Of a stretch of DNA of 64,000 nt, positions 1 through 64,000 are shown piece by piece; position 1 is the stretch's first letter; each line of letters begins with the position of its first letter. Origin of the DNA: Candidatus Poribacteria bacterium (GTDB lineage Bacteria; Poribacteria; WGA-4E; WGA-3G); the NCBI GenBank assembly GCA_963663765.2, contig CAXXUA010000005.1, positions 1,344,001 through 1,408,000 of the forward strand, in the 5' to 3' direction. The translations under genes were made by a program, and so were the position numbers. The notes under the pieces were generated by a model. It was not told where the DNA came from. It saw nothing but the letters and a program-made list of their open reading frames with translations, and did not search any database.

Positions 1-676
1 GTTTGCCGTAGTCGTGCCATAAAATCACACCCTGTCCGTTGCGCAATAGGTTCAGTGCTTGTTTAGAATCATGCAACACATAATGGTATGAATGGGAACC
101 GTCTATGAATATGAAATCTACCGTGTTGTAAAATGAGGAGAAATCATAGGTCGCGGAATCACCGTACAATTGGGTAATCTTCTGCTGACAATCGGATTCC
201 AAGAATCTTGCTCCCGATGTCTCCTTATCAATATATTTTTCTTCTCCAACTTCTAATGGCAAGTCTGTCTTGAAAAGTTTATCCTTAGGTAGGTCAAGGG
301 TGAAGACTTCGGCATCGGTTGAAGCGTTTGCTGCCAAATTCAGTGTTGTGCGTCCATCAAACGTACCGATCTCAAAAAGCCTTTTCGGGTTATACCGTTT
401 CACCAATTTGGACAAAACAGTGATTTCTGCAAGGGAGATGTTGCCATCAATGTCAACAAGTTCACGAATCTGGATGGGAACACCTTCTGAGACAACCTCT
501 GTCAAATCAATCGTTGGGACAATGGGGGTTGGGGTTTTCTTAACATAACCGAAATGAGTACAAATTTGGTTGATAAAGAGACGGTTTTTCTCAAAAAGGA
601 ACCCGATTATAAACAGATAAAGGCAGGATAATACGGCATATATATACCTTGTTAAGAACGTACTAATTCGCTTCAC
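1..676 (-). CDS. Class I SAM-dependent methyltransferase (Methyltransf_24-like), 3' end runs off the window
   Basis: Manual minus-strand translation from GTG at 676 (AAGGA upstream) gives LFEIGTFDGRTTLNLA...VFTLDLP...FIDGSHSY...ILWHDY; absent from the ORF track because it is truncated. Confidence 0.8.
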   Translation of the reverse strand, partial: MKRISTFLTRYIYAVLSCLYLFIIGFLFEKNRLFINQICTHFGYVKKTPTPIVPTIDLTEVVSEGVPIQIRELVDIDGNISLAEITVLSKLVKRYNPKRLFEIGTFDGRTTLNLAANASTDAEVFTLDLPKDKLFKTDLPLEVGEEKYIDKETSGARFLESDCQQKITQLYGDSATYDFSSFYNTVDFIFIDGSHSYHYVLHDSKQALNLLRNGQGVILWHDYGK

Positions 677-1294
677 TGTCTGAATCCTTTCATACTCCTT
701 CCCAATTTTTCGTTACTAACGATTTGAGCAGATTGTACGCAAACCACTGCATTGTTCTGCTTGATACAAAGTGTTTAAATCATACCACGACACACCGATA
801 AAATCAAGAGATATGTTGGGGAATTGGGGAACTTGGGGAAGGCCGTGTAAAGTTTTTGTCACCCGTTATGTCAAAATCTGGGTAATCCGCGTCCTCCGTG
901 ATTCCGCACACAACCCACGAAATCCGCGTCCGCCAGGATTCCGCAATAGAATCCCAATAGATTATACATGATATCTATTGTTCTCAAAACAATAAAAACA
1001 ACATACCCACACCACCATAAGGTATAATTTCACACATACACCCAATGGTATATTAGCTGGAATAAACGACATTCCTCTCTCAAACACAAAAGCAGCTAAC
1101 AAGTCAAAAAAAAGCAAAATACACAACAAAAAACAACTAAAAAATTTTCATGATTACAACACGGTTTACAACCAAATGAATTTCTTCCCTACAGAAGCAG
1201 CTAAAATTGGGATTGAAAACACCTCCCATAAATGCATAGGATTGCTTGTTGGTGACTTATCCGCGTTGTCCGTATCATCCGCGAGTCTAAAGAT

Positions 1295-1451
1295 CAGGAC
1301 TTACGCACCCAACGGTAGGCGCGCTTTGTAGGCGGGGAATGCCAAAAGGCATTCATACCGTTGATTTGGCGCTGGAAACCGAAAAAATGCTGAAAATTAC
1401 ACCATTTTCGTCAAAATTCTTCATCAAATCATGAAAACTGCGTAAGTCCTG
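1295..1451 (+). mobile_element. MITE family A (TIR CAGGACTTACGCA) carrying a 35-nt insert
   Basis: TIR caggacttacgca...tgcgtaagtcctg, 5-bp duplication AAGAT on both sides; 35 nt longer than the empty copy at 13592-13713. Confidence 0.85.
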
Positions 1452-1708
1452 AAGATAAAAGTCTCTAAAATATCAAGATAATGTTCAATTATTTAATGTT
1501 CCAAATGTTTATTGTTCAACGTTACATAATGAAGTTAATTGAAGAAAAAAATGGTGCTGAATGTTTTTCATGCCGAGTTTTTTCATGCTTAATTTTCGGT
1601 ATTGATACACTGCTACTTTATTAAAAATAACCTTGCTTAGGATTAATATATTACGCGTATATTTCATAGTTATTTTGATAAATATATGTCAGATAATTCC
1701 GTTTTTGC

Positions 1709-1738
1709 TTGACAGCAGTTTTAAATCTTTGTTACAAT
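1709..1738 (+). promoter_or_regulatory. Sigma70-type promoter for nrdJ
   Basis: TTGACA-18 nt-TACAAT with TGn extension, followed by AGGAGG RBS and ATG at 1760. Confidence 0.65.
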
Positions 1739-1759
1739 ACACATCAGGAGGTATATTAT

Positions 1760-4700
1760 ATGACTGCCAACAATATCAAAGAAATTGATGAAGCAGTGAA
1801 ACATCCGATAGATGGCGATGGGACGGGACTCTCGTTCGGTCGATACTTTACAAAATCAGGTGTTCATCCTTATGACGAACTTGAATGGGAACGTCGTGAT
1901 TCTGCCATCTATAACGAAAAAGGCGATGTTATTTTCAAGCAGGATCAGGTTGAAGTGCCTGTGTCTTGGACGCAACTCGCAACGGATATTGCTGCCTCAA
2001 AATATTTCAGAAAGGCTGGTGTTCCGGATGTAGAATCAGAAACAAGTGCACGTGAATTAGTTACCCGCGTTGCCCGGACTCTACGTAGGGCTGGTGAAGA
2101 AATCGGCGGTTATTTTGCTACATCAGAAGATGCCGATACATTTGAAATGGAATTGACACATATTCTTATCACGCAACGGGGCGCATTCAACTCACCCGTT
2201 TGGTTCAACTGTGGTTTATGGCATGAGTACGGAATTAAAGGTGGTGGCGGAAATTACTATTGGGACAGAGACGCACAAAAAGTTAGTATTACTGAAAACG
2301 CATATCAATATCCACAAAACTCTGCATGTTTTATACAGAGTGTGGAAGATTCTTTAGACTCAATGCTTGAGCTGCAAAAAGCAGAAGTCAGACTTTTTAA
2401 ATACGGTAGTGGAACTGGATCGAACTTCAGTAAAGTAAGGGCAAAAGGCGAACATCTCTCCAGTGGAGGTGAGAGTTCAGGTGTGCTTTCGTTCCTTGAA
2501 GGATTTGACCGTTGGGCTGGTAGTATAAAGTCTGGTGGCACGACACGTCGCGCTGCCAAGATGGTCATTTTGGACATGGACCATCCAGAAATTGTTGATT
2601 ACATTGACTGGAAAATGAAGGAAGAGGAAAAGGCGAAAGCACTCATCGCATCGGGTTATCCCGCAGACTTTAACGGTGAGGCTTACGGTACAGTGAGTGG
2701 GCAAAACAGCAACAATTCTGTAAGGATTCCAGATATTTTTATGGATGCTTTCCTTCATGCCAAACAGTGGCAAACAACTTATCGTACTAGTGGTGAAGTT
2801 GCAGCGGAATATGAAGCGAAAATGCTGATGGATAAAATCGCTGAAGCTGCGTGGGCATGTGCTGACCCCGGTGTTCAATTTGATGATACAATACAAAAAT
2901 GGCATACATGTAAAAATACTGGCAGAATTAACGCAAGTAATCCTTGTAGTGAATATCTCTTCTTAGATGATTCCGCATGCAACCTTGCAAGTATCAATCT
3001 TGTCAAATTCCTTAAAGATGATGACACATTTGATATTGACGGTTTCAGGGCAACAGTACGTGTCTTTATCACTGCAATGGAAATCATTGTGAGCCTGTCT
3101 TCGTACCCGACTCCAAGAATCGCGAGACGTTCTCACGAATATCGTCCACTCGGACTTGGATATGCAAACTTAGGCGCAATGTTGATGCGGTTAGGTATTC
3201 CCTATGATAGCGCAGAAGCATGCAGTTACGCTGGAGCTATTACGGCTATCCTGAGTGGACATGGTTACGCCACAAGCGCGGAGATCGCCAAGAGTATCGG
3301 AACGTTTGCGGGTTATCCCAAAAACCGTGAATCCATGTTGGATGTTATCAATATGCATCGTGATGTGGCTTACAAACTTGATGCGACAACATGCCCTTCC
3401 GACCTTTTAGATGCAGCACAAAAAGATTGGGATCTCTGTCAACAAAAGGGAGAGACTTGGGGTTATCGTAATTCGCAAATAAGCGTTATTGCACCGACAG
3501 GAACCATTGCACTTCTGATGGATTGTGATACAACAGGAATTGAGCCTGAATTTGCGTTAGTCAAGTTCAAGAAGTTAGCGGGTGGTGGTTATATCAAGAT
3601 TGTGAACCAAAGTGTTCGTGATGCATTGAAAAAACTCGGTTATATACCCCAACACATTGAGACGATTGTAACGCATATCGTTGGAACAGGTACACTTGAA
3701 GGGACTCCATATATCAACCCGGAATCCTTGAAATACAAGGGTTTTACTGAAGAGGATATTGCGAAGGTTGAAGAGATGTTACCGAGTTCATTTGACCTTA
3801 ACCTTGCTTTTGCTCCCGGTTTCCTTGGTGAAGAATGTCTTGAAAGATTAGGTATCACAGCGGAAAAAGCTGCGGACCCAGATTTCAATCTACTAACATA
3901 TCTTGGTTTCAATCCGAGTGAAATTGCAGGTGCCGAAGAGATTATTTGCGGCACAGGTACGATCGAAGGTGCACCACATCTGTCATCTAAACATTATCCT
4001 ATATTTGATTGCGCTGTTCAATCGGGTAAGCACGGTTCTCGTTTTATTCACCACATGGGGCCCCTGAGATTGATGGCGGCAGTACAGCCTTTTATTTCTG
4101 GTGCTATATCAAAGACAGTCAACGTCCCGCGTGAAGCGACTGTAGATGATATTAAGGAACTTTATGTGGAAGCATGGCGACTTGGTGTGAAATGCCTAGC
4201 TATTTATCGTGATGGCAGCAAAGGCAGCCAGCCGCTTTCAACCAGTAGCCAACAGGATACGCAAGAGAATGCCAGTGGCCTTCCGATCCGTAGACGATTG
4301 TTAGATACGCGGAAAGGGATTATACACAAATTCAGTGTCGGTGGTCATGAAGGTTACATGCAAGTCGGCTTCTTTGAAGATGGCACGCCAGGTGAAGTTT
4401 TCCTGACTATGAGCAAACAGGGATCTACCACCGCAGGACTTATGGACTCAATCGCCATCCTCATCTCACTTGCCTTGCAATATGGTGTGCCGTTAGAATC
4501 GCTGGTCAATAAGTTTAGTCATGTTCGGTTTGAACCATCAGGATTTACACAAGATCCTGATATCCCCATGGCAAAATCCATTGTTGACTATGTTTTCCGT
4601 TGGCTTGGTAAAGAGTTTCTTCCGAAAGATGTACAAGCTAACACAGCAAAGATTCTTGAGTTGGATGACCAGATGGCAATACCTCAAGAAATTCCGCCAA

Positions 4701-4867
4701 CTGAGCATGGTAGAAATGGGGATACAGACCCGTGGGCAGACCGCGAGAAGTTGGTGACTCTCCGATATGGAGATGCACCGCCTTGCCATGAGTGTGGTTC
4801 AATTATGATCCGAAGTGGTATCTGTTATCGATGCACAAACTGCGGTGCAACAAGCGGATGTTCATAA
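1760..4867 (+). CDS. nrdJ: Vitamin B12-dependent (class II) ribonucleotide reductase
   Basis: FNSPVWFN, SACFI, GGTTRRAAKM, ASNPCSEY, APTGTI, ISGAISKTVN motifs; C-terminal TSCPD-like domain and CxxC..CxxC..GCS tail; start reassigned to ATG after AGGAGG. Confidence 0.95.
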   Translation: MTANNIKEIDEAVKHPIDGDGTGLSFGRYFTKSGVHPYDELEWERRDSAIYNEKGDVIFKQDQVEVPVSWTQLATDIAASKYFRKAGVPDVESETSARELVTRVARTLRRAGEEIGGYFATSEDADTFEMELTHILITQRGAFNSPVWFNCGLWHEYGIKGGGGNYYWDRDAQKVSITENAYQYPQNSACFIQSVEDSLDSMLELQKAEVRLFKYGSGTGSNFSKVRAKGEHLSSGGESSGVLSFLEGFDRWAGSIKSGGTTRRAAKMVILDMDHPEIVDYIDWKMKEEEKAKALIASGYPADFNGEAYGTVSGQNSNNSVRIPDIFMDAFLHAKQWQTTYRTSGEVAAEYEAKMLMDKIAEAAWACADPGVQFDDTIQKWHTCKNTGRINASNPCSEYLFLDDSACNLASINLVKFLKDDDTFDIDGFRATVRVFITAMEIIVSLSSYPTPRIARRSHEYRPLGLGYANLGAMLMRLGIPYDSAEACSYAGAITAILSGHGYATSAEIAKSIGTFAGYPKNRESMLDVINMHRDVAYKLDATTCPSDLLDAAQKDWDLCQQKGETWGYRNSQISVIAPTGTIALLMDCDTTGIEPEFALVKFKKLAGGGYIKIVNQSVRDALKKLGYIPQHIETIVTHIVGTGTLEGTPYINPESLKYKGFTEEDIAKVEEMLPSSFDLNLAFAPGFLGEECLERLGITAEKAADPDFNLLTYLGFNPSEIAGAEEIICGTGTIEGAPHLSSKHYPIFDCAVQSGKHGSRFIHHMGPLRLMAAVQPFISGAISKTVNVPREATVDDIKELYVEAWRLGVKCLAIYRDGSKGSQPLSTSSQQDTQENASGLPIRRRLLDTRKGIIHKFSVGGHEGYMQVGFFEDGTPGEVFLTMSKQGSTTAGLMDSIAILISLALQYGVPLESLVNKFSHVRFEPSGFTQDPDIPMAKSIVDYVFRWLGKEFLPKDVQANTAKILELDDQMAIPQEIPPTEHGRNGDTDPWADREKLVTLRYGDAPPCHECGSIMIRSGICYRCTNCGATSGCS

Positions 4868-4888
4868 ACCTCCAAGTATAATGTGAAT

Positions 4889-4945
4889 AGGACTTATACG
4901 AACTCCGTGAAGGTGATATACCTATTGGGTTTGTGTAAGTCCTAT
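4889..4945. terminator. Hairpin after nrdJ resembling degenerate MITE-A ends
   Basis: taggactta...taagtccta inverted repeat just downstream of the nrdJ stop. Confidence 0.4.
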
Positions 4946-5039
4946 TCTTGTGATTTCTGTTAAAACATGGTATACTATATTACCTCACAAAAATTCAATG
5001 AGGAAAGATTAACCTTATTATCCAACTTAGGAGAAGAAT

Positions 5040-5852
5040 ATGAAAAAGTTATGTTGTATTGTATCAATTATTGTGTTAACAATTGCAAGTTATAGTTTCG
5101 CGCAAGACATTGCAGTCTTATATGATACTGCGATGGAAAACGGTGCGGGTTTAAGCATTCCAGGAGGAGTTGCTGGTGCCAGTGGATTAGCAGACCAAAT
5201 TGTGAGCAAACTTCAAGATGAAAACCTGACTGCGGAAATCGTTGATGGTGAGGGGGTAGCAGCATATATGAATGCAAACCCAAAAGGTATCATAGTCCTT
5301 ACCCAGGGAAATGTCCCAGATACAATATTCCAAAATAAGGGAGCAGACGATCTGATTCATTCTTGGTTAACGGATGGTGGCATCGCTGCAATGATTGGGG
5401 ATTGGCCTTTCTACTATTATTGGAATTATGGTACAAATAGCAGGGTTACCATTATGGGTGGAGGTCAGCAAAGTGTGTTTGGCGTTACCGTAACAAATTC
5501 TGATACTGCCAATGCATCCCCTACCGATTTAGGTAAGCAATATATGCCATCAATCAAACAGTGGACATCAAACAGACCTGTGGATATCAGTGTTTTAGAA
5601 GATAACGATTTTAAGTTTGAAAGTTATGCTGACGATGGTTCAAATGCGGATCCGATTGCCTACAGAACAGATGATATGGATGGATGGTTCATCAACTTCC
5701 ATACATCTTCCAGCATTACCATTCCGCCAAATGACCAAATTGCGACAGAATTAGCTGAATTGATGGTTAATCGTTTTGTTACAGATGCGCAATCTGTAGA
5801 CCCGACAGGTAAGGTCAGTGTCGTTTGGGGTGAGTTAAAATCTTTGCGATAG
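5040..5852 (+). CDS. Secreted hypothetical protein with C-terminal VDPTGKVSVVWGELK motif
   Basis: Signal peptide ending SFA-Q, AGGAG RBS, C-terminal motif shared with five other proteins in the window. Confidence 0.8.
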   Translation: MKKLCCIVSIIVLTIASYSFAQDIAVLYDTAMENGAGLSIPGGVAGASGLADQIVSKLQDENLTAEIVDGEGVAAYMNANPKGIIVLTQGNVPDTIFQNKGADDLIHSWLTDGGIAAMIGDWPFYYYWNYGTNSRVTIMGGGQQSVFGVTVTNSDTANASPTDLGKQYMPSIKQWTSNRPVDISVLEDNDFKFESYADDGSNADPIAYRTDDMDGWFINFHTSSSITIPPNDQIATELAELMVNRFVTDAQSVDPTGKVSVVWGELKSLR

Positions 5853-5928
5853 GTAAGCACATAAACCGTAGTTGCAATTTAAGGATTATGACTACGGTAT
5901 AAACCATCAGAATTGTCCAGTATTTTTC

Positions 5929-5957
5929 TTGACATTGCCTGACAAAGGTATTATAAT
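5929..5957 (+). promoter_or_regulatory. Consensus sigma70 promoter of the ilv leader
   Basis: TTGACA-17 nt-TATAAT. Confidence 0.85.
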
Positions 5958-6040
5958 TAAAGGGAACGAGAGTAGATTTTAGAAACACGCACAATAGTTA
6001 ACAAAAAGGTGTGTATAAAAAAATATATTAGATTACATAA

Positions 6041-6378
6041 AATGCGTTGAAAGGGAGGAGTAGGTCCTCTGGACTTGTAAGAGAGGGAGACTCATTGGCT
6101 GCAAGGTCTTCTCAAGTTCCTACGACTGAAGGTCGCCCCGGAGCTGCTAACCTGAACGATACATAGACTTTAGTAAGGTTAGACGGTTTGATGTCCGTTA
6201 TTGCATCCCAAAGAGTGCCTTTCCTCGTTTAACGGTGTTTTTATGCACCTATTGTTTGAAAACAAGGATTGGAATTGGAGTGGTACCACGGTAAGGTCGG
6301 TTTCGGTGATTTCAACCGAAACATGCTATAAAAAGCCGCATCCTTCTCGTCTCCAAAGATGGAACGAGAAGGTTTTTT
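6041..6378 (+). ncRNA. T-box riboswitch (transcriptional), probable Val specifier GUC
   Basis: Stem I with AGTA, AGAGAG, GGCTG and GAAG-GTC-G loop (GTC 6132-6134); stem II taacct-GAA...AGTA-aggtta; CCGTTA box; T-box AATTGGAGTGGTACCACGG (6273-6291) pairing with CGTCTCC; overlapping terminator. Confidence 0.9.
6342..6378 (+). terminator. Intrinsic terminator of the T-box leader
   Basis: ccttctcgt...acgagaagg stem followed by TTTTTT; overlaps the 3' antiterminator strand. Confidence 0.85.
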
Positions 6379-6438
6379 ACTTTCAACAAACTTTGGCACG
6401 AGAGAATGTGCCTACTACCGTCTATAAGGAAACTTGGC

Positions 6439-8115
6439 ATGGAACTTTCAGGAGCACAAACCCTGGTTGACTGTCTCAAGCGTGAAGGTGTCGAATATAT
6501 CTTCGGTGTGAACGGCGGCGCGGCAATGCCGATTTTTGATGCCCTATACGGTGATACAGATTTAGAATTGATTCCGATGCGTCATGAGCAAGGAGCATCT
6601 CATGCCGCTGATGGATACGCCCGCGCCACCGGAAAGGTTGGTGTCGCACTCGCAACCTCTGGACCTGGTGCAACCAATCTCGTTACTGGAATCGCAACCG
6701 CTTATATGGATTCAATTCCAATGGTAGCGATTACTGGACAGGTGATGACACAGTTCATTGGCAGCGATGCCTTCCAAGAATGTGATGTCATCGGTGTTAC
6801 ACGTCCAATCTGTAAACACAGTTATCTAATCAAACAGTCTGAAGAGGTTGCAGATGTTATCGCAGAAGCATTCCATATTGCAAGTACTGGCAAACAGGGA
6901 CCTGTTATTATTGATATTGCTAAGGATGCACAGGTACATAAATCTCTGTTTCAGTATCCAGAAACAGTTGATATTCGCAGTTACAAACCGCAGGTAAATG
7001 GTGATCCAACACAAATAGCAAAAGCAGCAGCAATGATTAAGGAAGCGAAATGTCCAATCCTATATGCAGGTGGTGGAGTCGTTCTTGCGAATGCGAGTGA
7101 AGAACTGCGGGAGTTAACCCTCAAAACACAAATACCGATTACTGTTACATTAATGGGACTCGGTGCGTTTCCTGAAACACATCCGTTAGCGATGGAGATG
7201 CCAGGTATGCACGGTTCTTGTTGTGCTAATTATGCGTTCACGGGTGCTGATCTTGTTGTCGCTATCGGTGCAAGATTTGATGATAGGGTTACCGGTGATC
7301 TTGACAAATTCGCACCTAACGCAAAGAAAATCCATATTGATATTGATGCTTCATGTATTGGAAAAAATGTTCCTGTTGATGTTCCAATTGTTGGCGATGC
7401 AAAGAACGTTCTCACAGAACTAAACAAGTTGGTTGACACCGCAGATATTGACCCGTGGCGTGATCAAATTCAGGAATGGAAACAGAAATATCCATTTGAA
7501 TGGACACAAAAAGGGAACAAAGTGATGCCGCAATATGTCATGGAGCAGATTTATGAACACTATAGTGATGCAATTGTTGTTGCGGATGTTGGTCAGCATC
7601 AGATGTGGGCGGCACAATACTTCAAGTTCACCGAACCGCGTCAATGGCTTAATTCGGGTGGTCTTGGGACAATGGGGTTCAGTCTTCCAGCTGCAATTGG
7701 TGCACAACTCGGATGTCCTGATAAAACTGTTGTCAATATCAACGGTGATGGTTCTTATATCATGACTATTCAAGAGTTAGTGCCAGCGATCACAATGAAA
7801 TTACCACTTAAGATCTTCATTATCAACAATATGTATTTAGGCATGGTGCGGCAATGGCAGGAGTTGTTCTTTGACAAGCGATATTCCGCTGTGGATTACC
7901 ACGACAATCCTGATTTCGCGTTGCTTGCACAAGCATTTGGTGCGACCGGATTGCGTGTTGAGCATCCTGAAGATGTTGAACCTGCATTATTGAAAGCAAA
8001 AGGCATAGACGATGGTCCGGTTGTAATTGATTTTATTGTTGCAGAAGAGGAAAACGTGTTCCCAATGGTCCCCGCTGGTAAAGGTCTTGGTGATGTCATC
8101 CGCGGGTTGTCATAA
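6439..8115 (+). CDS. ilvB: Acetolactate synthase large subunit (biosynthetic)
   Basis: RHEQGASHAADGYAR, TSGPGATN, GARFDDRVTG, SGGLGTMG, GDGS...NN TPP motif, MVRQWQ; start ATG 6439 after AAGGA. Confidence 0.96.
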   Translation: MELSGAQTLVDCLKREGVEYIFGVNGGAAMPIFDALYGDTDLELIPMRHEQGASHAADGYARATGKVGVALATSGPGATNLVTGIATAYMDSIPMVAITGQVMTQFIGSDAFQECDVIGVTRPICKHSYLIKQSEEVADVIAEAFHIASTGKQGPVIIDIAKDAQVHKSLFQYPETVDIRSYKPQVNGDPTQIAKAAAMIKEAKCPILYAGGGVVLANASEELRELTLKTQIPITVTLMGLGAFPETHPLAMEMPGMHGSCCANYAFTGADLVVAIGARFDDRVTGDLDKFAPNAKKIHIDIDASCIGKNVPVDVPIVGDAKNVLTELNKLVDTADIDPWRDQIQEWKQKYPFEWTQKGNKVMPQYVMEQIYEHYSDAIVVADVGQHQMWAAQYFKFTEPRQWLNSGGLGTMGFSLPAAIGAQLGCPDKTVVNINGDGSYIMTIQELVPAITMKLPLKIFIINNMYLGMVRQWQELFFDKRYSAVDYHDNPDFALLAQAFGATGLRVEHPEDVEPALLKAKGIDDGPVVIDFIVAEEENVFPMVPAGKGLGDVIRGLS

Positions 8116-8133
8116 ACTTTACACCAAAACAAT

Positions 8134-8634
8134 ATGAATAAAAAAGAAGAAAGACACATTTTTTCGGTTATGGTCGAAAACCGATTTGGCGTTCTCGCAC
8201 GCGTAGCGGGACTTTTTAGCGGACGCGGTTTTAATATTGACAGTCTCAACGTCGCTGAAACTCATGACAAGAGTGTCTCGCAAATTACGCTTGTTACACA
8301 TGGAGATGCTCAAATAATTGATCAAATTTATCAGCATCTTAACAGACTCATTGACGTCATTGAGGTCACAGACCTTACTGCGGGAACACATGTTGAACGA
8401 GAGTTACTCCTATTGAAGATTCGCACTGAAGATCCACGGAAACGCGCTGAGATTCTACAAGTTGGAGATGTCTACCGCGCACGGGTGATTGACACGAAAC
8501 CTGCTTCTCTTGTGCTTGAAATCACCGGTGATGAAGGAAAATTGGAGGCAGCAATTGCAATTTTCAAACCTTATGGGATCCTTGAGTTAGCACGCACCGG
8601 TAAAATAGCGATGGGACGCGGTAATACAAAGTAG
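8134..8634 (+). CDS. ilvN: Acetolactate synthase small regulatory subunit
   Basis: VENRFGVLARVAGLFSGRGFNIDSL ACT domain, ELARTG. Confidence 0.95.
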   Translation: MNKKEERHIFSVMVENRFGVLARVAGLFSGRGFNIDSLNVAETHDKSVSQITLVTHGDAQIIDQIYQHLNRLIDVIEVTDLTAGTHVERELLLLKIRTEDPRKRAEILQVGDVYRARVIDTKPASLVLEITGDEGKLEAAIAIFKPYGILELARTGKIAMGRGNTK

Positions 8635-8681
8635 CACGCATTTGCAGCACATGATGAGATTTATTAGAAAGGACAGATTAT

Positions 8682-9674
8682 ATGGCAACAATTTATTACG
8701 ATAGCGATGCCAATTTTGATTTACTAAAAGAACGTACCGTCGCCATCATTGGTTATGGCGCGCAAGGCAGAGCACAAGCACTCAATTTACAAGATAGCGG
8801 CGCAAATGTGGTCGTTGGATTATATGAAGGCAGCAGCTCAATTGCACGCGCAGAAGCAGAAGGTATTAGCGTCAAGACGGTTGAAGAAGCATCAGCGATG
8901 GCAGATGTTGTGCAGATTCTTATCCCAGACGAAAAGCATTCGGCTGTATACCTTGAACAGATCGCACCGAACATGCAAGAAGGCAACATGCTGATGGTGT
9001 CGCACGGGTTCAGTGTTCATTTCGGTCAGATTGTCCCTGCTGACGATATTGATGTCACTATGATAGCACCGAAGGGACCTGGTTCTCTCGTCCGCGAAGT
9101 ATTTGAAGGCGGTGGTGGCGTGCCGTGCCTTATCGCAATCCATCAAGATACGACTGGTGCTGCACGAGATATTGCACTTGCTTATGCAAGAGGTATCGGC
9201 GGTACACGTGCGGGGGTTATGGAAACCACATTCCGAGAAGAAACAGAAACCGACCTTTTCGGTGAACAAGCTGTCCTGTGTGGTGGCACTGCTGCGCTAA
9301 TTAAAGCAGCCTTTGATACACTCGTTGAAGCGGGATATCAACCTGAAATGGCTTATTTTGAATGCCTACACGAATTGAAACTCATCGTTGACCTACTCTA
9401 TACTGGTGGATTGAGTAAAATGCGGAACGATATTAGTAACACTGCAGAATATGGCGACTTGACACGTGGTCCGCAACTCATTGACGATAGTGTTCGTGAT
9501 AGAATGCGACAGATTTTAAAAGATGTCCAAGGTGGTATCTTTGCCCGAGAATGGGTACTGGAAAATCAAGCGAATCAACCTGTGCTGCGCGCACTACGCA
9601 GACAGGAAGCTGCATTGGAAATTGAAGAGGTTGGCAAGAATCTGCGTAGTATGATGAGTTGGCTTGATGATTAG
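8682..9674 (+). CDS. ilvC: Ketol-acid reductoisomerase
   Basis: [38 protein letters not shown]. Confidence 0.97.
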
Positions 9675-9697
9675 GTGGTTTTTCAGTTTCCTTAGTT

Positions 9698-9970
9698 AAC
9701 GTGAGTTTAGTAAATAAGAATTTTGGAATCGGCAGAATACGCGTATGGTATTCTGCACTGGTTAGGAAACCGAACCATAAACGTCAATTTAAGGATTTTG
9801 ACCTCTTGTGGGAGGGGTTTTCAACCCGATTTTATGTTCATTTGCTCTCAAATCGGGGTTGAAAACCCCTCTCACAAGAGAAATGCCAGCACTTTTTCTT
9901 AAATTGACGCATAAGGTTCGGTTTCCTAACAGCACCTACCGCAAGATTTCCCATTTATCAAACTCACGTT
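9698..9970. mobile_element. Nested repeat element: outer TIR AACGTGAGTTT containing micro-hairpin Z, two REP pairs and a GCGTCAATTTAAG-TIR MITE
   Basis: aacgtgagttt...aaactcacgtt; inner acgtcaatttaag(9781)...cttaaattgacgc(9910); gtgggaggggttttcaaccc REP pair; ggcagaatacgcgtatggtattctgc at 9731-9756. Confidence 0.7.
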
Positions 9971-10269
9971 ATATTAAATCGTAGTCCTGAATTATGGTGT
10001 GCAGCGTATTGGGTTACAAAGGCATTGGTCAATCACTTGGTGTCCACATACGAATTGCTGGATGAATGGGTAGGTTGTGTCTTGCGCCCATTCACTTGAA
10101 TACCAAACAAGACGGCAACACTTGCAAAGAAAATAGTGATGTTTCTTTAGTTGATGGCAGTTGATTTTCTCTGTAAATAAATTTCGTTATGTAATGACTT
10201 GTGCTAGTTAACAGCATCTTTTGTTGGTTTTCACATATGTTCGCATTAGTGCTATAAACATATCGTCCT

Positions 10270-10567
10270 TAATGAAGATTAATTTATTAATTCGGTAATA
10301 AATATTCCTACACGGTAGGCGGGGAATGCCTAAATGGCATTCATACCGTTGATTTCTTGATTTGGTGCTTTGTAAGCGCGCCACCCGATTGTAGTCGTGC
10401 TTTGTAAGCGCGCCACCCGATTGTAGTCGTGCTTTGTAAGCGCGCCACCCGATTGTAGTCGTGCTTTGTAAGCGCGCTATTGGAACTTGATGTGCCAGCG
10501 CGCTTGCAAAGCACGACTACCAGGGTGGGTTAGATAAAATTACCTAATTTATTTATTAATCTTCATA
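10270..10567. mobile_element. TA-targeting MITE (TIR TGAAGATTAA) inserted in a REP, carrying a REP array and a 44-nt hairpin insert
   Basis: Interrupts cgtccc-TA-cgggactaaa with TA at both ends; sister copy at 31842-33224. Confidence 0.75.
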
Positions 10568-10691
10568 CGGGACTAAAGAGTATGTCAATATAAGTGAAAT
10601 CACAATAATACGTTCAGCTTATGTGAAGAAATATATAGCAATTAGTTATTTAGCACAACACGTTAAAATATGGATATTTCAAATGTTATAT

Positions 10692-10914
10692 CCGACACTC
10701 CGCACTTCTGATTTGCGTTTTTCGATAATAATTTGATAAACCCGCGTGGAGACTATATTTAGCAAACAATTTCAATTTAAAATGATAAAATAACAAGTTC
10801 GGTTTTGTCTCAAAATATAGAACTCAAAATCACCATTATTTTGTGCGAATCCTTGTGTGATACGGGTTTATCCCAATATTATAAAAATGTATTAAAACAA
10901 GTGCGGAGTGTAGG
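10692..10914. mobile_element. 223-bp MITE, copy 1
   Basis: TIR CCGACACTCCGCACTT/AAGTGCGGAGTGTAGG, 6-bp duplication TTATAT; apparently identical to 44317-44539. Confidence 0.9.
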
Positions 10915-10934
10915 TTATATAAATCCTAGCTATA

Positions 10935-11570
10935 CTATTTTCCGAAACGATTACCGATTCTAAAAGTCAGTGAATACTCATTCGCGTTTTCTTCATCAAA
11001 AAAAATACGATGATAATGACCTTCAGCACGAAGCACAATAGCAGAGCCAACTCGCCATTGATACCCTACGCCAAATCCGATATTTGATAGAGTCTCATCA
11101 CTGTCAAATATGAAGGTTTCATCACCACTAAGAATTGTTTGAGAAACATGGCCAAAAAGATAGGGGGAAGATGTTGAGTGTCCCAATATATAAAATGAAA
11201 CACGACCCCCCATATAAATTGAAGTGATGTTTGATGTATTTTCTTCACCCCAAATTTCTTCAGATATAGACACTCTTCCATAACTGAATTCAGGTCCAAT
11301 TGCAAACATATCAGTTGGAAACCATGTAGCATACAGCAAAGTCGGAGTAGTTCCGAAACTCATAATTGCTGATGGAAACTGTGAATAGGTTATACTTGCA
11401 GTGGAATCACCATCGTCTGGTGTGAAACGAGAAATTCCAAATTGCGTTCCAAACTCAAAATCATTAGCAAATGTTAGCGTTATCGGTGAAATTAAAGAAA
11501 CAGTTAAAACTATTAACGTTATATATAATCTTGCTGATATTTTCTTCTGTTTAATGAATATAGTGTTCAT
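10935..11570 (-). CDS. Outer-membrane beta-barrel domain protein
   Basis: Signal peptide, alternating aromatic/Gly strands (SPYLFG, GFGVGYQW, LRAEGHY), terminal aromatic strand. Confidence 0.7.
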   Translation of the reverse strand: MNTIFIKQKKISARLYITLIVLTVSLISPITLTFANDFEFGTQFGISRFTPDDGDSTASITYSQFPSAIMSFGTTPTLLYATWFPTDMFAIGPEFSYGRVSISEEIWGEENTSNITSIYMGGRVSFYILGHSTSSPYLFGHVSQTILSGDETFIFDSDETLSNIGFGVGYQWRVGSAIVLRAEGHYHRIFFDEENANEYSLTFRIGNRFGK

Positions 11571-11885
11571 ATTAACCTTCTTGTTTGTATTAGTATTATT
11601 TTAGTTCAAGTTGCTACCTATGTAGCACAATCTGTAACATTACGCATATATCAACTGACAGACTGCAAATTTTTGTTTTTGATGGATAACAATGCATCCT
11701 AATCATAACCATATAATATTATTACATAGTCTTAATATTAATCTGTCTTTATATGATTATATTATTTATCTTATGAAAAAATCAAGTTAAATTTGAGAAA
11801 AAATCGTGAAATATGCTGAAATTGTTTGGACATGGAGGATAAAATTGGACAAATTTGTGTATTTGATTCTGATTACGCTACTGGT

Positions 11886-12329
11886 TTAGTTCAGCAATTC
11901 CTGCAGTTTTTGTGAACGGTATTCAAATATCTTTTCTATATCCGGTCTAACCAAAAGTTTGTTTATTAGTTGTCCACCCAGTACGGCGTATTCCACCTCG
12001 TCCCGTACAAGTGTTCCTTCGTCCGTTTCAACAAATGTGTGTTTATGAATCCAACAACGATAGGGTCCTCTGCGTTGTTCATCAGCGAAGAAATGGGGTG
12101 GATCCCATTCGGTTATTTCACTTTGCCATCTGACAGGGATACCACGAAGTTTTAAACGGTAATCTATTAACGTACCAACCTCCATCTCAATTGGAGGCGG
12201 TGTCAGCACCACAAAATGGAGCCATGGAGGTGTGATTTCTGCCAGGTTGTGTGCGTCAGAGAAGTATGAAAATACGTCATCCCGTGGTTTTTTAATGAGT
12301 TGTTCTGTTGAGATTGAAAAGGTTTTCAC
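11886..12329 (-). CDS. SRPBCC-family ligand-binding protein
   Basis: NLAEITPPWLHF, WQSEITEWDPPHFFADEQRRGPY..W.HKHTF, IFEYR. Confidence 0.85.
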   Translation of the reverse strand: MKTFSISTEQLIKKPRDDVFSYFSDAHNLAEITPPWLHFVVLTPPPIEMEVGTLIDYRLKLRGIPVRWQSEITEWDPPHFFADEQRRGPYRCWIHKHTFVETDEGTLVRDEVEYAVLGGQLINKLLVRPDIEKIFEYRSQKLQELLN

Positions 12330-12341
12330 TGTTTTCCTCCA

Positions 12342-13400
12342 TCATTCTATCAGTATGTTTTCATTGATATATCGTGCAATCCACTCAATTTCTTCCTCTT
12401 CAAGATAGAGCCCCGTATCAATCATACGGTTTATAACCGCAGTTGTTTCCTCTTTAGATGTAGGCGGGTAATCGATGACATCTGTATAGGGATGGCATTG
12501 TGAACACTTGTCCTCAAAGAGATCTTTTGCGTCTGCTTCGTCGTAACTGTCGGCAACAACAGTTGTAGTCTCCTCTGTCATTATGGTCGCTGCAAGTTCG
12601 GCTGCTGCTTTTGCTTCGTTGGTACGCATCTGTTCTTGTCGTTGTTCCTTGACAGCATTTTTTATGTCGGGTGTAATTGCGATTAGATAGGTAGAGACAC
12701 TCCACTCCTCTTCCGTAGTAATCGGTTCCCCGATGATAGGTTTAATCGCCATCCGATTTACGAGTCTGACCCAGTCAGGTGGTGTACGGGGTTTTACAAG
12801 TATTGTCCGCAAATCGTGACAGATCACACATTTACGTTGTAAAACGTGTTGTCCTTCTCGGAGTTTACGTTTGGTAGCAAGTAGGTCAAGCGGTGCATCC
12901 GTTGGCAATCCAGCTGTTTCAATCAATTGTCGTGTCCGTGCCATACCTTCTTCGCTGAATGCCCTTGTTTGTGTCCGCAGCACTGTTTCACGCAATGTGA
13001 AGGGGACAGACAAACCTATCAAGAGATAGGTGCATATCAGTAAAGAAACCCCGATATAGGGCATGGATTCCTCAAAATGTCGGAAAAATCGGAGGATAGC
13101 AACTTTCACAAGTATTAGAACACCGATAGTAATTGCAAGCATTAAATGCGCGACGGTGCGGGGTGGTAATTCAACTTGATAGTTCCATAACCGTGGGACC
13201 ATGTGCCACATCATAAAGACATAGAGTATCGCATACGCATAGCCGAGTCCGCGATGCAACAACATCAATGCGCGTGGTGCTTCGCTTGTGCGTGTTTCTT
13301 TATCAAAAGGATAACCCCACAGTTTGAACATCAAGAAAACAGAGGCATTTGCTAAGCCTAAAAAGACTAATCCGAAAATTGCACTTGTTGAAGATGACAT
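12342..13400 (-). CDS. Membrane-bound di-heme cytochrome c
   Basis: Four N-terminal TM helices with His residues, then CVICH and CSQCH heme motifs each followed by an NRM Met-ligand segment. Confidence 0.75.
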   Translation of the reverse strand: MSSSTSAIFGLVFLGLANASVFLMFKLWGYPFDKETRTSEAPRALMLLHRGLGYAYAILYVFMMWHMVPRLWNYQVELPPRTVAHLMLAITIGVLILVKVAILRFFRHFEESMPYIGVSLLICTYLLIGLSVPFTLRETVLRTQTRAFSEEGMARTRQLIETAGLPTDAPLDLLATKRKLREGQHVLQRKCVICHDLRTILVKPRTPPDWVRLVNRMAIKPIIGEPITTEEEWSVSTYLIAITPDIKNAVKEQRQEQMRTNEAKAAAELAATIMTEETTTVVADSYDEADAKDLFEDKCSQCHPYTDVIDYPPTSKEETTAVINRMIDTGLYLEEEEIEWIARYINENILIE

Positions 13401-13481
13401 GAAAGATACTCCTTATGTGGAAAGTAATACCCAATTACGAGACCTGTCTTGCTAAATGTGCAGTTAGGAAATCGCACCATA

Positions 13482-13740
13482 GACGTCAATTTAAGAAAAA
13501 GTGTTGGTGTTTCTCTTGTGGGAGGGGTTTTCAACCCCGATTTGAGAGGAAAAGCGCATATAATCGGGGTTGAAAACCCCTCCCACAAGAGCAGGACTTA
13601 CGCACCTAACGGTAGGCGCGCTTTGAAAGCGCGCTGGAAACCAAAAAAATGCTGAAAATTACACCATTTTCGTCATAATTCTTCATCAAATCATGAAAAC
13701 TGCGTAAGTCCTGAAGATGTCAAAATCCTTAAATTGACGC
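13482..13740. mobile_element. GCGTCAATTTAAG-TIR MITE with REP pair, containing an empty MITE-A (13592-13713)
   Basis: acgtcaatttaag...cttaaattgacgc; inner caggacttacgca...tgcgtaagtcctg flanked by AAGAG/AAGAT. Confidence 0.8.
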
Positions 13741-13816
13741 TTAGTGTGCGGTTAGGAAACCTTACCTACCGTTGAAAAAAGATAAATCCCGTTAATTTGA
13801 TATAAGAAAATTCTAT

Positions 13817-14617
13817 TTACGTATCCAAAGTTGGACGGTTCAAACGTGAATGATATGGTGGTTCCATCACAGCGCGTTGTCGTTCATTTGCCCATTCGGG
13901 GATGGGATAAGCGGGGACATAAGCCATATTGCCTGCAGTGTATCGAGTTAGAATTGAACGTCGCGGATGGTCTGCTGTCCACGGGAGTGTTCCGTGTGTA
14001 ACCGCTTCTGTAAAAATGATGACATCGCCAGCATCACACACCAGTTGTCGGATATGTTCCTGATGTTTCTGATACAGACGCATCTCTTGCGGACAAGAGT
14101 AGTTGCTCTTATGACTGCCCGGAATGACAATCAATCCGCCAGCACCGGGTGGAACATCGGTTAGCTGAAATGTGACAACAGTCAAACCGTTGTGCATCCT
14201 GCCATCGCGAAAGATATAATACTGATTCGGATCGAAGCCTGGACCGGATGATCCGTGAAAGGTAAATCCCTCCGCACCTTTATCCATAGAAAGCAGGAAC
14301 ATTTGGTGATCCATGCGAAAACCTTTACCCAATATGACGTTGAGATACGGTACGAGTGTAGGATGTGCAAGCATGTGACGGAAAGGATTGCACCATGGTT
14401 CCTCCCAGCTAAGCATACCTCCGAGTTCGCCTCTACCTTGTTCTCCTTTGAGTTCTTCCGAACCGCCATCAAGTGTCTGTTCACGGGGACGCACACGCAT
14501 TTGGTCGCTGTGCTTGTCAATTGCCTCATTGGCAAATGCAACCTCTTCAGGTGTCAACACATTTTTTATTCTAAGGTAACCGTTCAGGTCAAACAGATAT
14601 TTTTCATCAGCATTCAT
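13817..14617 (-). CDS. Phytanoyl-CoA dioxygenase (PhyH) family protein
   Basis: FDLNGYL, LTDVPPGAGGLIVIPGSHK, AGDVIIFTEAVTHGTLPW...RRS. Confidence 0.9.
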   Translation of the reverse strand: MNADEKYLFDLNGYLRIKNVLTPEEVAFANEAIDKHSDQMRVRPREQTLDGGSEELKGEQGRGELGGMLSWEEPWCNPFRHMLAHPTLVPYLNVILGKGFRMDHQMFLLSMDKGAEGFTFHGSSGPGFDPNQYYIFRDGRMHNGLTVVTFQLTDVPPGAGGLIVIPGSHKSNYSCPQEMRLYQKHQEHIRQLVCDAGDVIIFTEAVTHGTLPWTADHPRRSILTRYTAGNMAYVPAYPIPEWANERQRAVMEPPYHSRLNRPTLDT

Positions 14618-14652
14618 TTATCATCTCCTTACAAGATTTTTAGGATGTCGAC

Positions 14653-15780
14653 CTACACTGCATAAGCCACAGAACCATCTTCACGCAAAGGTGTTTTTCC
14701 CGTATTCATTGGTTGAAATGGTGTCTTTTCAATTAGCGTATCGTCAAGTTCAACGCCTAAACCGGGTGCTTCAGGTATCGGAATGTATCCACCTTCCCGT
14801 TGATACGCGACTTTGTAGACAGCGAAACGTTCGGATTCATCAGCTTTTGTATATTCCTGTGTAACAAAGTTTGGAATGCTCGTGTCCAGATGCAGGGAAG
14901 CAGCAGTAATGACTGGACCGAGAAAGTTGTGTGTGACAACCGCACTGTGGTATGCTTCTGCGATTGCAGCGATCTTTTTGCAGTGCGTCAATCCGCCTGC
15001 TAAACCGACATCGGGGCGGACATATTGAGCACCACCGGCTTCCAGTATCTCACGGAACTCCCATATGCTTACATTTCGTTCACCTATAGCGAGTGGGGTT
15101 GTCATCCGTTTTGCTAATTCCGCTTGTGTTGTTATTGTGTCAATCTGTATTGGATCTTCAATGAAATATAGGTTGAAGGGTGCAAGTGCTGATTCAAGGA
15201 CGATGCTGTTCATGGGTGTCAGTTTCCGGTGTACTTCCACGATGAGGTCAAGATCAGGTCCTCCGCCTTCTCTTGCTGCGGCGACGATGTCTCTTGCTGT
15301 TGTCACCAGTCGGTCTACTGCCATATCCTGAAAATTGCCAACCAACGGGTCAAACTTCAACGCAGTAAAACCCTCCGCAGCGGCAGCTTTTGCTGCTTCA
15401 AACATGGTTTCTGGGGTATTTCCACCACCGAGTAGGTGCAGTCGTATTTTGTCTCGGCAGTTGCCACCTAACAACTCCCAGATTGGCACATCAAGATGTT
15501 TACCCTTGATGTCCCACAATGCGATGTCAACAGCACTAACAGCACCACTTAGCGCGGTTCCTCTGAATGGTCCCATCCGATAAAGATATTGCCAATGATG
15601 TTCAATACGTAAAGGATTTTGACCGATTAGATATTTCTCAAAAGTATTCACAATCTTCTCAACTGCTTCAGGATATCCCCAGCATGCTGTTTGTCCGATG
15701 CCGCTGATACCGTTGTCTGTCCAAATGCGAATCACATAACCGTTTCCGATGAAAAACGACTCAATTTTGTCAATCTTCAT
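14653..15780 (-). CDS. Mandelate racemase/muconate lactonizing family, galactonate dehydratase-like
   Basis: SAVDIALWDIKGK, ALKFD, EVH, FIEDP, AIGER, PGLGVELD; start MKIDKIE at 15780 after GGAGG (upstream ORF extension is repeat DNA). Confidence 0.88.
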   Translation of the reverse strand: MKIDKIESFFIGNGYVIRIWTDNGISGIGQTACWGYPEAVEKIVNTFEKYLIGQNPLRIEHHWQYLYRMGPFRGTALSGAVSAVDIALWDIKGKHLDVPIWELLGGNCRDKIRLHLLGGGNTPETMFEAAKAAAAEGFTALKFDPLVGNFQDMAVDRLVTTARDIVAAAREGGGPDLDLIVEVHRKLTPMNSIVLESALAPFNLYFIEDPIQIDTITTQAELAKRMTTPLAIGERNVSIWEFREILEAGGAQYVRPDVGLAGGLTHCKKIAAIAEAYHSAVVTHNFLGPVITAASLHLDTSIPNFVTQEYTKADESERFAVYKVAYQREGGYIPIPEAPGLGVELDDTLIEKTPFQPMNTGKTPLREDGSVAYAV

Positions 15781-15860
15781 ATAGTCCTCCCAAATGATGT
15801 GGTTTATTTTGCGTATTGTATCATAGGGTTGTCTTAATGACAATAGGGAAGAAGGGAGGA

Positions 15861-16253
15861 GGGTGTGTAAAGTTTTTGCACAAACTGCACATTCTCCATT
15901 GTAGAGCGAAATCAAGAAATCAACGGTATGAATGCCATTTAGGCATTCCCCGGGTCTCTGTGCCCCGCCGCAACTGATTAAATGAGAGATTGCGGGCACA
16001 GAGACCCATAGGTGTCAATATAAGGAAATATTGTTAATATCAACCATACTCTTCAGTCCCGTAGGGACGATATGTTTATAGAAAACAAGTACCCTTCCCA
16101 GTTCTTTAGTCCCGTAGGGACGATATGTTTATTCTTCTATGTCGTTCCTACGGAACTCAAGAGAGGGTGATTACACCTATCTATAAACATTGCGTCCCTA
16201 CGGGACTAAAGAGAACAAAAGTTTGTACCTCTGTGCAAAAACTTTACACACCC
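15861..16253 (-). mobile_element. MITE with IS256-like ends (TIR GGGTGTGTAAAGTTTTTGCACA) carrying REPs and a 44-nt hairpin insert
   Basis: TIRs at both ends, 9-bp duplication AAGGGAGGA; homologous to 33370-34316 and 35513-36024; IS256 link inferred from end sequence and duplication length. Confidence 0.8.
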
Positions 16254-16260
16254 AAGGGAG

Positions 16261-16511
16261 GAGTGTGCAAAGTTTTGGTATACAGAATTGCAGATTTCGC
16301 GGATTACGAGGATTTCGCGGATTAGGCTCGGAATCGCGGATTAAGCGGATTACACGGAATACGCGGAGAAGATACCTGCAATAGATCGTATTGTTTAGTT
16401 AACGTTTATTCTATGCAATACAACCAAATGCAGAAATCTTATCCGCGTATTCCGTGTAATCTGTGCAATCCGTGATTCTGACAACACACATGCCAAATGC
16501 TTTACACACCC
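16261..16511. repeat. Degenerate MITE with 9-bp-periodic (cgcggatta) inverted repeats
   Basis: gtgtgcaaag...ctttacacaccc ends; gcggatt repeats mirrored by aatccg repeats; similar tracts at about 870-950 and 43990-44135. Confidence 0.55.
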
Positions 16512-16604
16512 GAACATATTTTTAAGTTGAATCGTTGGCTAAACTATGTTAAAATATGTTTTTATACAGAATTGTACTCAACAATTATAACAAAGGAAAC
16601 AACG

Positions 16605-17873
16605 TTGAACATTTTGGTTATTGGACAAGGGGGACGTGAACATACGCTTGTCTGGAAAATTGCGCAGAGTCCGTTGGTAGAAAAGATCTATTGTGCGCCG
16701 GGGAATGCAGGTATCGCAGAAATCGCAGAAACGCTTCCGATGCCTGACGATTTTGGTGAACTTGCTGATTGGGCGGAAACTAAATACATTAACCTCACTG
16801 TTGTCGGACCTGAAAACCCTTTAGCAGCAGGCATTGTTGATATATTCCATGAACGTGGTTTAAGCACATTCGGACCGGATAGACAAGCTGCACAACTTGA
16901 AGGGAGTAAAGATTTTGCCAAGCAGTTGATGGTGAAAAACGATATACCCACTGCAGCGTATAAAACCTTTGTTCATGCTGATGAAGCAATAGACTATATC
17001 AAGACTAACAACATACCAGTTTTTGTCAAAGCAGATGGGTTGGCAGCTGGCAAAGGCGTGATACCGGGTCGCACTATCGCTGAGGCAACACAAGCAGTCA
17101 AGACTATTTTAGTTGATAAGGCATTCGGAGATGCGGGGAACAGCGTAGTCATTGAAGAGGAGTTAATTGGAGAAGAAGCCTCATTCACGGTGTTAACCGA
17201 TGGTTCTCACTGTTTACCTTTTGTTAGTTCGCAAGACCATAAGATGTCTCACGATGGAGATAGAGGTAAGAATACAGGTGGCATGGGGGCATATTCACCT
17301 GCACCAGTGATGACATCTGAACTTCATGACTATGTAATGGAAAGAGTCGTTTACCCTACTGTCAAAGGGATGGCAGAGATCGGATGTCCGTTTAATGGTG
17401 TGTTATATGTTGGATTGATGATAACAGAAACAGGTCCAAAGGTTCTGGAGTTCAACTGCCGTTTTGGCGACCCCGAGACACAAGTATTGTTGCCCCGTCT
17501 CAAAAGCGATTTAGTACCGTTGTTGATGGCATGCGTTGATGGCACACTTGACGAAGTTCCTGATGTTGTTTGGCACACTGAAGCAGCGGCTTGTGTTGTG
17601 ATGGCATCTGGTGGGTATCCAAATCCGTATCAGACAGGTAAAGCAATTACTGGATTAGCAGAAGTATCGTCAATTGAGGGTGTAACCGTTTTCCATGCAG
17701 GTACAAAGTTGGATGGTGAAAACGTAGTGACTGCTGGTGGACGCGTTTTGGGTGTTACGGCATTAGCAGACAACCTGAAAGCAGCTATTGAACAGGCATA
17801 TCGTGGTGTCTCTGCGATTCATTTTGATGAGGCACATTGGCGGACAGACATAGGATATCGTGCATTATCGTGA
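16605..17873 (+). CDS. purD: Phosphoribosylamine--glycine ligase
   Basis: GQGGREH, APGNAG, LEGSKDFAK, KADGLAAGKGV, NTGGMGAYSP, EFNCRFGDPETQ; TTG start after AAGGA. Confidence 0.96.
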   Translation: MNILVIGQGGREHTLVWKIAQSPLVEKIYCAPGNAGIAEIAETLPMPDDFGELADWAETKYINLTVVGPENPLAAGIVDIFHERGLSTFGPDRQAAQLEGSKDFAKQLMVKNDIPTAAYKTFVHADEAIDYIKTNNIPVFVKADGLAAGKGVIPGRTIAEATQAVKTILVDKAFGDAGNSVVIEEELIGEEASFTVLTDGSHCLPFVSSQDHKMSHDGDRGKNTGGMGAYSPAPVMTSELHDYVMERVVYPTVKGMAEIGCPFNGVLYVGLMITETGPKVLEFNCRFGDPETQVLLPRLKSDLVPLLMACVDGTLDEVPDVVWHTEAAACVVMASGGYPNPYQTGKAITGLAEVSSIEGVTVFHAGTKLDGENVVTAGGRVLGVTALADNLKAAIEQAYRGVSAIHFDEAHWRTDIGYRALS

Positions 17874-17913
17874 AGTTGATTTCTCGTTGTTCTTGACACT
17901 AATGCTTTTTAAG

Positions 17914-18034
17914 CAGGACTTACGCAAAGACGGTAGGCGTGCTTTGTAAGCGCGCTGGAAACCCATAAAAATACTGATAATTACATCATTTTCAGCTTAT
18001 TTCTTGATTAAATCAAGAAAACTGCGTAGTCCTG
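17914..18034 (+). mobile_element. MITE family A (empty form)
   Basis: caggacttacgca...tgcgtagtcctg, 5-bp duplication TTAAG. Confidence 0.8.
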
Positions 18035-18077
18035 TTAAGTACACTATTTTTTAGATTTGATGCTGGGAGATAAAGTG

Positions 18078-18758
18078 ATGCAGAAAAAGATACGAGCTGC
18101 GCCTACTATAATCTATCCGGAATCGGATGGGGAACCTATGGCAGAAACAGATATACACCGTGACCTGATGATAGATTTCATTCAGGTATTGAAGCATCAT
18201 TACCGAACTGTGAGTGATGTTTATGTGTCTGGTAACCTATTCTTGTATTATGTAGAGGGGAATCCAAGGAAAGTTATCTCACCAGATGTGTTCGTAGTTT
18301 TTGGAGTTGAGAAGAAACAACGGAGAACCTATCGGACTTGGGAGGAGGAGCGGACTCCCGATTTTGTGTTAGAGGTGGCAAGTCCGAAGACCTTTAAAAA
18401 CGATATTGGCGGAAAAAAGGAACTTTATGCATCAGCGTTAGCGGTGAAAGAGTATTTCATTTACGATCCGTTGGGACAGATTATTCCGAGTTTTATTGGG
18501 TGGCGTCTTGTTGATGGTGTGTATCAAGAGATAGATTTCGTGAATGATCGTTTACCTTCAGAAGTATTAGAGTTAGAGTTAGGTGAAAAGGGTGAAGCGT
18601 TACGTCTGTATGACCCGAATAGATCGGTATGGTTGGAAACTTCTCCTGAACGCGCAGAGAATGCAGAAGCACGCGCGCAAAGTGCTGAAGAAAAACTCGC
18701 TAATGCGATGGCAGAAATAGAACGTTTGCAGAGATTGTCAACTTCACATCTAAGTTAA
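18078..18758 (+). CDS. Uma2 (DUF820) family endonuclease-like protein, copy 1
   Basis: YPESDGEPMAET..H, PDVFVVFGV, PDFVLEVAS, VKEYFIYDP, C-terminal coiled coil. Confidence 0.9.
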   Translation: MQKKIRAAPTIIYPESDGEPMAETDIHRDLMIDFIQVLKHHYRTVSDVYVSGNLFLYYVEGNPRKVISPDVFVVFGVEKKQRRTYRTWEEERTPDFVLEVASPKTFKNDIGGKKELYASALAVKEYFIYDPLGQIIPSFIGWRLVDGVYQEIDFVNDRLPSEVLELELGEKGEALRLYDPNRSVWLETSPERAENAEARAQSAEEKLANAMAEIERLQRLSTSHLS

Positions 18759-18841
18759 AATATTTATCGTAATTCTGAGTTTCTAATGTGCCTACTGCTG
18801 GAACGTAATTTGTAAGATATTTGATGCTGGGAGATAAAGTG

Positions 18842-19585
18842 ATGCAGAAAAAGATACGAGATGCGCCTACTATCGTCTATCCGGAATCGGATGGGGAACC
18901 TATGGCAGAAACAGATATACACCGTGACCTGATGATAGATTTCATTCAGGTATTGAAGCATCATTACCGAACTGTGAGTGATGTTTATGTGTCTGGTAAC
19001 CTATTCTTGTATTATGTAGAGGGGAATCCAAGGAAAGTTATCTCACCAGATGTGTTCGTAGTTTTTGGAGTTGAGAAGAAACAACGGAGAACCTATCGGA
19101 CTTGGGAGGAGGAGCGGACTCCCGATTTTGTGTTAGAGGTGGCAAGTCCGAAGACCTTTAAAAACGATATTGGCGGAAAAAAGGAACTTTATGCATCAGC
19201 GTTAGCGGTGAAAGAGTATTTCATTTACGATCCGTTGGGACAAATTATTCCGAGTTTTATTGGTTGGCGGCTTATTGATGGCGTATATCAAGAGATAGGT
19301 TTCGTGAATGATCGTTTACCCTCACAAGTATTAGAGTTAGAGTTAGGTGAAAAGGGTGAAGCGTTACGTCTGTATGACCCGAATAGGTCGGTATGGTTGG
19401 AAACGTCTCCTGAACGCGCAGAGAATGCAGAAGCACGCGCAAAGAGTTCAGAAGCACGTGTAGAACAGGAAGCAAACGCACGTAGAAATGCTGAAACACG
19501 CGCGCAAAGTGCTGAAGAAAAGCTTGCTAATGCGATGGCAGAAATAGAACGTTTGCAGAGATTGTCAACTTCACATCTAAGTTAA
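18842..19585 (+). CDS. Uma2 family protein, copy 2
   Basis: Near-identical to copy 1 with 21 extra coiled-coil residues. Confidence 0.9.
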   Translation: MQKKIRDAPTIVYPESDGEPMAETDIHRDLMIDFIQVLKHHYRTVSDVYVSGNLFLYYVEGNPRKVISPDVFVVFGVEKKQRRTYRTWEEERTPDFVLEVASPKTFKNDIGGKKELYASALAVKEYFIYDPLGQIIPSFIGWRLIDGVYQEIGFVNDRLPSQVLELELGEKGEALRLYDPNRSVWLETSPERAENAEARAKSSEARVEQEANARRNAETRAQSAEEKLANAMAEIERLQRLSTSHLS

Positions 19586-19668
19586 AATATTTATCGTAAT
19601 TCTGAATTTCTAATGTGCTTACTGATGGAACATAATTTGTAAGATATTTGATGCTGGGAGATAAAGTG

Positions 19669-20400
19669 ATGCAGAAAAAGATACGAGCTGCGCCTACTAT
19701 AATCTATCCGGAATCGGATGGAGAACCTATGGCAGAAACTGATATACACCGTGACCTGATGATAGATTTTATTCAGGTTTTGAAGCATCATTACCGGAAT
19801 GCAAGTGATGTTTATGTGTCTGGCAACCTATTCTTGTATTATGTAGAAGGGAATCCGAGGAAGGTTATCTCACCAGATGTGTTCGTAGTTTTTGGTGTTG
19901 AGAAAAAACAACGGAGGACCTATCGGACTTGGGAGGAGGGATGTACTCCCGATTTTGTGTTGGAGGTGGCAAGTCCAAAGACCTTTAAAAACGATATAGG
20001 CGAAAAAAAGGAACTTTATGCATCAGCGTTAGCGGTGAAAGAGTATTTCATTTACGATCCGTTAGGACAGATTCTTCCGAGTTTTATTGGGTGGCGTCTT
20101 GTTGATGGTGTGTATCAAGAGATAGATTTCGTGAATGATCGTTTACCTTCAGAAGTATTAGAATTAGAGTTAGGTGAAAAGGGTGAAGCGTTACGTCTGT
20201 ATGACCCGAACAGGTCGGTATGGTTGGAAACGTCTCCTGAACGTGCAGAGAATGCTGAAACCCGTGCAAAACAGGAAGCAGTTGCCCGCCGAAGTGCTGA
20301 AGCACGCGTGGAACAAGAAGCAAACGCACGCAGAAATGCTGAAGAAAAACTCGCAAATGCTATAGCAGAAATAGAACGTTTGCAGAGTTTGTCAACTTGA
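19669..20400 (+). CDS. Uma2 family protein, copy 3
   Basis: Near-identical paralogue with a different heptad arrangement. Confidence 0.9.
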   Translation: MQKKIRAAPTIIYPESDGEPMAETDIHRDLMIDFIQVLKHHYRNASDVYVSGNLFLYYVEGNPRKVISPDVFVVFGVEKKQRRTYRTWEEGCTPDFVLEVASPKTFKNDIGEKKELYASALAVKEYFIYDPLGQILPSFIGWRLVDGVYQEIDFVNDRLPSEVLELELGEKGEALRLYDPNRSVWLETSPERAENAETRAKQEAVARRSAEARVEQEANARRNAEEKLANAIAEIERLQSLST

Positions 20401-20461
20401 CATATACGGATTATGCATTTTTGTGCTCAACGAATTGAATATGTCTTTTTAGGTTGCAGGT

Positions 20462-20977
20462 ATGGTAGATGAACTCACATATAAAATTGCACAGTGTTGC
20501 ACACCTGAAGAAGACTATCCGATCATAGGTTATTTCAAGGAAGATGGTACTATCACCGTACACGACACGTCATGTCCTTCAGTTCCCGGTTTGAGAACGG
20601 AAAGATTACTTGAGGTCTCGTGGGACGAGATACACAAGACGAATACACCAGATACTTCAGATGATGTTCCCTCTGAAATGTCAGAATTGGATGAAACCGA
20701 TTACTTCATACTCAAACATCATCAGGAATTTGGGATGGACTATTCAAAAGTTGTTTCAGAAACCTTGAGAATACCACTTGAAGAAGCTCATCAACGTCAT
20801 CGCAAGTTAAGAGAACTCGGTGGTTTAAAACGTGTAGAAGGCAAGATTATACACTATCGAAAAAATATCGTTAAAGGAAAATGGATAAAACATCGTAACC
20901 ACACATATTATGAACTAACGCCTGAAGGCATCCAGTGGATAAATGCCTTTGAAAAACAACCATCAAGCAATGAATAA
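20462..20977 (+). CDS. RelA RIS/zinc-finger-like domain fused to a DUF2250-like winged helix
   Basis: N-term IAQCCTP...PIIGY...ITVH..SC...ERLLEVSW; C-term DYSK...LRIPLEE...L.RVEG...HTYYELTPEG. Confidence 0.65.
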   Translation: MVDELTYKIAQCCTPEEDYPIIGYFKEDGTITVHDTSCPSVPGLRTERLLEVSWDEIHKTNTPDTSDDVPSEMSELDETDYFILKHHQEFGMDYSKVVSETLRIPLEEAHQRHRKLRELGGLKRVEGKIIHYRKNIVKGKWIKHRNHTYYELTPEGIQWINAFEKQPSSNE

Positions 20978-21010
20978 CATATATACTAAACTCACTTGGA
21001 GGATTCCAAA

Positions 21011-22195
21011 ATGTTAGATGAAATGACGAACCGGTATACTAAAAAAGAACAGCGCAAAACCCGTATGCGCTCAATAATTTTGCTATCGCTTATTTTTCAC
21101 ATGACAATTGCTATTGTTTACCTTTTCTTACCATTGGGACCTGTTGCGAAAACACAAGACGATGCCCTTGCTTTTGACCTATTTAAGGAAGCAGACCCAC
21201 TGCGTGAACGTAGGTTAAGACCAAAACCTTCTCTTACAGAAAAACGTCTTGACCCGAACCAAAAACTCGCTAAAGACGCTGAACAGAAACGGGTTGATGC
21301 TGCAAAGAATGAACGCGATGAGGTCATCAAATTGAGTGAAAAAATCGTTATTCACGATGTTGAAATTAACGACGCACCCCTAAATGACATAGTGCCAGAC
21401 ATTATGACTGACGCTAAGTTGAAGGAAGCAGAAGCATCCAACCTGCACCGACTTATCTCTCAACCCGGACAAACAGACGGTGTAGGACTTGTTACCGGAC
21501 GTGTGCGCGCACGCGGTGATGGTTCAGGAAAATACCGTGGACTTTCTCAAGGTGGCGGCGGAGATGGACTCCTTGAAGGCGGCGGACGGTCTGGTGGCAA
21601 CGACCCTCTCGGTATTATCAATTTCCTCGGCGGTCTTGACGGTCCACAGGATATCGTCTACTGTCTTGATGTGTCCGCGAGTATGCAAGCGGCAGGACTA
21701 AATAAACTGGAATTAGCACTCAACGCTACTAAGGATTCTGTCCTCATGTTAGGCAGTGAACACACCTTTAATATCGTCCCGTTCTCTACCAAGGCTGATA
21801 TGATGAGCGAAAAACTGATACCCGCTGACGGTACAAGTATAAACCGTGCATTATTGTATCTCAACAGATTCACACCTGAGAGAATTCAATATAATTTAGG
21901 CACGAATATCCTTGGTGCCCTCAATAAAGGTTTCGATCTTGACGCTTCTGTTATCGTTCTGATTACAGATGGACTTCCTGCAAAAGTAAAGGGACACAAT
22001 ATCGAAACCGATCCAGAGAAAATACTTAAAGCTGTGCGATTAAAAAATACTAAAAAAGCACATATCTATGTCGTCGCATTGGAAATTGATCTACAACGTT
22101 CTCCTGGTGCCCATTTACTCAAATCCCTCGCTTATGAACACAAAGGGGAAATCAAGGCTATTGGTGCAAAACAATTGATGGAGATAAACAAATGA
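21011..22195 (+). CDS. Membrane-anchored VWA-domain protein
   Basis: SLIFH TM anchor, Gly-rich linker, MIDAS DVSASM, GTN, LITDG. Confidence 0.8.
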   Translation: MLDEMTNRYTKKEQRKTRMRSIILLSLIFHMTIAIVYLFLPLGPVAKTQDDALAFDLFKEADPLRERRLRPKPSLTEKRLDPNQKLAKDAEQKRVDAAKNERDEVIKLSEKIVIHDVEINDAPLNDIVPDIMTDAKLKEAEASNLHRLISQPGQTDGVGLVTGRVRARGDGSGKYRGLSQGGGGDGLLEGGGRSGGNDPLGIINFLGGLDGPQDIVYCLDVSASMQAAGLNKLELALNATKDSVLMLGSEHTFNIVPFSTKADMMSEKLIPADGTSINRALLYLNRFTPERIQYNLGTNILGALNKGFDLDASVIVLITDGLPAKVKGHNIETDPEKILKAVRLKNTKKAHIYVVALEIDLQRSPGAHLLKSLAYEHKGEIKAIGAKQLMEINK

Positions 22196-23007
22196 GTTTG
22201 TCCGTTATTTACATGATCATAATGTTTATTCTCGTTGTGATATTTATTGTAAATAGCATTCGACATCGTAATGAAATTCGTAATTATGTAAAATACGGTA
22301 TTTTGTTTACACTCATTCTTTTTGTTTTTGACTTTGCTGTTATCATATTGATTCCGAATGTTTTTGAATTATTGCCTGTTTATCTGTGGTTTATAGTGGC
22401 TGTGATTGCCTATGTGAAAATTGTAATATTTACATGTTTGGGAATATATTACTGTTCTCTATTGGGGATCGTAGAGATACCATTGATAAAAAGGTTCTCT
22501 GGTATTTCTAATAGTTTTGATACGATAAAGCAACAGAACTACATAGCATCTATAGTCGGAGTGGTAGTTGGAGCTATATTATTTACCGTAATCTTGTTTG
22601 AATTGACTTCACCAGATATATCGGATACCTTTAGAAAACTAGTGAAAACAGAGCAAGCTAAATTAGGAATTAGTAATGAACCTTCAGTGTTGATAGCATT
22701 GATTATGGTAGTAGCTGCGTTTGGTGAAGAAATAATCTTTCGTCTTGGTATTCAAAACTATTTGGCGAAGCAATTTAAACTGAATGAAGATATGTATTGG
22801 GTGTCTGTTGTATTAACTTCAGCACTTTGGTCAATTGCCCATGCAAATACTCTTGATCCCGAATGGGTGAAAATCGTGCAGATATTTCCTATGGGAATAG
22901 TATTGGGATTTCTATTCAAAAAATATGGCTTAGAAAGTTGTATACTTGCTCATGGAATTTTCAATCTTTGTATGATGTTTATAGGTCCGCATCTTATTAC
23001 AATGTAG
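22192..23007 (+). CDS. CPBP (Abi/CAAX) intramembrane glutamic endopeptidase
   Basis: EEIIFR, WSIAH, AHGIFN motifs, multiple TM helices. Confidence 0.88.
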   Translation: MSLSVIYMIIMFILVVIFIVNSIRHRNEIRNYVKYGILFTLILFVFDFAVIILIPNVFELLPVYLWFIVAVIAYVKIVIFTCLGIYYCSLLGIVEIPLIKRFSGISNSFDTIKQQNYIASIVGVVVGAILFTVILFELTSPDISDTFRKLVKTEQAKLGISNEPSVLIALIMVVAAFGEEIIFRLGIQNYLAKQFKLNEDMYWVSVVLTSALWSIAHANTLDPEWVKIVQIFPMGIVLGFLFKKYGLESCILAHGIFNLCMMFIGPHLITM

Positions 23008-23031
23008 GTTACAATACTGGTACAATAAAAA

Positions 23032-23838
23032 ATGAATCAAAAATCCGCTGTAAATACAATTCAGCACTTTCAATTAGATGGCAAGGTAAGTCTTGTAAGT
23101 GGTGCGAGTCGTGGCATTGGTAGAGCAATGGCAGAAGGACTTGCAGGTGCAGGATCAGACCTTGTCATTGCTGGCAGAGAAATATCTACACTTACCCCTA
23201 TTGCTGAGCAGATCACCAAAGAAACCGGTAGTACTGTCCTTCCAATTCAAGCAGATGTCGGTAATCTGCAAGAAATTGAATTGCTCGTTGAGCAAACTGT
23301 CAAAACCTTTGATAGACTTGATGTGTTGGTGAACAACGCAGGTGTAAACGTCCGAAACCCCGCACTGGAATTCACAGAAGAAGATTGGGACTTTGTGACA
23401 GATGTTAATTTGAAGGGTGCGTTCTTTTTGGCAAAAGCCTGTGGAAAAGTCATGGAAAAACAGGGTGGTGGGAAGGTCATCAACACTTTATCATTAACCT
23501 CTGCGATCGGACTGCCGACAAGTGTGGCATACACGGCAGCGAAAGGTGGACTCCTGCAACTCACAAAACTGCTTGCTGTGGAATGGGCAGAACACAACAT
23601 ACAGGTCAATGGGATTGCCCCCGGCTTCATTCGGACGGAGATGACTGCCCCCGCACGCGAAGATAACCGCAACGAATGGATACTCAATCGCACGCCTGCA
23701 TATCGTTGGGGAGAACCTGAAGACCTCGCAGGTCTGACGATTTTCTTCGCATCAAACGCATCCGATTTCGTTACGGGTCAGATGGTATTTGTTGATGGCG
23801 GATTTATGGCGGGTAGCGACTGGAGAAAACGCACATAA
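23032..23838 (+). CDS. SDR oxidoreductase (gluconate 5-dehydrogenase/KduD-like)
   Basis: GASRGIG, NNAG, YTAAK, VNGIAPG, VDGG. Confidence 0.9.
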   Translation: MNQKSAVNTIQHFQLDGKVSLVSGASRGIGRAMAEGLAGAGSDLVIAGREISTLTPIAEQITKETGSTVLPIQADVGNLQEIELLVEQTVKTFDRLDVLVNNAGVNVRNPALEFTEEDWDFVTDVNLKGAFFLAKACGKVMEKQGGGKVINTLSLTSAIGLPTSVAYTAAKGGLLQLTKLLAVEWAEHNIQVNGIAPGFIRTEMTAPAREDNRNEWILNRTPAYRWGEPEDLAGLTIFFASNASDFVTGQMVFVDGGFMAGSDWRKRT

Positions 23839-23839
23839 T

Positions 23840-24067
23840 ATGGATACCCAGCCCTCGCTTTCTGCTTTGGAACAAGCGGAAAAAATCCTTGAAAAGTTCA
23901 ACATTGAAAGTGCTGCCCTATACGATCATAAACCTGTTTTAAGAATACGGGTATCCGATTCTGAGTTTGCACGTGTGCTTGAACTGCGCACTACACTCGT
24001 TGAGGAACTTAAACCCACCGGCTTTCGGTTCATCGCCCTTGATCTTGACTCAAATACGGAAATATAG
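23840..24067 (+). CDS. Small protein resembling the LarE C-terminal domain
   Basis: MDTQPS start right after the SDR stop; LRIRV...LVEELKPTGFRFIALDL. Confidence 0.5.
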   Translation: MDTQPSLSALEQAEKILEKFNIESAALYDHKPVLRIRVSDSEFARVLELRTTLVEELKPTGFRFIALDLDSNTEI

Positions 24068-24178
24068 ATTGCATGTAGGTTCCTTCCGATTCCAATAGAT
24101 TCACTTCGCTATCACAACTAAAAAATGATTTGAAATTGTTAATTTAATACGATATAATGAAAATGTCTGATTATCGTC

Positions 24179-24270
24179 TAATACCAAATTAACGTAATTT
24201 ATCTTTTTCCAACGGTAGGTGCGGTTTCCTAACCGCACACTTAGCAAGACGACTCACGTTAATTCGGTAT
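24179..24270. mobile_element. Short MITE (TIR ATACC(A/G)AATTAACGT) with one REP
   Basis: taataccaaattaacgt...acgttaattcggtata around gtaggtgcggtttcctaaccgcac. Confidence 0.6.
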
Positions 24271-24301
24271 AACCATAATATAATTATAAGGAGTCTAAAC
24301 T

Positions 24302-24556
24302 ATGGCTGATACAGTCAAATACATCCCGTTCCAACGCGTAAAAGATTGGAAAGTTGGCGATAGGATTGTTGTAGATGGAAATCCAGGAAAAATTCGTGAT
24401 ATTGTTGAATTCAATAATCCATCGGGAACCGGTGAAACAATCGCATCCATCGGTGTGGTGTATGACAATGAACCCGGCGTAATTAGGCTTGTTGAATTTG
24501 ATTTTCATCAGGTTAAATTAGATCGTGAAAACCAATCTATTAGTCTCTCCAAATAA
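24302..24556 (+). CDS. Small hypothetical protein
   Basis: AAGGAG RBS, 84-aa ORF with beta-rich appearance. Confidence 0.7.
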   Translation: MADTVKYIPFQRVKDWKVGDRIVVDGNPGKIRDIVEFNNPSGTGETIASIGVVYDNEPGVIRLVEFDFHQVKLDRENQSISLSK

Positions 24557-24643
24557 ACAAATTTCCCCACCGTTTTCAATCTGTAAATGTTCTTTCCTAT
24601 ACTAATAGTGTTTCATGCGCAAACGTCTATTACTCATAACAAG

Positions 24644-25116
24644 TAATACCAATTCAAATAAATCTTGTCTCATTAAGGAATTCTACTGTTTACTGGCAGG
24701 GGGTTACTCTCTTCGGTAGGAGCGACCTCCCGGTCGCGACCGTGATGTCGCTCCTACCAGATTTCCGCTGCTAATGAGACATTATCACATGAAAATGGTA
24801 TAATACCAATTCAAATAAATCTTGTCTCATTAAGGAATTCTACTGTTTACTGGCAGGGAGTTACTCTCTTCGGTAGGAGCGACCTCCCGGTCGCGACCGT
24901 GATGTCGCTCCTACCAGATTTCCGCTGCTAATGAGACATTATCACATGAAAATGGTATAATACCAATTCAAATAAATCTTGTCTCATTAAGGAATTCTAC
25001 TGTTTACTGGCAGGGGGTTACTCTCTTCGGTAGGAGCGACCTCCCGGTCGCGACCGTGATGTCGCTCCTACCAGATTTCCGCTGCTAATGAGACATTATC
25101 ACAAGAAAAGGGTATA
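24644..25116. repeat. Three tandem 157-bp MITE/REPIN units
   Basis: Units start at 24644, 24801, 24958; ends TAATACCA...TGGTATA, inner tgtctcatta/taatgagaca repeat, central ggtaggagcgac...gtcgctcctacc; internally deleted copy at 46351-46465. Confidence 0.9.
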
Positions 25117-25289
25117 ATTAGAATTAGTTTACACAGTAGTGATCCGTAGGAAATTTACAGTTAGTAAGATATACTCTTTCAAATATCTATATTAACGAGT
25201 TGTGCTAAATAATTATATGTTAATCATTGTTTCACATAAGCATGACGTTTTGCAGGTGTCCTTCATAGTTTGAAACGATCTTCAGTCCC

Positions 25290-25461
25290 GACAAATGCCA
25301 TACGGGGAATGCCTAAATGGCATTCATACCGTTGATTTGGCGCATTTGGCGTTGATTTGGTAGGGACGATATGTTTATAGAAAAACGTCATAGTACATCC
25401 TCTTTAGTCCCGCCAAATGCCATACGGGGAATGCCTAAATGGCATTCATACCGTTGATTTG
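25290..25461 (+). mobile_element. Two REP copies each interrupted by nested micro-elements Y and X
   Basis: agtccc^gtagggac interrupted at 25290-25359 and 25412-25461; uninterrupted REP is frequent elsewhere, e.g. about 16055 and 41895. Confidence 0.8.
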
Positions 25462-25524
25462 GTAGGGACGATATGTGTGCATTATAAACCTAATATATGT
25501 AAAACTTTGTTAACAATAGGTTAA

Positions 25525-25716
25525 CTGGTACAAGTCGTATTCTTTGTATCACTCCATTTATTTAAAACTTTGTTTGACTATACCAGATGGGTTTTTCCTA
25601 TCGTTGAATACCGACACACAACACATGCAGTCGGTAAACATCGTTTTGTATTGGGAAGTTTATTTTTAGGAGTGTTGGCTAATTTTGTCTATGATCTGAT
25701 AAAAGTAATACTCTAA
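25525..25716 (+). pseudogene. Possible 3' remnant of a membrane-protein gene
   Basis: Startless 63-codon frame ...WVFPIVEY...LFLGVLANFVYDLIKVIL* directly after repeat DNA. Confidence 0.25.
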
Positions 25717-25775
25717 AAGACTGAAACTTATTGGTTTTTTTGAACTATCTTTTGTAGAATGACCTTGCAAAAAAC

Positions 25776-25804
25776 TTGATTTTCACGGCAAGGTGTGGTA
25801 TACT
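25776..25804 (+). promoter_or_regulatory. Sigma70-type promoter
   Basis: TTGATT-17 nt-TATACT with TGn extension, upstream of the prenyl synthase gene. Confidence 0.55.
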
Positions 25805-25860
25805 TTTAAGAGATACATGCCCTTTTTTTGAGCACGGATAGGAAAGAAGCAAGGAGACAC

Positions 25861-26925
25861 ATGCCAACACCTGGGAGCGAACCAGCACCAACGAAAGACC
25901 TCGTCACCGCATATCTCAAGGAAGTTAAAGCAAGAGTAGATGCATGTATCTTTGACTTTCTCCCTACCACCCATGAACACCAAGACGTACATCAATTATA
26001 TCAAATGATGTTAGATTATCCACGTCGCGCTGGAAAAGGATTGAGGCCGGCACTATGTCTACTTATCTGTGAAGCGTTCGGTGGAAATGCGGAACGTGCG
26101 GTAAATACCGCTGCTGCACTTGAACTGCTACAGAATTGGCTATTGATACACGACGATATTGAGGATGGTTCTGAACTCCGACGTGGTAAACCATGCCTTC
26201 ATCAAATGCACGGTATCCCCATGGCGATTAATGTTGGAGACGCACTACATTGCAAGATGTGGGAGATGCTACACAGAAACACCGAAATCCTTGGACACAA
26301 ACTTGCATTCCAGATCCTATCCGAATTCATACAACTAAGCAACCAAGTCGTTGAAGGACAACACATTGAACTCAGTTGGGTTCGCGATAACCAATGGAAC
26401 ATAGACAAAGACGATTACTGGACAATGTGTATTCAAAAAACGGCATGGTATACATGTATCACCCCATGTCGTGTCGGAGCAATCATCGGTGGAGCATCTG
26501 CTGAGGAGACCGATATATTTATTGATATAGGAAAGTCTGTCGGAGTCGCATTCCAAATTCAGGATGATGTACTCAATCTAATTGGTGACCTCGGTAGATA
26601 CGGTAAAGAGATCGCTGGCGACATCAGTGAAGGCAAACGCACACTTGTCCTCATTCATCTGTTTAATGCATGCACAGCAAAAGAGGCACAAAACGTAATT
26701 GACATCATGGCACGCCCCCGTACTGAAAAAACTGAAGCAGAGGTACAAAGTGTCTTGCACCTGATGCATAAATATAACTCTATTCAATACGCACAAAACT
26801 GCTCTAAAAAGTTGCTCAAAGAAGCATCAGAAAAGTTCATTCAGAATTTTGCCCACCTGCCAGATAATAGGGCAAAGCATCTGTTTTTATCCCTAATTCA
26901 CTTTTTCGTTGATCGAGAATATTAG
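25861..26925 (+). CDS. Polyprenyl (GGPP-type) synthetase
   Basis: GKGLRP, HDDIEDGSELRRG, GQHIEL, KTA, FQIQDD, DISEGK; ATG after AAGGAG. Confidence 0.92.
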   Translation: MPTPGSEPAPTKDLVTAYLKEVKARVDACIFDFLPTTHEHQDVHQLYQMMLDYPRRAGKGLRPALCLLICEAFGGNAERAVNTAAALELLQNWLLIHDDIEDGSELRRGKPCLHQMHGIPMAINVGDALHCKMWEMLHRNTEILGHKLAFQILSEFIQLSNQVVEGQHIELSWVRDNQWNIDKDDYWTMCIQKTAWYTCITPCRVGAIIGGASAEETDIFIDIGKSVGVAFQIQDDVLNLIGDLGRYGKEIAGDISEGKRTLVLIHLFNACTAKEAQNVIDIMARPRTEKTEAEVQSVLHLMHKYNSIQYAQNCSKKLLKEASEKFIQNFAHLPDNRAKHLFLSLIHFFVDREY

Positions 26926-26942
26926 TAAGGAGACGCAATATA

Positions 26943-28013
26943 ATGGCTATAACAGCTATTTCCTCTGGAAAATTACGAGGACTCATGAAACTTGCCGATG
27001 AAAGTGGTCGGTTTAAAATGATGGCGATTGACCAACGCGGGTCTATGGTAACCGCGCTCGCCGAAACCCTCGGTATTGACAAGCCACAAGTAAAATATGA
27101 TCAGGTGGCATCGTTAAAGACGTTAATTACAAGAATACTTTCACCAAATGCGACTGCGGTCCTGACTGACCCTATTTACGGACACCCATTTTCTGTTACA
27201 GAAATTCCACGAGAGGTCGCTCTACTTTTGGCGTATGAAGAATCCGGTTATGTAAGTGAAGGTGTCAGTGAAAATGAAAGGCTTTCTAAACCGATTGCCA
27301 ACTGGACAATTGGGAAGGCACAGCGCGCGGGTGCAGATGCAATTAAGCTGCTCGCTTATTATCATCCTGATGCTTCAGAAGCTACCTTAAAACATCAGCA
27401 GACTTTTGTCCGTCATGTTGGCGATGAATGTGAAAAACATGACCTGCCGTTCCTGCTTGAACTTGTCAGTTATGCTTTTGAAGGTACAACGAAAAGCGTA
27501 GAGTTTGCAAAACAGAAACCGGACTTGGTTATACGTAGCGTTCAAGAATTTACCGACCCGTCCTATAAAGTTGATATTTTAAAGTTAGAATTTCCTGCGG
27601 ATCTAAAATATACCACAGAATATGAGGATCGTGCCTTCTATGCGGGTGAATCTGCATACAACTTGAGCGAAGTTGTAGATGTCTGCAGAAAATTAGATAA
27701 GGCTTCAACATTACCATGGGTCATATTGAGTGCCGGGGTAGATATTGAGGAGTTTATTGAAAATGTCAAACTCGCTACCGCTGCGGGTGCAAGTGGATTC
27801 CTATGTGGACGGGCTATCTGGAAAAATGTATTTCAATCTTATCCAGATTCTGCATCAGTTATACAGTTCCTTGAGAATGAAGCGACAACAAATTTCCACA
27901 ATGCAAACGCCGCTGCAGAAAATGCGCTACCTTGGTTTGAGCATCGTCACTATGGAGGTGCAGAAAATATACAGCTTGAAAAACAATCCGAGAACTGGCA
28001 CCAAGAATATTAA
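26943..28013 (+). CDS. lacD: Tagatose-1,6-bisphosphate aldolase (LacD family)
   Basis: MAIDQRGS, GADAIKLL.YY.PD, VDILKLEFP, PWVILSAGV, GASGFLCGRAIW. Confidence 0.85.
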   Translation: MAITAISSGKLRGLMKLADESGRFKMMAIDQRGSMVTALAETLGIDKPQVKYDQVASLKTLITRILSPNATAVLTDPIYGHPFSVTEIPREVALLLAYEESGYVSEGVSENERLSKPIANWTIGKAQRAGADAIKLLAYYHPDASEATLKHQQTFVRHVGDECEKHDLPFLLELVSYAFEGTTKSVEFAKQKPDLVIRSVQEFTDPSYKVDILKLEFPADLKYTTEYEDRAFYAGESAYNLSEVVDVCRKLDKASTLPWVILSAGVDIEEFIENVKLATAAGASGFLCGRAIWKNVFQSYPDSASVIQFLENEATTNFHNANAAAENALPWFEHRHYGGAENIQLEKQSENWHQEY

Positions 28014-28034
28014 GAAACGGAAGTTCAATTTGTC

Positions 28035-28514
28035 TTACTTAAGCACTAAATCTATTTTCTTATGAATTTTGCGTGCAATCTCAAGAGTTGTCTCAACGGG
28101 AACTTGCCCACCAATTTCGGCAACTAACACAACGACGGTCTCTCGAACGAAAAGCCAATTCGCACCCGCATTCCACAGGGAATCTCCGAGTGAAACCTTA
28201 TCTTGAGATACCGGTTGATAAGCAGATTCATGTCCACCGAATTTTGAGATGGTTCGTGCAGACAATCTTAGACGTCCTTCATCTGCTGCAGTATACGCGT
28301 CATCAGATGATTCAAAAAACCAATAATTCAGCACAACTTGTTCGGCAGGGGCATTGTTTAACCACCAACGGTCCCGCCAACCAAAAAGTGCAACCGGTTT
28401 CGCAGGTGCGGTTGGTGAATAGAGTTCTTGTGAAGAACTTAACCAAGCAGAATATGCTGACAAGTCCGTTGCAGTTAACTGTATAGATTCCAATGTAATG
28501 TTCATAATGCACAT
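28035..28514 (-). CDS. Hypothetical protein
   Basis: 159-aa ORF filling the gap between lacD and lptF. Confidence 0.55.
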   Translation of the reverse strand: MCIMNITLESIQLTATDLSAYSAWLSSSQELYSPTAPAKPVALFGWRDRWWLNNAPAEQVVLNYWFFESSDDAYTAADEGRLRLSARTISKFGGHESAYQPVSQDKVSLGDSLWNAGANWLFVRETVVVLVAEIGGQVPVETTLEIARKIHKKIDLVLK

Positions 28515-28642
28515 GATACCATGTGCAAGACAGAATTTCTAATTAAAATCTCATATTTATTAAACATTTTCCACCTAAATAGCAACTAATATGAAAAGTC
28601 TTGGCGTATTCAGAAAAATGCGTTTATTTTATCAGAGTAAAT

Positions 28643-29851
28643 ATGAAAATTCTTTCACGTTATTGTCTTAGAGAATTCATTCCACCATTTTTGATTTCAC
28701 TTATCTGTTTTACATTTATCATCCTTTTTGATGAACTATTTCGTCTTATCAAACTCTTTGTCAAGAAAGGAGTAAGTCCTCTTTATCTCATTGAATCCCT
28801 GTTATATGTGATGCCAGCGACGGTTGTTCTGTCTATTCCAATGGCAGCGTTAGTCGCAATCCTACTGTCTTTAGGACGCCTTTCTACGGATTCAGAGATC
28901 ATGGCAATGCGTGCCCATGGAGTCGGTTTACATCAATTGATGGTTCCTCTCCTGTGTGCCACTGTATTACTCAGTGTTGTTGACTTAGCCATCATTGAAT
29001 ATGTGCTGCCAAAAGCCACACTTGCTTCTGTCTCGCTCAAACGCGATATACAAAAACATAATCCAGCCCTCATTTTGGAAGAAGACACAATCATGAAGGA
29101 ACTTGAGTCTAAAGGCAAACTCTGGATGTTTGAATCCACAGATCCCAAAACAGGTAACCTACAGAATGTGAAAATCTGGGATGAAATTCGACAAGGACAA
29201 CCACGTTTGACGCTTGCAAAATACGCAACACTCGGGTTTGAAAATGGAAATGCAAAGTTGACGCTTTACAATGGACACACCTATGAACCACAAACTGACG
29301 GTTCACACGGTTTTAGAATTACCGAATTTCAGGAACAGCAGCTTGCATTGGATTTCATGCAAGACCTACAACGGGGTGAATATAAATCACAGCATCCACA
29401 AACAATGCGTGTCGTTGAACTAAAAACCCATATTGGTACCTTGCAGACAACACTAAACAAAAGACCGGACACACCATCTGAATACACACTAAACAGGCTC
29501 CGTTATGCTAAAGTGGAATACTATAAGAAGTTTGCTCTCCCATTTGCTTGCATGGCATTTGGAATCATCGGTATACCTCTTGGCTTGATGGTGAAAAAAA
29601 ACGGTAAAATGATCGGTTTTGGTATCGGATTAGCTGTCATACTGTTATACTACCTACTCCTTCAGATCGGACAAAATAGCGGTCTAAACGGCACAGTACA
29701 TCCTGCCTTTGCTATGTGGTTTCCGAATCTTGTCGTTGGTGTCGTGGGAATCGGACTCATGACAAAGATGTTTGGTGAAGGTAGACTAAGGAAATGGCGG
29801 AGTACTGATAGAAAAATAACCATCTTTGTCAATAGAAACGCAGAATCTTAA
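28643..29851 (+). CDS. lptF: LPS export ABC permease LptF-like
   Basis: ILSRY, GRLSTDSEIMAMRAHG, KKFALPFAC, AMWFPN; adjacent to lptG. Confidence 0.85.
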   Translation: MKILSRYCLREFIPPFLISLICFTFIILFDELFRLIKLFVKKGVSPLYLIESLLYVMPATVVLSIPMAALVAILLSLGRLSTDSEIMAMRAHGVGLHQLMVPLLCATVLLSVVDLAIIEYVLPKATLASVSLKRDIQKHNPALILEEDTIMKELESKGKLWMFESTDPKTGNLQNVKIWDEIRQGQPRLTLAKYATLGFENGNAKLTLYNGHTYEPQTDGSHGFRITEFQEQQLALDFMQDLQRGEYKSQHPQTMRVVELKTHIGTLQTTLNKRPDTPSEYTLNRLRYAKVEYYKKFALPFACMAFGIIGIPLGLMVKKNGKMIGFGIGLAVILLYYLLLQIGQNSGLNGTVHPAFAMWFPNLVVGVVGIGLMTKMFGEGRLRKWRSTDRKITIFVNRNAES

Positions 29852-29875
29852 TTTTGGCAACTCAGGAAAACACAC

Positions 29876-30937
29876 TTGAACATATTAGATCGGTATCTAC
29901 TCAAAGAATATATCAAGACTTTTATTGTCGGTTTCATCTTCTTTAGTGCACTCGTTGTCATTGTTCGTTTATTAGATAAAGACATCAAACACTTTGAGGA
30001 AAATATCACCTATCTAACGGCATTAAAAATTGTCCTCTACCAAGCCCCTCGCAGAATCATGGAGATCGTACCTGTATCAGGCTTCGTTGCTATCTTCTTC
30101 GTACTTGGAAAAATGGTACGAAACAACGAATTTATCGCAATGAAAGCCGGAGGGCTTAGTGTCTACCGAATCCTAACACCTGTCCTGATTGTAACACTGT
30201 TAGTTTGTGTATGCTTTGCCTTTTTCTATAACCGAATTGCATCCCCCGCTTATCATCAAGCAAATCTATTACAGAAAAAAGTTGGTTCTAAGTATAGAAG
30301 ACACCTTGTGTTTAAAGGAAAGGGTGAACGGGTTTTTTATTCACATAGTATTAACTTAGAGAAAAAAAACATATATAAAATGACAATATGGGAATCGGAC
30401 GAGATGGGTCAACTCAAACGGATTATCTATGCAAAGAACGCCACCTGGACACCAATACACTGGCAGTTGTCCAACGGAGATATACGTCGCTTTGAAAACG
30501 ACATTGAAGTTTCTTATGAAACCTTTGAAGAGAAGTCATTAGAAAGGTATGAAGACCCGAAACGATTCATCGGCAGTGACAAAGATCCGCGCGCCATGAC
30601 TATTAAGGAACTTAGAGACCAAATCGCCTATAAAAAGGCTGCTGGACAGATTGCGCGTATTGAACATGTGAAATTGCATCACAAAATCGCGTATCCGTTT
30701 GCTGCTGTTGTTGTTGTTTTATTAGGTGCACCAATTGCGATTCGCTTTGGGAAAGCTGGGTTCTTTGCGGGGTTAGTTATTGCTTTCTTCCTCGTCTTCA
30801 TATATTGGGCTCTCTCTTTTGCCACGCTTGAAGGGCTTAGCGAAAATGGAAAACTTCATCCGTTCTTAGCGTGTTGGGGAGCAAACATTCTTTACGGTAT
30901 TATCGGAAGCATCCTTTTATGGCACACGCCTAAATAG
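29876..30937 (+). CDS. lptG: LPS export ABC permease LptG-like
   Basis: ILDRYLL, NNEFIAMKAGGLS, HKIAYPF, LACWGAN. Confidence 0.85.
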   Translation: MNILDRYLLKEYIKTFIVGFIFFSALVVIVRLLDKDIKHFEENITYLTALKIVLYQAPRRIMEIVPVSGFVAIFFVLGKMVRNNEFIAMKAGGLSVYRILTPVLIVTLLVCVCFAFFYNRIASPAYHQANLLQKKVGSKYRRHLVFKGKGERVFYSHSINLEKKNIYKMTIWESDEMGQLKRIIYAKNATWTPIHWQLSNGDIRRFENDIEVSYETFEEKSLERYEDPKRFIGSDKDPRAMTIKELRDQIAYKKAAGQIARIEHVKLHHKIAYPFAAVVVVLLGAPIAIRFGKAGFFAGLVIAFFLVFIYWALSFATLEGLSENGKLHPFLACWGANILYGIIGSILLWHTPK

Positions 30938-30994
30938 TGCTATCTTCATTCATATTTTGTTGATCAGACAAAAAACTACGCGAAGCCTATAATC

Positions 30995-31570
30995 ATGTCC
31001 TCAAAACTTGGAAATTTCTTTTTCAAAATCCGTAGTTTCACCCCTGTACCATTCATTCTTGCGTTACTCTATTATGCAAAACCTATTTTTGAAACCGCAC
31101 TTGTAGGTATTTTATTTGTCGTTATCGGTGAATTTCTGCGTATATGGGCAGTGGGATATGCGGGAGGTGCCACACGTGCGACATCCCTCGGTGCTGCGCG
31201 CGACCTTGTAACAACAGGTCCTTATAGTTATGTCCGTAACCCGTTGTATCTCGGCAACCTTCTGCTGAGTCTCGGAATATGCATTTTCGCAAATGTGCTT
31301 TGGTTAATTCCAATTCTAATCGTTGGCTATCTTATACAGTATCTTCCCATCATCACTGTAGAAGAGGTGTATTTATTAGCATCATGTGGTCCTACTTATC
31401 AGACTTATCAAGAACAGGTTCCGCGTTTCCTCCCTCAAATCCAACCTTACCCAAATCAATCAGATCACGACTTTTCTTGGACACGTGCTATCAATAGTGA
31501 AAAACGCACATTGACAGCGATTGTCTGCGTCATTGCCTTGATTTTCACCCGGCAGCTTATTTCAATTTGA
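30995..31570 (+). CDS. Isoprenylcysteine carboxylmethyltransferase/PEMT family membrane methyltransferase
   Basis: LVTTGPYSYVRNPLYLG, EEVYL, Y...VPRFLP. Confidence 0.88.
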   Translation: MSSKLGNFFFKIRSFTPVPFILALLYYAKPIFETALVGILFVVIGEFLRIWAVGYAGGATRATSLGAARDLVTTGPYSYVRNPLYLGNLLLSLGICIFANVLWLIPILIVGYLIQYLPIITVEEVYLLASCGPTYQTYQEQVPRFLPQIQPYPNQSDHDFSWTRAINSEKRTLTAIVCVIALIFTRQLISI

Positions 31571-31710
31571 TGTCCAACGTGTTAGTGATGTAAATAATTT
31601 GAGGGTGTTAACTAATTGGGCAACTTTTCATGATATCCTCCGATAGAAGTGAGTTATTATCATGGAGGATATAGGGTGTCAGCACATAGTCAAAAAAAAC
31701 TAAATTATAT

Positions 31711-33313
31711 CAGGATTATTCAGTTTTGAGAGTTTTCTGTTCTTGAGATTTACTGAAAGTTAATACACGTGTTCGGTTTCCTAACCGAACACTACGCATC
31801 AGTTTTAGATTGTTGAACCATGAACATCGCTCTTTAGTCCCTAATGAAGATTAAAAAATACTTTGGGTAATTCTACTAATCCGTCTACGGTAGGCGGGGA
31901 ATGCCTAAATGGCATTCATACCGTTGATTTGGTGGTTTGTCCGCGCACCCCCCAACTGCAGGCGTGCTTTGTCCGCGCCCCCCCTCCTGTCCCCCACCTG
32001 CAGGCGTGCTTTATCGCGCCCCCCCCCCCACCTGCCCCCCACCTGCAGGCGTGCTTTATCGCGCGCCCCCCACCTGCAGGCGTGCTTTATCCGCGCGCCC
32101 CCCTCCTGCCCCCCAACCGCAGGCGTGCTTTGTTAGCGCACCTGCCACCTGCCCCCCAACCGCAGGCGTGCTTTGTCCGCGCGCGCCATCCAACTGCCTC
32201 CCACCTGCAGGGGTGCTTTGTCCGCGCCCCCCCAACTGCCTCCCACCTGCAGGCGTGCTTTGTAAGCGCACCCTCGATGGTAGGCGTGCTTTGTCCGCGC
32301 GCGCCATCCAACTGCCTCCCACCTGCAGGCGTGCTTTGTCCGCGCGCGCCATCCAACTGCCTCCCACCTGCAGGCGTGCTTTGTCCGCGTGCGCCCCCCT
32401 CCTGCCTCCCACCTGCAGGCGTGCTTTGTCCGCGCGCGCCCCCCCTCCTGCCTCCCACCTGCAGGCGTGCTTTGTCCGCGCGCCCCCCTCCTGCCTCCCA
32501 CCTGCAGGCGTGCTTTGTCCGCGCGCCCCCCACCTGCAGGCGTGCTTTGTCCGCGCGTCGCCCTCCTGCCCCCCACCTGCAGGCGTGCTTTGTAAGCGCG
32601 GCGCCGCCCTCCTGCCCCCCACCTGCAGGCGTGCTTTGTCAGCGCGCGCCGCCCAACTGCCCCCCACCTGCAGGCGTGCTTTGTCCGCGCGTCGCCCTCC
32701 TGCCCCCTAACTGCAGGCGTGCTTTGTCAGCGCGCGCCGCCCTCCTGCCTCCCACCTGCAAGGCATGCTTTGTCTGCGCGCGCCCCCTCCTGCCTCCCAC
32801 CTGCAGGCGTGCTTTGTCAGCGCGCCCCCCACCTACAGGCGTGCTTTGTCCGCGCGCCGCCCTCCTGCCCCCTAACTGCAGGCGTGCTTTGTCAGCGCGC
32901 GCCGCCCTCCTGCCTCCCACCTGCAGGCGTGCTTTGTAAGCGCGCCACCTAACTGCCTCCTAACCGCAGGCGTGCTTTGTCCGCGCGCCACCTAACTGCC
33001 TCCCACCTGCAGGCGTGCTTTGTAAGCGCGCCTGCCAACTGCCCCCTAACCGCAGGCGTGCTTTGTAAGCGCACCCCCGATGGTAGTCGTGCTTTGTAAG
33101 CGCACCCCCGATGGTAGGCGTGCTTTGTAAGCGCGCTGGTACATCAAGTCCCAAGAGCGCGCTTACAAAGCACGCCTACAATCTGAAAAATATTTATTAC
33201 CCGATTAATAAATTAATCTTCATACAGGACTAAAGAACTAGACAAGATGGTATCCCATAAAATTAACGACATAGCAAAATAATACCAAAAATATTGAAAA
33301 CTAAAAAACACCC
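31711..33313. mobile_element. CAGGG-ended MITE expanded by nested insertions
   Basis: caggattattcagtttt...aaaactaaaaaacaccc with 9-bp duplication AAATTATAT; contains MITE 31842-33224. Confidence 0.75.
31932..33180 (+). repeat. C-rich degenerate tandem array of about 30 REP-derived units (core G(T/C)AGGCGTGCTTTGT)
   Basis: Core recurs every 28-50 nt; closes with an inverted REP gcgcgcttacaaagcacgcctac. Confidence 0.9.
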
Positions 33314-33369
33314 AAATTATATTCACACCTATTGCTAAATATGTTATTATTTAGAAAATTGATTGTGGT

Positions 33370-34316
33370 GGGTGTGTAAAGTTTTTGCACAGAGGTACTA
33401 ACTTTTTCTCTTTAGTTCCGTAGGGACGCAATGTTTATAGAAAGACGTTTTTACATCCCTCTCTTTAGTTCCGTAGGAACGACATAGAAGGATAAACATA
33501 TCGTCCCTACCAAATCAACGCCAAATGCGCCAAATCAACGGTATGAATGCCATTAAGGCATTCCCCGTATGGCATTTGGCGGGACTAAAAAGACGTGGGG
33601 ATATGTATTTCTATAAACATATCGTCCCTACGGGACTGAAGAATATGGTTAATATTAACAATATTTCTTTATATTGACACCTAATGACGTTTGACAATCA
33701 AAATCGGCAATTGAATTCGTAGGGGTTGGGTTCCCCAACCCGTTTGGTTTTTGAGTTTGCGTAGATCATGTGTGGAAACCACGCCCCTACGCATACACAA
33801 CTTGAACGTCAAAACTCATTAGGACTCTGTGTCCGCAATCTCTCATTTAATCAATTGCGGCGGGACACAGAGACCCGGGGAATGCCTCAATGGCATTCAT
33901 ACCGTTGATTTGGGGGAATGCCTAAATGGCATTCATACCGTTGATTTGGGGGAATGCCTAAATGGCATTCATACCGTTGATTTGGGGGAATGCCTAAATG
34001 GCATTCATACCGTTGATTTGGGGGAATGCCTCAATGGCATTCATACCGTTGATTTGGGGGAATGCCTAAATGGCATTCATACCGTTGATTTGGGGGAATG
34101 CCAAAAGGCATTCATACCGTTGATTTGGGGGAATGCCAAAAGGCATTCATACCGTTGATTTGGGGGAATGCCTCAATGGCATTCATACCGTTGATTTGGG
34201 GGAATGCCTCAATGGCATTCATACCCGGGGAATGCCAAAAGGCATTCATACCGTTGATTTCTTGATTTCGTCCTACAATGGAGAGTGGGATGTTTGTGCA
34301 AAAACTTTACACACCC
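33370..34316 (+). mobile_element. IS256-like-ended MITE with nested inserts and 36-nt tandem array
   Basis: TIR gggtgtgtaaagtttttgcaca, 8-bp duplication ATTGTGGT; nested Y+X (33511-33580), TA-flanked 140-bp MITE (33682-33821), array 33877-34269. Confidence 0.85.
33877..34269 (+). repeat. Head-to-tail array of 11 hairpin units (35-36 nt), no spacers
   Basis: GGGGAATGCC(TAAAT/TCAAT/AAAA)GGCATTCATACCGTTGATTTG x9, one unit truncated at CATACCC, last unit with a doubled TTGATTTC tail. Confidence 0.95.
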
Positions 34317-34404
34317 ATTGTGGTGCATCACAGTTTAGAGAGTCTTTGGTCTTTGGTATCATTACTTGGTTAACACCCTCTTAATTTTAAAGTAGGAAAT
34401 ATAA

Positions 34405-35511
34405 ATGTTTGAAAACGGACAGGAAGTTGCACAGATTGCGTTATTTCAAGGTGTAGACACCACATTTGAGATCCGAGAAGTGCCGGTAACATCTTTTCCA
34501 AACACCGTTTTGGTGCGGGTCAATTTATCGACCATCTGCGGTTCGGACCTCCACACTGTATCGGGCAGACGTAGTGCTAACGTACCATGTGTGCTTGGGC
34601 ATGAAGCAGTCGGTACTGTCGCTGCACCGACAGGATTACGTTCTGCTGAAGGGAAACCACTTCACGAGGGCAACAGAATTGTATGGAGTCTGACGACTTC
34701 TTGTGGAACATGTCATTTCTGTGTAAACAAGTATCTGCCACAGAAATGCGAAACAATGTTCAAATACGGGCATGCACAGTGTGTAGGTGATGATGAGTTA
34801 TCTGGTGGGTTTGCATCACATATTCAGTTGAAGGCAGGCACAGCAATCTACCATATTCCCGATGCGATTCAAGATGCCGAAGCGGTCCCTATTAATTGTG
34901 CCCTTGCAACAGTCATAAACGGCTTGGAAACGATTGGTACATATCCAGGCGAGACTGCCATTATCCACGGTGCGGGGATGTTGGGCATCTATGCTGCATG
35001 CTATTTGCGTGAACAAGGTTATGACATTGTGGCTATCGTTGATAAAAATCCCCACCGTTTACAGATGGCTGAACAGTTGGGTGCAACACATATCCTTAAC
35101 GCAGACATTACATCTGCTGAAGATATTACAACTATCCTGATAGAGATAACGAATGGACGAGGGATTGACCTTGCAGTTGAAGTCAGTGGCGCACCGTCTG
35201 CCCTGCCTGATATGATTAAATGGTTAGCAATCGGTGGTAGATGTTTGACGCTTGGGTATGTTTACCCACTTGAAAACATTCCTTTTAATGTTCACCAAAT
35301 AGTTACGAAGTGTATTAAGCTGCAAGGTGTTCACAATTATCATTCTACCGTACTAAAAACTGCTTTGAGCTTTATTGAAAACAACAGGACACGTTATCCA
35401 TTTGCAGAACTCATCGGAAAAATCTATCCATTGTCTGAGATTGACGATGCTTTTGCACACGCGTTCCGTCAAGATGTTATCCGCATTGCCATAGACCCGC
35501 GGGTGAATTAA
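34405..35511 (+). CDS. Zinc-binding alcohol dehydrogenase (resembles the putative phosphonate-catabolism-associated type)
   Basis: ICGSDLH, LGHE, CGTCHFC...C, GAGMLG, GVHNY. Confidence 0.85.
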   Translation: MFENGQEVAQIALFQGVDTTFEIREVPVTSFPNTVLVRVNLSTICGSDLHTVSGRRSANVPCVLGHEAVGTVAAPTGLRSAEGKPLHEGNRIVWSLTTSCGTCHFCVNKYLPQKCETMFKYGHAQCVGDDELSGGFASHIQLKAGTAIYHIPDAIQDAEAVPINCALATVINGLETIGTYPGETAIIHGAGMLGIYAACYLREQGYDIVAIVDKNPHRLQMAEQLGATHILNADITSAEDITTILIEITNGRGIDLAVEVSGAPSALPDMIKWLAIGGRCLTLGYVYPLENIPFNVHQIVTKCIKLQGVHNYHSTVLKTALSFIENNRTRYPFAELIGKIYPLSEIDDAFAHAFRQDVIRIAIDPRVN

Positions 35512-35512
35512 T

Positions 35513-36024
35513 GGGTGTGTAAAGTTTTTGCACAGAGGTACTAACTTTTGTTCTCTTTAGTCCCGTAGGGACGCAATGTTTATAGAAAGACGTTATCACA
35601 TCCCTCTCTTTAGTTCCGTAGGAACGACATATAAGGATAAACATATCGTCCCTACGGGACTGAAGAATATGGTTAATAGCAACAATATTTCTTTATATTG
35701 ACACCTAATGAAGTTTGACAATCAAAATCGGTAGTTGAATTCGTAGGGGTTAGGTTCCCCAACCCCTTTGGTTTTTGAGTTTGCGTAGATCATGTGTGGA
35801 AACCACGCCCCTACGAATACACAACTTGAACGTCAAAACTCATTAGGACTCTGTGTCCGCAATCTCTCATTTAATCAGTTGCGGCGGGGCACAGAGACCC
35901 GGGGAATGCCAAAAGGCATTCATACCCGGGGAATGCCAAAAGGCATTCATACCGTTGATTTCTTGATTTCTTGATTTCGCCCTACAATGGAGAGTGGGAT
36001 GTTTGTGCAAGAACTTTACACACC
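35513..36024 (+). mobile_element. IS256-like-ended MITE, sister of 33370-34316
   Basis: Same TIRs and internal order; shares the 140-bp insert (35706-35845); two hairpin units at 35901-35978. Confidence 0.85.
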
Positions 36025-36041
36025 ATTCATAGAAAAACCAA

Positions 36042-36070
36042 TTGAAATAAATTTACTAATGATGTATAAT
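36042..36070 (+). promoter_or_regulatory. Sigma70-type promoter
   Basis: TTGAAA-17 nt-TATAAT upstream of the triplicated secreted genes. Confidence 0.6.
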
Positions 36071-36168
36071 TTAAAAATCTCATTGCGCTAAGTACGAAAA
36101 ATAATATCCTACCTGATATCAGTAAATTTTTATGAAATTAACCATTTGATAGAAAAGGAGATATTTCT

Positions 36169-36870
36169 ATGCCAAAAAATTTCTACTCACTCCAGATCTT
36201 CTCCTTATTTGTCATCTTGTTCGTTCTCACCGTTGACCTTGCTTATGCGCGAACTTTCAACAACGATTTTGAAACTGGGGACCTTACCGATTGGGAGAAA
36301 ACAGGAACAGCATTTGATTTCCAACCGACTTATGGAGATAACCCAACAGCACGAAACCGGAATCAGCCTTCTCAACATCAAGGTGAGTGGTGGCTTGGAT
36401 TATATGAGAAATACCAAGGTCCCGACAAAGGCGCAGAACTTGGACAGAACCCCGGTGACACACAGGGGGATGCACCTCAAGGAACACTTACTTCAATAGA
36501 GTTCAAACTTATCGGTGAAAAGATGAATTTCCTCATTGGGGGAGGCTATCATCCATGGGAGATTGATGCAAATCCATGTTGTGTCAACCTTGTCATTGAT
36601 GAGGAAGTTAAAAGAACGGCAACTGGCACCACGGTTGACAATGGGAACGAAAGCATGACTCGACAAGAATGGGACATTTCCGAATTTAAGGGGAAAATGG
36701 CAAAAATTGTCATTGTAGATCAAAACAGCGGCGGATGGGGACACCCGAACTTTGATGATGTTCACCAAGCTGATGCCAGTGGTGAAAACATTCCTTGGGA
36801 TCAAGTGCTTACTGTTGAGGCACGTGGGAAGTTAGCTGTCAGTTGGGCACAGATGAAAAAGTATTACTAA
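36169..36870 (+). CDS. Secreted beta-sandwich protein (like the accessory domain of GH32 enzymes), paralogue 1
   Basis: Signal peptide; DFETG..DWEKTGTAF, GTLTS.EF, NFLIGGG, GGWGH.N.D; C-terminal VEARGKLAVSWAQMK. Confidence 0.75.
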   Translation: MPKNFYSLQIFSLFVILFVLTVDLAYARTFNNDFETGDLTDWEKTGTAFDFQPTYGDNPTARNRNQPSQHQGEWWLGLYEKYQGPDKGAELGQNPGDTQGDAPQGTLTSIEFKLIGEKMNFLIGGGYHPWEIDANPCCVNLVIDEEVKRTATGTTVDNGNESMTRQEWDISEFKGKMAKIVIVDQNSGGWGHPNFDDVHQADASGENIPWDQVLTVEARGKLAVSWAQMKKYY

Positions 36871-36949
36871 TGGCAACTTGATTCTTCATTTCTTATTATT
36901 TCTGATTTAACCGAACACAAAACTCATAAAACAATAAGGAGATATTTCT

Positions 36950-37666
36950 ATGCAAAAAAGATTCTTCACACTCCTGATTCTTGCATTGTTCGTCATCCTG
37001 TTTGTTCTCACCGTTGACCTTACTTATGCAAAGACATTCAACAATGATTTTGAAACGGGAGACCTAACGGATTGGGAAGAGAAAACAGGAGATGCGTTTG
37101 ATTTTCAACCCACTTATGGTGATAACCCAACCGCACGAAACCGTGGACAGCCCTCTAACCATCAAGGCGATTGGTGGCTTGGGTTGGCTGAAAAGTACCA
37201 AGGACCCGTCAAAGGTGCAGCATTGGGCCAAAAAGCTGGTGATATGCCAAAAGACGCTGCTGGTAATTGGGTACCAGACCAACCTCAAGGCACTTTGACA
37301 TCAATTGAGTTCACTATTGTCGGTGAAACGATGAATTTCCTCATTGGTGGAGGTAACCGACCTTGGGATGAAAACCCTGAACCGTGTTGTGTTAACCTCG
37401 TAATTAATGGCGAGGTTGAACGGACTATAACTGGTGAGAGCCATGAAAGCATGAAACGCAAAGAGTGGGATGTTGCCGATTTGAAAGGCAAAACTGCCCA
37501 ACTTGTCGTTGTTGATAATAGCAGCGCCGGATGGGGACATCCAAACTTTGACGATGTTCACCAAGCTGATGCCAGTGGTGATAACATTCCTTGGGATCAG
37601 GTGCTTGCTGTTGACGCACGCGGGAAGTTAGCCGTCAGCTGGGCACAGATGAAAAAGTATTACTAA
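36950..37666 (+). CDS. Secreted beta-sandwich protein, paralogue 2
   Basis: Highly similar to paralogue 1, AAGGAG RBS, same C-terminal motif. Confidence 0.75.
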   Translation: MQKRFFTLLILALFVILFVLTVDLTYAKTFNNDFETGDLTDWEEKTGDAFDFQPTYGDNPTARNRGQPSNHQGDWWLGLAEKYQGPVKGAALGQKAGDMPKDAAGNWVPDQPQGTLTSIEFTIVGETMNFLIGGGNRPWDENPEPCCVNLVINGEVERTITGESHESMKRKEWDVADLKGKTAQLVVVDNSSAGWGHPNFDDVHQADASGDNIPWDQVLAVDARGKLAVSWAQMKKYY

Positions 37667-37745
37667 TGGCAACTTGTTCATACATTTCTCATTATTTCTG
37701 ATTTAACCGAACACATAGCTCATAAAACAATAAGGAGATATTTCT

Positions 37746-38441
37746 ATGCAAAAAAGATTCTTCACACTCCTGATTCTTGCATTGTTCGTCATCCTGTTTG
37801 TTCTCACCGTTGACCTTACTTATGCGAAGACATTCAATAACGACTTTGAAACGGGAGACCTAACGGATTGGGAGAAAACAGGAGATGCGTTTGATTTCCA
37901 ACCGACATGGGGTGATAACCCGACAGCACGGAACCGGGGACAACCCTCTAACCATCAAGGAGATTGGTGGCTCGGACTTGCTGAAGCCTATCAAGGACCG
38001 AATAATGAATATGAACAAGTACCAGGTCAACTGGCAGCTGGTGGCGCAGCGGACCGACCTCAAGGCACTTTAACATCCATTGAGTTCATGATCATCGGTG
38101 AAACGATGAATTTTCTTATGGGTGGCGGGAATCGACCTTGGGATAGTAACCCTGAACCGTGCTGTGTTAACCTTGTCATTGATGACAATGTAGAACGAAC
38201 AATGACCGGAAGTAACAACGAAACCATGACCCGCAGAGAGTGGGACGTTTCTAACTTGAAAGGTGAGATCGCAAAACTTGTTGTTGTTGACAATAGCAGC
38301 GGCGGATGGGGACATCCAAACTTTGATGATGTTCATCAAGCCGATGCCAGCGGCGAAAACATTCCGTGGGACTTGGTGACTGCTGTTGAAGCACGCGGGA
38401 AGTTAGCCGTTAGTTGGGCTCAGATGAAGAAGTTTTACTAA
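37746..38441 (+). CDS. Secreted beta-sandwich protein, paralogue 3
   Basis: Signal peptide identical to paralogue 2, duplicated intergenic region, same C-terminal motif. Confidence 0.75.
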   Translation: MQKRFFTLLILALFVILFVLTVDLTYAKTFNNDFETGDLTDWEKTGDAFDFQPTWGDNPTARNRGQPSNHQGDWWLGLAEAYQGPNNEYEQVPGQLAAGGAADRPQGTLTSIEFMIIGETMNFLMGGGNRPWDSNPEPCCVNLVIDDNVERTMTGSNNETMTRREWDVSNLKGEIAKLVVVDNSSGGWGHPNFDDVHQADASGENIPWDLVTAVEARGKLAVSWAQMKKFY

Positions 38442-38487
38442 TCCTAAGATTAAGATATTCATCATAAGGATAGATTACGTTCTGTCC

Positions 38488-39441
38488 TTATGATGAAATT
38501 TGTTCTAATCCAGCGCGTTCGCGAAACTTATTGTACGTCTTCAGAATTCCTTGTTCCATCGTATAAGCAGGCGTGAAACCCATTTCCTCAGCAATCGCAG
38601 TAGCATCATAATCCCACGAGATACCAAACACACCCGGTTCCAGTGTAATCTGTGCATCTGGCACTAAAGTCTTCAGATACGCCACTCCCTCTCTCACAGG
38701 TCGGATTCCACCTTTGATATTGAAAACGCGTGTTTTTGTTGTTGAACAAGTGCATGCCAAAACGATAGAACGTGAGACATCCTCCACATATTGCCAGTCT
38801 ACCGAGTCATCACCAAACGGACACGCGTGCGGTTCTTCCATTGCTACTGCTTCAATCATCTTTGTCGTAAAGGAACTCATCCCGCGTGTTCTACCAACCC
38901 CGTAGACTGCGGTAAATCTAAATCCTATTGAATCCACACCGTAAGCATCAAAATAGTGTGTTGCATATCTTTCGTTGAGGGATTTACACGCGCCATAGAT
39001 AAACTTTGGATAATGTGGTGCGTTGTTAGGTATCTGTTGATGGTCATAATCCTCTGGTGCACCGAAGACAGCGACACTGCTTGCCCAGATAACGCGTTTT
39101 AGATTGAAAATCCGCGCTGCTTCAAGCATATTTATCGTGCCTTCACAGACGACTTTCAACGCTTGGGCAGGATTTGCATTGCAGGCTGGAACTTGCCACG
39201 AAGCAAGATGAATAATCCGTTGAATTTCATGTTCCTGAACGGTGCGTAGGACATGCGGAAGGTCTGTAATGTCCCCCTGCACAAAAGTAAAACCTTCAAT
39301 CTGTTCATCCGTGAGAACCATTTTGGGTATAGTTAGGTCGTAAGCGAAATCATAAACGACCACTTTTTCACCGGCGGCTAACAGGTCGCGAATAACATAA
39401 GTACCGATGCATCCCATGCCACCAGTGATCAGATATGCCAT
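38488..39441 (-). CDS. NAD-dependent epimerase/dehydratase
   Basis: ITGGMGCIG, ASSVAVFG, YGACK. Confidence 0.9.
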   Translation of the reverse strand: MAYLITGGMGCIGTYVIRDLLAAGEKVVVYDFAYDLTIPKMVLTDEQIEGFTFVQGDITDLPHVLRTVQEHEIQRIIHLASWQVPACNANPAQALKVVCEGTINMLEAARIFNLKRVIWASSVAVFGAPEDYDHQQIPNNAPHYPKFIYGACKSLNERYATHYFDAYGVDSIGFRFTAVYGVGRTRGMSSFTTKMIEAVAMEEPHACPFGDDSVDWQYVEDVSRSIVLACTCSTTKTRVFNIKGGIRPVREGVAYLKTLVPDAQITLEPGVFGISWDYDATAIAEEMGFTPAYTMEQGILKTYNKFRERAGLEQISS

Positions 39442-39492
39442 AGATCATCTCCTTTGTTATCAATGAGGTAAAGCGAAACTACAACAGTGGTT

Positions 39493-39849
39493 CTACTGCA
39501 TATCTATGCTATCAGATTGCGGTTTCTTGATATTCATCGGTTCTTCAACATTGACGAGAATTTCGTCCCCCTCAACTTTTACAGGATAGATAGGGATAGT
39601 CTCCTCACCAGGCCAGACGCATTCCCCAGTTTTTATATCAAACTCCCACATGTGCATTGGGCACGTGACACATCCTTTATCTATAAAACCGTAAGTCAAT
39701 ACCCCACCCAAGTGTGGACAAATATTATTCATTGCATAATACTCACCCTCAACGTTATAGATTCCGATAAAAACACCATCAACCTTGACACCGATGCAGC
39801 TACCCGGTTGTATTTGCTCGGTTGTCGCCGCTTTTATAAATTGTGACAT
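39493..39849 (-). CDS. Rieske [2Fe-2S] ferredoxin
   Basis: CPH...CPMH...FDIKTG. Confidence 0.92.
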   Translation of the reverse strand: MSQFIKAATTEQIQPGSCIGVKVDGVFIGIYNVEGEYYAMNNICPHLGGVLTYGFIDKGCVTCPMHMWEFDIKTGECVWPGEETIPIYPVKVEGDEILVNVEEPMNIKKPQSDSIDMQ

Positions 39850-39872
39850 ATCTGATGTAACTCCAATATAAT

Positions 39873-40029
39873 CAGGACTTACGCAAAAACGGTAGGCGGT
39901 GAATGCCTAAATGGCATTCATACCGTTGATTTGGTGCTTTGTAAGCGCGCTGGAAACCGAAAAAATGCTGAAAATTACACCATTTTTGTCATAATTCTTC
40001 ATCAAATCATGAAAACTGCGTAAGTCCTG
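39873..40029 (+). mobile_element. MITE family A with a 36-nt insert at a second site
   Basis: TIRs, 5-bp duplication ATAAT; insert 39898-39933 at gtaggc^gtgc. Confidence 0.85.
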
Positions 40030-40079
40030 ATAATAAAATACAAAACCAATAAGGTTTATCCCATTGATTTTTGAGATAA

Positions 40080-41744
40080 TTAACGTGTTAAAACTTTTCC
40101 TTCACCGCGCGGATCCGTACCGCCTTGTTGACATACCCCACCATCCCACAGTCGAATAACGTGTCCTGGTCCGCCTATACCACCACTTGCGGTAATTTCA
40201 TGCCCAAGTTCGCGCAAGCCTACAAGCGTGTCTTCACCTGCGCGCGTTTCCACTTGGATAGGTTCGGCACCGTCGCTGTGAAACCGAGGTGCGTCTAATG
40301 CTGCTTGTGCTGACATTTCCAAGTCCATAAGGCTTACACTAATATTAAGTTGATTGTTGGGGATTGTGCGTCCCCCAGGAATGCCGTAAGTGGCAAAAGG
40401 CATGCCATCGTGTGTTGCAAGGCATGGTGCCATATTGTGCAACGGACGTTTCCCTGGACCGATAGAATTCGCGTACCCCGGTCTTGGCTCAAAACGACCA
40501 ACACCATGTCCGAATAGCAGACCAGTTCCAGGAACTGTTACCATTGATCCGAAACCACCTCCGTGGGTCTGGGTTAACGATACCATATTCCCTTCAACAT
40601 CTGCTGTAGAGATGTGGCTTGTGCAGTGCATCGGTTCGTAATAGACTATTTCTCCGCGTTGTGGGGATTTGAGACCTGCGCTTAACTTCTTACTAAGTTG
40701 CATCGTGAAACCATCCGAGAGTTCTTCGTCGATGTCTATGTCAACGAAATTTGGATCACCGTATTTCCGAAGTCTTTCCACCCAAGCAATCTTCATCGCT
40801 TCAGCAAAAAGGTGAAACCTTTCAATGAGAGACATCTCAGCCACATCATAAGCTTCTACTAATCGGAGCATCTGTAGCGTTGTGAGTCCACCTGCGCCGA
40901 GTGGTGCTGTATGGACTGAATAACCACGATACAGGATTTCATAAGGTTGGGTAATTAAGGGACGATATTGTTTTAGGTCATTTAGGGTTAGAATACCCCC
41001 TAATTCATGAATGTGGTTGGTGATTGTTTCAGCGATTTTCCCTTCGTAAAATGCTGTATGTCCTCCTTCTGCTATAATCTCTAATGTGCGTGCAAGTTCC
41101 GGATTTGTAAGGGTTTCCCCTTGTTTTGGTGGTCTGCCATTTTTCAGAAATACCCGTGCAGTTTCTGGAAAATCACGTTTCCACCGTTCTGCATTTCCAG
41201 CAATTCCGCCGCGATTCGCGCGGTTCGGTGCATATCCGTAACGTGCTGAGTTGATTGCCGGACGTAAGACATCTGTAAGCGCAAGACTACCGTATTGCTT
41301 CAACGCTATACAGAGTCCCGCGACAACACCAGGAACTCCAATAGACAGCGGACCGTGAACATTGACACGTCCTGGTACGCGATAACCTGCTGGTACATCT
41401 GGTGCATTTTCAATTGTGAACATGTCTTCTGAGGCTGCGGCTGGTGCGGCAGTATTGTAATCAATGGCTACGACATCTTTTGTTTTCTTACGGTAGATTA
41501 GCATGCACCCACCGTAGCCAGCAATGCCGTTATGTGAAGGTTCAACAACGCCTTCTGCAAATGCGGCTGCAACAGCAGCGTCCACGGCATTTCCACCCGC
41601 AAGGAGCATATCAAAACCCGCTTTAGCAGTGCGTGGATGTGGACCGACAACTGTACCAAGTTCTTTTTTAGGTGAATTCACAAGTTTGTCCCTTTCGTTG
41701 AAGGTAATACTTGGAATTTTAAAGGGTTTTTGGTGTATTGTCAA
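40080..41744 (-). CDS. ggt: Gamma-glutamyltransferase family protein
   Basis: GGNAVDAAVA, GVPG.VAG, NPELARTL, TSHIS nucleophile, PGKRPLH, DPR; exact start uncertain. Confidence 0.88.
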   Translation of the reverse strand: MTIHQKPFKIPSITFNERDKLVNSPKKELGTVVGPHPRTAKAGFDMLLAGGNAVDAAVAAAFAEGVVEPSHNGIAGYGGCMLIYRKKTKDVVAIDYNTAAPAAASEDMFTIENAPDVPAGYRVPGRVNVHGPLSIGVPGVVAGLCIALKQYGSLALTDVLRPAINSARYGYAPNRANRGGIAGNAERWKRDFPETARVFLKNGRPPKQGETLTNPELARTLEIIAEGGHTAFYEGKIAETITNHIHELGGILTLNDLKQYRPLITQPYEILYRGYSVHTAPLGAGGLTTLQMLRLVEAYDVAEMSLIERFHLFAEAMKIAWVERLRKYGDPNFVDIDIDEELSDGFTMQLSKKLSAGLKSPQRGEIVYYEPMHCTSHISTADVEGNMVSLTQTHGGGFGSMVTVPGTGLLFGHGVGRFEPRPGYANSIGPGKRPLHNMAPCLATHDGMPFATYGIPGGRTIPNNQLNISVSLMDLEMSAQAALDAPRFHSDGAEPIQVETRAGEDTLVGLRELGHEITASGGIGGPGHVIRLWDGGVCQQGGTDPRGEGKVLTR

Positions 41745-41752
41745 GTTTTTCT

Positions 41753-43750
41753 ATGAATTTGGCAGTGTTATTCAGTTTTAAGAGTCTTCTATTATTGAGA
41801 TTTACTAAAAGTTAATATCTAATTGTTGTAGATAAGGTTTCCTAACTGCACCTTTCGCATCAATTTTAGATTATTGAAACATGAACATCGGTCTTTAGTC
41901 CCGTAGGGACGATATGTTTATAGAAAACGAATACCCTCCCCAATTCTTTAGTCCCGTAGGGACGATATGTTTATTCTTCTATGCCGTTCCTACGGAACTC
42001 ATAGAGGAATGGGTAACATTTATCTATAAACATATCGTCTCTACGAGACTAAATGGTTCTTTCGGCAATTAATTTTAGCATAAAATAAAAGTTCAATGCT
42101 GAAGAACCCAGTAGTCATCTGTTTAAGTAGTAGATCATCAATGGACACATACAATAAATATATAGCAAGAAAACCACTAAAGACATAAACAAGATGACAT
42201 CGCATAAATTAACGTCATAGCAAAATAATATCAAAAATACCTAAAACTGAATAACCCTGATGAATTTGGCAGTGTTATTCAGTTTTAAGAGTCTTCTATT
42301 ATTTAGATTTACTAAAAGTTAATATCTAATTGTTGTAGATAAGGTTTCCTAACTGCACCTTTCGCATCAATTTTAGATTATTGAAACATGAACAACGGTC
42401 TTTAGTCCCGTAGGGACGATATGTTTATAGAAAACGAATACCCTCCCCAATTCTTTAGTCCCGTAGGGACGATATGTTTATTCTTCTATGCCGTTCCTAC
42501 GGAACTCATAGAGGAATGGATAACATTTATCTATAAACATATCGTCTCTACGAGACTAAAGACATAAACAAGATGACATCGCATAAATTAACGTCATAGC
42601 AAAATAATATCAAAAATACCTAAAACTGAATAACCTTGATAAATTTGGCAGTGTTATTCAGTTTTAAGAGTCTTCTATTATTGAGATTTACTAAAAGTTA
42701 ATATCTAATTTTTGTAGATAAGGTTTCCTAACTGCACCTTTTGCATCAATTTTAGATTATTGAAACATGAACATCGGTCTTTAGTCCCGTAGGGACGATA
42801 TGTTTATTCTTCTATGCCGTTCCTACGGAACTCATAGAGGAATGGGTAACATTTATCTATAAACATATCGTTCCTACGGAACTAAAGACATAAACAAGAT
42901 GACATCGCATAAATTAACGTCATAGCAAAATAATATCAAAAATACCTAAAACTGAATAACCTTGATGAATTTGGCAGTGTTATTCAGTTTTAAGAGTCTT
43001 CTATTATTGAGATTTACTAAAAGTTAATATCTAATTTTTGTAGATAAGGTTTCCTAACTGCACCTTTCGCATCAATTTTAGATTATTGAAACATGAACAT
43101 CGGTCTTTAGTCCCGTAGGGACGATATGTTTATAGAAAACGAATACCCTCCCCATGTCTTTAGTCCCGTAGGGACGATATGTTTATTCTTCTATGCCGTT
43201 CCTATGGAACTCATAGAGGAATGGATAACATTTATCTATAAACATATCGTTCCTACGGAACTAAAGACATAAACAAGATGACATCGCATAAATTAACGTC
43301 ATAGCAAAATAATATCAAAAATACCTAAAACTGAATAACCCTGATGAATTTGGCAGTGTTATTCAGTTTTAAGAGTCTTCTATTATTGAGATTTACTAAA
43401 AGTTAATATCTAATTGTTGTAGATAAGGTTTCCTAACTGCACCTTTTGCATCAATTTTAGATTATTGAAACATGAACATCGGTCTTTAGTCCCGTAGGGA
43501 CGATATGTTTATAGAAAACGAATACCCTCCCCATGTCTTTAGTCCCGTAGGGACGATATGTTTATTCTTCTATGCCGTTCCTATGGAACTCATAGAGGAA
43601 TGGATAACATTTATCTATAAACATATCGTTCCTACGGAACTAAAGACATAAACAAGATGACATCGCATAAATTAACGTCATAGCAAAATAATATCAAAAA
43701 TACCTAAAACTGAATAACCTTGATAAATTTGGCAGTGTTATTCAGTTTTA
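41753..43750. repeat. Five tandem copies plus a stub of a CAG(G/T)G-ended MITE separated by a 10-bp direct repeat
   Basis: Periods 507, 379, 326, 379, 379 nt; ends cagtgttattcagtttt...aaaactgaataacc(c/t)tg; spacer AT(G/A)AATTTGG. Confidence 0.9.
42054..42176 (+). mobile_element. 123-bp MITE inserted at a REP end
   Basis: TGGTT...AACCA ends, 5-bp duplication CTAAA; absent from the four neighbouring units; reverse copy at 48999-49121. Confidence 0.85.
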
Positions 43751-43894
43751 TAAATTGCAAGTCCATGAGTTTTACCAATAGTCACTTATAATCGCATCAG
43801 TACAAAGTAGTAGAGACACTCCGTGGGTTCTCCGTGCTCCACTCTAAAAACGGCACGCGGAGCATGCCTACTACCATGTCTGACTATTGATTAT

Positions 43895-44225
43895 TAGGGT
43901 TATTCAGTTTTAAGAATCTATCGTTATTCCAGTTAACTTTGGGTTAAGATTAGTGAATATATAGGGTTTTTGTGGTATTCTTTATTATTGTCTGAACCAG
44001 GATATTCAGGATTAGTAGATTATCAAGATATTTCTCATCAGATCTTATTCCAAAAGACGGCATAAACACATATCAAAAACCCTTGACGAGGTAAATCCTG
44101 AAAATCTGGTAATCCTGAAAATCCTGGTTCAGACAAAGAATGGGTTAACTCCCAAAAATAAACTAACTCAAGGATTAACAACTGTGATAGAATTTACTCA
44201 ATAAATTGAAAACTAAATAACCCTG
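43895..44225. mobile_element. CAGGG-family MITE with 9-bp-periodic inverted-repeat cargo
   Basis: agggttattcagtttt...aaaactaaataaccct; inner tgtctgaaccagga...tcctggttcagaca. Confidence 0.65.
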
Positions 44226-44243
44226 CATTAAACACTTGATATC

Positions 44244-44272
44244 TTGACACCATTCTCACGTTAACATATACT
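44244..44272 (+). promoter_or_regulatory. Sigma70-type promoter of the binding-protein gene
   Basis: TTGACA-17 nt-TATACT. Confidence 0.7.
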
Positions 44273-44316
44273 AAAAGGACAAGTTTAGTTTAATCAGTTT
44301 TTCATTTATCTTAAAC

Positions 44317-44539
44317 CCGACACTCCGCACTTCTGATTTGCGTTTTTCGATAATAATTTGATAAACCCGCGTGGAGACTATATTTAGCAAACAATTTCAA
44401 TTTAAAATGATAAAATAACAAGTTCGGTTTTGTCTCAAAATATAGAACTCAAAATCACCATTATTTTGTGCGAATCCTTGTGTGATACGGGTTTATCCCA
44501 ATATTATAAAAATGTATTAAAACAAGTGCGGAGTGTAGG
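44317..44539. mobile_element. 223-bp MITE, copy 2
   Basis: Same sequence as 10692-10914, different 6-bp duplication TTAAAC. Confidence 0.9.
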
Positions 44540-44578
44540 TTAAACTAACTTTCAAATCTACTTTATAGGATGGTTTAT

Positions 44579-46327
44579 ATGAAAAAATTAATGAAAACAA
44601 CATTCGTTTTGGTGTTCTCACTCATGACCGTAGCATTCGCAGCCAATTTCACAGGTGATGTCAATAATGATGGCACCGTCAATATCCTTGACCTAACATT
44701 CATCGCTTCACATTTCGGTGAAAACATAGATGCATCCGAAGATCCGAACCCAGATGTCAATGGCGACGGCATTGTAGACATACGAGACTTAGTATTAGCA
44801 GCCAATCGTATTGGGCAAACCATCCCAGACAACACCCTCATTTTTGGGCGCGGCGGGGACTCCATCACGCTCAATCCACCGCAAGTGGAAGATGGTGAAT
44901 CCGCAAAAGTGTGTGATATGATATACGACACACTCGTACAATACAAAGCGAACACAACCGACCTTGAACCCGCATTAGCCACATCCTGGACACGTTCCGC
45001 AGACGCACTAACGTGGACATTCCACCTCCAAGAAGATGTCCAATTCCACGACGGTACCCCCTTCAACGCAGGAGCAGTAATTTTTTCACTCACACGTCCA
45101 CAAGTGCTGTTCCGAGAATTTCACGAACAATTTATCAGCGACATAAAAGCCATAAACAACTATACAGTGCAGATACAACTCAAGACACCTTATGCACCCT
45201 TCATCAGCACGTTGGCGGGGACATCGTTCTCCATCGTCAGTCCAACATCTCATCCAAACCTTGCAGAACATCCAGTAGGTACAGGTCCTTTCAAATTTGA
45301 AAAATGGGATAAAGGCGACAAAATCGTCCTTACAGCAAACGAGACATATTGGGCAGGTAAACCTGCATTAGATTGCCTCATCTTTAGATCCATACCAGAC
45401 AACGCAACACGCCTTGCAGAACTTCAGGCAGGCAACCTACACGTGATGGAATTCCCTAATACAGACGACATACCAACGATTCAAGGTGACCCACAACTTG
45501 AACTCCTCAAGCAGCCGAGTCTGAATACCGGTTATATTGCAATGAACATGGAGAAACCACCTTTTGATAACATCAAAGTCCGCCTTGCGATTAACCATGC
45601 GATTAACAAAGTTGACATCATTGAACGTCTCTATCAAGGTTTAGGAATTCCTGCGAAGAATCCTATCCCACCAACACTGTGGAGCTATGACGATACAATA
45701 GAGGACTACGCCTACGACCCAGAACTCGCAAAGCAGCTCCTCGCTGAAGCAGGATATCCTGACGGATTTGACACAACGCTCTGGTCATTACCCGTGCCGC
45801 GCCCTTACATTCCTAACGGGATGGCACTGGCAGAGGAGATTCAATCGGATCTACAAAATGTCGGCATCAACGCAAGTATTATCACTTACGACTGGGCAAC
45901 CTATTTGAACAAAACTGCAAACGGGGAACACGACATGGCGATGTTAGGTTGGATCGCCGATGTAGCAGACCCTGATAACTTTTTCTATTCGCTTTTGAGT
46001 ATTCCCAATGCAGAGAAACCCGCATATAATATCTCGTTTTATCGAAACGAGACGTTGCAAACAATACTGGATCGCGCCAGAATGAGCACTGACGCAGACA
46101 TCGCAACGTTAGAAGCACAAGAGGATGATAGGTTTGTCGGAGGAACAATTACGGACCGAGATGTGCGCACCCGACTTTATCAGCAAGCACAAGCCATCGT
46201 CCACAGAGACGCACCGTGGGTGCCATTGGCACATGCACAACGCATCTTGGTGGTAAACACAGATGTCAAGAACATCAATCTTTCACCGTTAGGATGGAAA
46301 TACCTGCGTACCGCATCTTTTGAATAA
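44579..46327 (+). CDS. Family 5 (DppA/OppA-like) ABC substrate-binding protein with N-terminal dockerin-like domain
   Basis: Signal peptide; GDVNNDGTVNILDL...DVNGDGIVDIRDL; PALATSW, FHDGTPFNA, PVGTGPF, RPYIPN, GWIADVADPDNF; start may be 44570. Confidence 0.88.
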   Translation: MKKLMKTTFVLVFSLMTVAFAANFTGDVNNDGTVNILDLTFIASHFGENIDASEDPNPDVNGDGIVDIRDLVLAANRIGQTIPDNTLIFGRGGDSITLNPPQVEDGESAKVCDMIYDTLVQYKANTTDLEPALATSWTRSADALTWTFHLQEDVQFHDGTPFNAGAVIFSLTRPQVLFREFHEQFISDIKAINNYTVQIQLKTPYAPFISTLAGTSFSIVSPTSHPNLAEHPVGTGPFKFEKWDKGDKIVLTANETYWAGKPALDCLIFRSIPDNATRLAELQAGNLHVMEFPNTDDIPTIQGDPQLELLKQPSLNTGYIAMNMEKPPFDNIKVRLAINHAINKVDIIERLYQGLGIPAKNPIPPTLWSYDDTIEDYAYDPELAKQLLAEAGYPDGFDTTLWSLPVPRPYIPNGMALAEEIQSDLQNVGINASIITYDWATYLNKTANGEHDMAMLGWIADVADPDNFFYSLLSIPNAEKPAYNISFYRNETLQTILDRARMSTDADIATLEAQEDDRFVGGTITDRDVRTRLYQQAQAIVHRDAPWVPLAHAQRILVVNTDVKNINLSPLGWKYLRTASFE

Positions 46328-46654
46328 GTGATGTATTGTGGAAAAGTTTGTAATACCAATTCAAATAAATCTTGTCTCATTAAGGAATTCTACTGTTTAC
46401 TGGCAGGAGGTCGCTCCTACCAGATTTCCGCTGCTAATGAGACATTATCACATGAAATATGTATAATATCATTTCAAACGTGAGTTGAGGTGTGTAAAGT
46501 CTTAGCATGGTGCAATCTGTGTAATCCGAGATTCTGTCTGTGAAAAATTTTACACACCAATTATATTGATTATGAATGTTAGGTATGTTATTATCTCCCA
46601 CAAATAACTGCAACATATTAGTGCTGCCGCAGCATATTATACACTTTCTAATCC

Positions 46655-46999
46655 ATGAAACCATCAAGAGAGCAAACCTATCCACAACCATACATAGACA
46701 TGTGTCAGCACCCCGCAATTCAGGCACTAAAACCCAACACAGTACACACCAATGATGTTTGGATACCCACTTCTGAACAACTGCACGAACTCTTAAACCA
46801 AGAACTTCCATATCCAGAACGTTCCAGTTTCAAACGGACTGCTAACGGTTGGGAATACCAAACCTATTTTCGTGAATGGGCGGATGATTACGGCACCTAT
46901 ATTGACACACACCGACAATTTGTTGGACCTCATGCAGAATCCGTGCTTATGCAAGTGCTAATCGCATTACTCGGAATTGAGGAACGATGGATGGTTTAA
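46655..46999 (+). CDS. Hypothetical protein
   Basis: 114-aa ORF, 6 nt from the next gene. Confidence 0.6.
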   Translation: MKPSREQTYPQPYIDMCQHPAIQALKPNTVHTNDVWIPTSEQLHELLNQELPYPERSSFKRTANGWEYQTYFREWADDYGTYIDTHRQFVGPHAESVLMQVLIALLGIEERWMV

Positions 47000-47005
47000 A
47001 AAGAA

Positions 47006-47737
47006 ATGACTTTCAAGGAGAGATCTATGACATTTACAGTATTATTGGCAACGATTCGAGAATATAAACAAGCAGGAATTAACGACCTAAACATACTCAC
47101 AACGCTTCTCAATGACACATTCGGTGATTGGCTAATGTCTCAAGGTGTCAGTCATCTGGAGATGTTAGACGTAAACAAATTGTGCTTGAACATCGCAGGA
47201 CAACTTCATGAACACAATCCAACAAGAGCCATTCAACTATTCTCCAGATTTCTTGTGATTTCACTTGACAAGGAGATAGAGAATCCTGAAACCATATCTG
47301 ATGCACTCAAGAACTACATTTCAGAAGGTGATGGGACTTATGTTTGGGTGATTCCCGACGGTTACATGGCAGGTTTGACTGAAGCTGAACAAGAATGGGA
47401 ACAGCACGGTGGCGGGTATTTCTCACATGAATCTATCTGCATTTCCAATACTGCAGACATTGACACGCGGTGTGTCTTAGAGGTGCTTTACGAAGATACT
47501 GCTATGGAAAATGTCTCTTGTGAATTTGACGTTCCTGCACATAGATCGGTGCATTACCGTTTAGACAAACTGAAGGACCCGAACGGTGAACCGTTGATTG
47601 CAAAAGATGCACCCGTGAGTTATAAAATCACAAGTCTTGATGCACGGATTGTTGTACAAGGGTCGCGCATTCTAACAAGCGGTGAGAACAGCATGTTCGC
47701 AAGTTTTGGCACAGTGATGGCTTGGTGTCCACAATAA
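47006..47737 (+). CDS. Protein with C-terminal sensory rhodopsin transducer (ASRT)-like domain
   Basis: WVIPDGY...SHESICISNT...LYED...VPAHRSVH.RL...IVVQ. Confidence 0.65.
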   Translation: MTFKERSMTFTVLLATIREYKQAGINDLNILTTLLNDTFGDWLMSQGVSHLEMLDVNKLCLNIAGQLHEHNPTRAIQLFSRFLVISLDKEIENPETISDALKNYISEGDGTYVWVIPDGYMAGLTEAEQEWEQHGGGYFSHESICISNTADIDTRCVLEVLYEDTAMENVSCEFDVPAHRSVHYRLDKLKDPNGEPLIAKDAPVSYKITSLDARIVVQGSRILTSGENSMFASFGTVMAWCPQ

Positions 47738-47768
47738 TCTGCACTATGCTAAAACAAGATGCGCGTTG

Positions 47769-48797
47769 TTATGATCGAGAAAATGACTCCCATTTATCTT
47801 CTTGTACATCTTCAGTGTTTTTCAGAATTCTTTCCCACCATTCTTGGTTTTCAGCATACCATTGAATTGTCTCACGCATGCCTTGCTCATAAGAGATTTT
47901 CGGTTGCCACCCAAGTTCATTGTGAATCTTTGTTGAGTCCAAAAGGTATCGGCAATCGTGACCGGGTCTGTCAGGCACATAAGTCTTCAAACTTTGTGGT
48001 TTACCGAGTGCATCTAAAATAAAATCACTAATCTCCTCAATGCTTTTCTCAACGCCACTGCCAATGTTATATGTTTCACCAATCTTTCCGTTGAAGATAA
48101 CCTTTGCTATTGCTTGGCAATGGTCATCAACATGCAACCACTCCCTTCTGTTATGACTACTTCGGTATAACGTCAATTGCAAATCCTGAAGGGCTTTCGT
48201 TGTAAAGAGTGGTATAAGTTTTTCCGGATGTTGGTAGGGTCCGTAATTATTGCAGCTGTTAGAAATCGTTATCGGCAGTCCAAAACTGTGGAAATACGCG
48301 TTGACAAGATGATCTGCTGATGCTTTAGAGGCGTTATAGGGTGTTTGTGGACGGTAAGGAGCAGCTTCATCAAACGCATCAGGTGAGTACATTTCCAGTT
48401 CACCGTATACTTCACATGTTGATATGTGGTGGAACCGCGGCACATTGTGTTCACGGGCAGCATCCAACAAAACTTGCGTACCTATCACATTCGTTTCAAA
48501 AAACTCACGCGGTTGCAAAATTGCACGGCTATTGTGTGATTCTGCGGCAAAATTGACAATCACATCCGGTTGGTGTGTTTCCATAAGTTCTGAAACAAAC
48601 ACATCATCAAGAATGTCACCTTGAGCAAACGCATATCTATCCGTATATGCTAATACAACATCTGTTAGGTTAGAGAGATTTCCGGCATACGTCAGCCGGT
48701 CAAGGTTAACTATAGCATCATCAGGATACGCCTTGAGCCAGAACCTGATAAAGTTGGTACCAATGAAACCAGCACCACCTGTAACTAATAATTTCAT
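47769..48797 (-). CDS. rfbB: dTDP-glucose 4,6-dehydratase
   Basis: LVTGGAGFIG, LTYAGN, NFAAESH, YNASKA, NNYGPYQHPEKLIP, DRPGHD. Confidence 0.92.
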   Translation of the reverse strand: MKLLVTGGAGFIGTNFIRFWLKAYPDDAIVNLDRLTYAGNLSNLTDVVLAYTDRYAFAQGDILDDVFVSELMETHQPDVIVNFAAESHNSRAILQPREFFETNVIGTQVLLDAAREHNVPRFHHISTCEVYGELEMYSPDAFDEAAPYRPQTPYNASKASADHLVNAYFHSFGLPITISNSCNNYGPYQHPEKLIPLFTTKALQDLQLTLYRSSHNRREWLHVDDHCQAIAKVIFNGKIGETYNIGSGVEKSIEEISDFILDALGKPQSLKTYVPDRPGHDCRYLLDSTKIHNELGWQPKISYEQGMRETIQWYAENQEWWERILKNTEDVQEDKWESFSRS

Positions 48798-48872
48798 GTT
48801 TGTCCTTAAGTCCAACGTTCTTGAATGACAATATCCTATCAGAAACTTAAATAAAGTGTCAATGTAATTGTT

Positions 48873-49359
48873 CAGGGTTATTCAGTTTTAGGAGTTTTCT
48901 GTTATTGAGATTTACTGAAAGTTAATACCCAAATGAGGTTCCTAACTGCACCTTATACATCAATTTTAGATTATTGAAACATGAACATCGCTCTTTAGTG
49001 GTTTTCTTGCTATGTATTTATTGTATGTTTCCATTGATGATCTCCTACTTAAACAGATGACTACTGGGTTCTTTAGCATTGGACTTTTATTTTATGCTAA
49101 AATTAATTGCCGAAAGAACCATTTAGTCCCGTAGGGACGATATGTTTATAGAAAACGAATACCCTCCCCAGCTCTTTAGTCCCGTAGGGACGATATGTTT
49201 ATTCTTCTATGCCGTTCCTACGGAACTCAAGAGAGTTAGATAACATTTTTCTATAAACATATCGTCCCTACGGGACTAAAGACACGGACAAGATGGCAAC
49301 ACATAAAATTAACGTCATAGCAAAAAATCATCAAAAATACCTAAAACTAAATAACCCTG
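48873..49359. mobile_element. CAGGG-ended MITE with nested 123-bp MITE (48999-49121)
   Basis: cagggttattcagtttt...aaaactaaataaccctg, 9-bp duplication GTAATTGTT; inner element with TTTAG duplication. Confidence 0.88.
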
Positions 49360-49366
49360 GTAATTG

Positions 49367-49395
49367 TTGACAAAAAAACGTATACAATATAAAAT
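49367..49395 (+). promoter_or_regulatory. Sigma70-type promoter
   Basis: TTGACA-17 nt-TAAAAT before GGAGGTG RBS. Confidence 0.6.
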
Positions 49396-49423
49396 AAGGT
49401 CAACACTACGGGGAGGTGAAACA

Positions 49424-50362
49424 ATGCGACAGCGTAAATTTGGTAAAACAGGATTGATCGTCTCCGAAATCGGTATGGGAACATGGGAACTCGGGGGCCG
49501 TGAATGGGGAGACATCGGCGAAAAAGTTGCAGTTGATCTCTTACGATACGCTTTTGAAAAGGGTGTCAGCTTTTACGATACCGCGGACCAATACGGTGGT
49601 GGACGCGCTGAACGTCTACTCGGTGAGGCTTTTTCAGTACTCGGAAACAGGGTTGTCATTGCAACGAAACTCGGCTATGAATTGGACTCCGATGGGTGGA
49701 TGAGTCAAGGTGGCAAAGTTCCTTCCTATAATGCATCGCGCAGTTACATTCGTCAAGCCGTTGAAGGCAGCCTCTCACGTTTGAAAAGAGATGCTATAGA
49801 CATCTATCAATTTCATGCACCACCCCCAGCTGAAGTTTGGGATGAAGCATTCGGCACGATGGAAGATCTCAAAACCGAAGGCAAAATCCGTTTTTATGGA
49901 TTGTGTCTCGGAAATCAGGAACAGGCACTTAAAGCAATCGCAGAAACTGACATATCGTCCTTGATGCTCACCTACAACATGCTGAATCAAGGTATGGCAA
50001 AACCAGTGATGGAAACAGCAGCGGAAAATGGAATTGCAGTTGTTGCACGTCAACCATTATCATCAGGACTGCTTACGGGGCAGCTCACACCAGAAACCGA
50101 GTTCGCTGAAAACGACTATCGGAAGACATGGCCCCGTGAAAAACTTATCGCTGATTTAGAACGTGTGGAACAGATTAAATCCATTGTCAAGGGTAAAACG
50201 AAAAGCCTCCCACAAGCAGCACTCAAGTTTATCTTGGCGCATCCCGCGGTCAGTTGTGTAATCCCGGGTATGATGACACCTGCACAAGTTGATGACGGTA
50301 CTTCTACATCTGGGACATCCCCCCTACCTGCTGCTGTCCTGAAAAAACTACGCGACAATTAG
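49424..50362 (+). CDS. Aldo/keto reductase
   Basis: SEIGMGTW, YDTADQYG, IATK, SLSRL..D.IDIYQFH, PLSSGLL, VIPG. Confidence 0.92.
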   Translation: MRQRKFGKTGLIVSEIGMGTWELGGREWGDIGEKVAVDLLRYAFEKGVSFYDTADQYGGGRAERLLGEAFSVLGNRVVIATKLGYELDSDGWMSQGGKVPSYNASRSYIRQAVEGSLSRLKRDAIDIYQFHAPPPAEVWDEAFGTMEDLKTEGKIRFYGLCLGNQEQALKAIAETDISSLMLTYNMLNQGMAKPVMETAAENGIAVVARQPLSSGLLTGQLTPETEFAENDYRKTWPREKLIADLERVEQIKSIVKGKTKSLPQAALKFILAHPAVSCVIPGMMTPAQVDDGTSTSGTSPLPAAVLKKLRDN

Positions 50363-50371
50363 GGAGAGCGA

Positions 50372-50677
50372 ATGAAGGTTATTGCCGATTTGTGTGTTGT
50401 CCCTATGGGTGTTGGAGTTTCTGTCTCAAAATATGTCACTGCATGCGAAAAAGTGTTGAAAGAAGCAGGCCTGAAGACAAAGTTGCACGCTTACGGCACA
50501 AACATTGAAGGTGAATGGGATGTCGTGTTTACCGCAATAAAGACGTGTCATGAAGTCGTGCATGAGATGGGCGCACCACGTATTACAACAACCTTGAAGT
50601 TTGGCACACGTATTGACAGAACCCAAACTATGGAAGATAAGGTCAACAGCGTTCAGAAAAAGTTAGCTGAAAATTAA
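50372..50677 (+). CDS. MTH1187-family thiamine-binding protein
   Basis: VVPMG.GVSVSKYV, LHAYGTNIEGEWD, GAPRITT, R.D. Confidence 0.9.
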   Translation: MKVIADLCVVPMGVGVSVSKYVTACEKVLKEAGLKTKLHAYGTNIEGEWDVVFTAIKTCHEVVHEMGAPRITTTLKFGTRIDRTQTMEDKVNSVQKKLAEN

Positions 50678-50777
50678 ATGTCTTGAATTCTAACTTTGCT
50701 TATGATATAGTGTCTGAAACTACTCGTTAAGTCCTAACGTGACTTGAAACATAAGATTTTTTAAAAAGGAGGAAAAT

Positions 50778-51614
50778 TTGAAGAAAATTTTCTTATTTAC
50801 ACTGACAATTGTTTTCGCACTTGTGATGTTTTTGGGTATTTCTAACCTCGCTATAGCGCAAACAGTTAATATTACTGATGGTCCCTTGACAGACGCAAAC
50901 AAATTAACTAATCCACCAGGTATAGGTAACGGACAACAAGGAGATATACATGATGTTACTACCTGGATTGCGAAATGGTATGGTCTCACTGGGAACTATA
51001 CAGAAAATGGTGGTTTTGGTACTTCTGCATCAATGGATCTCATGTCTATCGGCACAGGTGGAGAGATTACTGATGTCTCACTCTCCACAATAAGCGGACT
51101 GCGAAAAACAAGGGATACCAATGTTGACTGGGGTGCTGCACATGGTGGTATGCGATCTTGGACAGTTTTTACAATTGACCCAAATAGCGGTACCAATATG
51201 GACCGAGGGGGACCAGCCGGTAATTTTGATCATTATGGTATCCTTGTTATTGATGCACCCCAAAACATGACTTCTGTGATGTCTCCCGCACATGACGATC
51301 ATGCACAGATATGGATTAACGGTGAGAAATGGTATAACAACTCCTTATGGACTGGAAACGTCAAAAAAGTTGCATGCAACATTGATGTTGACTTAAAAAA
51401 AGGAACTAACGTGCTTGTCTTTCGTTGTGGTGAAGGCGGCGGTTCGTCATACTTCAACTTACATTTTGATAACGCAACCCACGCTGCTGTCACTATCTAT
51501 CCCAATACGGCAGCAGATAAGGATTCATTCTTTGCAGAAATTGACAGTATTTTACCGGTTGAACCGCTTGAAAAACTGACGACAACATGGGCAGATATCA
51601 AGCAAAAACGGTAA
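50778..51614 (+). CDS. Secreted hypothetical protein, paralogue A
   Basis: Signal peptide, HDDHAQIWING...LKKG.N jelly-roll motif, C-terminal VEPLEKLTTTWADIK. Confidence 0.8.
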   Translation: MKKIFLFTLTIVFALVMFLGISNLAIAQTVNITDGPLTDANKLTNPPGIGNGQQGDIHDVTTWIAKWYGLTGNYTENGGFGTSASMDLMSIGTGGEITDVSLSTISGLRKTRDTNVDWGAAHGGMRSWTVFTIDPNSGTNMDRGGPAGNFDHYGILVIDAPQNMTSVMSPAHDDHAQIWINGEKWYNNSLWTGNVKKVACNIDVDLKKGTNVLVFRCGEGGGSSYFNLHFDNATHAAVTIYPNTAADKDSFFAEIDSILPVEPLEKLTTTWADIKQKR

Positions 51615-51783
51615 TTGAAAAAAACGTTTAATTTATATTGACATTTTTTTGCCAATATAATATTATGTTTGTTGTAATGTTGAACTATATTTCAACGTTT
51701 TATAACCTATATAGGAAAATCTGGGTTAAGTCTTTAGTTTAACCCAATATCATAACTATCTAATCTATAGAGAAGGATAAAAA

Positions 51784-52611
51784 ATGAGAAAATTTAATAC
51801 GCTTGCTATAGCAATTGCTATTGTTTTTGGGTTAGTGTTAATCGGTTCTAATCCGGTTATGGCACAAACAATTACCATCAGTGATGGTCCATTGACTGAA
51901 GAAAACCTTTTAGTTAATCCGGAAGGGGCAGGACAATCTGGCGATATACATGATGTTGATACTTGGATCACCAAATGGTACGGTCCGGATGGAAACTATA
52001 CAGAAAATGGTGGATTTGGCACTTCTGCGTCAATGGATCTTATGTCTATCGGCACAAGTGAAAAAATTACCGACATATCACTTTCAACGCTTGATGGATT
52101 GCTGATGACTCAAGACGTTGATGTTGAATGGGGAGATACTCATGGTGGTACGCGCGGCTGGACAGTCTATGAAATTGATCCAAATGCCGGTGACAATATG
52201 GACAGAGGAGGTCCTGTAGGTAATTTTGATCTCTATGGTGTTCTTGTTATCGATTCACCAGAGGATATGACCTCTACGATGTCCCCCGCGCACGATGACC
52301 ATGCACAGATATGGATTAACGGTGAGAAATGGTATAACAACTCCTTGTGGACTGGTAACGTCAAAAAGGTACAATTCAACATTGAAGTTAGTTTGAAAAA
52401 AGGTGCTAATGTGTTAGTCTATCGTTGTGGAGAAGGCGGAGGTTCATCATACTTCAACTTACACTTTGATGATGCGACCCATGCTGCTGCTACTATCTAT
52501 CCGAAAGATGCGACAGACAAAGCAAGTTTCTTTGAAGAAATCGCACCGATAACCGCTGTTGAAGCCGCAGGCAAACTGACCACAATTTGGGCAGACATCA
52601 AACGGAAATAG
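51784..52611 (+). CDS. Secreted hypothetical protein, paralogue B
   Basis: Clear paralogue of 50778-51614; C-terminal VEAAGKLTTIWADIK; own TTGACA-17-TATTAT at 51638-51666. Confidence 0.8.
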   Translation: MRKFNTLAIAIAIVFGLVLIGSNPVMAQTITISDGPLTEENLLVNPEGAGQSGDIHDVDTWITKWYGPDGNYTENGGFGTSASMDLMSIGTSEKITDISLSTLDGLLMTQDVDVEWGDTHGGTRGWTVYEIDPNAGDNMDRGGPVGNFDLYGVLVIDSPEDMTSTMSPAHDDHAQIWINGEKWYNNSLWTGNVKKVQFNIEVSLKKGANVLVYRCGEGGGSSYFNLHFDDATHAAATIYPKDATDKASFFEEIAPITAVEAAGKLTTIWADIKRK

Positions 52612-52631
52612 TTTTTATCGTTCATGAGAGT

Positions 52632-52658
52632 AGGCGCGCTTACATAGCGCGCCTTTTT
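52632..52658 (+). terminator. REP-like hairpin terminator between convergent genes
   Basis: AGGCGCGCT-TACAT-AGCGCGCCT followed by TTTT. Confidence 0.6.
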
Positions 52659-55423
52659 CTTTTTACTGCCAACAACCGTACCATAGCACTATCGGTATGT
52701 TGTGATTGTTCTGCATCTGCCATCTTTTCATTGAATACACGTGTCGGCACAGTGTTCACTGGCGGATGGGTTGCGGGATTAGCCGTTGTAACATCGTTTT
52801 TCGTCTGTGTAAGACGTGTCAACGTTTCAGGTACTACGGCTTCAGTGTGTCTGCGGAGTTGCGCGCGAAGTTCCGACAAGTACCCACCCATAATGCTAAA
52901 CCGTCGAAGAATCATCTCCAATACAAACAGGAGTATAGCAGCGATTAACAACCCACCTGCAAGTGAAACACTCTTTTCAATGGGAACACCCGCAGGAGCA
53001 ACTATCTGAGCTGTTGTCGGCGCATAAACACCGTCTGTTCTCTCAGAAAGTTGTTTTAGCAAACCACGGTTAACATCAAAATTGGCATATTCGGCAGGAT
53101 AGGAAAGCGACAGTGTTTCCGTGCGTTTTCCCGCATCACCCTCACGTTTCGCTGTGACAATATAGGAACCGTTATCGTTCATAAGAAATGTTCCCAAATA
53201 ACGTGTAACACTCTCCTGCTGCATATTGACAGATTGGCTTGTGCCATTCGGTGCTGCAACCTGCACTGTAAACTCTGCAGAGGACGACAGTTGCGTGTCT
53301 ATTATGACTTCTGCTTTCCCATTTTGAGGTGATACAATTAGGTCAAAATCTACATCTGCTCCTTCTGCTGGTAAAGTCCAATTGATAACTTGTCCCCAAA
53401 ACCTGCTAAAGTTATCCCATGAAATCCAGTCTTTACTCCAAGCAGGTTTGACATCCGATGTCCACGCAATAGATTTCCCCAATCCGTAGTGCCAACCCGT
53501 GAGAATAGGTTCGTCCTTATGAGAATTGATGAAAACCTGTGCAGCGGTTTTTTCTGCTGTTGCTACGTATCCGTAAAGTATCGGTAATGTGTTGATACCT
53601 TCTAAAATCGGTGTTTCTTGGTTGACAATGTTCGGTTGGAAGGTTTCTTGCACAATGTAGTTTTGCGTTTCCTTGACAGCATCCATCAATACTTTGGGCA
53701 AATCTTGGATATTTTGCACGTGTTTGAACCTTCCATTTCCCGCTTTCGCAACTGCCTCCAAGACATTTTTTGCAGCATCCCCGATAGCAATTGTTGTGAT
53801 ACCAATACGTGCATCTGTAATCGCTTCCGCATTCTCAATCAGATCAGATAGGTTTCCTTCAGATTTTCCATCCGACAAAAGGATAATGTGTTTCCGTTTC
53901 GCATCAGCTGCTATCAGCATTTCCCCTGCTTTCTGGATTCCGTGCCCCATTGCAGTCGTGCCACCTGCCGGTACGAGTTTCCCAACTGTTCGAATCAGCG
54001 TGTTGTGGTCTGTTGTGAGGGGTGACACTTCACGCAGGTTCACGTCAAAACCGATTACTGCCGCTTGATCTTCTTCCTCCAGATTTCTAATGCCTGCGCG
54101 TATCGCCTGCACAGCAAGTTCAATCTTTTGCTGTGCACCAACAAAGTTTGCCATGCTTCCCGATGTGTCAATGACAAAGACAAGTGCAACAGTCTCCTTC
54201 CGTTCACGCGGTGTCATCTCTACCGGAAGCATATCTTCTAAAGCGGTATCTGTGTAACCTCCTGGACCAAAAGCGTGCTCACCCCCAATTGCTACTAACC
54301 CGTGTCCAAGATCACGCACATAGTTCTCAATAATGTCCATCTGTCTTAATGAAAGTGAATCTGCTGCAACATTACTCAAAATCAGCACATCATTTTGTTG
54401 AAGTGTTACCAGTTCTGTAGGTATTTCTTCCGGGAGAATTACATTTACCATAAACCCGTTACCTTCAAGAACCGATTTCAGATTATCAGCATAGTCAAGA
54501 TCGCTTTCCACATACAAGATATGCGATTTGTCCTGAACCTGCACAACACCAAAAACCTGATTGTTTTCAAGTAGTTCGTCAATTACATTCAACTTCAGTT
54601 GAAATGAATGCGGACGAACATCTGAAACCTGTTGTGTCGGTAGTGTCAATACATTTTTACCTTTTTCCAGAGCGAATTCCAGTTCGGAGATTGGAACACC
54701 GTTGTGATAGAATGTGGCGGAAACAGTTGGGATGCTGCCATCCGTTTCAACGATAGCCTGTATTGGAAAACGTTGTCCTTTTCTAACATGATCTGGTAGC
54801 TTCAGTTCCTGCAACCGAATTTCATCTTTCACTGTGTCTAAAGGCACTGTCATAATTTCCACATCGCTCGCAGAAAACAGCGGGAGAAAGTCTGTAATAG
54901 CACTATTGCCGATGTTGTGAATTCCATCTGTGAAAAGCACAATACGTCTATGGTAATTATCAGGCATCAGTTCTACAGAACGCTTAAGACCTACGACAAT
55001 ATCTGTTGCATCCCGTTCAGTTGCTGTCTCCTCAATCACCGATGTTAGCGGTGGATGTTCATGTGCCGGTCCCATCTCAAGTAAGACTGATGGTTGCCCC
55101 GCGAAACTGATAACACCAAATTGGTCAGTCGGTTTCAATTGGGCTATGGCTGCGTTAATCTGTTTCATCGCTTCATCTCGTTGTGAGGGGGCAATGCTCT
55201 CCGATACATCAAGCAGAAATGACACTGCAAGTCGTTGATTGCGTTCGGTGCGTTGCAGATTTGCTAAAGCAAGAATCACACACAAGAGCGCAGCACATCG
55301 TAGAAACAAAGTAGTGCGTTTACGCCACTTTGAAGCAATAACTTTAGTGCGTATCTGTATTAGGACTAAAAAAGGTATGGCAGCAAATAGAAATAAAAAA
55401 AGGGGGGATTGGAAATCAAACAT
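52640..55423 (-). CDS. Membrane protein with two VWA domains and a glutamine-amidotransferase-like domain
   Basis: BatA-like N-terminus, LLDVSES and IDTSGSM MIDAS motifs, GGEHAFGPGGY..T.LE..LPV, YGLGKSIAWTSD, C-terminal TM. Confidence 0.85.
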   Translation of the reverse strand: MFDFQSPLFLFLFAAIPFLVLIQIRTKVIASKWRKRTTLFLRCAALLCVILALANLQRTERNQRLAVSFLLDVSESIAPSQRDEAMKQINAAIAQLKPTDQFGVISFAGQPSVLLEMGPAHEHPPLTSVIEETATERDATDIVVGLKRSVELMPDNYHRRIVLFTDGIHNIGNSAITDFLPLFSASDVEIMTVPLDTVKDEIRLQELKLPDHVRKGQRFPIQAIVETDGSIPTVSATFYHNGVPISELEFALEKGKNVLTLPTQQVSDVRPHSFQLKLNVIDELLENNQVFGVVQVQDKSHILYVESDLDYADNLKSVLEGNGFMVNVILPEEIPTELVTLQQNDVLILSNVAADSLSLRQMDIIENYVRDLGHGLVAIGGEHAFGPGGYTDTALEDMLPVEMTPRERKETVALVFVIDTSGSMANFVGAQQKIELAVQAIRAGIRNLEEEDQAAVIGFDVNLREVSPLTTDHNTLIRTVGKLVPAGGTTAMGHGIQKAGEMLIAADAKRKHIILLSDGKSEGNLSDLIENAEAITDARIGITTIAIGDAAKNVLEAVAKAGNGRFKHVQNIQDLPKVLMDAVKETQNYIVQETFQPNIVNQETPILEGINTLPILYGYVATAEKTAAQVFINSHKDEPILTGWHYGLGKSIAWTSDVKPAWSKDWISWDNFSRFWGQVINWTLPAEGADVDFDLIVSPQNGKAEVIIDTQLSSSAEFTVQVAAPNGTSQSVNMQQESVTRYLGTFLMNDNGSYIVTAKREGDAGKRTETLSLSYPAEYANFDVNRGLLKQLSERTDGVYAPTTAQIVAPAGVPIEKSVSLAGGLLIAAILLFVLEMILRRFSIMGGYLSELRAQLRRHTEAVVPETLTRLTQTKNDVTTANPATHPPVNTVPTRVFNEKMADAEQSQHTDSAMVRLLAVKRKRRAM

Positions 55424-55482
55424 CAGTTCGACCCTCTGATTCTCTTATATTTTGTAGTAGTGACCTCACAGTCGCACCATAG

Positions 55483-56616
55483 GCATCAATTTAAGGATTT
55501 TGACCTCTTGTGGGAGGGGTTTTCAACCCCGATTATAGTAACAATACCTTCGCCAATAATAGACATTCTTCCAGATTGTGCGTGTAGTTGTAGCACATTC
55601 TTCCAGATTGTGCGTGTAGTTGTAGCACATTCTTCCAGATTGTGCGTGTAGTTGTAGCACATTCTTCCAGATTGTGCGTGTAGTTGTAGCACATTCTTCC
55701 AGATTGTGCATATAAATTATTCTGTCAGATTCTATCGTCAAATTAGACGCTATGATAAATAAAAATACTTCAACGAAAACCTGAAGTTATTTTTATTTAT
55801 GTAATCCTAACAATCTCACAGAGCAATGGTAGATCAACACATTATACTCATTCAACTGAAGCACTCAAAAATGGCGAAGGTATTGTAGTAAAACATATAA
55901 TTATTTTGACATTTTGTAGCACAAACTTTTAGTTTGTGCAGATGCGGACACAAACTAAAAGTTTGTGCTACTACACCTTTGGTAGGTTCGATTTCTAACC
56001 AATGCAGAATACCACACGGGGAATGCTATATAGCATTCATACCCGGTGAATGCCTAAATGGCATTCATACCGTTGATTTCTTGATTTCTTGATTACTTGA
56101 TTTGGCGTATTCTGCCGAACATATTGTCCTATTATTTCTAAAGTCTACTATATATAACTCAAGTTGCTACCTATAAGGTTTAGACGAATAAACACCTTTT
56201 TTATAGAGTATAAAACACTTTTCGGTAGTATTTGTAGCACAAACTTTTAGTTTGTGCATCTTTATGACGCAAACTAAAAGTTTGCGCTACAAAATATAGG
56301 CTATTTATCAACACTTTTTTGATAATAGATGGTGTTTCTAGGTCTAATTATTGTAGGTAGCAACTTGGGTTATATATAGGATTCAATATGCTAATTCGGG
56401 GTTGAAAACCCCTCCCACAAGAGAAACGCCAACACTTTTTTCTTAAGGACTTACGCAGTTTTCATGTTCCAATCAAGAATTAAGACGAAAACGATGTAAT
56501 TTTCAGCATTTTTTAGGTTTCCAGCGCCAAATCAACGGTATGAATGCCTTTTGGCATTCCCCGCCTACAAAGCACGCCTACCGTTGGGTGCGTAAGTCCT
56601 GTTCTTAAATTTACGC
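55483..56616. mobile_element. GCGTCAATTTAAG-family MITE expanded by multiple nested repeats
   Basis: gcatcaatttaag...cttaaatttacgc; REP pair at about 55508/56397 separated by a 32-nt array, REPINs, Z+X, MITE 56157-56370 (TATATA flanks); MITE-A 56445-56601 (TTCTT duplication). Confidence 0.7.
55563..55710 (+). repeat. 32-nt REP-like tandem repeat, about 4.6 copies
   Basis: acattcttccagattgtgcgtgtagttgtagc repeated exactly; contains GTAG-CACA...TGTGC hairpin. Confidence 0.9.
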
Positions 56617-56641
56617 TCATGGAGTGACCTCCCGATTGTAC

Positions 56642-57685
56642 CTACAAGAATACCGCTGCTTCTGTCGACTGCACGATATGCATTCCCGCTTCCGCAAATT
56701 CGGCAAAAGCTGCATCTGCTGAGTCAGTATAATCCACAACATCTGGTACCACAACCGGTGAGGTAAGGTCTTCCATCAGATAGATTTTCTCGGTAAGCGT
56801 GGATTCTGTCTGCTGTATTTCAGTGAGTAGATCACTCACTGTCCATGCAACACAGTGGCTTTTTGCTTGACCTGCAATAATAACGCGGTCATACGATAGA
56901 AGCATCCGAAAAAACGCTGTATTCTTCTGTGCAATGGGTCTTCCTTCAACATCGGTAAGCACTTCTGGTCGCAGCACAGAGTAGTTTTCAGTCAGTGGAT
57001 TGCGTCCCTTCAGTTCATAATGTGTCTGGCTGTTGCGTGCAATTGCATGAAAAAAACACGTTTCATCAACAGCGGAGACAACGGCATGCCCAATCCCACC
57101 CAACATGGCATGGTAGGGCCATATCGTCAGTGGATATTTTCCATCCTCAGTGAGGGTTTTGACATAATGCTCGCCATATTTCTTGAACCAACTGTAGTCT
57201 CTGTTGTTTCTACCTACACCTGCAACAACTGCTGGATTGACACGCCATTTCTCAGCTTCAATATCATCTTGTGTAATTAGTGTCTGTAGTGGAATGGGAT
57301 GTTCTCCAGCATCGTTGATCCAGAATATCTCGTGGAATATCTGCATCGCTGTATGCGTATCCAACGTGCATGCAATTTTCGTAATATGGGGTAGATTGCG
57401 ATATATGAACTCACACAAACGCACATTGTCCTCTACGGCACCCTTTCCCGATCTCCCACCAACAAAAAGCTCAAAATCTGGAATACAGAATGTGTTCTGG
57501 ACATCAATAAGCAGTAAGCAAGTACGCATAGTATCCTCAGATGCAGGCGGAATATCGTGTTGTTTTGCCCAAACCAGCGCCTCATGCATCCGCTCTTGAT
57601 ACGGAATTCGCCAAACTTGTTCAACTTGATCCGCATCAAAATGTGATGGAATCGGTCTTTGCGAAATTAACGAAGGATTGTTCAT
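56642..57685 (-). CDS. Isochorismatase/nicotinamidase-related cysteine hydrolase
   Basis: LLLIDVQNTFC, LDTH, IWPYH, KG.NPLTENYS, AGQAKSHCV. Confidence 0.88.
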   Translation of the reverse strand: MNNPSLISQRPIPSHFDADQVEQVWRIPYQERMHEALVWAKQHDIPPASEDTMRTCLLLIDVQNTFCIPDFELFVGGRSGKGAVEDNVRLCEFIYRNLPHITKIACTLDTHTAMQIFHEIFWINDAGEHPIPLQTLITQDDIEAEKWRVNPAVVAGVGRNNRDYSWFKKYGEHYVKTLTEDGKYPLTIWPYHAMLGGIGHAVVSAVDETCFFHAIARNSQTHYELKGRNPLTENYSVLRPEVLTDVEGRPIAQKNTAFFRMLLSYDRVIIAGQAKSHCVAWTVSDLLTEIQQTESTLTEKIYLMEDLTSPVVVPDVVDYTDSADAAFAEFAEAGMHIVQSTEAAVFL

Positions 57686-57934
57686 TTTGTTCTATCCTTT
57701 TCCGTTCTAATACGTCTAACTGTACATAACAACCGAAATTGTGATTTTTTGCTATCTTTTTTAATACAAATTAGTCTAAAATATGTAACAAGTATAGAAA
57801 AGGCATACTCGGATCAATCACTACAGAACTATTGGTATTTTATAGCACACAACTATTTTATACAAGGAAAAATGGGTGAAACCCCACAAAGTTATAATGA
57901 CTGTATAGTGTAAATCTAATCTTTTTCAAGATTT

Positions 57935-58648
57935 TTGAATACTTTTACAGAATCTGTCGTAACTAATTTGTTAGGAATGCGTAAAGAGGTATATAGAAAT
58001 ATTATGAGAAGATCAAAAGAACGACGTCCAGAAATGGAAGAAAAAATTAACGCGGCAGAAAGGCGAATGCGTGACGCACGCGGTCGTTTGCGTTGGCGGG
58101 TTAATGAAGCACTCATACCCCTGCAAATACAGAAAGATCACACTATTTCTGCTCTGAAAGGGGAAGTGTTGATAATCTCCTACAATGACTCGGTACAAGA
58201 AAAGTTGAGGAATGTTTTAGAGTCTGAAAGTTATCGCTTTGACATTGCTGAACGGACGACAAAAGCCGTTGGCATGTTAAAAATGGCAAAATACAAATTG
58301 ATAATTGTGGACTACACGCGCTACCGCCGGTCGCGAATCTTTGAGTACGTCGCGAGGTATCATCCTCACATAAAAATCGTCTCAATCGTCTCTGATGACC
58401 GCACAGGACGTTGGTTCATGTCGCGAGGATGTTATAGTTATCTCATCGGACGACATTTTGATGAGGAACAACTGCGAATATGTTTGGTGAGTTCACTACG
58501 AATGGGACATAGAGTCTGCACGTTGTTGAAAGATGGAGAGAAATGCAATCGTTCTTGTGTCAATAACTATCAAACAGAAGACGATTTTCTTGAAGATGCG
58601 GATTATGATTTAACGGAACTTGAAGAAGACTTAGGTGTAAGTTATTAA
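57935..58648 (+). CDS. Hypothetical protein with degenerate receiver-like domain
   Basis: VLIIS..DSV...L..VLE...YKLIIVD...YSYL pattern; Cys-containing acidic tail; start uncertain. Confidence 0.55.
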   Translation: MNTFTESVVTNLLGMRKEVYRNIMRRSKERRPEMEEKINAAERRMRDARGRLRWRVNEALIPLQIQKDHTISALKGEVLIISYNDSVQEKLRNVLESESYRFDIAERTTKAVGMLKMAKYKLIIVDYTRYRRSRIFEYVARYHPHIKIVSIVSDDRTGRWFMSRGCYSYLIGRHFDEEQLRICLVSSLRMGHRVCTLLKDGEKCNRSCVNNYQTEDDFLEDADYDLTELEEDLGVSY

Positions 58649-58665
58649 CAGAAACCACCAAGGCA

Positions 58666-59175
58666 ATGGCAAAGAACTTAGAATATAAAGTGCGGCATGA
58701 GTCGCTTGATGCACTAACACCGAAGTTAGCAGAACTAAAAGCAACACACTGTGAAACAGTACATCAAGTAGATACCTATTTCCAGAATCCGAAAGGTAGG
58801 TTAAAACTACGCGAGATCAATGAATCGGATGAAGCATGGCTTATCTACTATGAACGTCCAAACAACTTGAAATCTCGCTACAGTATATACCAACTTTGTA
58901 AAACAAAACAACCAGCAGCATTAAAAGAACTATTGTCTGCTGCATTAGGTGTAAAGACAATCATAAAAAAACAACGTTCACTTTGGATGTATAAAAATAC
59001 CAGAATACACCTTGATATCGTCTCTGATTTAGGTGAATTCGTTGAATTAGAAACAGTCTTTCAGGGACAAACTGAAACGGAAGCCATTGAAGAACACCAA
59101 TACGTGAAAACGACACTTGACCTAAACTTAGCAGAGCCGATTGCCGTTTCATACAGTGAATTAACAAAAAAATAA
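58666..59175 (+). CDS. CYTH-domain protein (class IV adenylate cyclase-like)
   Basis: NLEYK, QVDTYF...GRLKLR, KQR, RIHLD.V..LG.FVELE, SY. Confidence 0.9.
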   Translation: MAKNLEYKVRHESLDALTPKLAELKATHCETVHQVDTYFQNPKGRLKLREINESDEAWLIYYERPNNLKSRYSIYQLCKTKQPAALKELLSAALGVKTIIKKQRSLWMYKNTRIHLDIVSDLGEFVELETVFQGQTETEAIEEHQYVKTTLDLNLAEPIAVSYSELTKK

Positions 59176-59218
59176 AATATTAACAGAACAAACACTCAAC
59201 TTAAATTGGAGACAAAAA

Positions 59219-59455
59219 ATGGATTTATCTGAATATCGTAACATCATAGATTCCGATAATAAGTTGGATAACGAAAAAAGAAAAGAACTGCTTAGGATTT
59301 ATCTAAAAAACCCATCACTACCGCAGTTACAAGCGGTCCGCGCATTATTAATTGAGCTAAAAAAGAAACTAAATCAATGTAGTGCTTCTAAGAAACGGTG
59401 TCTAAAAGGGATTCGACACATGCTCTGTAAAAAACGTTCCGCGCAGAAAGGTTGA
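59219..59455 (+). CDS. Small hypothetical protein
   Basis: GGAG RBS, 78 aa. Confidence 0.55.
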   Translation: MDLSEYRNIIDSDNKLDNEKRKELLRIYLKNPSLPQLQAVRALLIELKKKLNQCSASKKRCLKGIRHMLCKKRSAQKG

Positions 59456-59458
59456 CGT

Positions 59459-60313
59459 TCATTTGTCTAAACCTAAAAACGAGTAGGGTTCTATACCGAC
59501 ATCGTTATTATTCCAGTCAATTATCTCAACACCTTCTGGCAAATCACCTGCCAAAAACTGTTCTTGTGTGGGTTTAGGTATGCCTCCTGTTGACCCCCAC
59601 GATGAAATATATCGTATTGGTTTTCTGTCTTCGTCTTTATGAACTCTACCGTTTAGATTCCTGAGTTTAGCATAACTAACATATACTCGGTTGTGATATG
59701 TTACATAAACCTTTCCATCTTTAAAGATACCTCCCACCCATTCTGTGTCACCTTGTTCCCATAACTTGAAAAGCACGCGACTTATTAATTCTCCTTCTTT
59801 TGTGAGAGGTTCTGTATCAAACAATTCAACCGTTTGCCAAGACGTAGGACCTTTTTGCATGATGTATTCCTTTGGCACATAAGGAAAAGGTCCTAAACCG
59901 TGGAAAGAGGATGTAATGTCAGTAGGATCAAGTGATATATTAGGTATATCCTTTCTTGATTCATCTACAATTTCATCAGTAATTTCCGATGTAATTGGGT
60001 CAGTAGTTTCAATTGGCACTTGATCCGTTGGCACTTGGTCTGTCTGTTGACTTTCTGCTTTTGCTTTATCGGCTGCTTCTTGTTGAATGCGTTTCGCTTC
60101 ATCTTCAACTTTTGCGCGTTTCTGCTGGTTTTTCGTGTCTATTTCGTGTTGTAACAAAAAGACATTTGCTGCAATAAGTAGTATCAAAAAGACAATACCT
60201 CCAAATATCCATCTGTTTCTAAAAAAATCGTAAAACACTTCACACCTCATTTGTATAATACACTTGAAGAGTGGTGTATTATTGAAAATAGGATTCATAG
60301 ATGGGAAGACCAT
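59459..60313 (-). CDS. Membrane-anchored hypothetical protein
   Basis: Single TM helix, low-complexity linker, GLGPFP.VP..Y domain; true start probably the GTG near 60238. Confidence 0.65.
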   Translation of the reverse strand: MVFPSMNPIFNNTPLFKCIIQMRCEVFYDFFRNRWIFGGIVFLILLIAANVFLLQHEIDTKNQQKRAKVEDEAKRIQQEAADKAKAESQQTDQVPTDQVPIETTDPITSEITDEIVDESRKDIPNISLDPTDITSSFHGLGPFPYVPKEYIMQKGPTSWQTVELFDTEPLTKEGELISRVLFKLWEQGDTEWVGGIFKDGKVYVTYHNRVYVSYAKLRNLNGRVHKDEDRKPIRYISSWGSTGGIPKPTQEQFLAGDLPEGVEIIDWNNNDVGIEPYSFLGLDK

Positions 60314-60383
60314 TCACACAGTTTATTCAATGCGTTCTAATGGATAAGACTCCCCACTTTTTTGTTATTATACCCCCCGTTGT

Positions 60384-61967
60384 TGGTAGGAGCGACCTCC
60401 TGGTCGCGACCGTCTACATTGGTAGGAGGGACCTCCTGGTCGCGACCGTCTACAATGGTAGGAGGGACCTCCTGGTCGCGACCGTCTACATTGGTAGGAG
60501 GGACCTCCTGGTCGCGACCGTCTACAATGTAGAGTGGGATGTTTTTGCAATAACTTTACACACCCGGGATAGTTTATACGTTTCAATGATTTTCTGTTTT
60601 CCGTTATTTGATTTCCCCTACATCTTGTTGGTAGGAGCGACCTCCTGGTCGCGACCGTCTACATTGGTAGGAGGGACCTCCTGGTCACGACCGTCTACAA
60701 TGGTAGGAGCGACCTCCTGGTCGGGACCGTCTACATTGGTAGGAGCGACCTCCTGGTCACGACCGTCTACAATGGAGAGAGGTATGTTTTTGCGATAACT
60801 TTACACCCCCGGGATAGTTTATACCTTTGAATGATTTTCTGTTTTCCGTTATTTGATTTCCCCTACATCTTATTGGTAGGAGCGACCTCCTGGTCATGAC
60901 CGTCTACATTGGTAGGAGCGACCTCCTGGTCGCGACCGTCTACATTGGTAGGAGGGACCTCCTGGTCGCGCCCGTCTACATTGGTAGGAGGGACCTCCTG
61001 GTCGCGACCGTCTACATTGGTAGGAGGGACCTCCTGGTCGCGACCGTCTACAATGTAGAGTGGTATGTTTTTGCAATAACTTTACACACCCGGGATAGTT
61101 TATACGTTTGAATGATTTTCTGTTTTCCGTTGTTTTATTTCCCTTACATCTTGTTGGTAGGAGCGACCTCCTGGTCGCGACCATCTACATTGGTAGGAGC
61201 GACCTCCTGGTCGCGACCGTCTACAATGTAGAGTGGTATGTTTTTGCAATAACTTTACACACCCGGGATAGTTTATACGTTTGAATGATTTTCTGTTTTC
61301 CGTTATTTGATTTCCCCTACATCTTGTTGGTAGGATCGACCTCCTGGTCGCGACCGTCTACATTGGTAGGATCGACCTCCTGGTCGCGACCGTCTACATT
61401 TGGTAGGAGCGACCTCCTGGTTGCGACCGTCTACATTTGGTAGGAGCGACCTCCTGGTCGCGACCGTCTACAATGTAGAGTGGTATGTTTTTGCAATAAC
61501 TTTACACACCCGGGATAGTTTATACGTTTGAATGATTTTCTGTTTTCCGTTATTTGATTTCCCCTACATCTTGTTGGTAGGATCGACCTCCTGGTCGCGA
61601 CCGTCTACATTGGTAGGATCGACCTCCTGGTCGCGACCGTCTACATTTGGTAGGAGCGACCTCCTGGTTGCGACCGTCTACATTTGGTAGGAGCGACCTC
61701 CTGGTCGCGACCGTCTACAATGTAGAGTGGTATGTTTTTGCAATAACTTTACACACCCGGGATAGTTTATACCTTTGAATGATTTTCTGTTTTCCGTTGT
61801 TTTATTTCCCCTACATCTTGTTGGTAGGAGCGACCTCCTGGTCGCGACCGTCTACATTGGTAGGAGCGACCTCCTTGTCGCGACCGTCTACATTGGTAGG
61901 AGCGACCTCCTGGTCGCGACCGTCTACAATGTAGAGTGGTATGTTTGTGCAATAACTTTACACACCC
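60384..61967 (+). repeat. Higher-order REP array: 26 copies of a 36-37 nt unit in seven blocks
   Basis: TGGTAGGAGCGACCTCCTGGTCGCGACCGTCTACA(T/A) in blocks of 4,4,5,2,4,4,3 separated by a conserved ~100-nt linker. Confidence 0.92.
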
Positions 61968-62073
61968 ATAAATTACCAAAAGATGAATTTCGTGCCAAAT
62001 TATGAATTAGAACAATTAAATTCACATTAAAAAATGGACGATGCATAAGTTCTATCAATTATAGGTATCTGTT

Positions 62074-63021
62074 TCATAGACGCGTCATAACAGCATGCAC
62101 TAAAAGCGGTATCATCAACTCATGATGTCCAGTAAATGTATAACCTTTTCCACCCATTTCAGTAGGACGTTTCACGACATTCTCCAGAGGACGATATTGT
62201 TGTATCATATCAAAATCTGCTGTAGTGAAATGTGATACCGTGTGTCCTAAATTCCGTGCAATTGTTATCGCTTTCAAAAACACTTCAGGTAATATCACTG
62301 CCGAACCGAAGTTGAGTACAACACCACCACCTTCCAATTGTGTTACAAGTTGTGTCAACAAGCGAAAATCGGTATAACTTGCTTCCCCAATTGATGCACC
62401 ACTTGCCGATGGATGTTGATGTATAATATCCGTACCGACAGCAACATGCACAGTAATCGGAGTTTTGCGTCGAATCCCTGTTGCAAGTAAACTGTATGCG
62501 TTGTGTGGCGCATCCATATCAATCAACATTTTCCCCAATGCCTCTCCCATTCCGATGCCGTTATCCGCTGCGTTTTGGATTGCTTTATTCATCAATTTAC
62601 CTGTCTCCTCCCACATCCCAAACTTACCTTCCTGCAGATATGCCGACACATCTTCAGAAGTTTCTCCGATGAGGGCAATCTCAAAGTCGTGAATGCTGCT
62701 TGCACCGTTAAAGGCAAAACCGGTGATGACACCCTGTTCCGCGAGTGCAATAAGTAGAGGCGTTAAACCGCATTTAATAACATGGCCTCCCATCATAACA
62801 ATTACAGCCTTTTTGTTGTGATAGGCAGTGACGATCTTGTCAACGATTTCTAAAAAGTCCTTCCCCTTCAAGATATTCGGTAGGCATTGCAAAAACGGAG
62901 AAATATCTGTTTGAATATCTGGCAGTGTGGCAAAATCGTTAACAGAAACCTTGTTTATTCTATCTTTCAGTGGGTAAGTCTTCACGGAATACATGTCAAT
63001 CGGTTTTAAATCCTTTTTCAT
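62074..63021 (-). CDS. Conserved protein with deoxyhypusine-synthase-like fold
   Basis: MGGHVIKCGL, NGASSIHDFE, ETSEDV, TVHVAVGTDIIH, GSAVILPEVFLKA, GHHELMIP. Confidence 0.7.
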   Translation of the reverse strand: MKKDLKPIDMYSVKTYPLKDRINKVSVNDFATLPDIQTDISPFLQCLPNILKGKDFLEIVDKIVTAYHNKKAVIVMMGGHVIKCGLTPLLIALAEQGVITGFAFNGASSIHDFEIALIGETSEDVSAYLQEGKFGMWEETGKLMNKAIQNAADNGIGMGEALGKMLIDMDAPHNAYSLLATGIRRKTPITVHVAVGTDIIHQHPSASGASIGEASYTDFRLLTQLVTQLEGGGVVLNFGSAVILPEVFLKAITIARNLGHTVSHFTTADFDMIQQYRPLENVVKRPTEMGGKGYTFTGHHELMIPLLVHAVMTRL

Positions 63022-63161
63022 GTTTATTTCCTTACGCATTCGGACAGCATCCCAGATGAAGTTTGAATTGTTTATCATTACTTTTGTATAGTTACTTCCC
63101 ATCAGAATTCACCAAAAGTATTTCCAGCCATGCACTTTTTTGAATTTATTTTAAAATATTG

Positions 63162-63190
63162 TTGCAAAAAAAAAAAAAGCGTAGTATACT
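63162..63190 (+). promoter_or_regulatory. Sigma70-type promoter
   Basis: TTGCAA-17 nt-TATACT, about 280 nt upstream of the next start codon. Confidence 0.55.
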
Positions 63191-63471
63191 ATACTATTAA
63201 GGTGTTAGACATGCATGTTTTGGATGTCCGATACCGGGCACGCAACCCCAATGGGGCGCGCCGAAAGTGCCGTTACACGATCAGCGCGTAGCACTGCCAT
63301 TGTATAGGAATGACAGGCTGGTTTTTATTATAACACATATACACATCGTTTGCTATATCAATATGAAAACCAGCGCGCCTAAAAGGACACAGATAACTCT
63401 CCTTTGGGAACTGTCAATATTATAACTACAGTGATCTGAAAAGGTCAGATCAAAAAAACAAAGGAGATCAA

Positions 63472-64000
63472 ATGTTTAAGTTCAAAACGCCCATCATCGC
63501 GCTCGCGATAACTTTTCTCACGTTAGCAGGTTTTGTCAATAGCAGTGATGCTATTGAGATCACGGATTTGTCCCCCACAGACGGAAATTATGAAGTCACT
63601 CAGGCGTATAATCAATACGTAATGCATACCGAGACAGTGGAAACAGATCAACCATATTCCCGTGTTGAGTGGTATGTGGACGATGTTTTAAGAGAAACCA
63701 CTTCTGGTGATGGTGTCAAGACAGAAGCTACTTACCATCCATATTTCCTAATTGGGAGTTTTGTGGGGACGGATTATGTCATAAAAGCGGTTGCTTATCC
63801 GTGGGAAGGAGAAGGGAGTGACACCGATTCCTTTACACTCACGGTCAAAACAGAACATTTTGAAATTTTGAAAATGGCACCAAACTTATGGTTCACTACT
63901 GAAGTTTATGATTACGGTTATGGTGGCAATCACATGGTCAGACTCGAAACAAGTCGTCCATATTATTACATTGCATGGTACGTTGACGATGAATTTTATT
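63472..64000 (+). CDS. Secreted protein with Ig-like repeats, truncated by the window end
   Basis: AAGGAG RBS, MFKFKTPIIALAITFLTLAG signal peptide, repeated ET..PY....WYVDD motif. Confidence 0.75.
   Translation, partial: MFKFKTPIIALAITFLTLAGFVNSSDAIEITDLSPTDGNYEVTQAYNQYVMHTETVETDQPYSRVEWYVDDVLRETTSGDGVKTEATYHPYFLIGSFVGTDYVIKAVAYPWEGEGSDTDSFTLTVKTEHFEILKMAPNLWFTTEVYDYGYGGNHMVRLETSRPYYYIAWYVDDEFY

Follow-up and report, generated by a model that had tools for sequence, protein, structure and literature searches.

X, a small polar hairpin-and-tail unit nested among the hairpin repeats of a Candidatus Poribacteria genome

The 6.35-Mb genome of a Candidatus Poribacteria sponge symbiont (G000, a 97.8% complete MAG) carries a repeated sequence, X, that lies within or at the foot of other hairpin repeats. 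Our data support X being a discrete polar unit with exact boundaries. By its appearance it ranks among the smallest mobile DNA units on record, but our searches yielded no mobilizing enzyme. We favor, at a probability of roughly 0.55, the reading that X is a non-autonomous polar micro-element whose copies arise through recurrent precise insertion 3' of a C, combined with passive co-amplification.

A repeated hairpin-and-tail unit

X consists of a 26/27-nt bulged hairpin followed by one to six copies of an 8-nt tail, the smallest full form being 35-36 nt. The hairpin has a 7-bp stem, a GG/CC extension across a 3-nt bulge, and a 4-7-nt loop, and is stable as single-stranded DNA on both strands (about -7 kcal/mol, z -2.7 to -3.75). 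The 3' tail reads GTTGATTT plus one further base. Tail units open with GTTG or CTTG: the first begins with G and every later one with C, and a second G-type unit occurs in none of the 404 composites in G000. An earlier note, made from the sequence of the window (the 64,000-nt stretch of contig CAXXUA010000005.1 analyzed here), had described a 35-36-nt unit without MITE-like terminal inverted repeats. The hairpin-plus-tail design stands, while the fixed size does not, since tail copies vary; the lack of terminal inverted repeats is true of the whole unit only, because the hairpin arms are themselves short inverted repeats.

The pattern given in that note matches 24 hairpins, at exactly the 12 window loci claimed (24 exact matches, compared to 0 in 100 dinucleotide-preserving shuffles). 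Genome-wide, G000 contains 504 X hairpins, grouped into 404 composite elements. The window loci, with the associated repeats and empty host copies, are as follows.

1334-1368, + strand: X with one hairpin (4-nt loop AAAA) and one tail, in site A2 of MITE-A, after ...TTTGTAGGC
9731-9759, - strand: unfilled counterpart of the 56018 host hairpin
10321-10364, + strand: X with one hairpin and two tail units, after ...CGGTAGGC
10365-10477: REP-A array of 3.5 copies, directly after the preceding X
13592-13710, + strand: empty MITE-A, sites A1 and A2 unfilled; just upstream (13515-13590) is an empty copy of the hairpin that elsewhere hosts sibling V
15908-15951, - strand: X with one hairpin and two tail units; host, long hairpin H3 (3' foot, after ...CACAGAGACCC)
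17914-18031, + strand: empty MITE-A, sites A1 and A2 unfilled
25291-25359, + strand: sibling element Y (7-nt-loop hairpin plus X-type tail, the tail at 25349-25359), itself in the loop of a third hairpin (GTCCC/GGGAC)
25304-25339, + strand: X within the loop of that Y
25426-25461, + strand: X preceded by a left half-hairpin of Y, with the right half and tail of Y absent
31896-31931, + strand: X after ...CGGTAGGC, heading a 1.1-kb REP-A hairpin array (31948-33134)
33511-33580, - strand: Y (tail 33511-33521) carrying X (33531-33566) in its loop
33877-34269, + strand: tandem array of 11 X hairpins, at the 3' foot of hairpin H3
35901-35978, + strand: two X hairpins joined by C, plus three tail units; host, a second H3 copy (3' foot)
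39898-39933, + strand: X (GGTG start, loop TAAAT) in MITE-A site A1, after ...CGGTAGGC
56018-56104, + strand: two different X hairpins joined by C, plus four tail units; host, hairpin GCAGAATACC.../...GTATTCTGC (loop)
56528-56562, - strand: X (loop AAAA) in MITE-A site A2

The array at 33877 comprises 10 full units (35/36 nt) with three loop variants intermixed, and its last unit holds a further nested hairpin and two tail units. The Y half missing at 25426 is most simply read as a deletion between two identical tails. Both empty MITE-A copies proposed in the earlier note are real, as is the empty form of the 56018 host at 9731, which is read on the reverse strand.

That X is an assembly or adapter artefact has next to no probability: dozens of independent MAGs of Poribacteria drawn from various projects, single-contig chromosomes among them, have X in the same kinds of host repeat, which refutes it. 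Contigs from four public runs, belonging to three studies, also contain X.

Exact junctions in hairpin hosts

Excision of one unit in silico yielded an exact empty site for 326 of the 504 hairpins in G000, in two classes (35/36 nt and 27/28 nt), and no target duplication was seen, in agreement with the earlier note. Tabulating the junctions, as that note had proposed, revealed a preference for insertion 3' of C: the base to the left of X is C in 389 of 404 G000 composites and in 100 of 101 composites from other MAGs (96 loci, >15 contexts). Position -4 is A in 360 of the 404. On the right, the final tail unit is followed by G in 303/352 cases in G000 but in only 50/101 in other MAGs, so that of the claim that every locus lies between C and G, the near-invariant left C survives and the right G does not.

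The 78 distinct 8-mers found upstream of X are all variants of about a dozen host hairpins. These hosts are GTAG-type REP hairpins, a 118-nt MITE (MITE-A), and sibling hairpins with an X-type tail; among the host contexts in G000, X was never found in unique DNA. The claim that X inserts in REPs is borne out: host REPs bear GTAGG beside a hairpin, and two host families adjoin RAYT genes. The identical tail also follows unrelated stems (Y, 123 copies; V, 14; a long form of X, 41), and these stems vary by compensatory pairs. In the favored reading, X, Y, V, and long X form one genus-confined superfamily of different hairpins with a common tail.

On this reading, too, entry of the unit would be exact, on the 3' side of a C that usually has an A at -4, and nothing would be duplicated or lost. 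Its entry site would be the loop or foot of another hairpin repeat, mostly a GTAG-type REP or another X. Because the left junction would again read C then G, the same site could be hit again, giving rise to tandem arrays. Insertion would proceed on single-stranded or extruded hairpin DNA and would be performed by a trans-acting nick-and-join enzyme, for which HUH-type chemistry may offer the best analogue. Copy number could then rise by two routes: limited but recurrent new insertions, best seen where second units have entered resident X, and passive co-amplification or gene conversion with host repeats.

Recurrent insertion and passive spread

Each host site is dominated by a loop variant of its own (74/112, 42/62, 30/39, 33/37, and 15/15 copies), indicating that many copies did not have to arise by separate insertion; hitch-hiking or conversion accounts for much of the abundance of X. 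At locus 39898, the whole of MITE-A plus X (about 160 nt) is missing in 30 relatives among the flanking-gene matches listed, and at least nine near-identical copies of this block exist elsewhere in G000. G045 likewise lacks an entire repeat cluster. Comparison with relatives, made for two window loci, showed presence or absence of the complete host repeat rather than of X by itself. On a tree of 183 MITE-A copies (FastTree on 118 nt, without support values), the A2-filled state is clustered (17 changes vs 28.1 with shuffled labels).

All of these observations would fit an immobile X, in which about twelve ancient and infrequent insertion or recombination events were followed only by passive spread, as the host MITE transposed, REPs were amplified, arrays expanded, and host copies underwent gene conversion with one another. 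The absence of X from unique DNA is exactly what conversion requires. We nevertheless consider this explanation unlikely. Minority loop variants are present at most host sites, and the 45 two-hairpin composites are spread over 32 combinations of host, first loop, and second loop in at least eight hosts, the first loop being mostly the resident variant of that host. The A1-filled state on the same tree is as scattered as shuffled labels (50 changes vs 48.8, range 40-56), a pattern in which gain, loss, and short-patch conversion are not distinguishable.

Other genomes add to this picture. X was found in 23 of 24 other species of the genus and in 0 of 16 from other families, at 0-129 copies per species elsewhere in the genus vs 310 in G000, and its dominant loop variants differ from species to species. 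Some host contexts in other species are absent from G000: GGCGAGGC^ occurs at 10 loci of other MAGs and 0 times in G000. Conversely, sites that are empty in G000 are filled elsewhere, with X present in other MAGs in two hairpins that have 140 and 255 empty copies in G000. The core of X is letter-perfect across species whose genes are only 72-88% identical, which requires either recent activity or selection and counts against purely passive spread. Together, these results support the view that X insertion recurs and that at least some events are independent; the claim of independent insertion holds to that extent, although not for a large share of the copies. Recurrence is further supported by the co-occurrence of an extra hairpin with an extra C-type tail unit (42/45 vs 79/287, Fisher p about 1e-17). 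One feature sits poorly with the favored reading: the second-unit geometry, in which C + hairpin + tail + C takes the place of one G, is not explained by simple C^G insertion.

In a further alternative, X is a selected functional module rather than a selfish one, like the conserved non-REP motifs of enterobacterial BIMEs: a putative protein-binding tail and a structural hairpin, put into mosaics by REP-directed recombination. The core identity between species, the conservation of the tail across unrelated stems, and the compensatory changes in those stems would all suit such a role. So would the location of X, which is essentially intergenic and always within REP mosaics: 34 of the 404 composites in G000 fall inside ORFs from a crude ORF caller, and those listed are 5' over-extensions or ORFs traversing repeat arrays, so the statement that X is not inside genes is supported in essence rather than strictly. 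X copies in G000 also show regional clustering of their orientation (runs test z -3.86), which favors function. However, position and orientation relative to genes are not fixed; orientation is independent of neighboring genes (68 vs 65 and 61 vs 48), which argues against a transcript-level role. A range of 0 to 310 copies within one genus, tandem arrays and nested copies that resemble proliferation, and the lack of a matching Rfam family make this alternative rather improbable.

Search for a mobilizing enzyme

A narrower version of the favored reading holds that a Y1 HUH enzyme mobilizes X in trans by cutting single-stranded DNA at C^G. Candidates exist in G000: a RAYT that carries HUH and Y motifs and has GTAGG-hairpin REPs of its own on its flanks, a second RAYT that is a fragment adjoining REP-A arrays, and four copies of IS200/IS605 tnpA. 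X targets fall right at GTAGGC^G of the RAYT-adjoining REPs, and TnpAREP is described as cutting and rejoining single-stranded REPs at a dinucleotide beside the hairpin (PMC8266576).

The distribution of these genes makes this version doubtful. Y1_Tnp gave no match in three X-rich genomes, G001 (97% complete, 62 X), G010 (94% complete, 76 X), and the closed one-contig G024 (71 X), yet it is present in X-poor G003 (0 X, 3 matches), G009 (3 X, 21 matches), and G020 (2 X), the last with a RAYT 88% identical to that of G000. X lacks a GTAG tag, and the IS200/IS605 ends in G000 are unrelated to it. Nor does X figure among the repeats flanking RAYT genes at 12 loci of 11 genomes; beside RAYT genes, X was found only within a REP-A array that adjoins a RAYT fragment. 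The visible Y1 HUH genes do not track X across the genus, which weakens the earlier note's proposal of an HUH transposase in trans, and they are poor candidates for moving X.

The same note had offered a reverse transcriptase as the other possible mobilizer. Unit polarity and a repeated 8-nt tail, in principle templatable, are all that speak for an RNA intermediate. RVT_1 was not detected in G000, despite its near-completeness and positive control genomes, and X orientation is unrelated to the direction of transcription, leaving this route very improbable. IS110 genes were not detected in G000 either; searches gave no Y2 transposase or Rep_1 match there, and the controls were also without a match. 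No gene in G000 is bounded by the X hairpin and tail. The orphan X halves all trace to X copies that a MITE or an IS4-like IS has interrupted, and 36 genes are doubly flanked, the 10 annotated ones being housekeeping or of unknown function.

Relation to known elements

The closest known kinds to X are the small dispersed repeats (SDRs) of cyanobacteria and tagged REPs. SDRs are 21-27 nt long and occur nested in one another and in larger repeats. SDR4-6 of Nostocaceae were reportedly presented by Elhai et al. 2008, Genome Res 18:1484. As described, they resemble X in being tiny dispersed units whose insertion into palindromes is precise and leaves no duplication; both lack a known transposase. 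SDR5, for example, enters the HIP1 octamer between its third and fourth bases (PMC4390886). For the unusually small size stressed by the earlier note, the Nostocaceae SDRs are thus a described precedent in kind (PMC4390886, PMC5861425). Judged by description, X differs in its size of 35-36 nt, in its constant, repeatable 3' tail common to several hairpin families, and in occurring in Poribacteria, SDR-like repeats being reported as not found outside Nostocaceae (PMC5861425).

Tagged REPs (GTAG and CGTC super-families) are described as 20-50-nt hairpins with a conserved unpaired end tag, many families sharing one tag on different stems (PMC3733652, PMC8266576). X too is a hairpin with a conserved end tag common to different stems, and some REP families are regularly inserted in other small palindromes (PMC3733652). 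The TnpAREP cut site is given as a dinucleotide 5' or 3' of the REP hairpin, with bulged stems mattering for one group (PMC8266576); group-2 REPs and X share a bulged stem, and CGTC REPs, like X, have no dedicated transposase. The X tag, however, is 8-9 nt, unrelated to GTAG/CGTC, and 3' of the hairpin on the X strand. In contrast to a REPtron, no RAYT was found to have X as its own adjacent repeat, and GTAG REPs serve X as targets.

IS200/IS605 elements and their miniature derivatives are, like X, strand-polar, free of terminal duplication, and inserted 3' of a short specific sequence. They depend on a sub-terminal hairpin lying within a few bases of their cleaved end (PMC8266576), and X may depend on its hairpin in an analogous way. 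X differs in having one hairpin rather than two; in a left cut that would fall at the very foot of that hairpin; in lacking a cognate TnpA with X-like ends, some X-rich genomes being without any Y1_Tnp; and in showing no lagging-strand polarity in the closed genome G017, where 26 + and 27 - copies are intermixed. The IS91 family is described as having no target duplication, tetranucleotide target specificity, and an imperfect sub-terminal palindrome by the cleavage site (PMC13181058), all with counterparts in X. Its targets CTTG and GTTC resemble the starts of X tail units, whereas the X target ends in C with A at -4. Lastly, the REP-targeting elements cited in PMC3116915 (IS1397/ISKpn1; Tobes and Pareja 2006) are described as using REP hairpins as specific insertion sites, as X does; they are full-length protein-coding insertion sequences, and X is a 35-nt unit.

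Anatomy and Abundance of the X Unit

The earlier note had described X, a 35–36-nt hairpin-plus-tail unit, at 12 loci. Its search pattern gave 24 matches in the window, confined to exactly those loci, versus none in 100 shuffles, and the observation is confirmed. In G000, the whole MAG that contains the window (6.35 Mb, 15 contigs, ~41% G+C), we found 504 X hairpins genome-wide. The unit reads, in order, GG(G/T)G and GAATGC(C); a loop of 4–7 nt; (G)GCATTC and ATACC; then GTTGATTT and one further base. Folding predicts that the 7-bp stem forms on either strand as ssDNA (~−7 kcal/mol, z −2.7 to −3.75), and that in a two-hairpin copy three G-C pairs across the ATA bulge lengthen the first stem. 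Rfam models applied to the 64-kb window at gathering score produced no matches.

Composite parsing took in 480 of the 504 hairpins and yielded 404 composite elements, each made of one or more hairpins with their tails. A second G-type tail unit occurred in none of the 404, and all later units begin with C. Long tandem arrays number two in G000, one of them at 33877–34269 of the window.

Composite forms of X in G000 (H, hairpin; T, G-type tail unit; t, C-type tail unit; c, joining C)
HT: 208
HTt: 61
HcHTt: 35
HTtt: 12

Exact Boundaries and Insertion after a C

Boundaries were examined by removing each unit in silico and looking up the joined 22-mer in G000. An exact empty site was found for 326/504 hairpins, in two excision classes: one of 35/36 nt takes out a hairpin with its tail, the other, of 27/28 nt, takes out a C and a hairpin that lie within another X. 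Filled and empty sites differ by exactly the unit, which upholds the reported lack of a target duplication, and the constant tail is not present in empty sites. Among Logan contigs covering window positions 1–20000, one joint runs from 15908 to 15952 and leaves out precisely X, and another runs from 1320 to 1369 and leaves out X together with 13 further bases; the short sides of these joints lie in repeat families and could come from paralogous empty copies, so the joints weigh neither for nor against population polymorphism.

X occupies other hairpins, either in their loops or at their feet. In G000 the base to the left of the composite is C in 389/404 cases and position −4 is A in 360/404, positions −2 and −3 being merely S-rich; G follows the last tail unit in 303/352. 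At 96 loci in other Poribacteria MAGs, C stands on the left in 100/101, and the right base is G (50), C (26), A (17) or T (8). Because the left C is near-invariant but the right base is mixed, the rule is best stated as "after a C", the upstream context counting for less. The earlier proposal of insertion at C^G thus holds for its left half, but the right-hand G, frequent in G000, is not strict.

Host Repeats and a Shared Tail

The hosts of X are REPs, as had been suggested: in the commonest, GTAGG precedes a hairpin by one or two bases. GTAG is carried by REP1, REP2 and the two X sites (A1 and A2) of MITE-A. REP1 flanks a RAYT (tnpAREP transposase) gene with HUH and Y motifs (G000:C4:621598-622074) and also flanks the RAYT orthologues of eight other species. 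The enclosing stretch, G000:C4:620100-623570, is a REPtron in which a 159-aa RAYT has arrays of its cognate GTAGG-hairpin REPs on both sides; 14-mers of these REPs occur 270 times. The main X host is REP-A, an array of which adjoins a second RAYT fragment (RAYT-2, G000:C10:25015-25277) that has one TAA inside and is severed by the end of contig 10; a REP-A-related hairpin flanks the RAYT of another genome, G008. REP-A is also a component of MITE-A, a 118-nt MITE with terminal inverted repeats, of which 191 of the 228 copies found were parsed and 105/191 were empty at both sites.

Clearly distinct stems carry the X-type tail as well: Y (123 copies), V (14) and a long X form (41). Loops of the X, Y and V family are related, and their stem differences are compensatory. 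Y follows a C within a third hairpin's loop, V follows CAACCCC, and nesting runs from the third hairpin to Y, to X, to a further X.

X loops are themselves struck by a MITE and by an IS4-like IS. The MITE, with AT-rich inverted ends (GAAGATTAAT...), recurs within X loops at G000:C2:89667-89839, C4:1092169-1092722 and others, and its ends adjoin X at 10250–10310 and 31850–31890 of the window. At G000:C15:316385-318169, a 1.7-kb IS (516-aa transposase with DUF4277 and DDE_Tnp_1, inverted ends, 6-nt duplication) lies within an X loop, and that X in turn occupies a Y loop. At window 25426–25461, the X tail abuts the outer host directly and the Y host is without its right half and tail, as expected from a deletion between two identical 9-nt tails.

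Recurrent Insertion with a Reproducible Junction

Classified by host and by their two loops, the 45 two-hairpin composites give 32 combinations, and the first loop is mostly the resident variant of that host; second units therefore entered resident X copies many times. The extra hairpin is coupled with an extra C-type tail unit (42/45 versus 79/287), and the HTt form is most simply read as a two-hairpin form that lost one direct-repeat hairpin. Tandem arrays would be a natural outcome of X insertion, since the left junction again reads C then G. In other species X occupies hosts wholly missing from G000, and two hairpins that are empty 140 and 255 times in G000 are X-filled in other MAGs.

Genome-wide, the outcome of a second insertion is always resident hairpin, C, new hairpin, G-type tail and C-type tail; in net terms, C + hairpin + tail + C stands where a single G was. 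This product does not follow from a simple insertion at C^G, and none of the simple cut-and-join schemes that we tried reproduced the junction.

Passive Spread with Host Repeats

A large part of X abundance is passive. Each of the following host sites is dominated by one loop variant (the bases between the X stem arms), and in MITE-A the first hairpin is nearly always of the TAAAT type at A1 and of the AAAA type at A2.

Dominant X loop variant at host sites
A1: TAAAT, 74/112
Y loop: TTAAT, 42/62
TGCAGGC: CATACGC, 30/39
A2: AAAA, 33/37
REP1: AATA, 15/15

At locus 39898, the flanking genes are adjacent in relatives for which both flanking matches were listed; the gap between them is nil in the closest listed relative (G045, 88% identical) and ranges from ~50–70 nt to ~300 nt in most others. 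MITE and X therefore reached this locus as one block, and at least nine other copies of the same combination, 90–97% identical, lie elsewhere in G000. The repeat cluster at 15908 is likewise missing in G045. The filled/empty polymorphism that the earlier note proposed to seek at orthologous loci thus did not appear at 39898 or 15908: relatives are without the entire host repeat, never without X alone.

On a FastTree of 183 MITE-A copies, the A2-filled state requires 17 changes versus 28.1 (range 24–30) for shuffled labels. On the side of recurrent insertion, the A1-filled state is scattered on this tree like shuffled labels (50 versus 48.8 changes), with the caveats that the alignment is short, that the tree carries no support values and that gain, loss and conversion are indistinguishable.

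Orientation of X Copies

X orientation bore no relation to gene direction. In closed genome G017, for which the list is complete for one subfamily, 26 plus and 27 minus copies are intermixed with no replichore pattern, and we do not claim for X the replication-strand polarity that an IS200/IS605-derived miniature would be expected to show. In G000, no replichore signal that could be used emerged from GC skew or third-position skew. On G000 contigs C3–C6 and C13, orientation is clustered over hundreds of kb (runs test, z −3.86 for X and −2.93 for REP-A), a modest clustering that X has in common with its host repeat. Among the copies listed for closed G024:C1, 22 are minus versus 2 plus between 2.39 and 3.01 Mb. 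Gene direction does not explain the clustering in G000 and G024, which follows no clean two-replichore pattern.

Distribution among Poribacteria

In a scan of one genome per prokaryote species, all matches listed (92) were to Candidatus Poribacteria MAGs, which are sponge symbionts. X with its tail was present in 23/24 other species of the genus (0–129 copies versus 310 in G000) and in 0/16 genomes of other families of the order, and the dominant loop variants vary between species of the genus. Ten genomes of the genus, G000 among them, hold the tail pattern 35–648 times each, against a background taken as 15–46 per genome in other genera and families. We do not claim the tail superfamily in X-poor G003, G020 and G009, whose 53, 58 and 24 copies were judged background-like. 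A literature search for Poribacteria repeats, palindromes and transposases found, judged by titles, no paper on DNA repeats.

Search for a Mobilizing Enzyme

G000 holds four IS200/IS605 tnpA copies, one RAYT and one RAYT fragment, the ends and flanks of which showed no relation to X. An RVT_1 profile search of G000 found no match, with controls matched in three genomes, and an IS110 search was also negative with controls matched. PF04986 (Y2_Tnp) and PF01446 (Rep_1), the profiles expected for IS91 and other rolling-circle elements, had no match in G000, nor in any control genome. Across 31 genomes of the genus, Y1_Tnp (PF01797) had no match in X-rich G001, G010 and single-contig G024 (62, 76 and 71 X, respectively) and was present in X-poor G003 (0 X), G009 (3 X, 21 matches) and G020 (2 X). 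In G009:C1, at least 9 of the 21 matches share one split position, with a single in-frame TAG in the second half; this could represent a pseudogenized IS200-like family or a programmed interruption.

In 11 genomes, 12 RAYT loci were compared: the RAYT gene is never directly adjoined by X, which occurs at only one locus, >1 kb from the RAYT match; at a thirteenth, the RAYT-2 fragment of G000, one X lies inside the adjoining REP-A array. With no association either at RAYT loci or with Y1_Tnp across the genus, RAYT was rejected as the mobilizer. A gene bounded by X ends was also rejected: orphan halves proved to be X copies split by a MITE, other hairpins or the IS4-like IS. Tagged hairpins flank 36 genes on both sides; annotation covers 10 of these, eight of them housekeeping or ordinary genes and two without a Pfam match and without transposase features. 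The earlier interpretation stands in part: X is indeed a very small, polar unit that targets REPs and inserts repeatedly, but the HUH transposase or reverse transcriptase proposed to move it is not supported, and much of its abundance is passive.

Relation to Known Elements and a Possible New Class

How the smallest bacterial repeats, such as REPs and SDRs, spread is a long-standing open question, and to our knowledge no enzyme has ever been named for SDRs. Judged by the description of insertion mode only, SDRs of Nostocaceae are the nearest kind to X. As described in PMC4390886, SDR5 inserts between bases 3 and 4 of HIP1, and X shares with SDRs a tiny unit inserted precisely, inside a palindrome and without duplication. 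SDR-like repeats are reported in PMC5861425 as not found outside Nostocaceae; on this likeness, the X system shows that SDR-like elements exist outside cyanobacteria.

Tagged REPs (PMC3733652) likewise combine a constant tag with a variable hairpin and some lie within other palindromes, a design shared by X. GTAG-tagged REPs carry GTAG 5' of the palindrome, however, whereas X, Y and V have no GTAG on either strand; and REPtron repeats flank their own tnpAREP, unlike X at the RAYT loci examined. For TnpAREP chemistry and IS91 features we relied on PMC8266576 and PMC13181058, respectively. X works like HUH-moved elements in its polarity, lack of duplication and insertion after a short motif beside a hairpin, but did not pass the tests that we ran for belonging to them. 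As in an IS200/IS605 miniature, there is no duplication and insertion is 3' of a fixed short sequence; such a miniature, however, has sub-terminal hairpins at both ends, whereas X is a single hairpin unlike the ends of the four G000 copies, and Y1 is expected wherever the element is abundant, yet X-rich G001, G010 and G024 are without it. A DDE-transposon MITE has terminal inverted repeats and a target-site duplication, a pair that X lacks, no duplication being seen; a retroelement-derived insert needs a reverse transcriptase, and RVT_1 was not found in G000.

X belongs to an already known kind of element, as a variant in a new phylum and with an informative junction rule. A bolder reading, to which we assign a probability of about 0.3, is that X, Y and V are a new class of trans-mobilized micro-transposon, inserted behind a C, on its 3' side, in single-stranded hairpin loops by an enzyme not recognizable as a Y1 HUH transposase, reverse transcriptase or IS110 recombinase. 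If they are such a class, the mobilizer could be some nick-and-join protein of these sponge symbionts, either housekeeping or not yet named; the 8-nt tail would act as its recognition tag, and its chemistry would have left a direct footprint in the exchange of G for C + hairpin + tail + C. The system offers unusually clean footprints: exact boundaries, a near-invariant left C, a shared tag on interchangeable hairpins, dozens of independent second insertions that share a reproducible, non-trivial junction, and closed genomes in which X is abundant but every obvious candidate enzyme is missing. With these, the mobilization question becomes testable with oligonucleotides and a short protein list.

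Repeat Arrays in the Window

Nested repeats of this kind disrupt short-read Poribacteria assemblies and generate spurious ORFs. The following arrays were observed in the window.

31948–33134: 1.1-kb tandem array of ~26 REP-A hairpins, period 43–45 nt, giving rise to long spurious ORFs at 31863–32939, 31937–32710 and 32056–32667
60380–61928: 1.5-kb array of REP2, a 36/37-nt GTAGG-hairpin REP, with higher-order periods of 173–281 nt
42452–43750 and 24644–25118: large tandem repeats of composite blocks made of the same small hairpins, one with a period of 326–379 nt in 2–2.6 copies and the other of 157 nt in 3 copies, both with 98% identity among their copies
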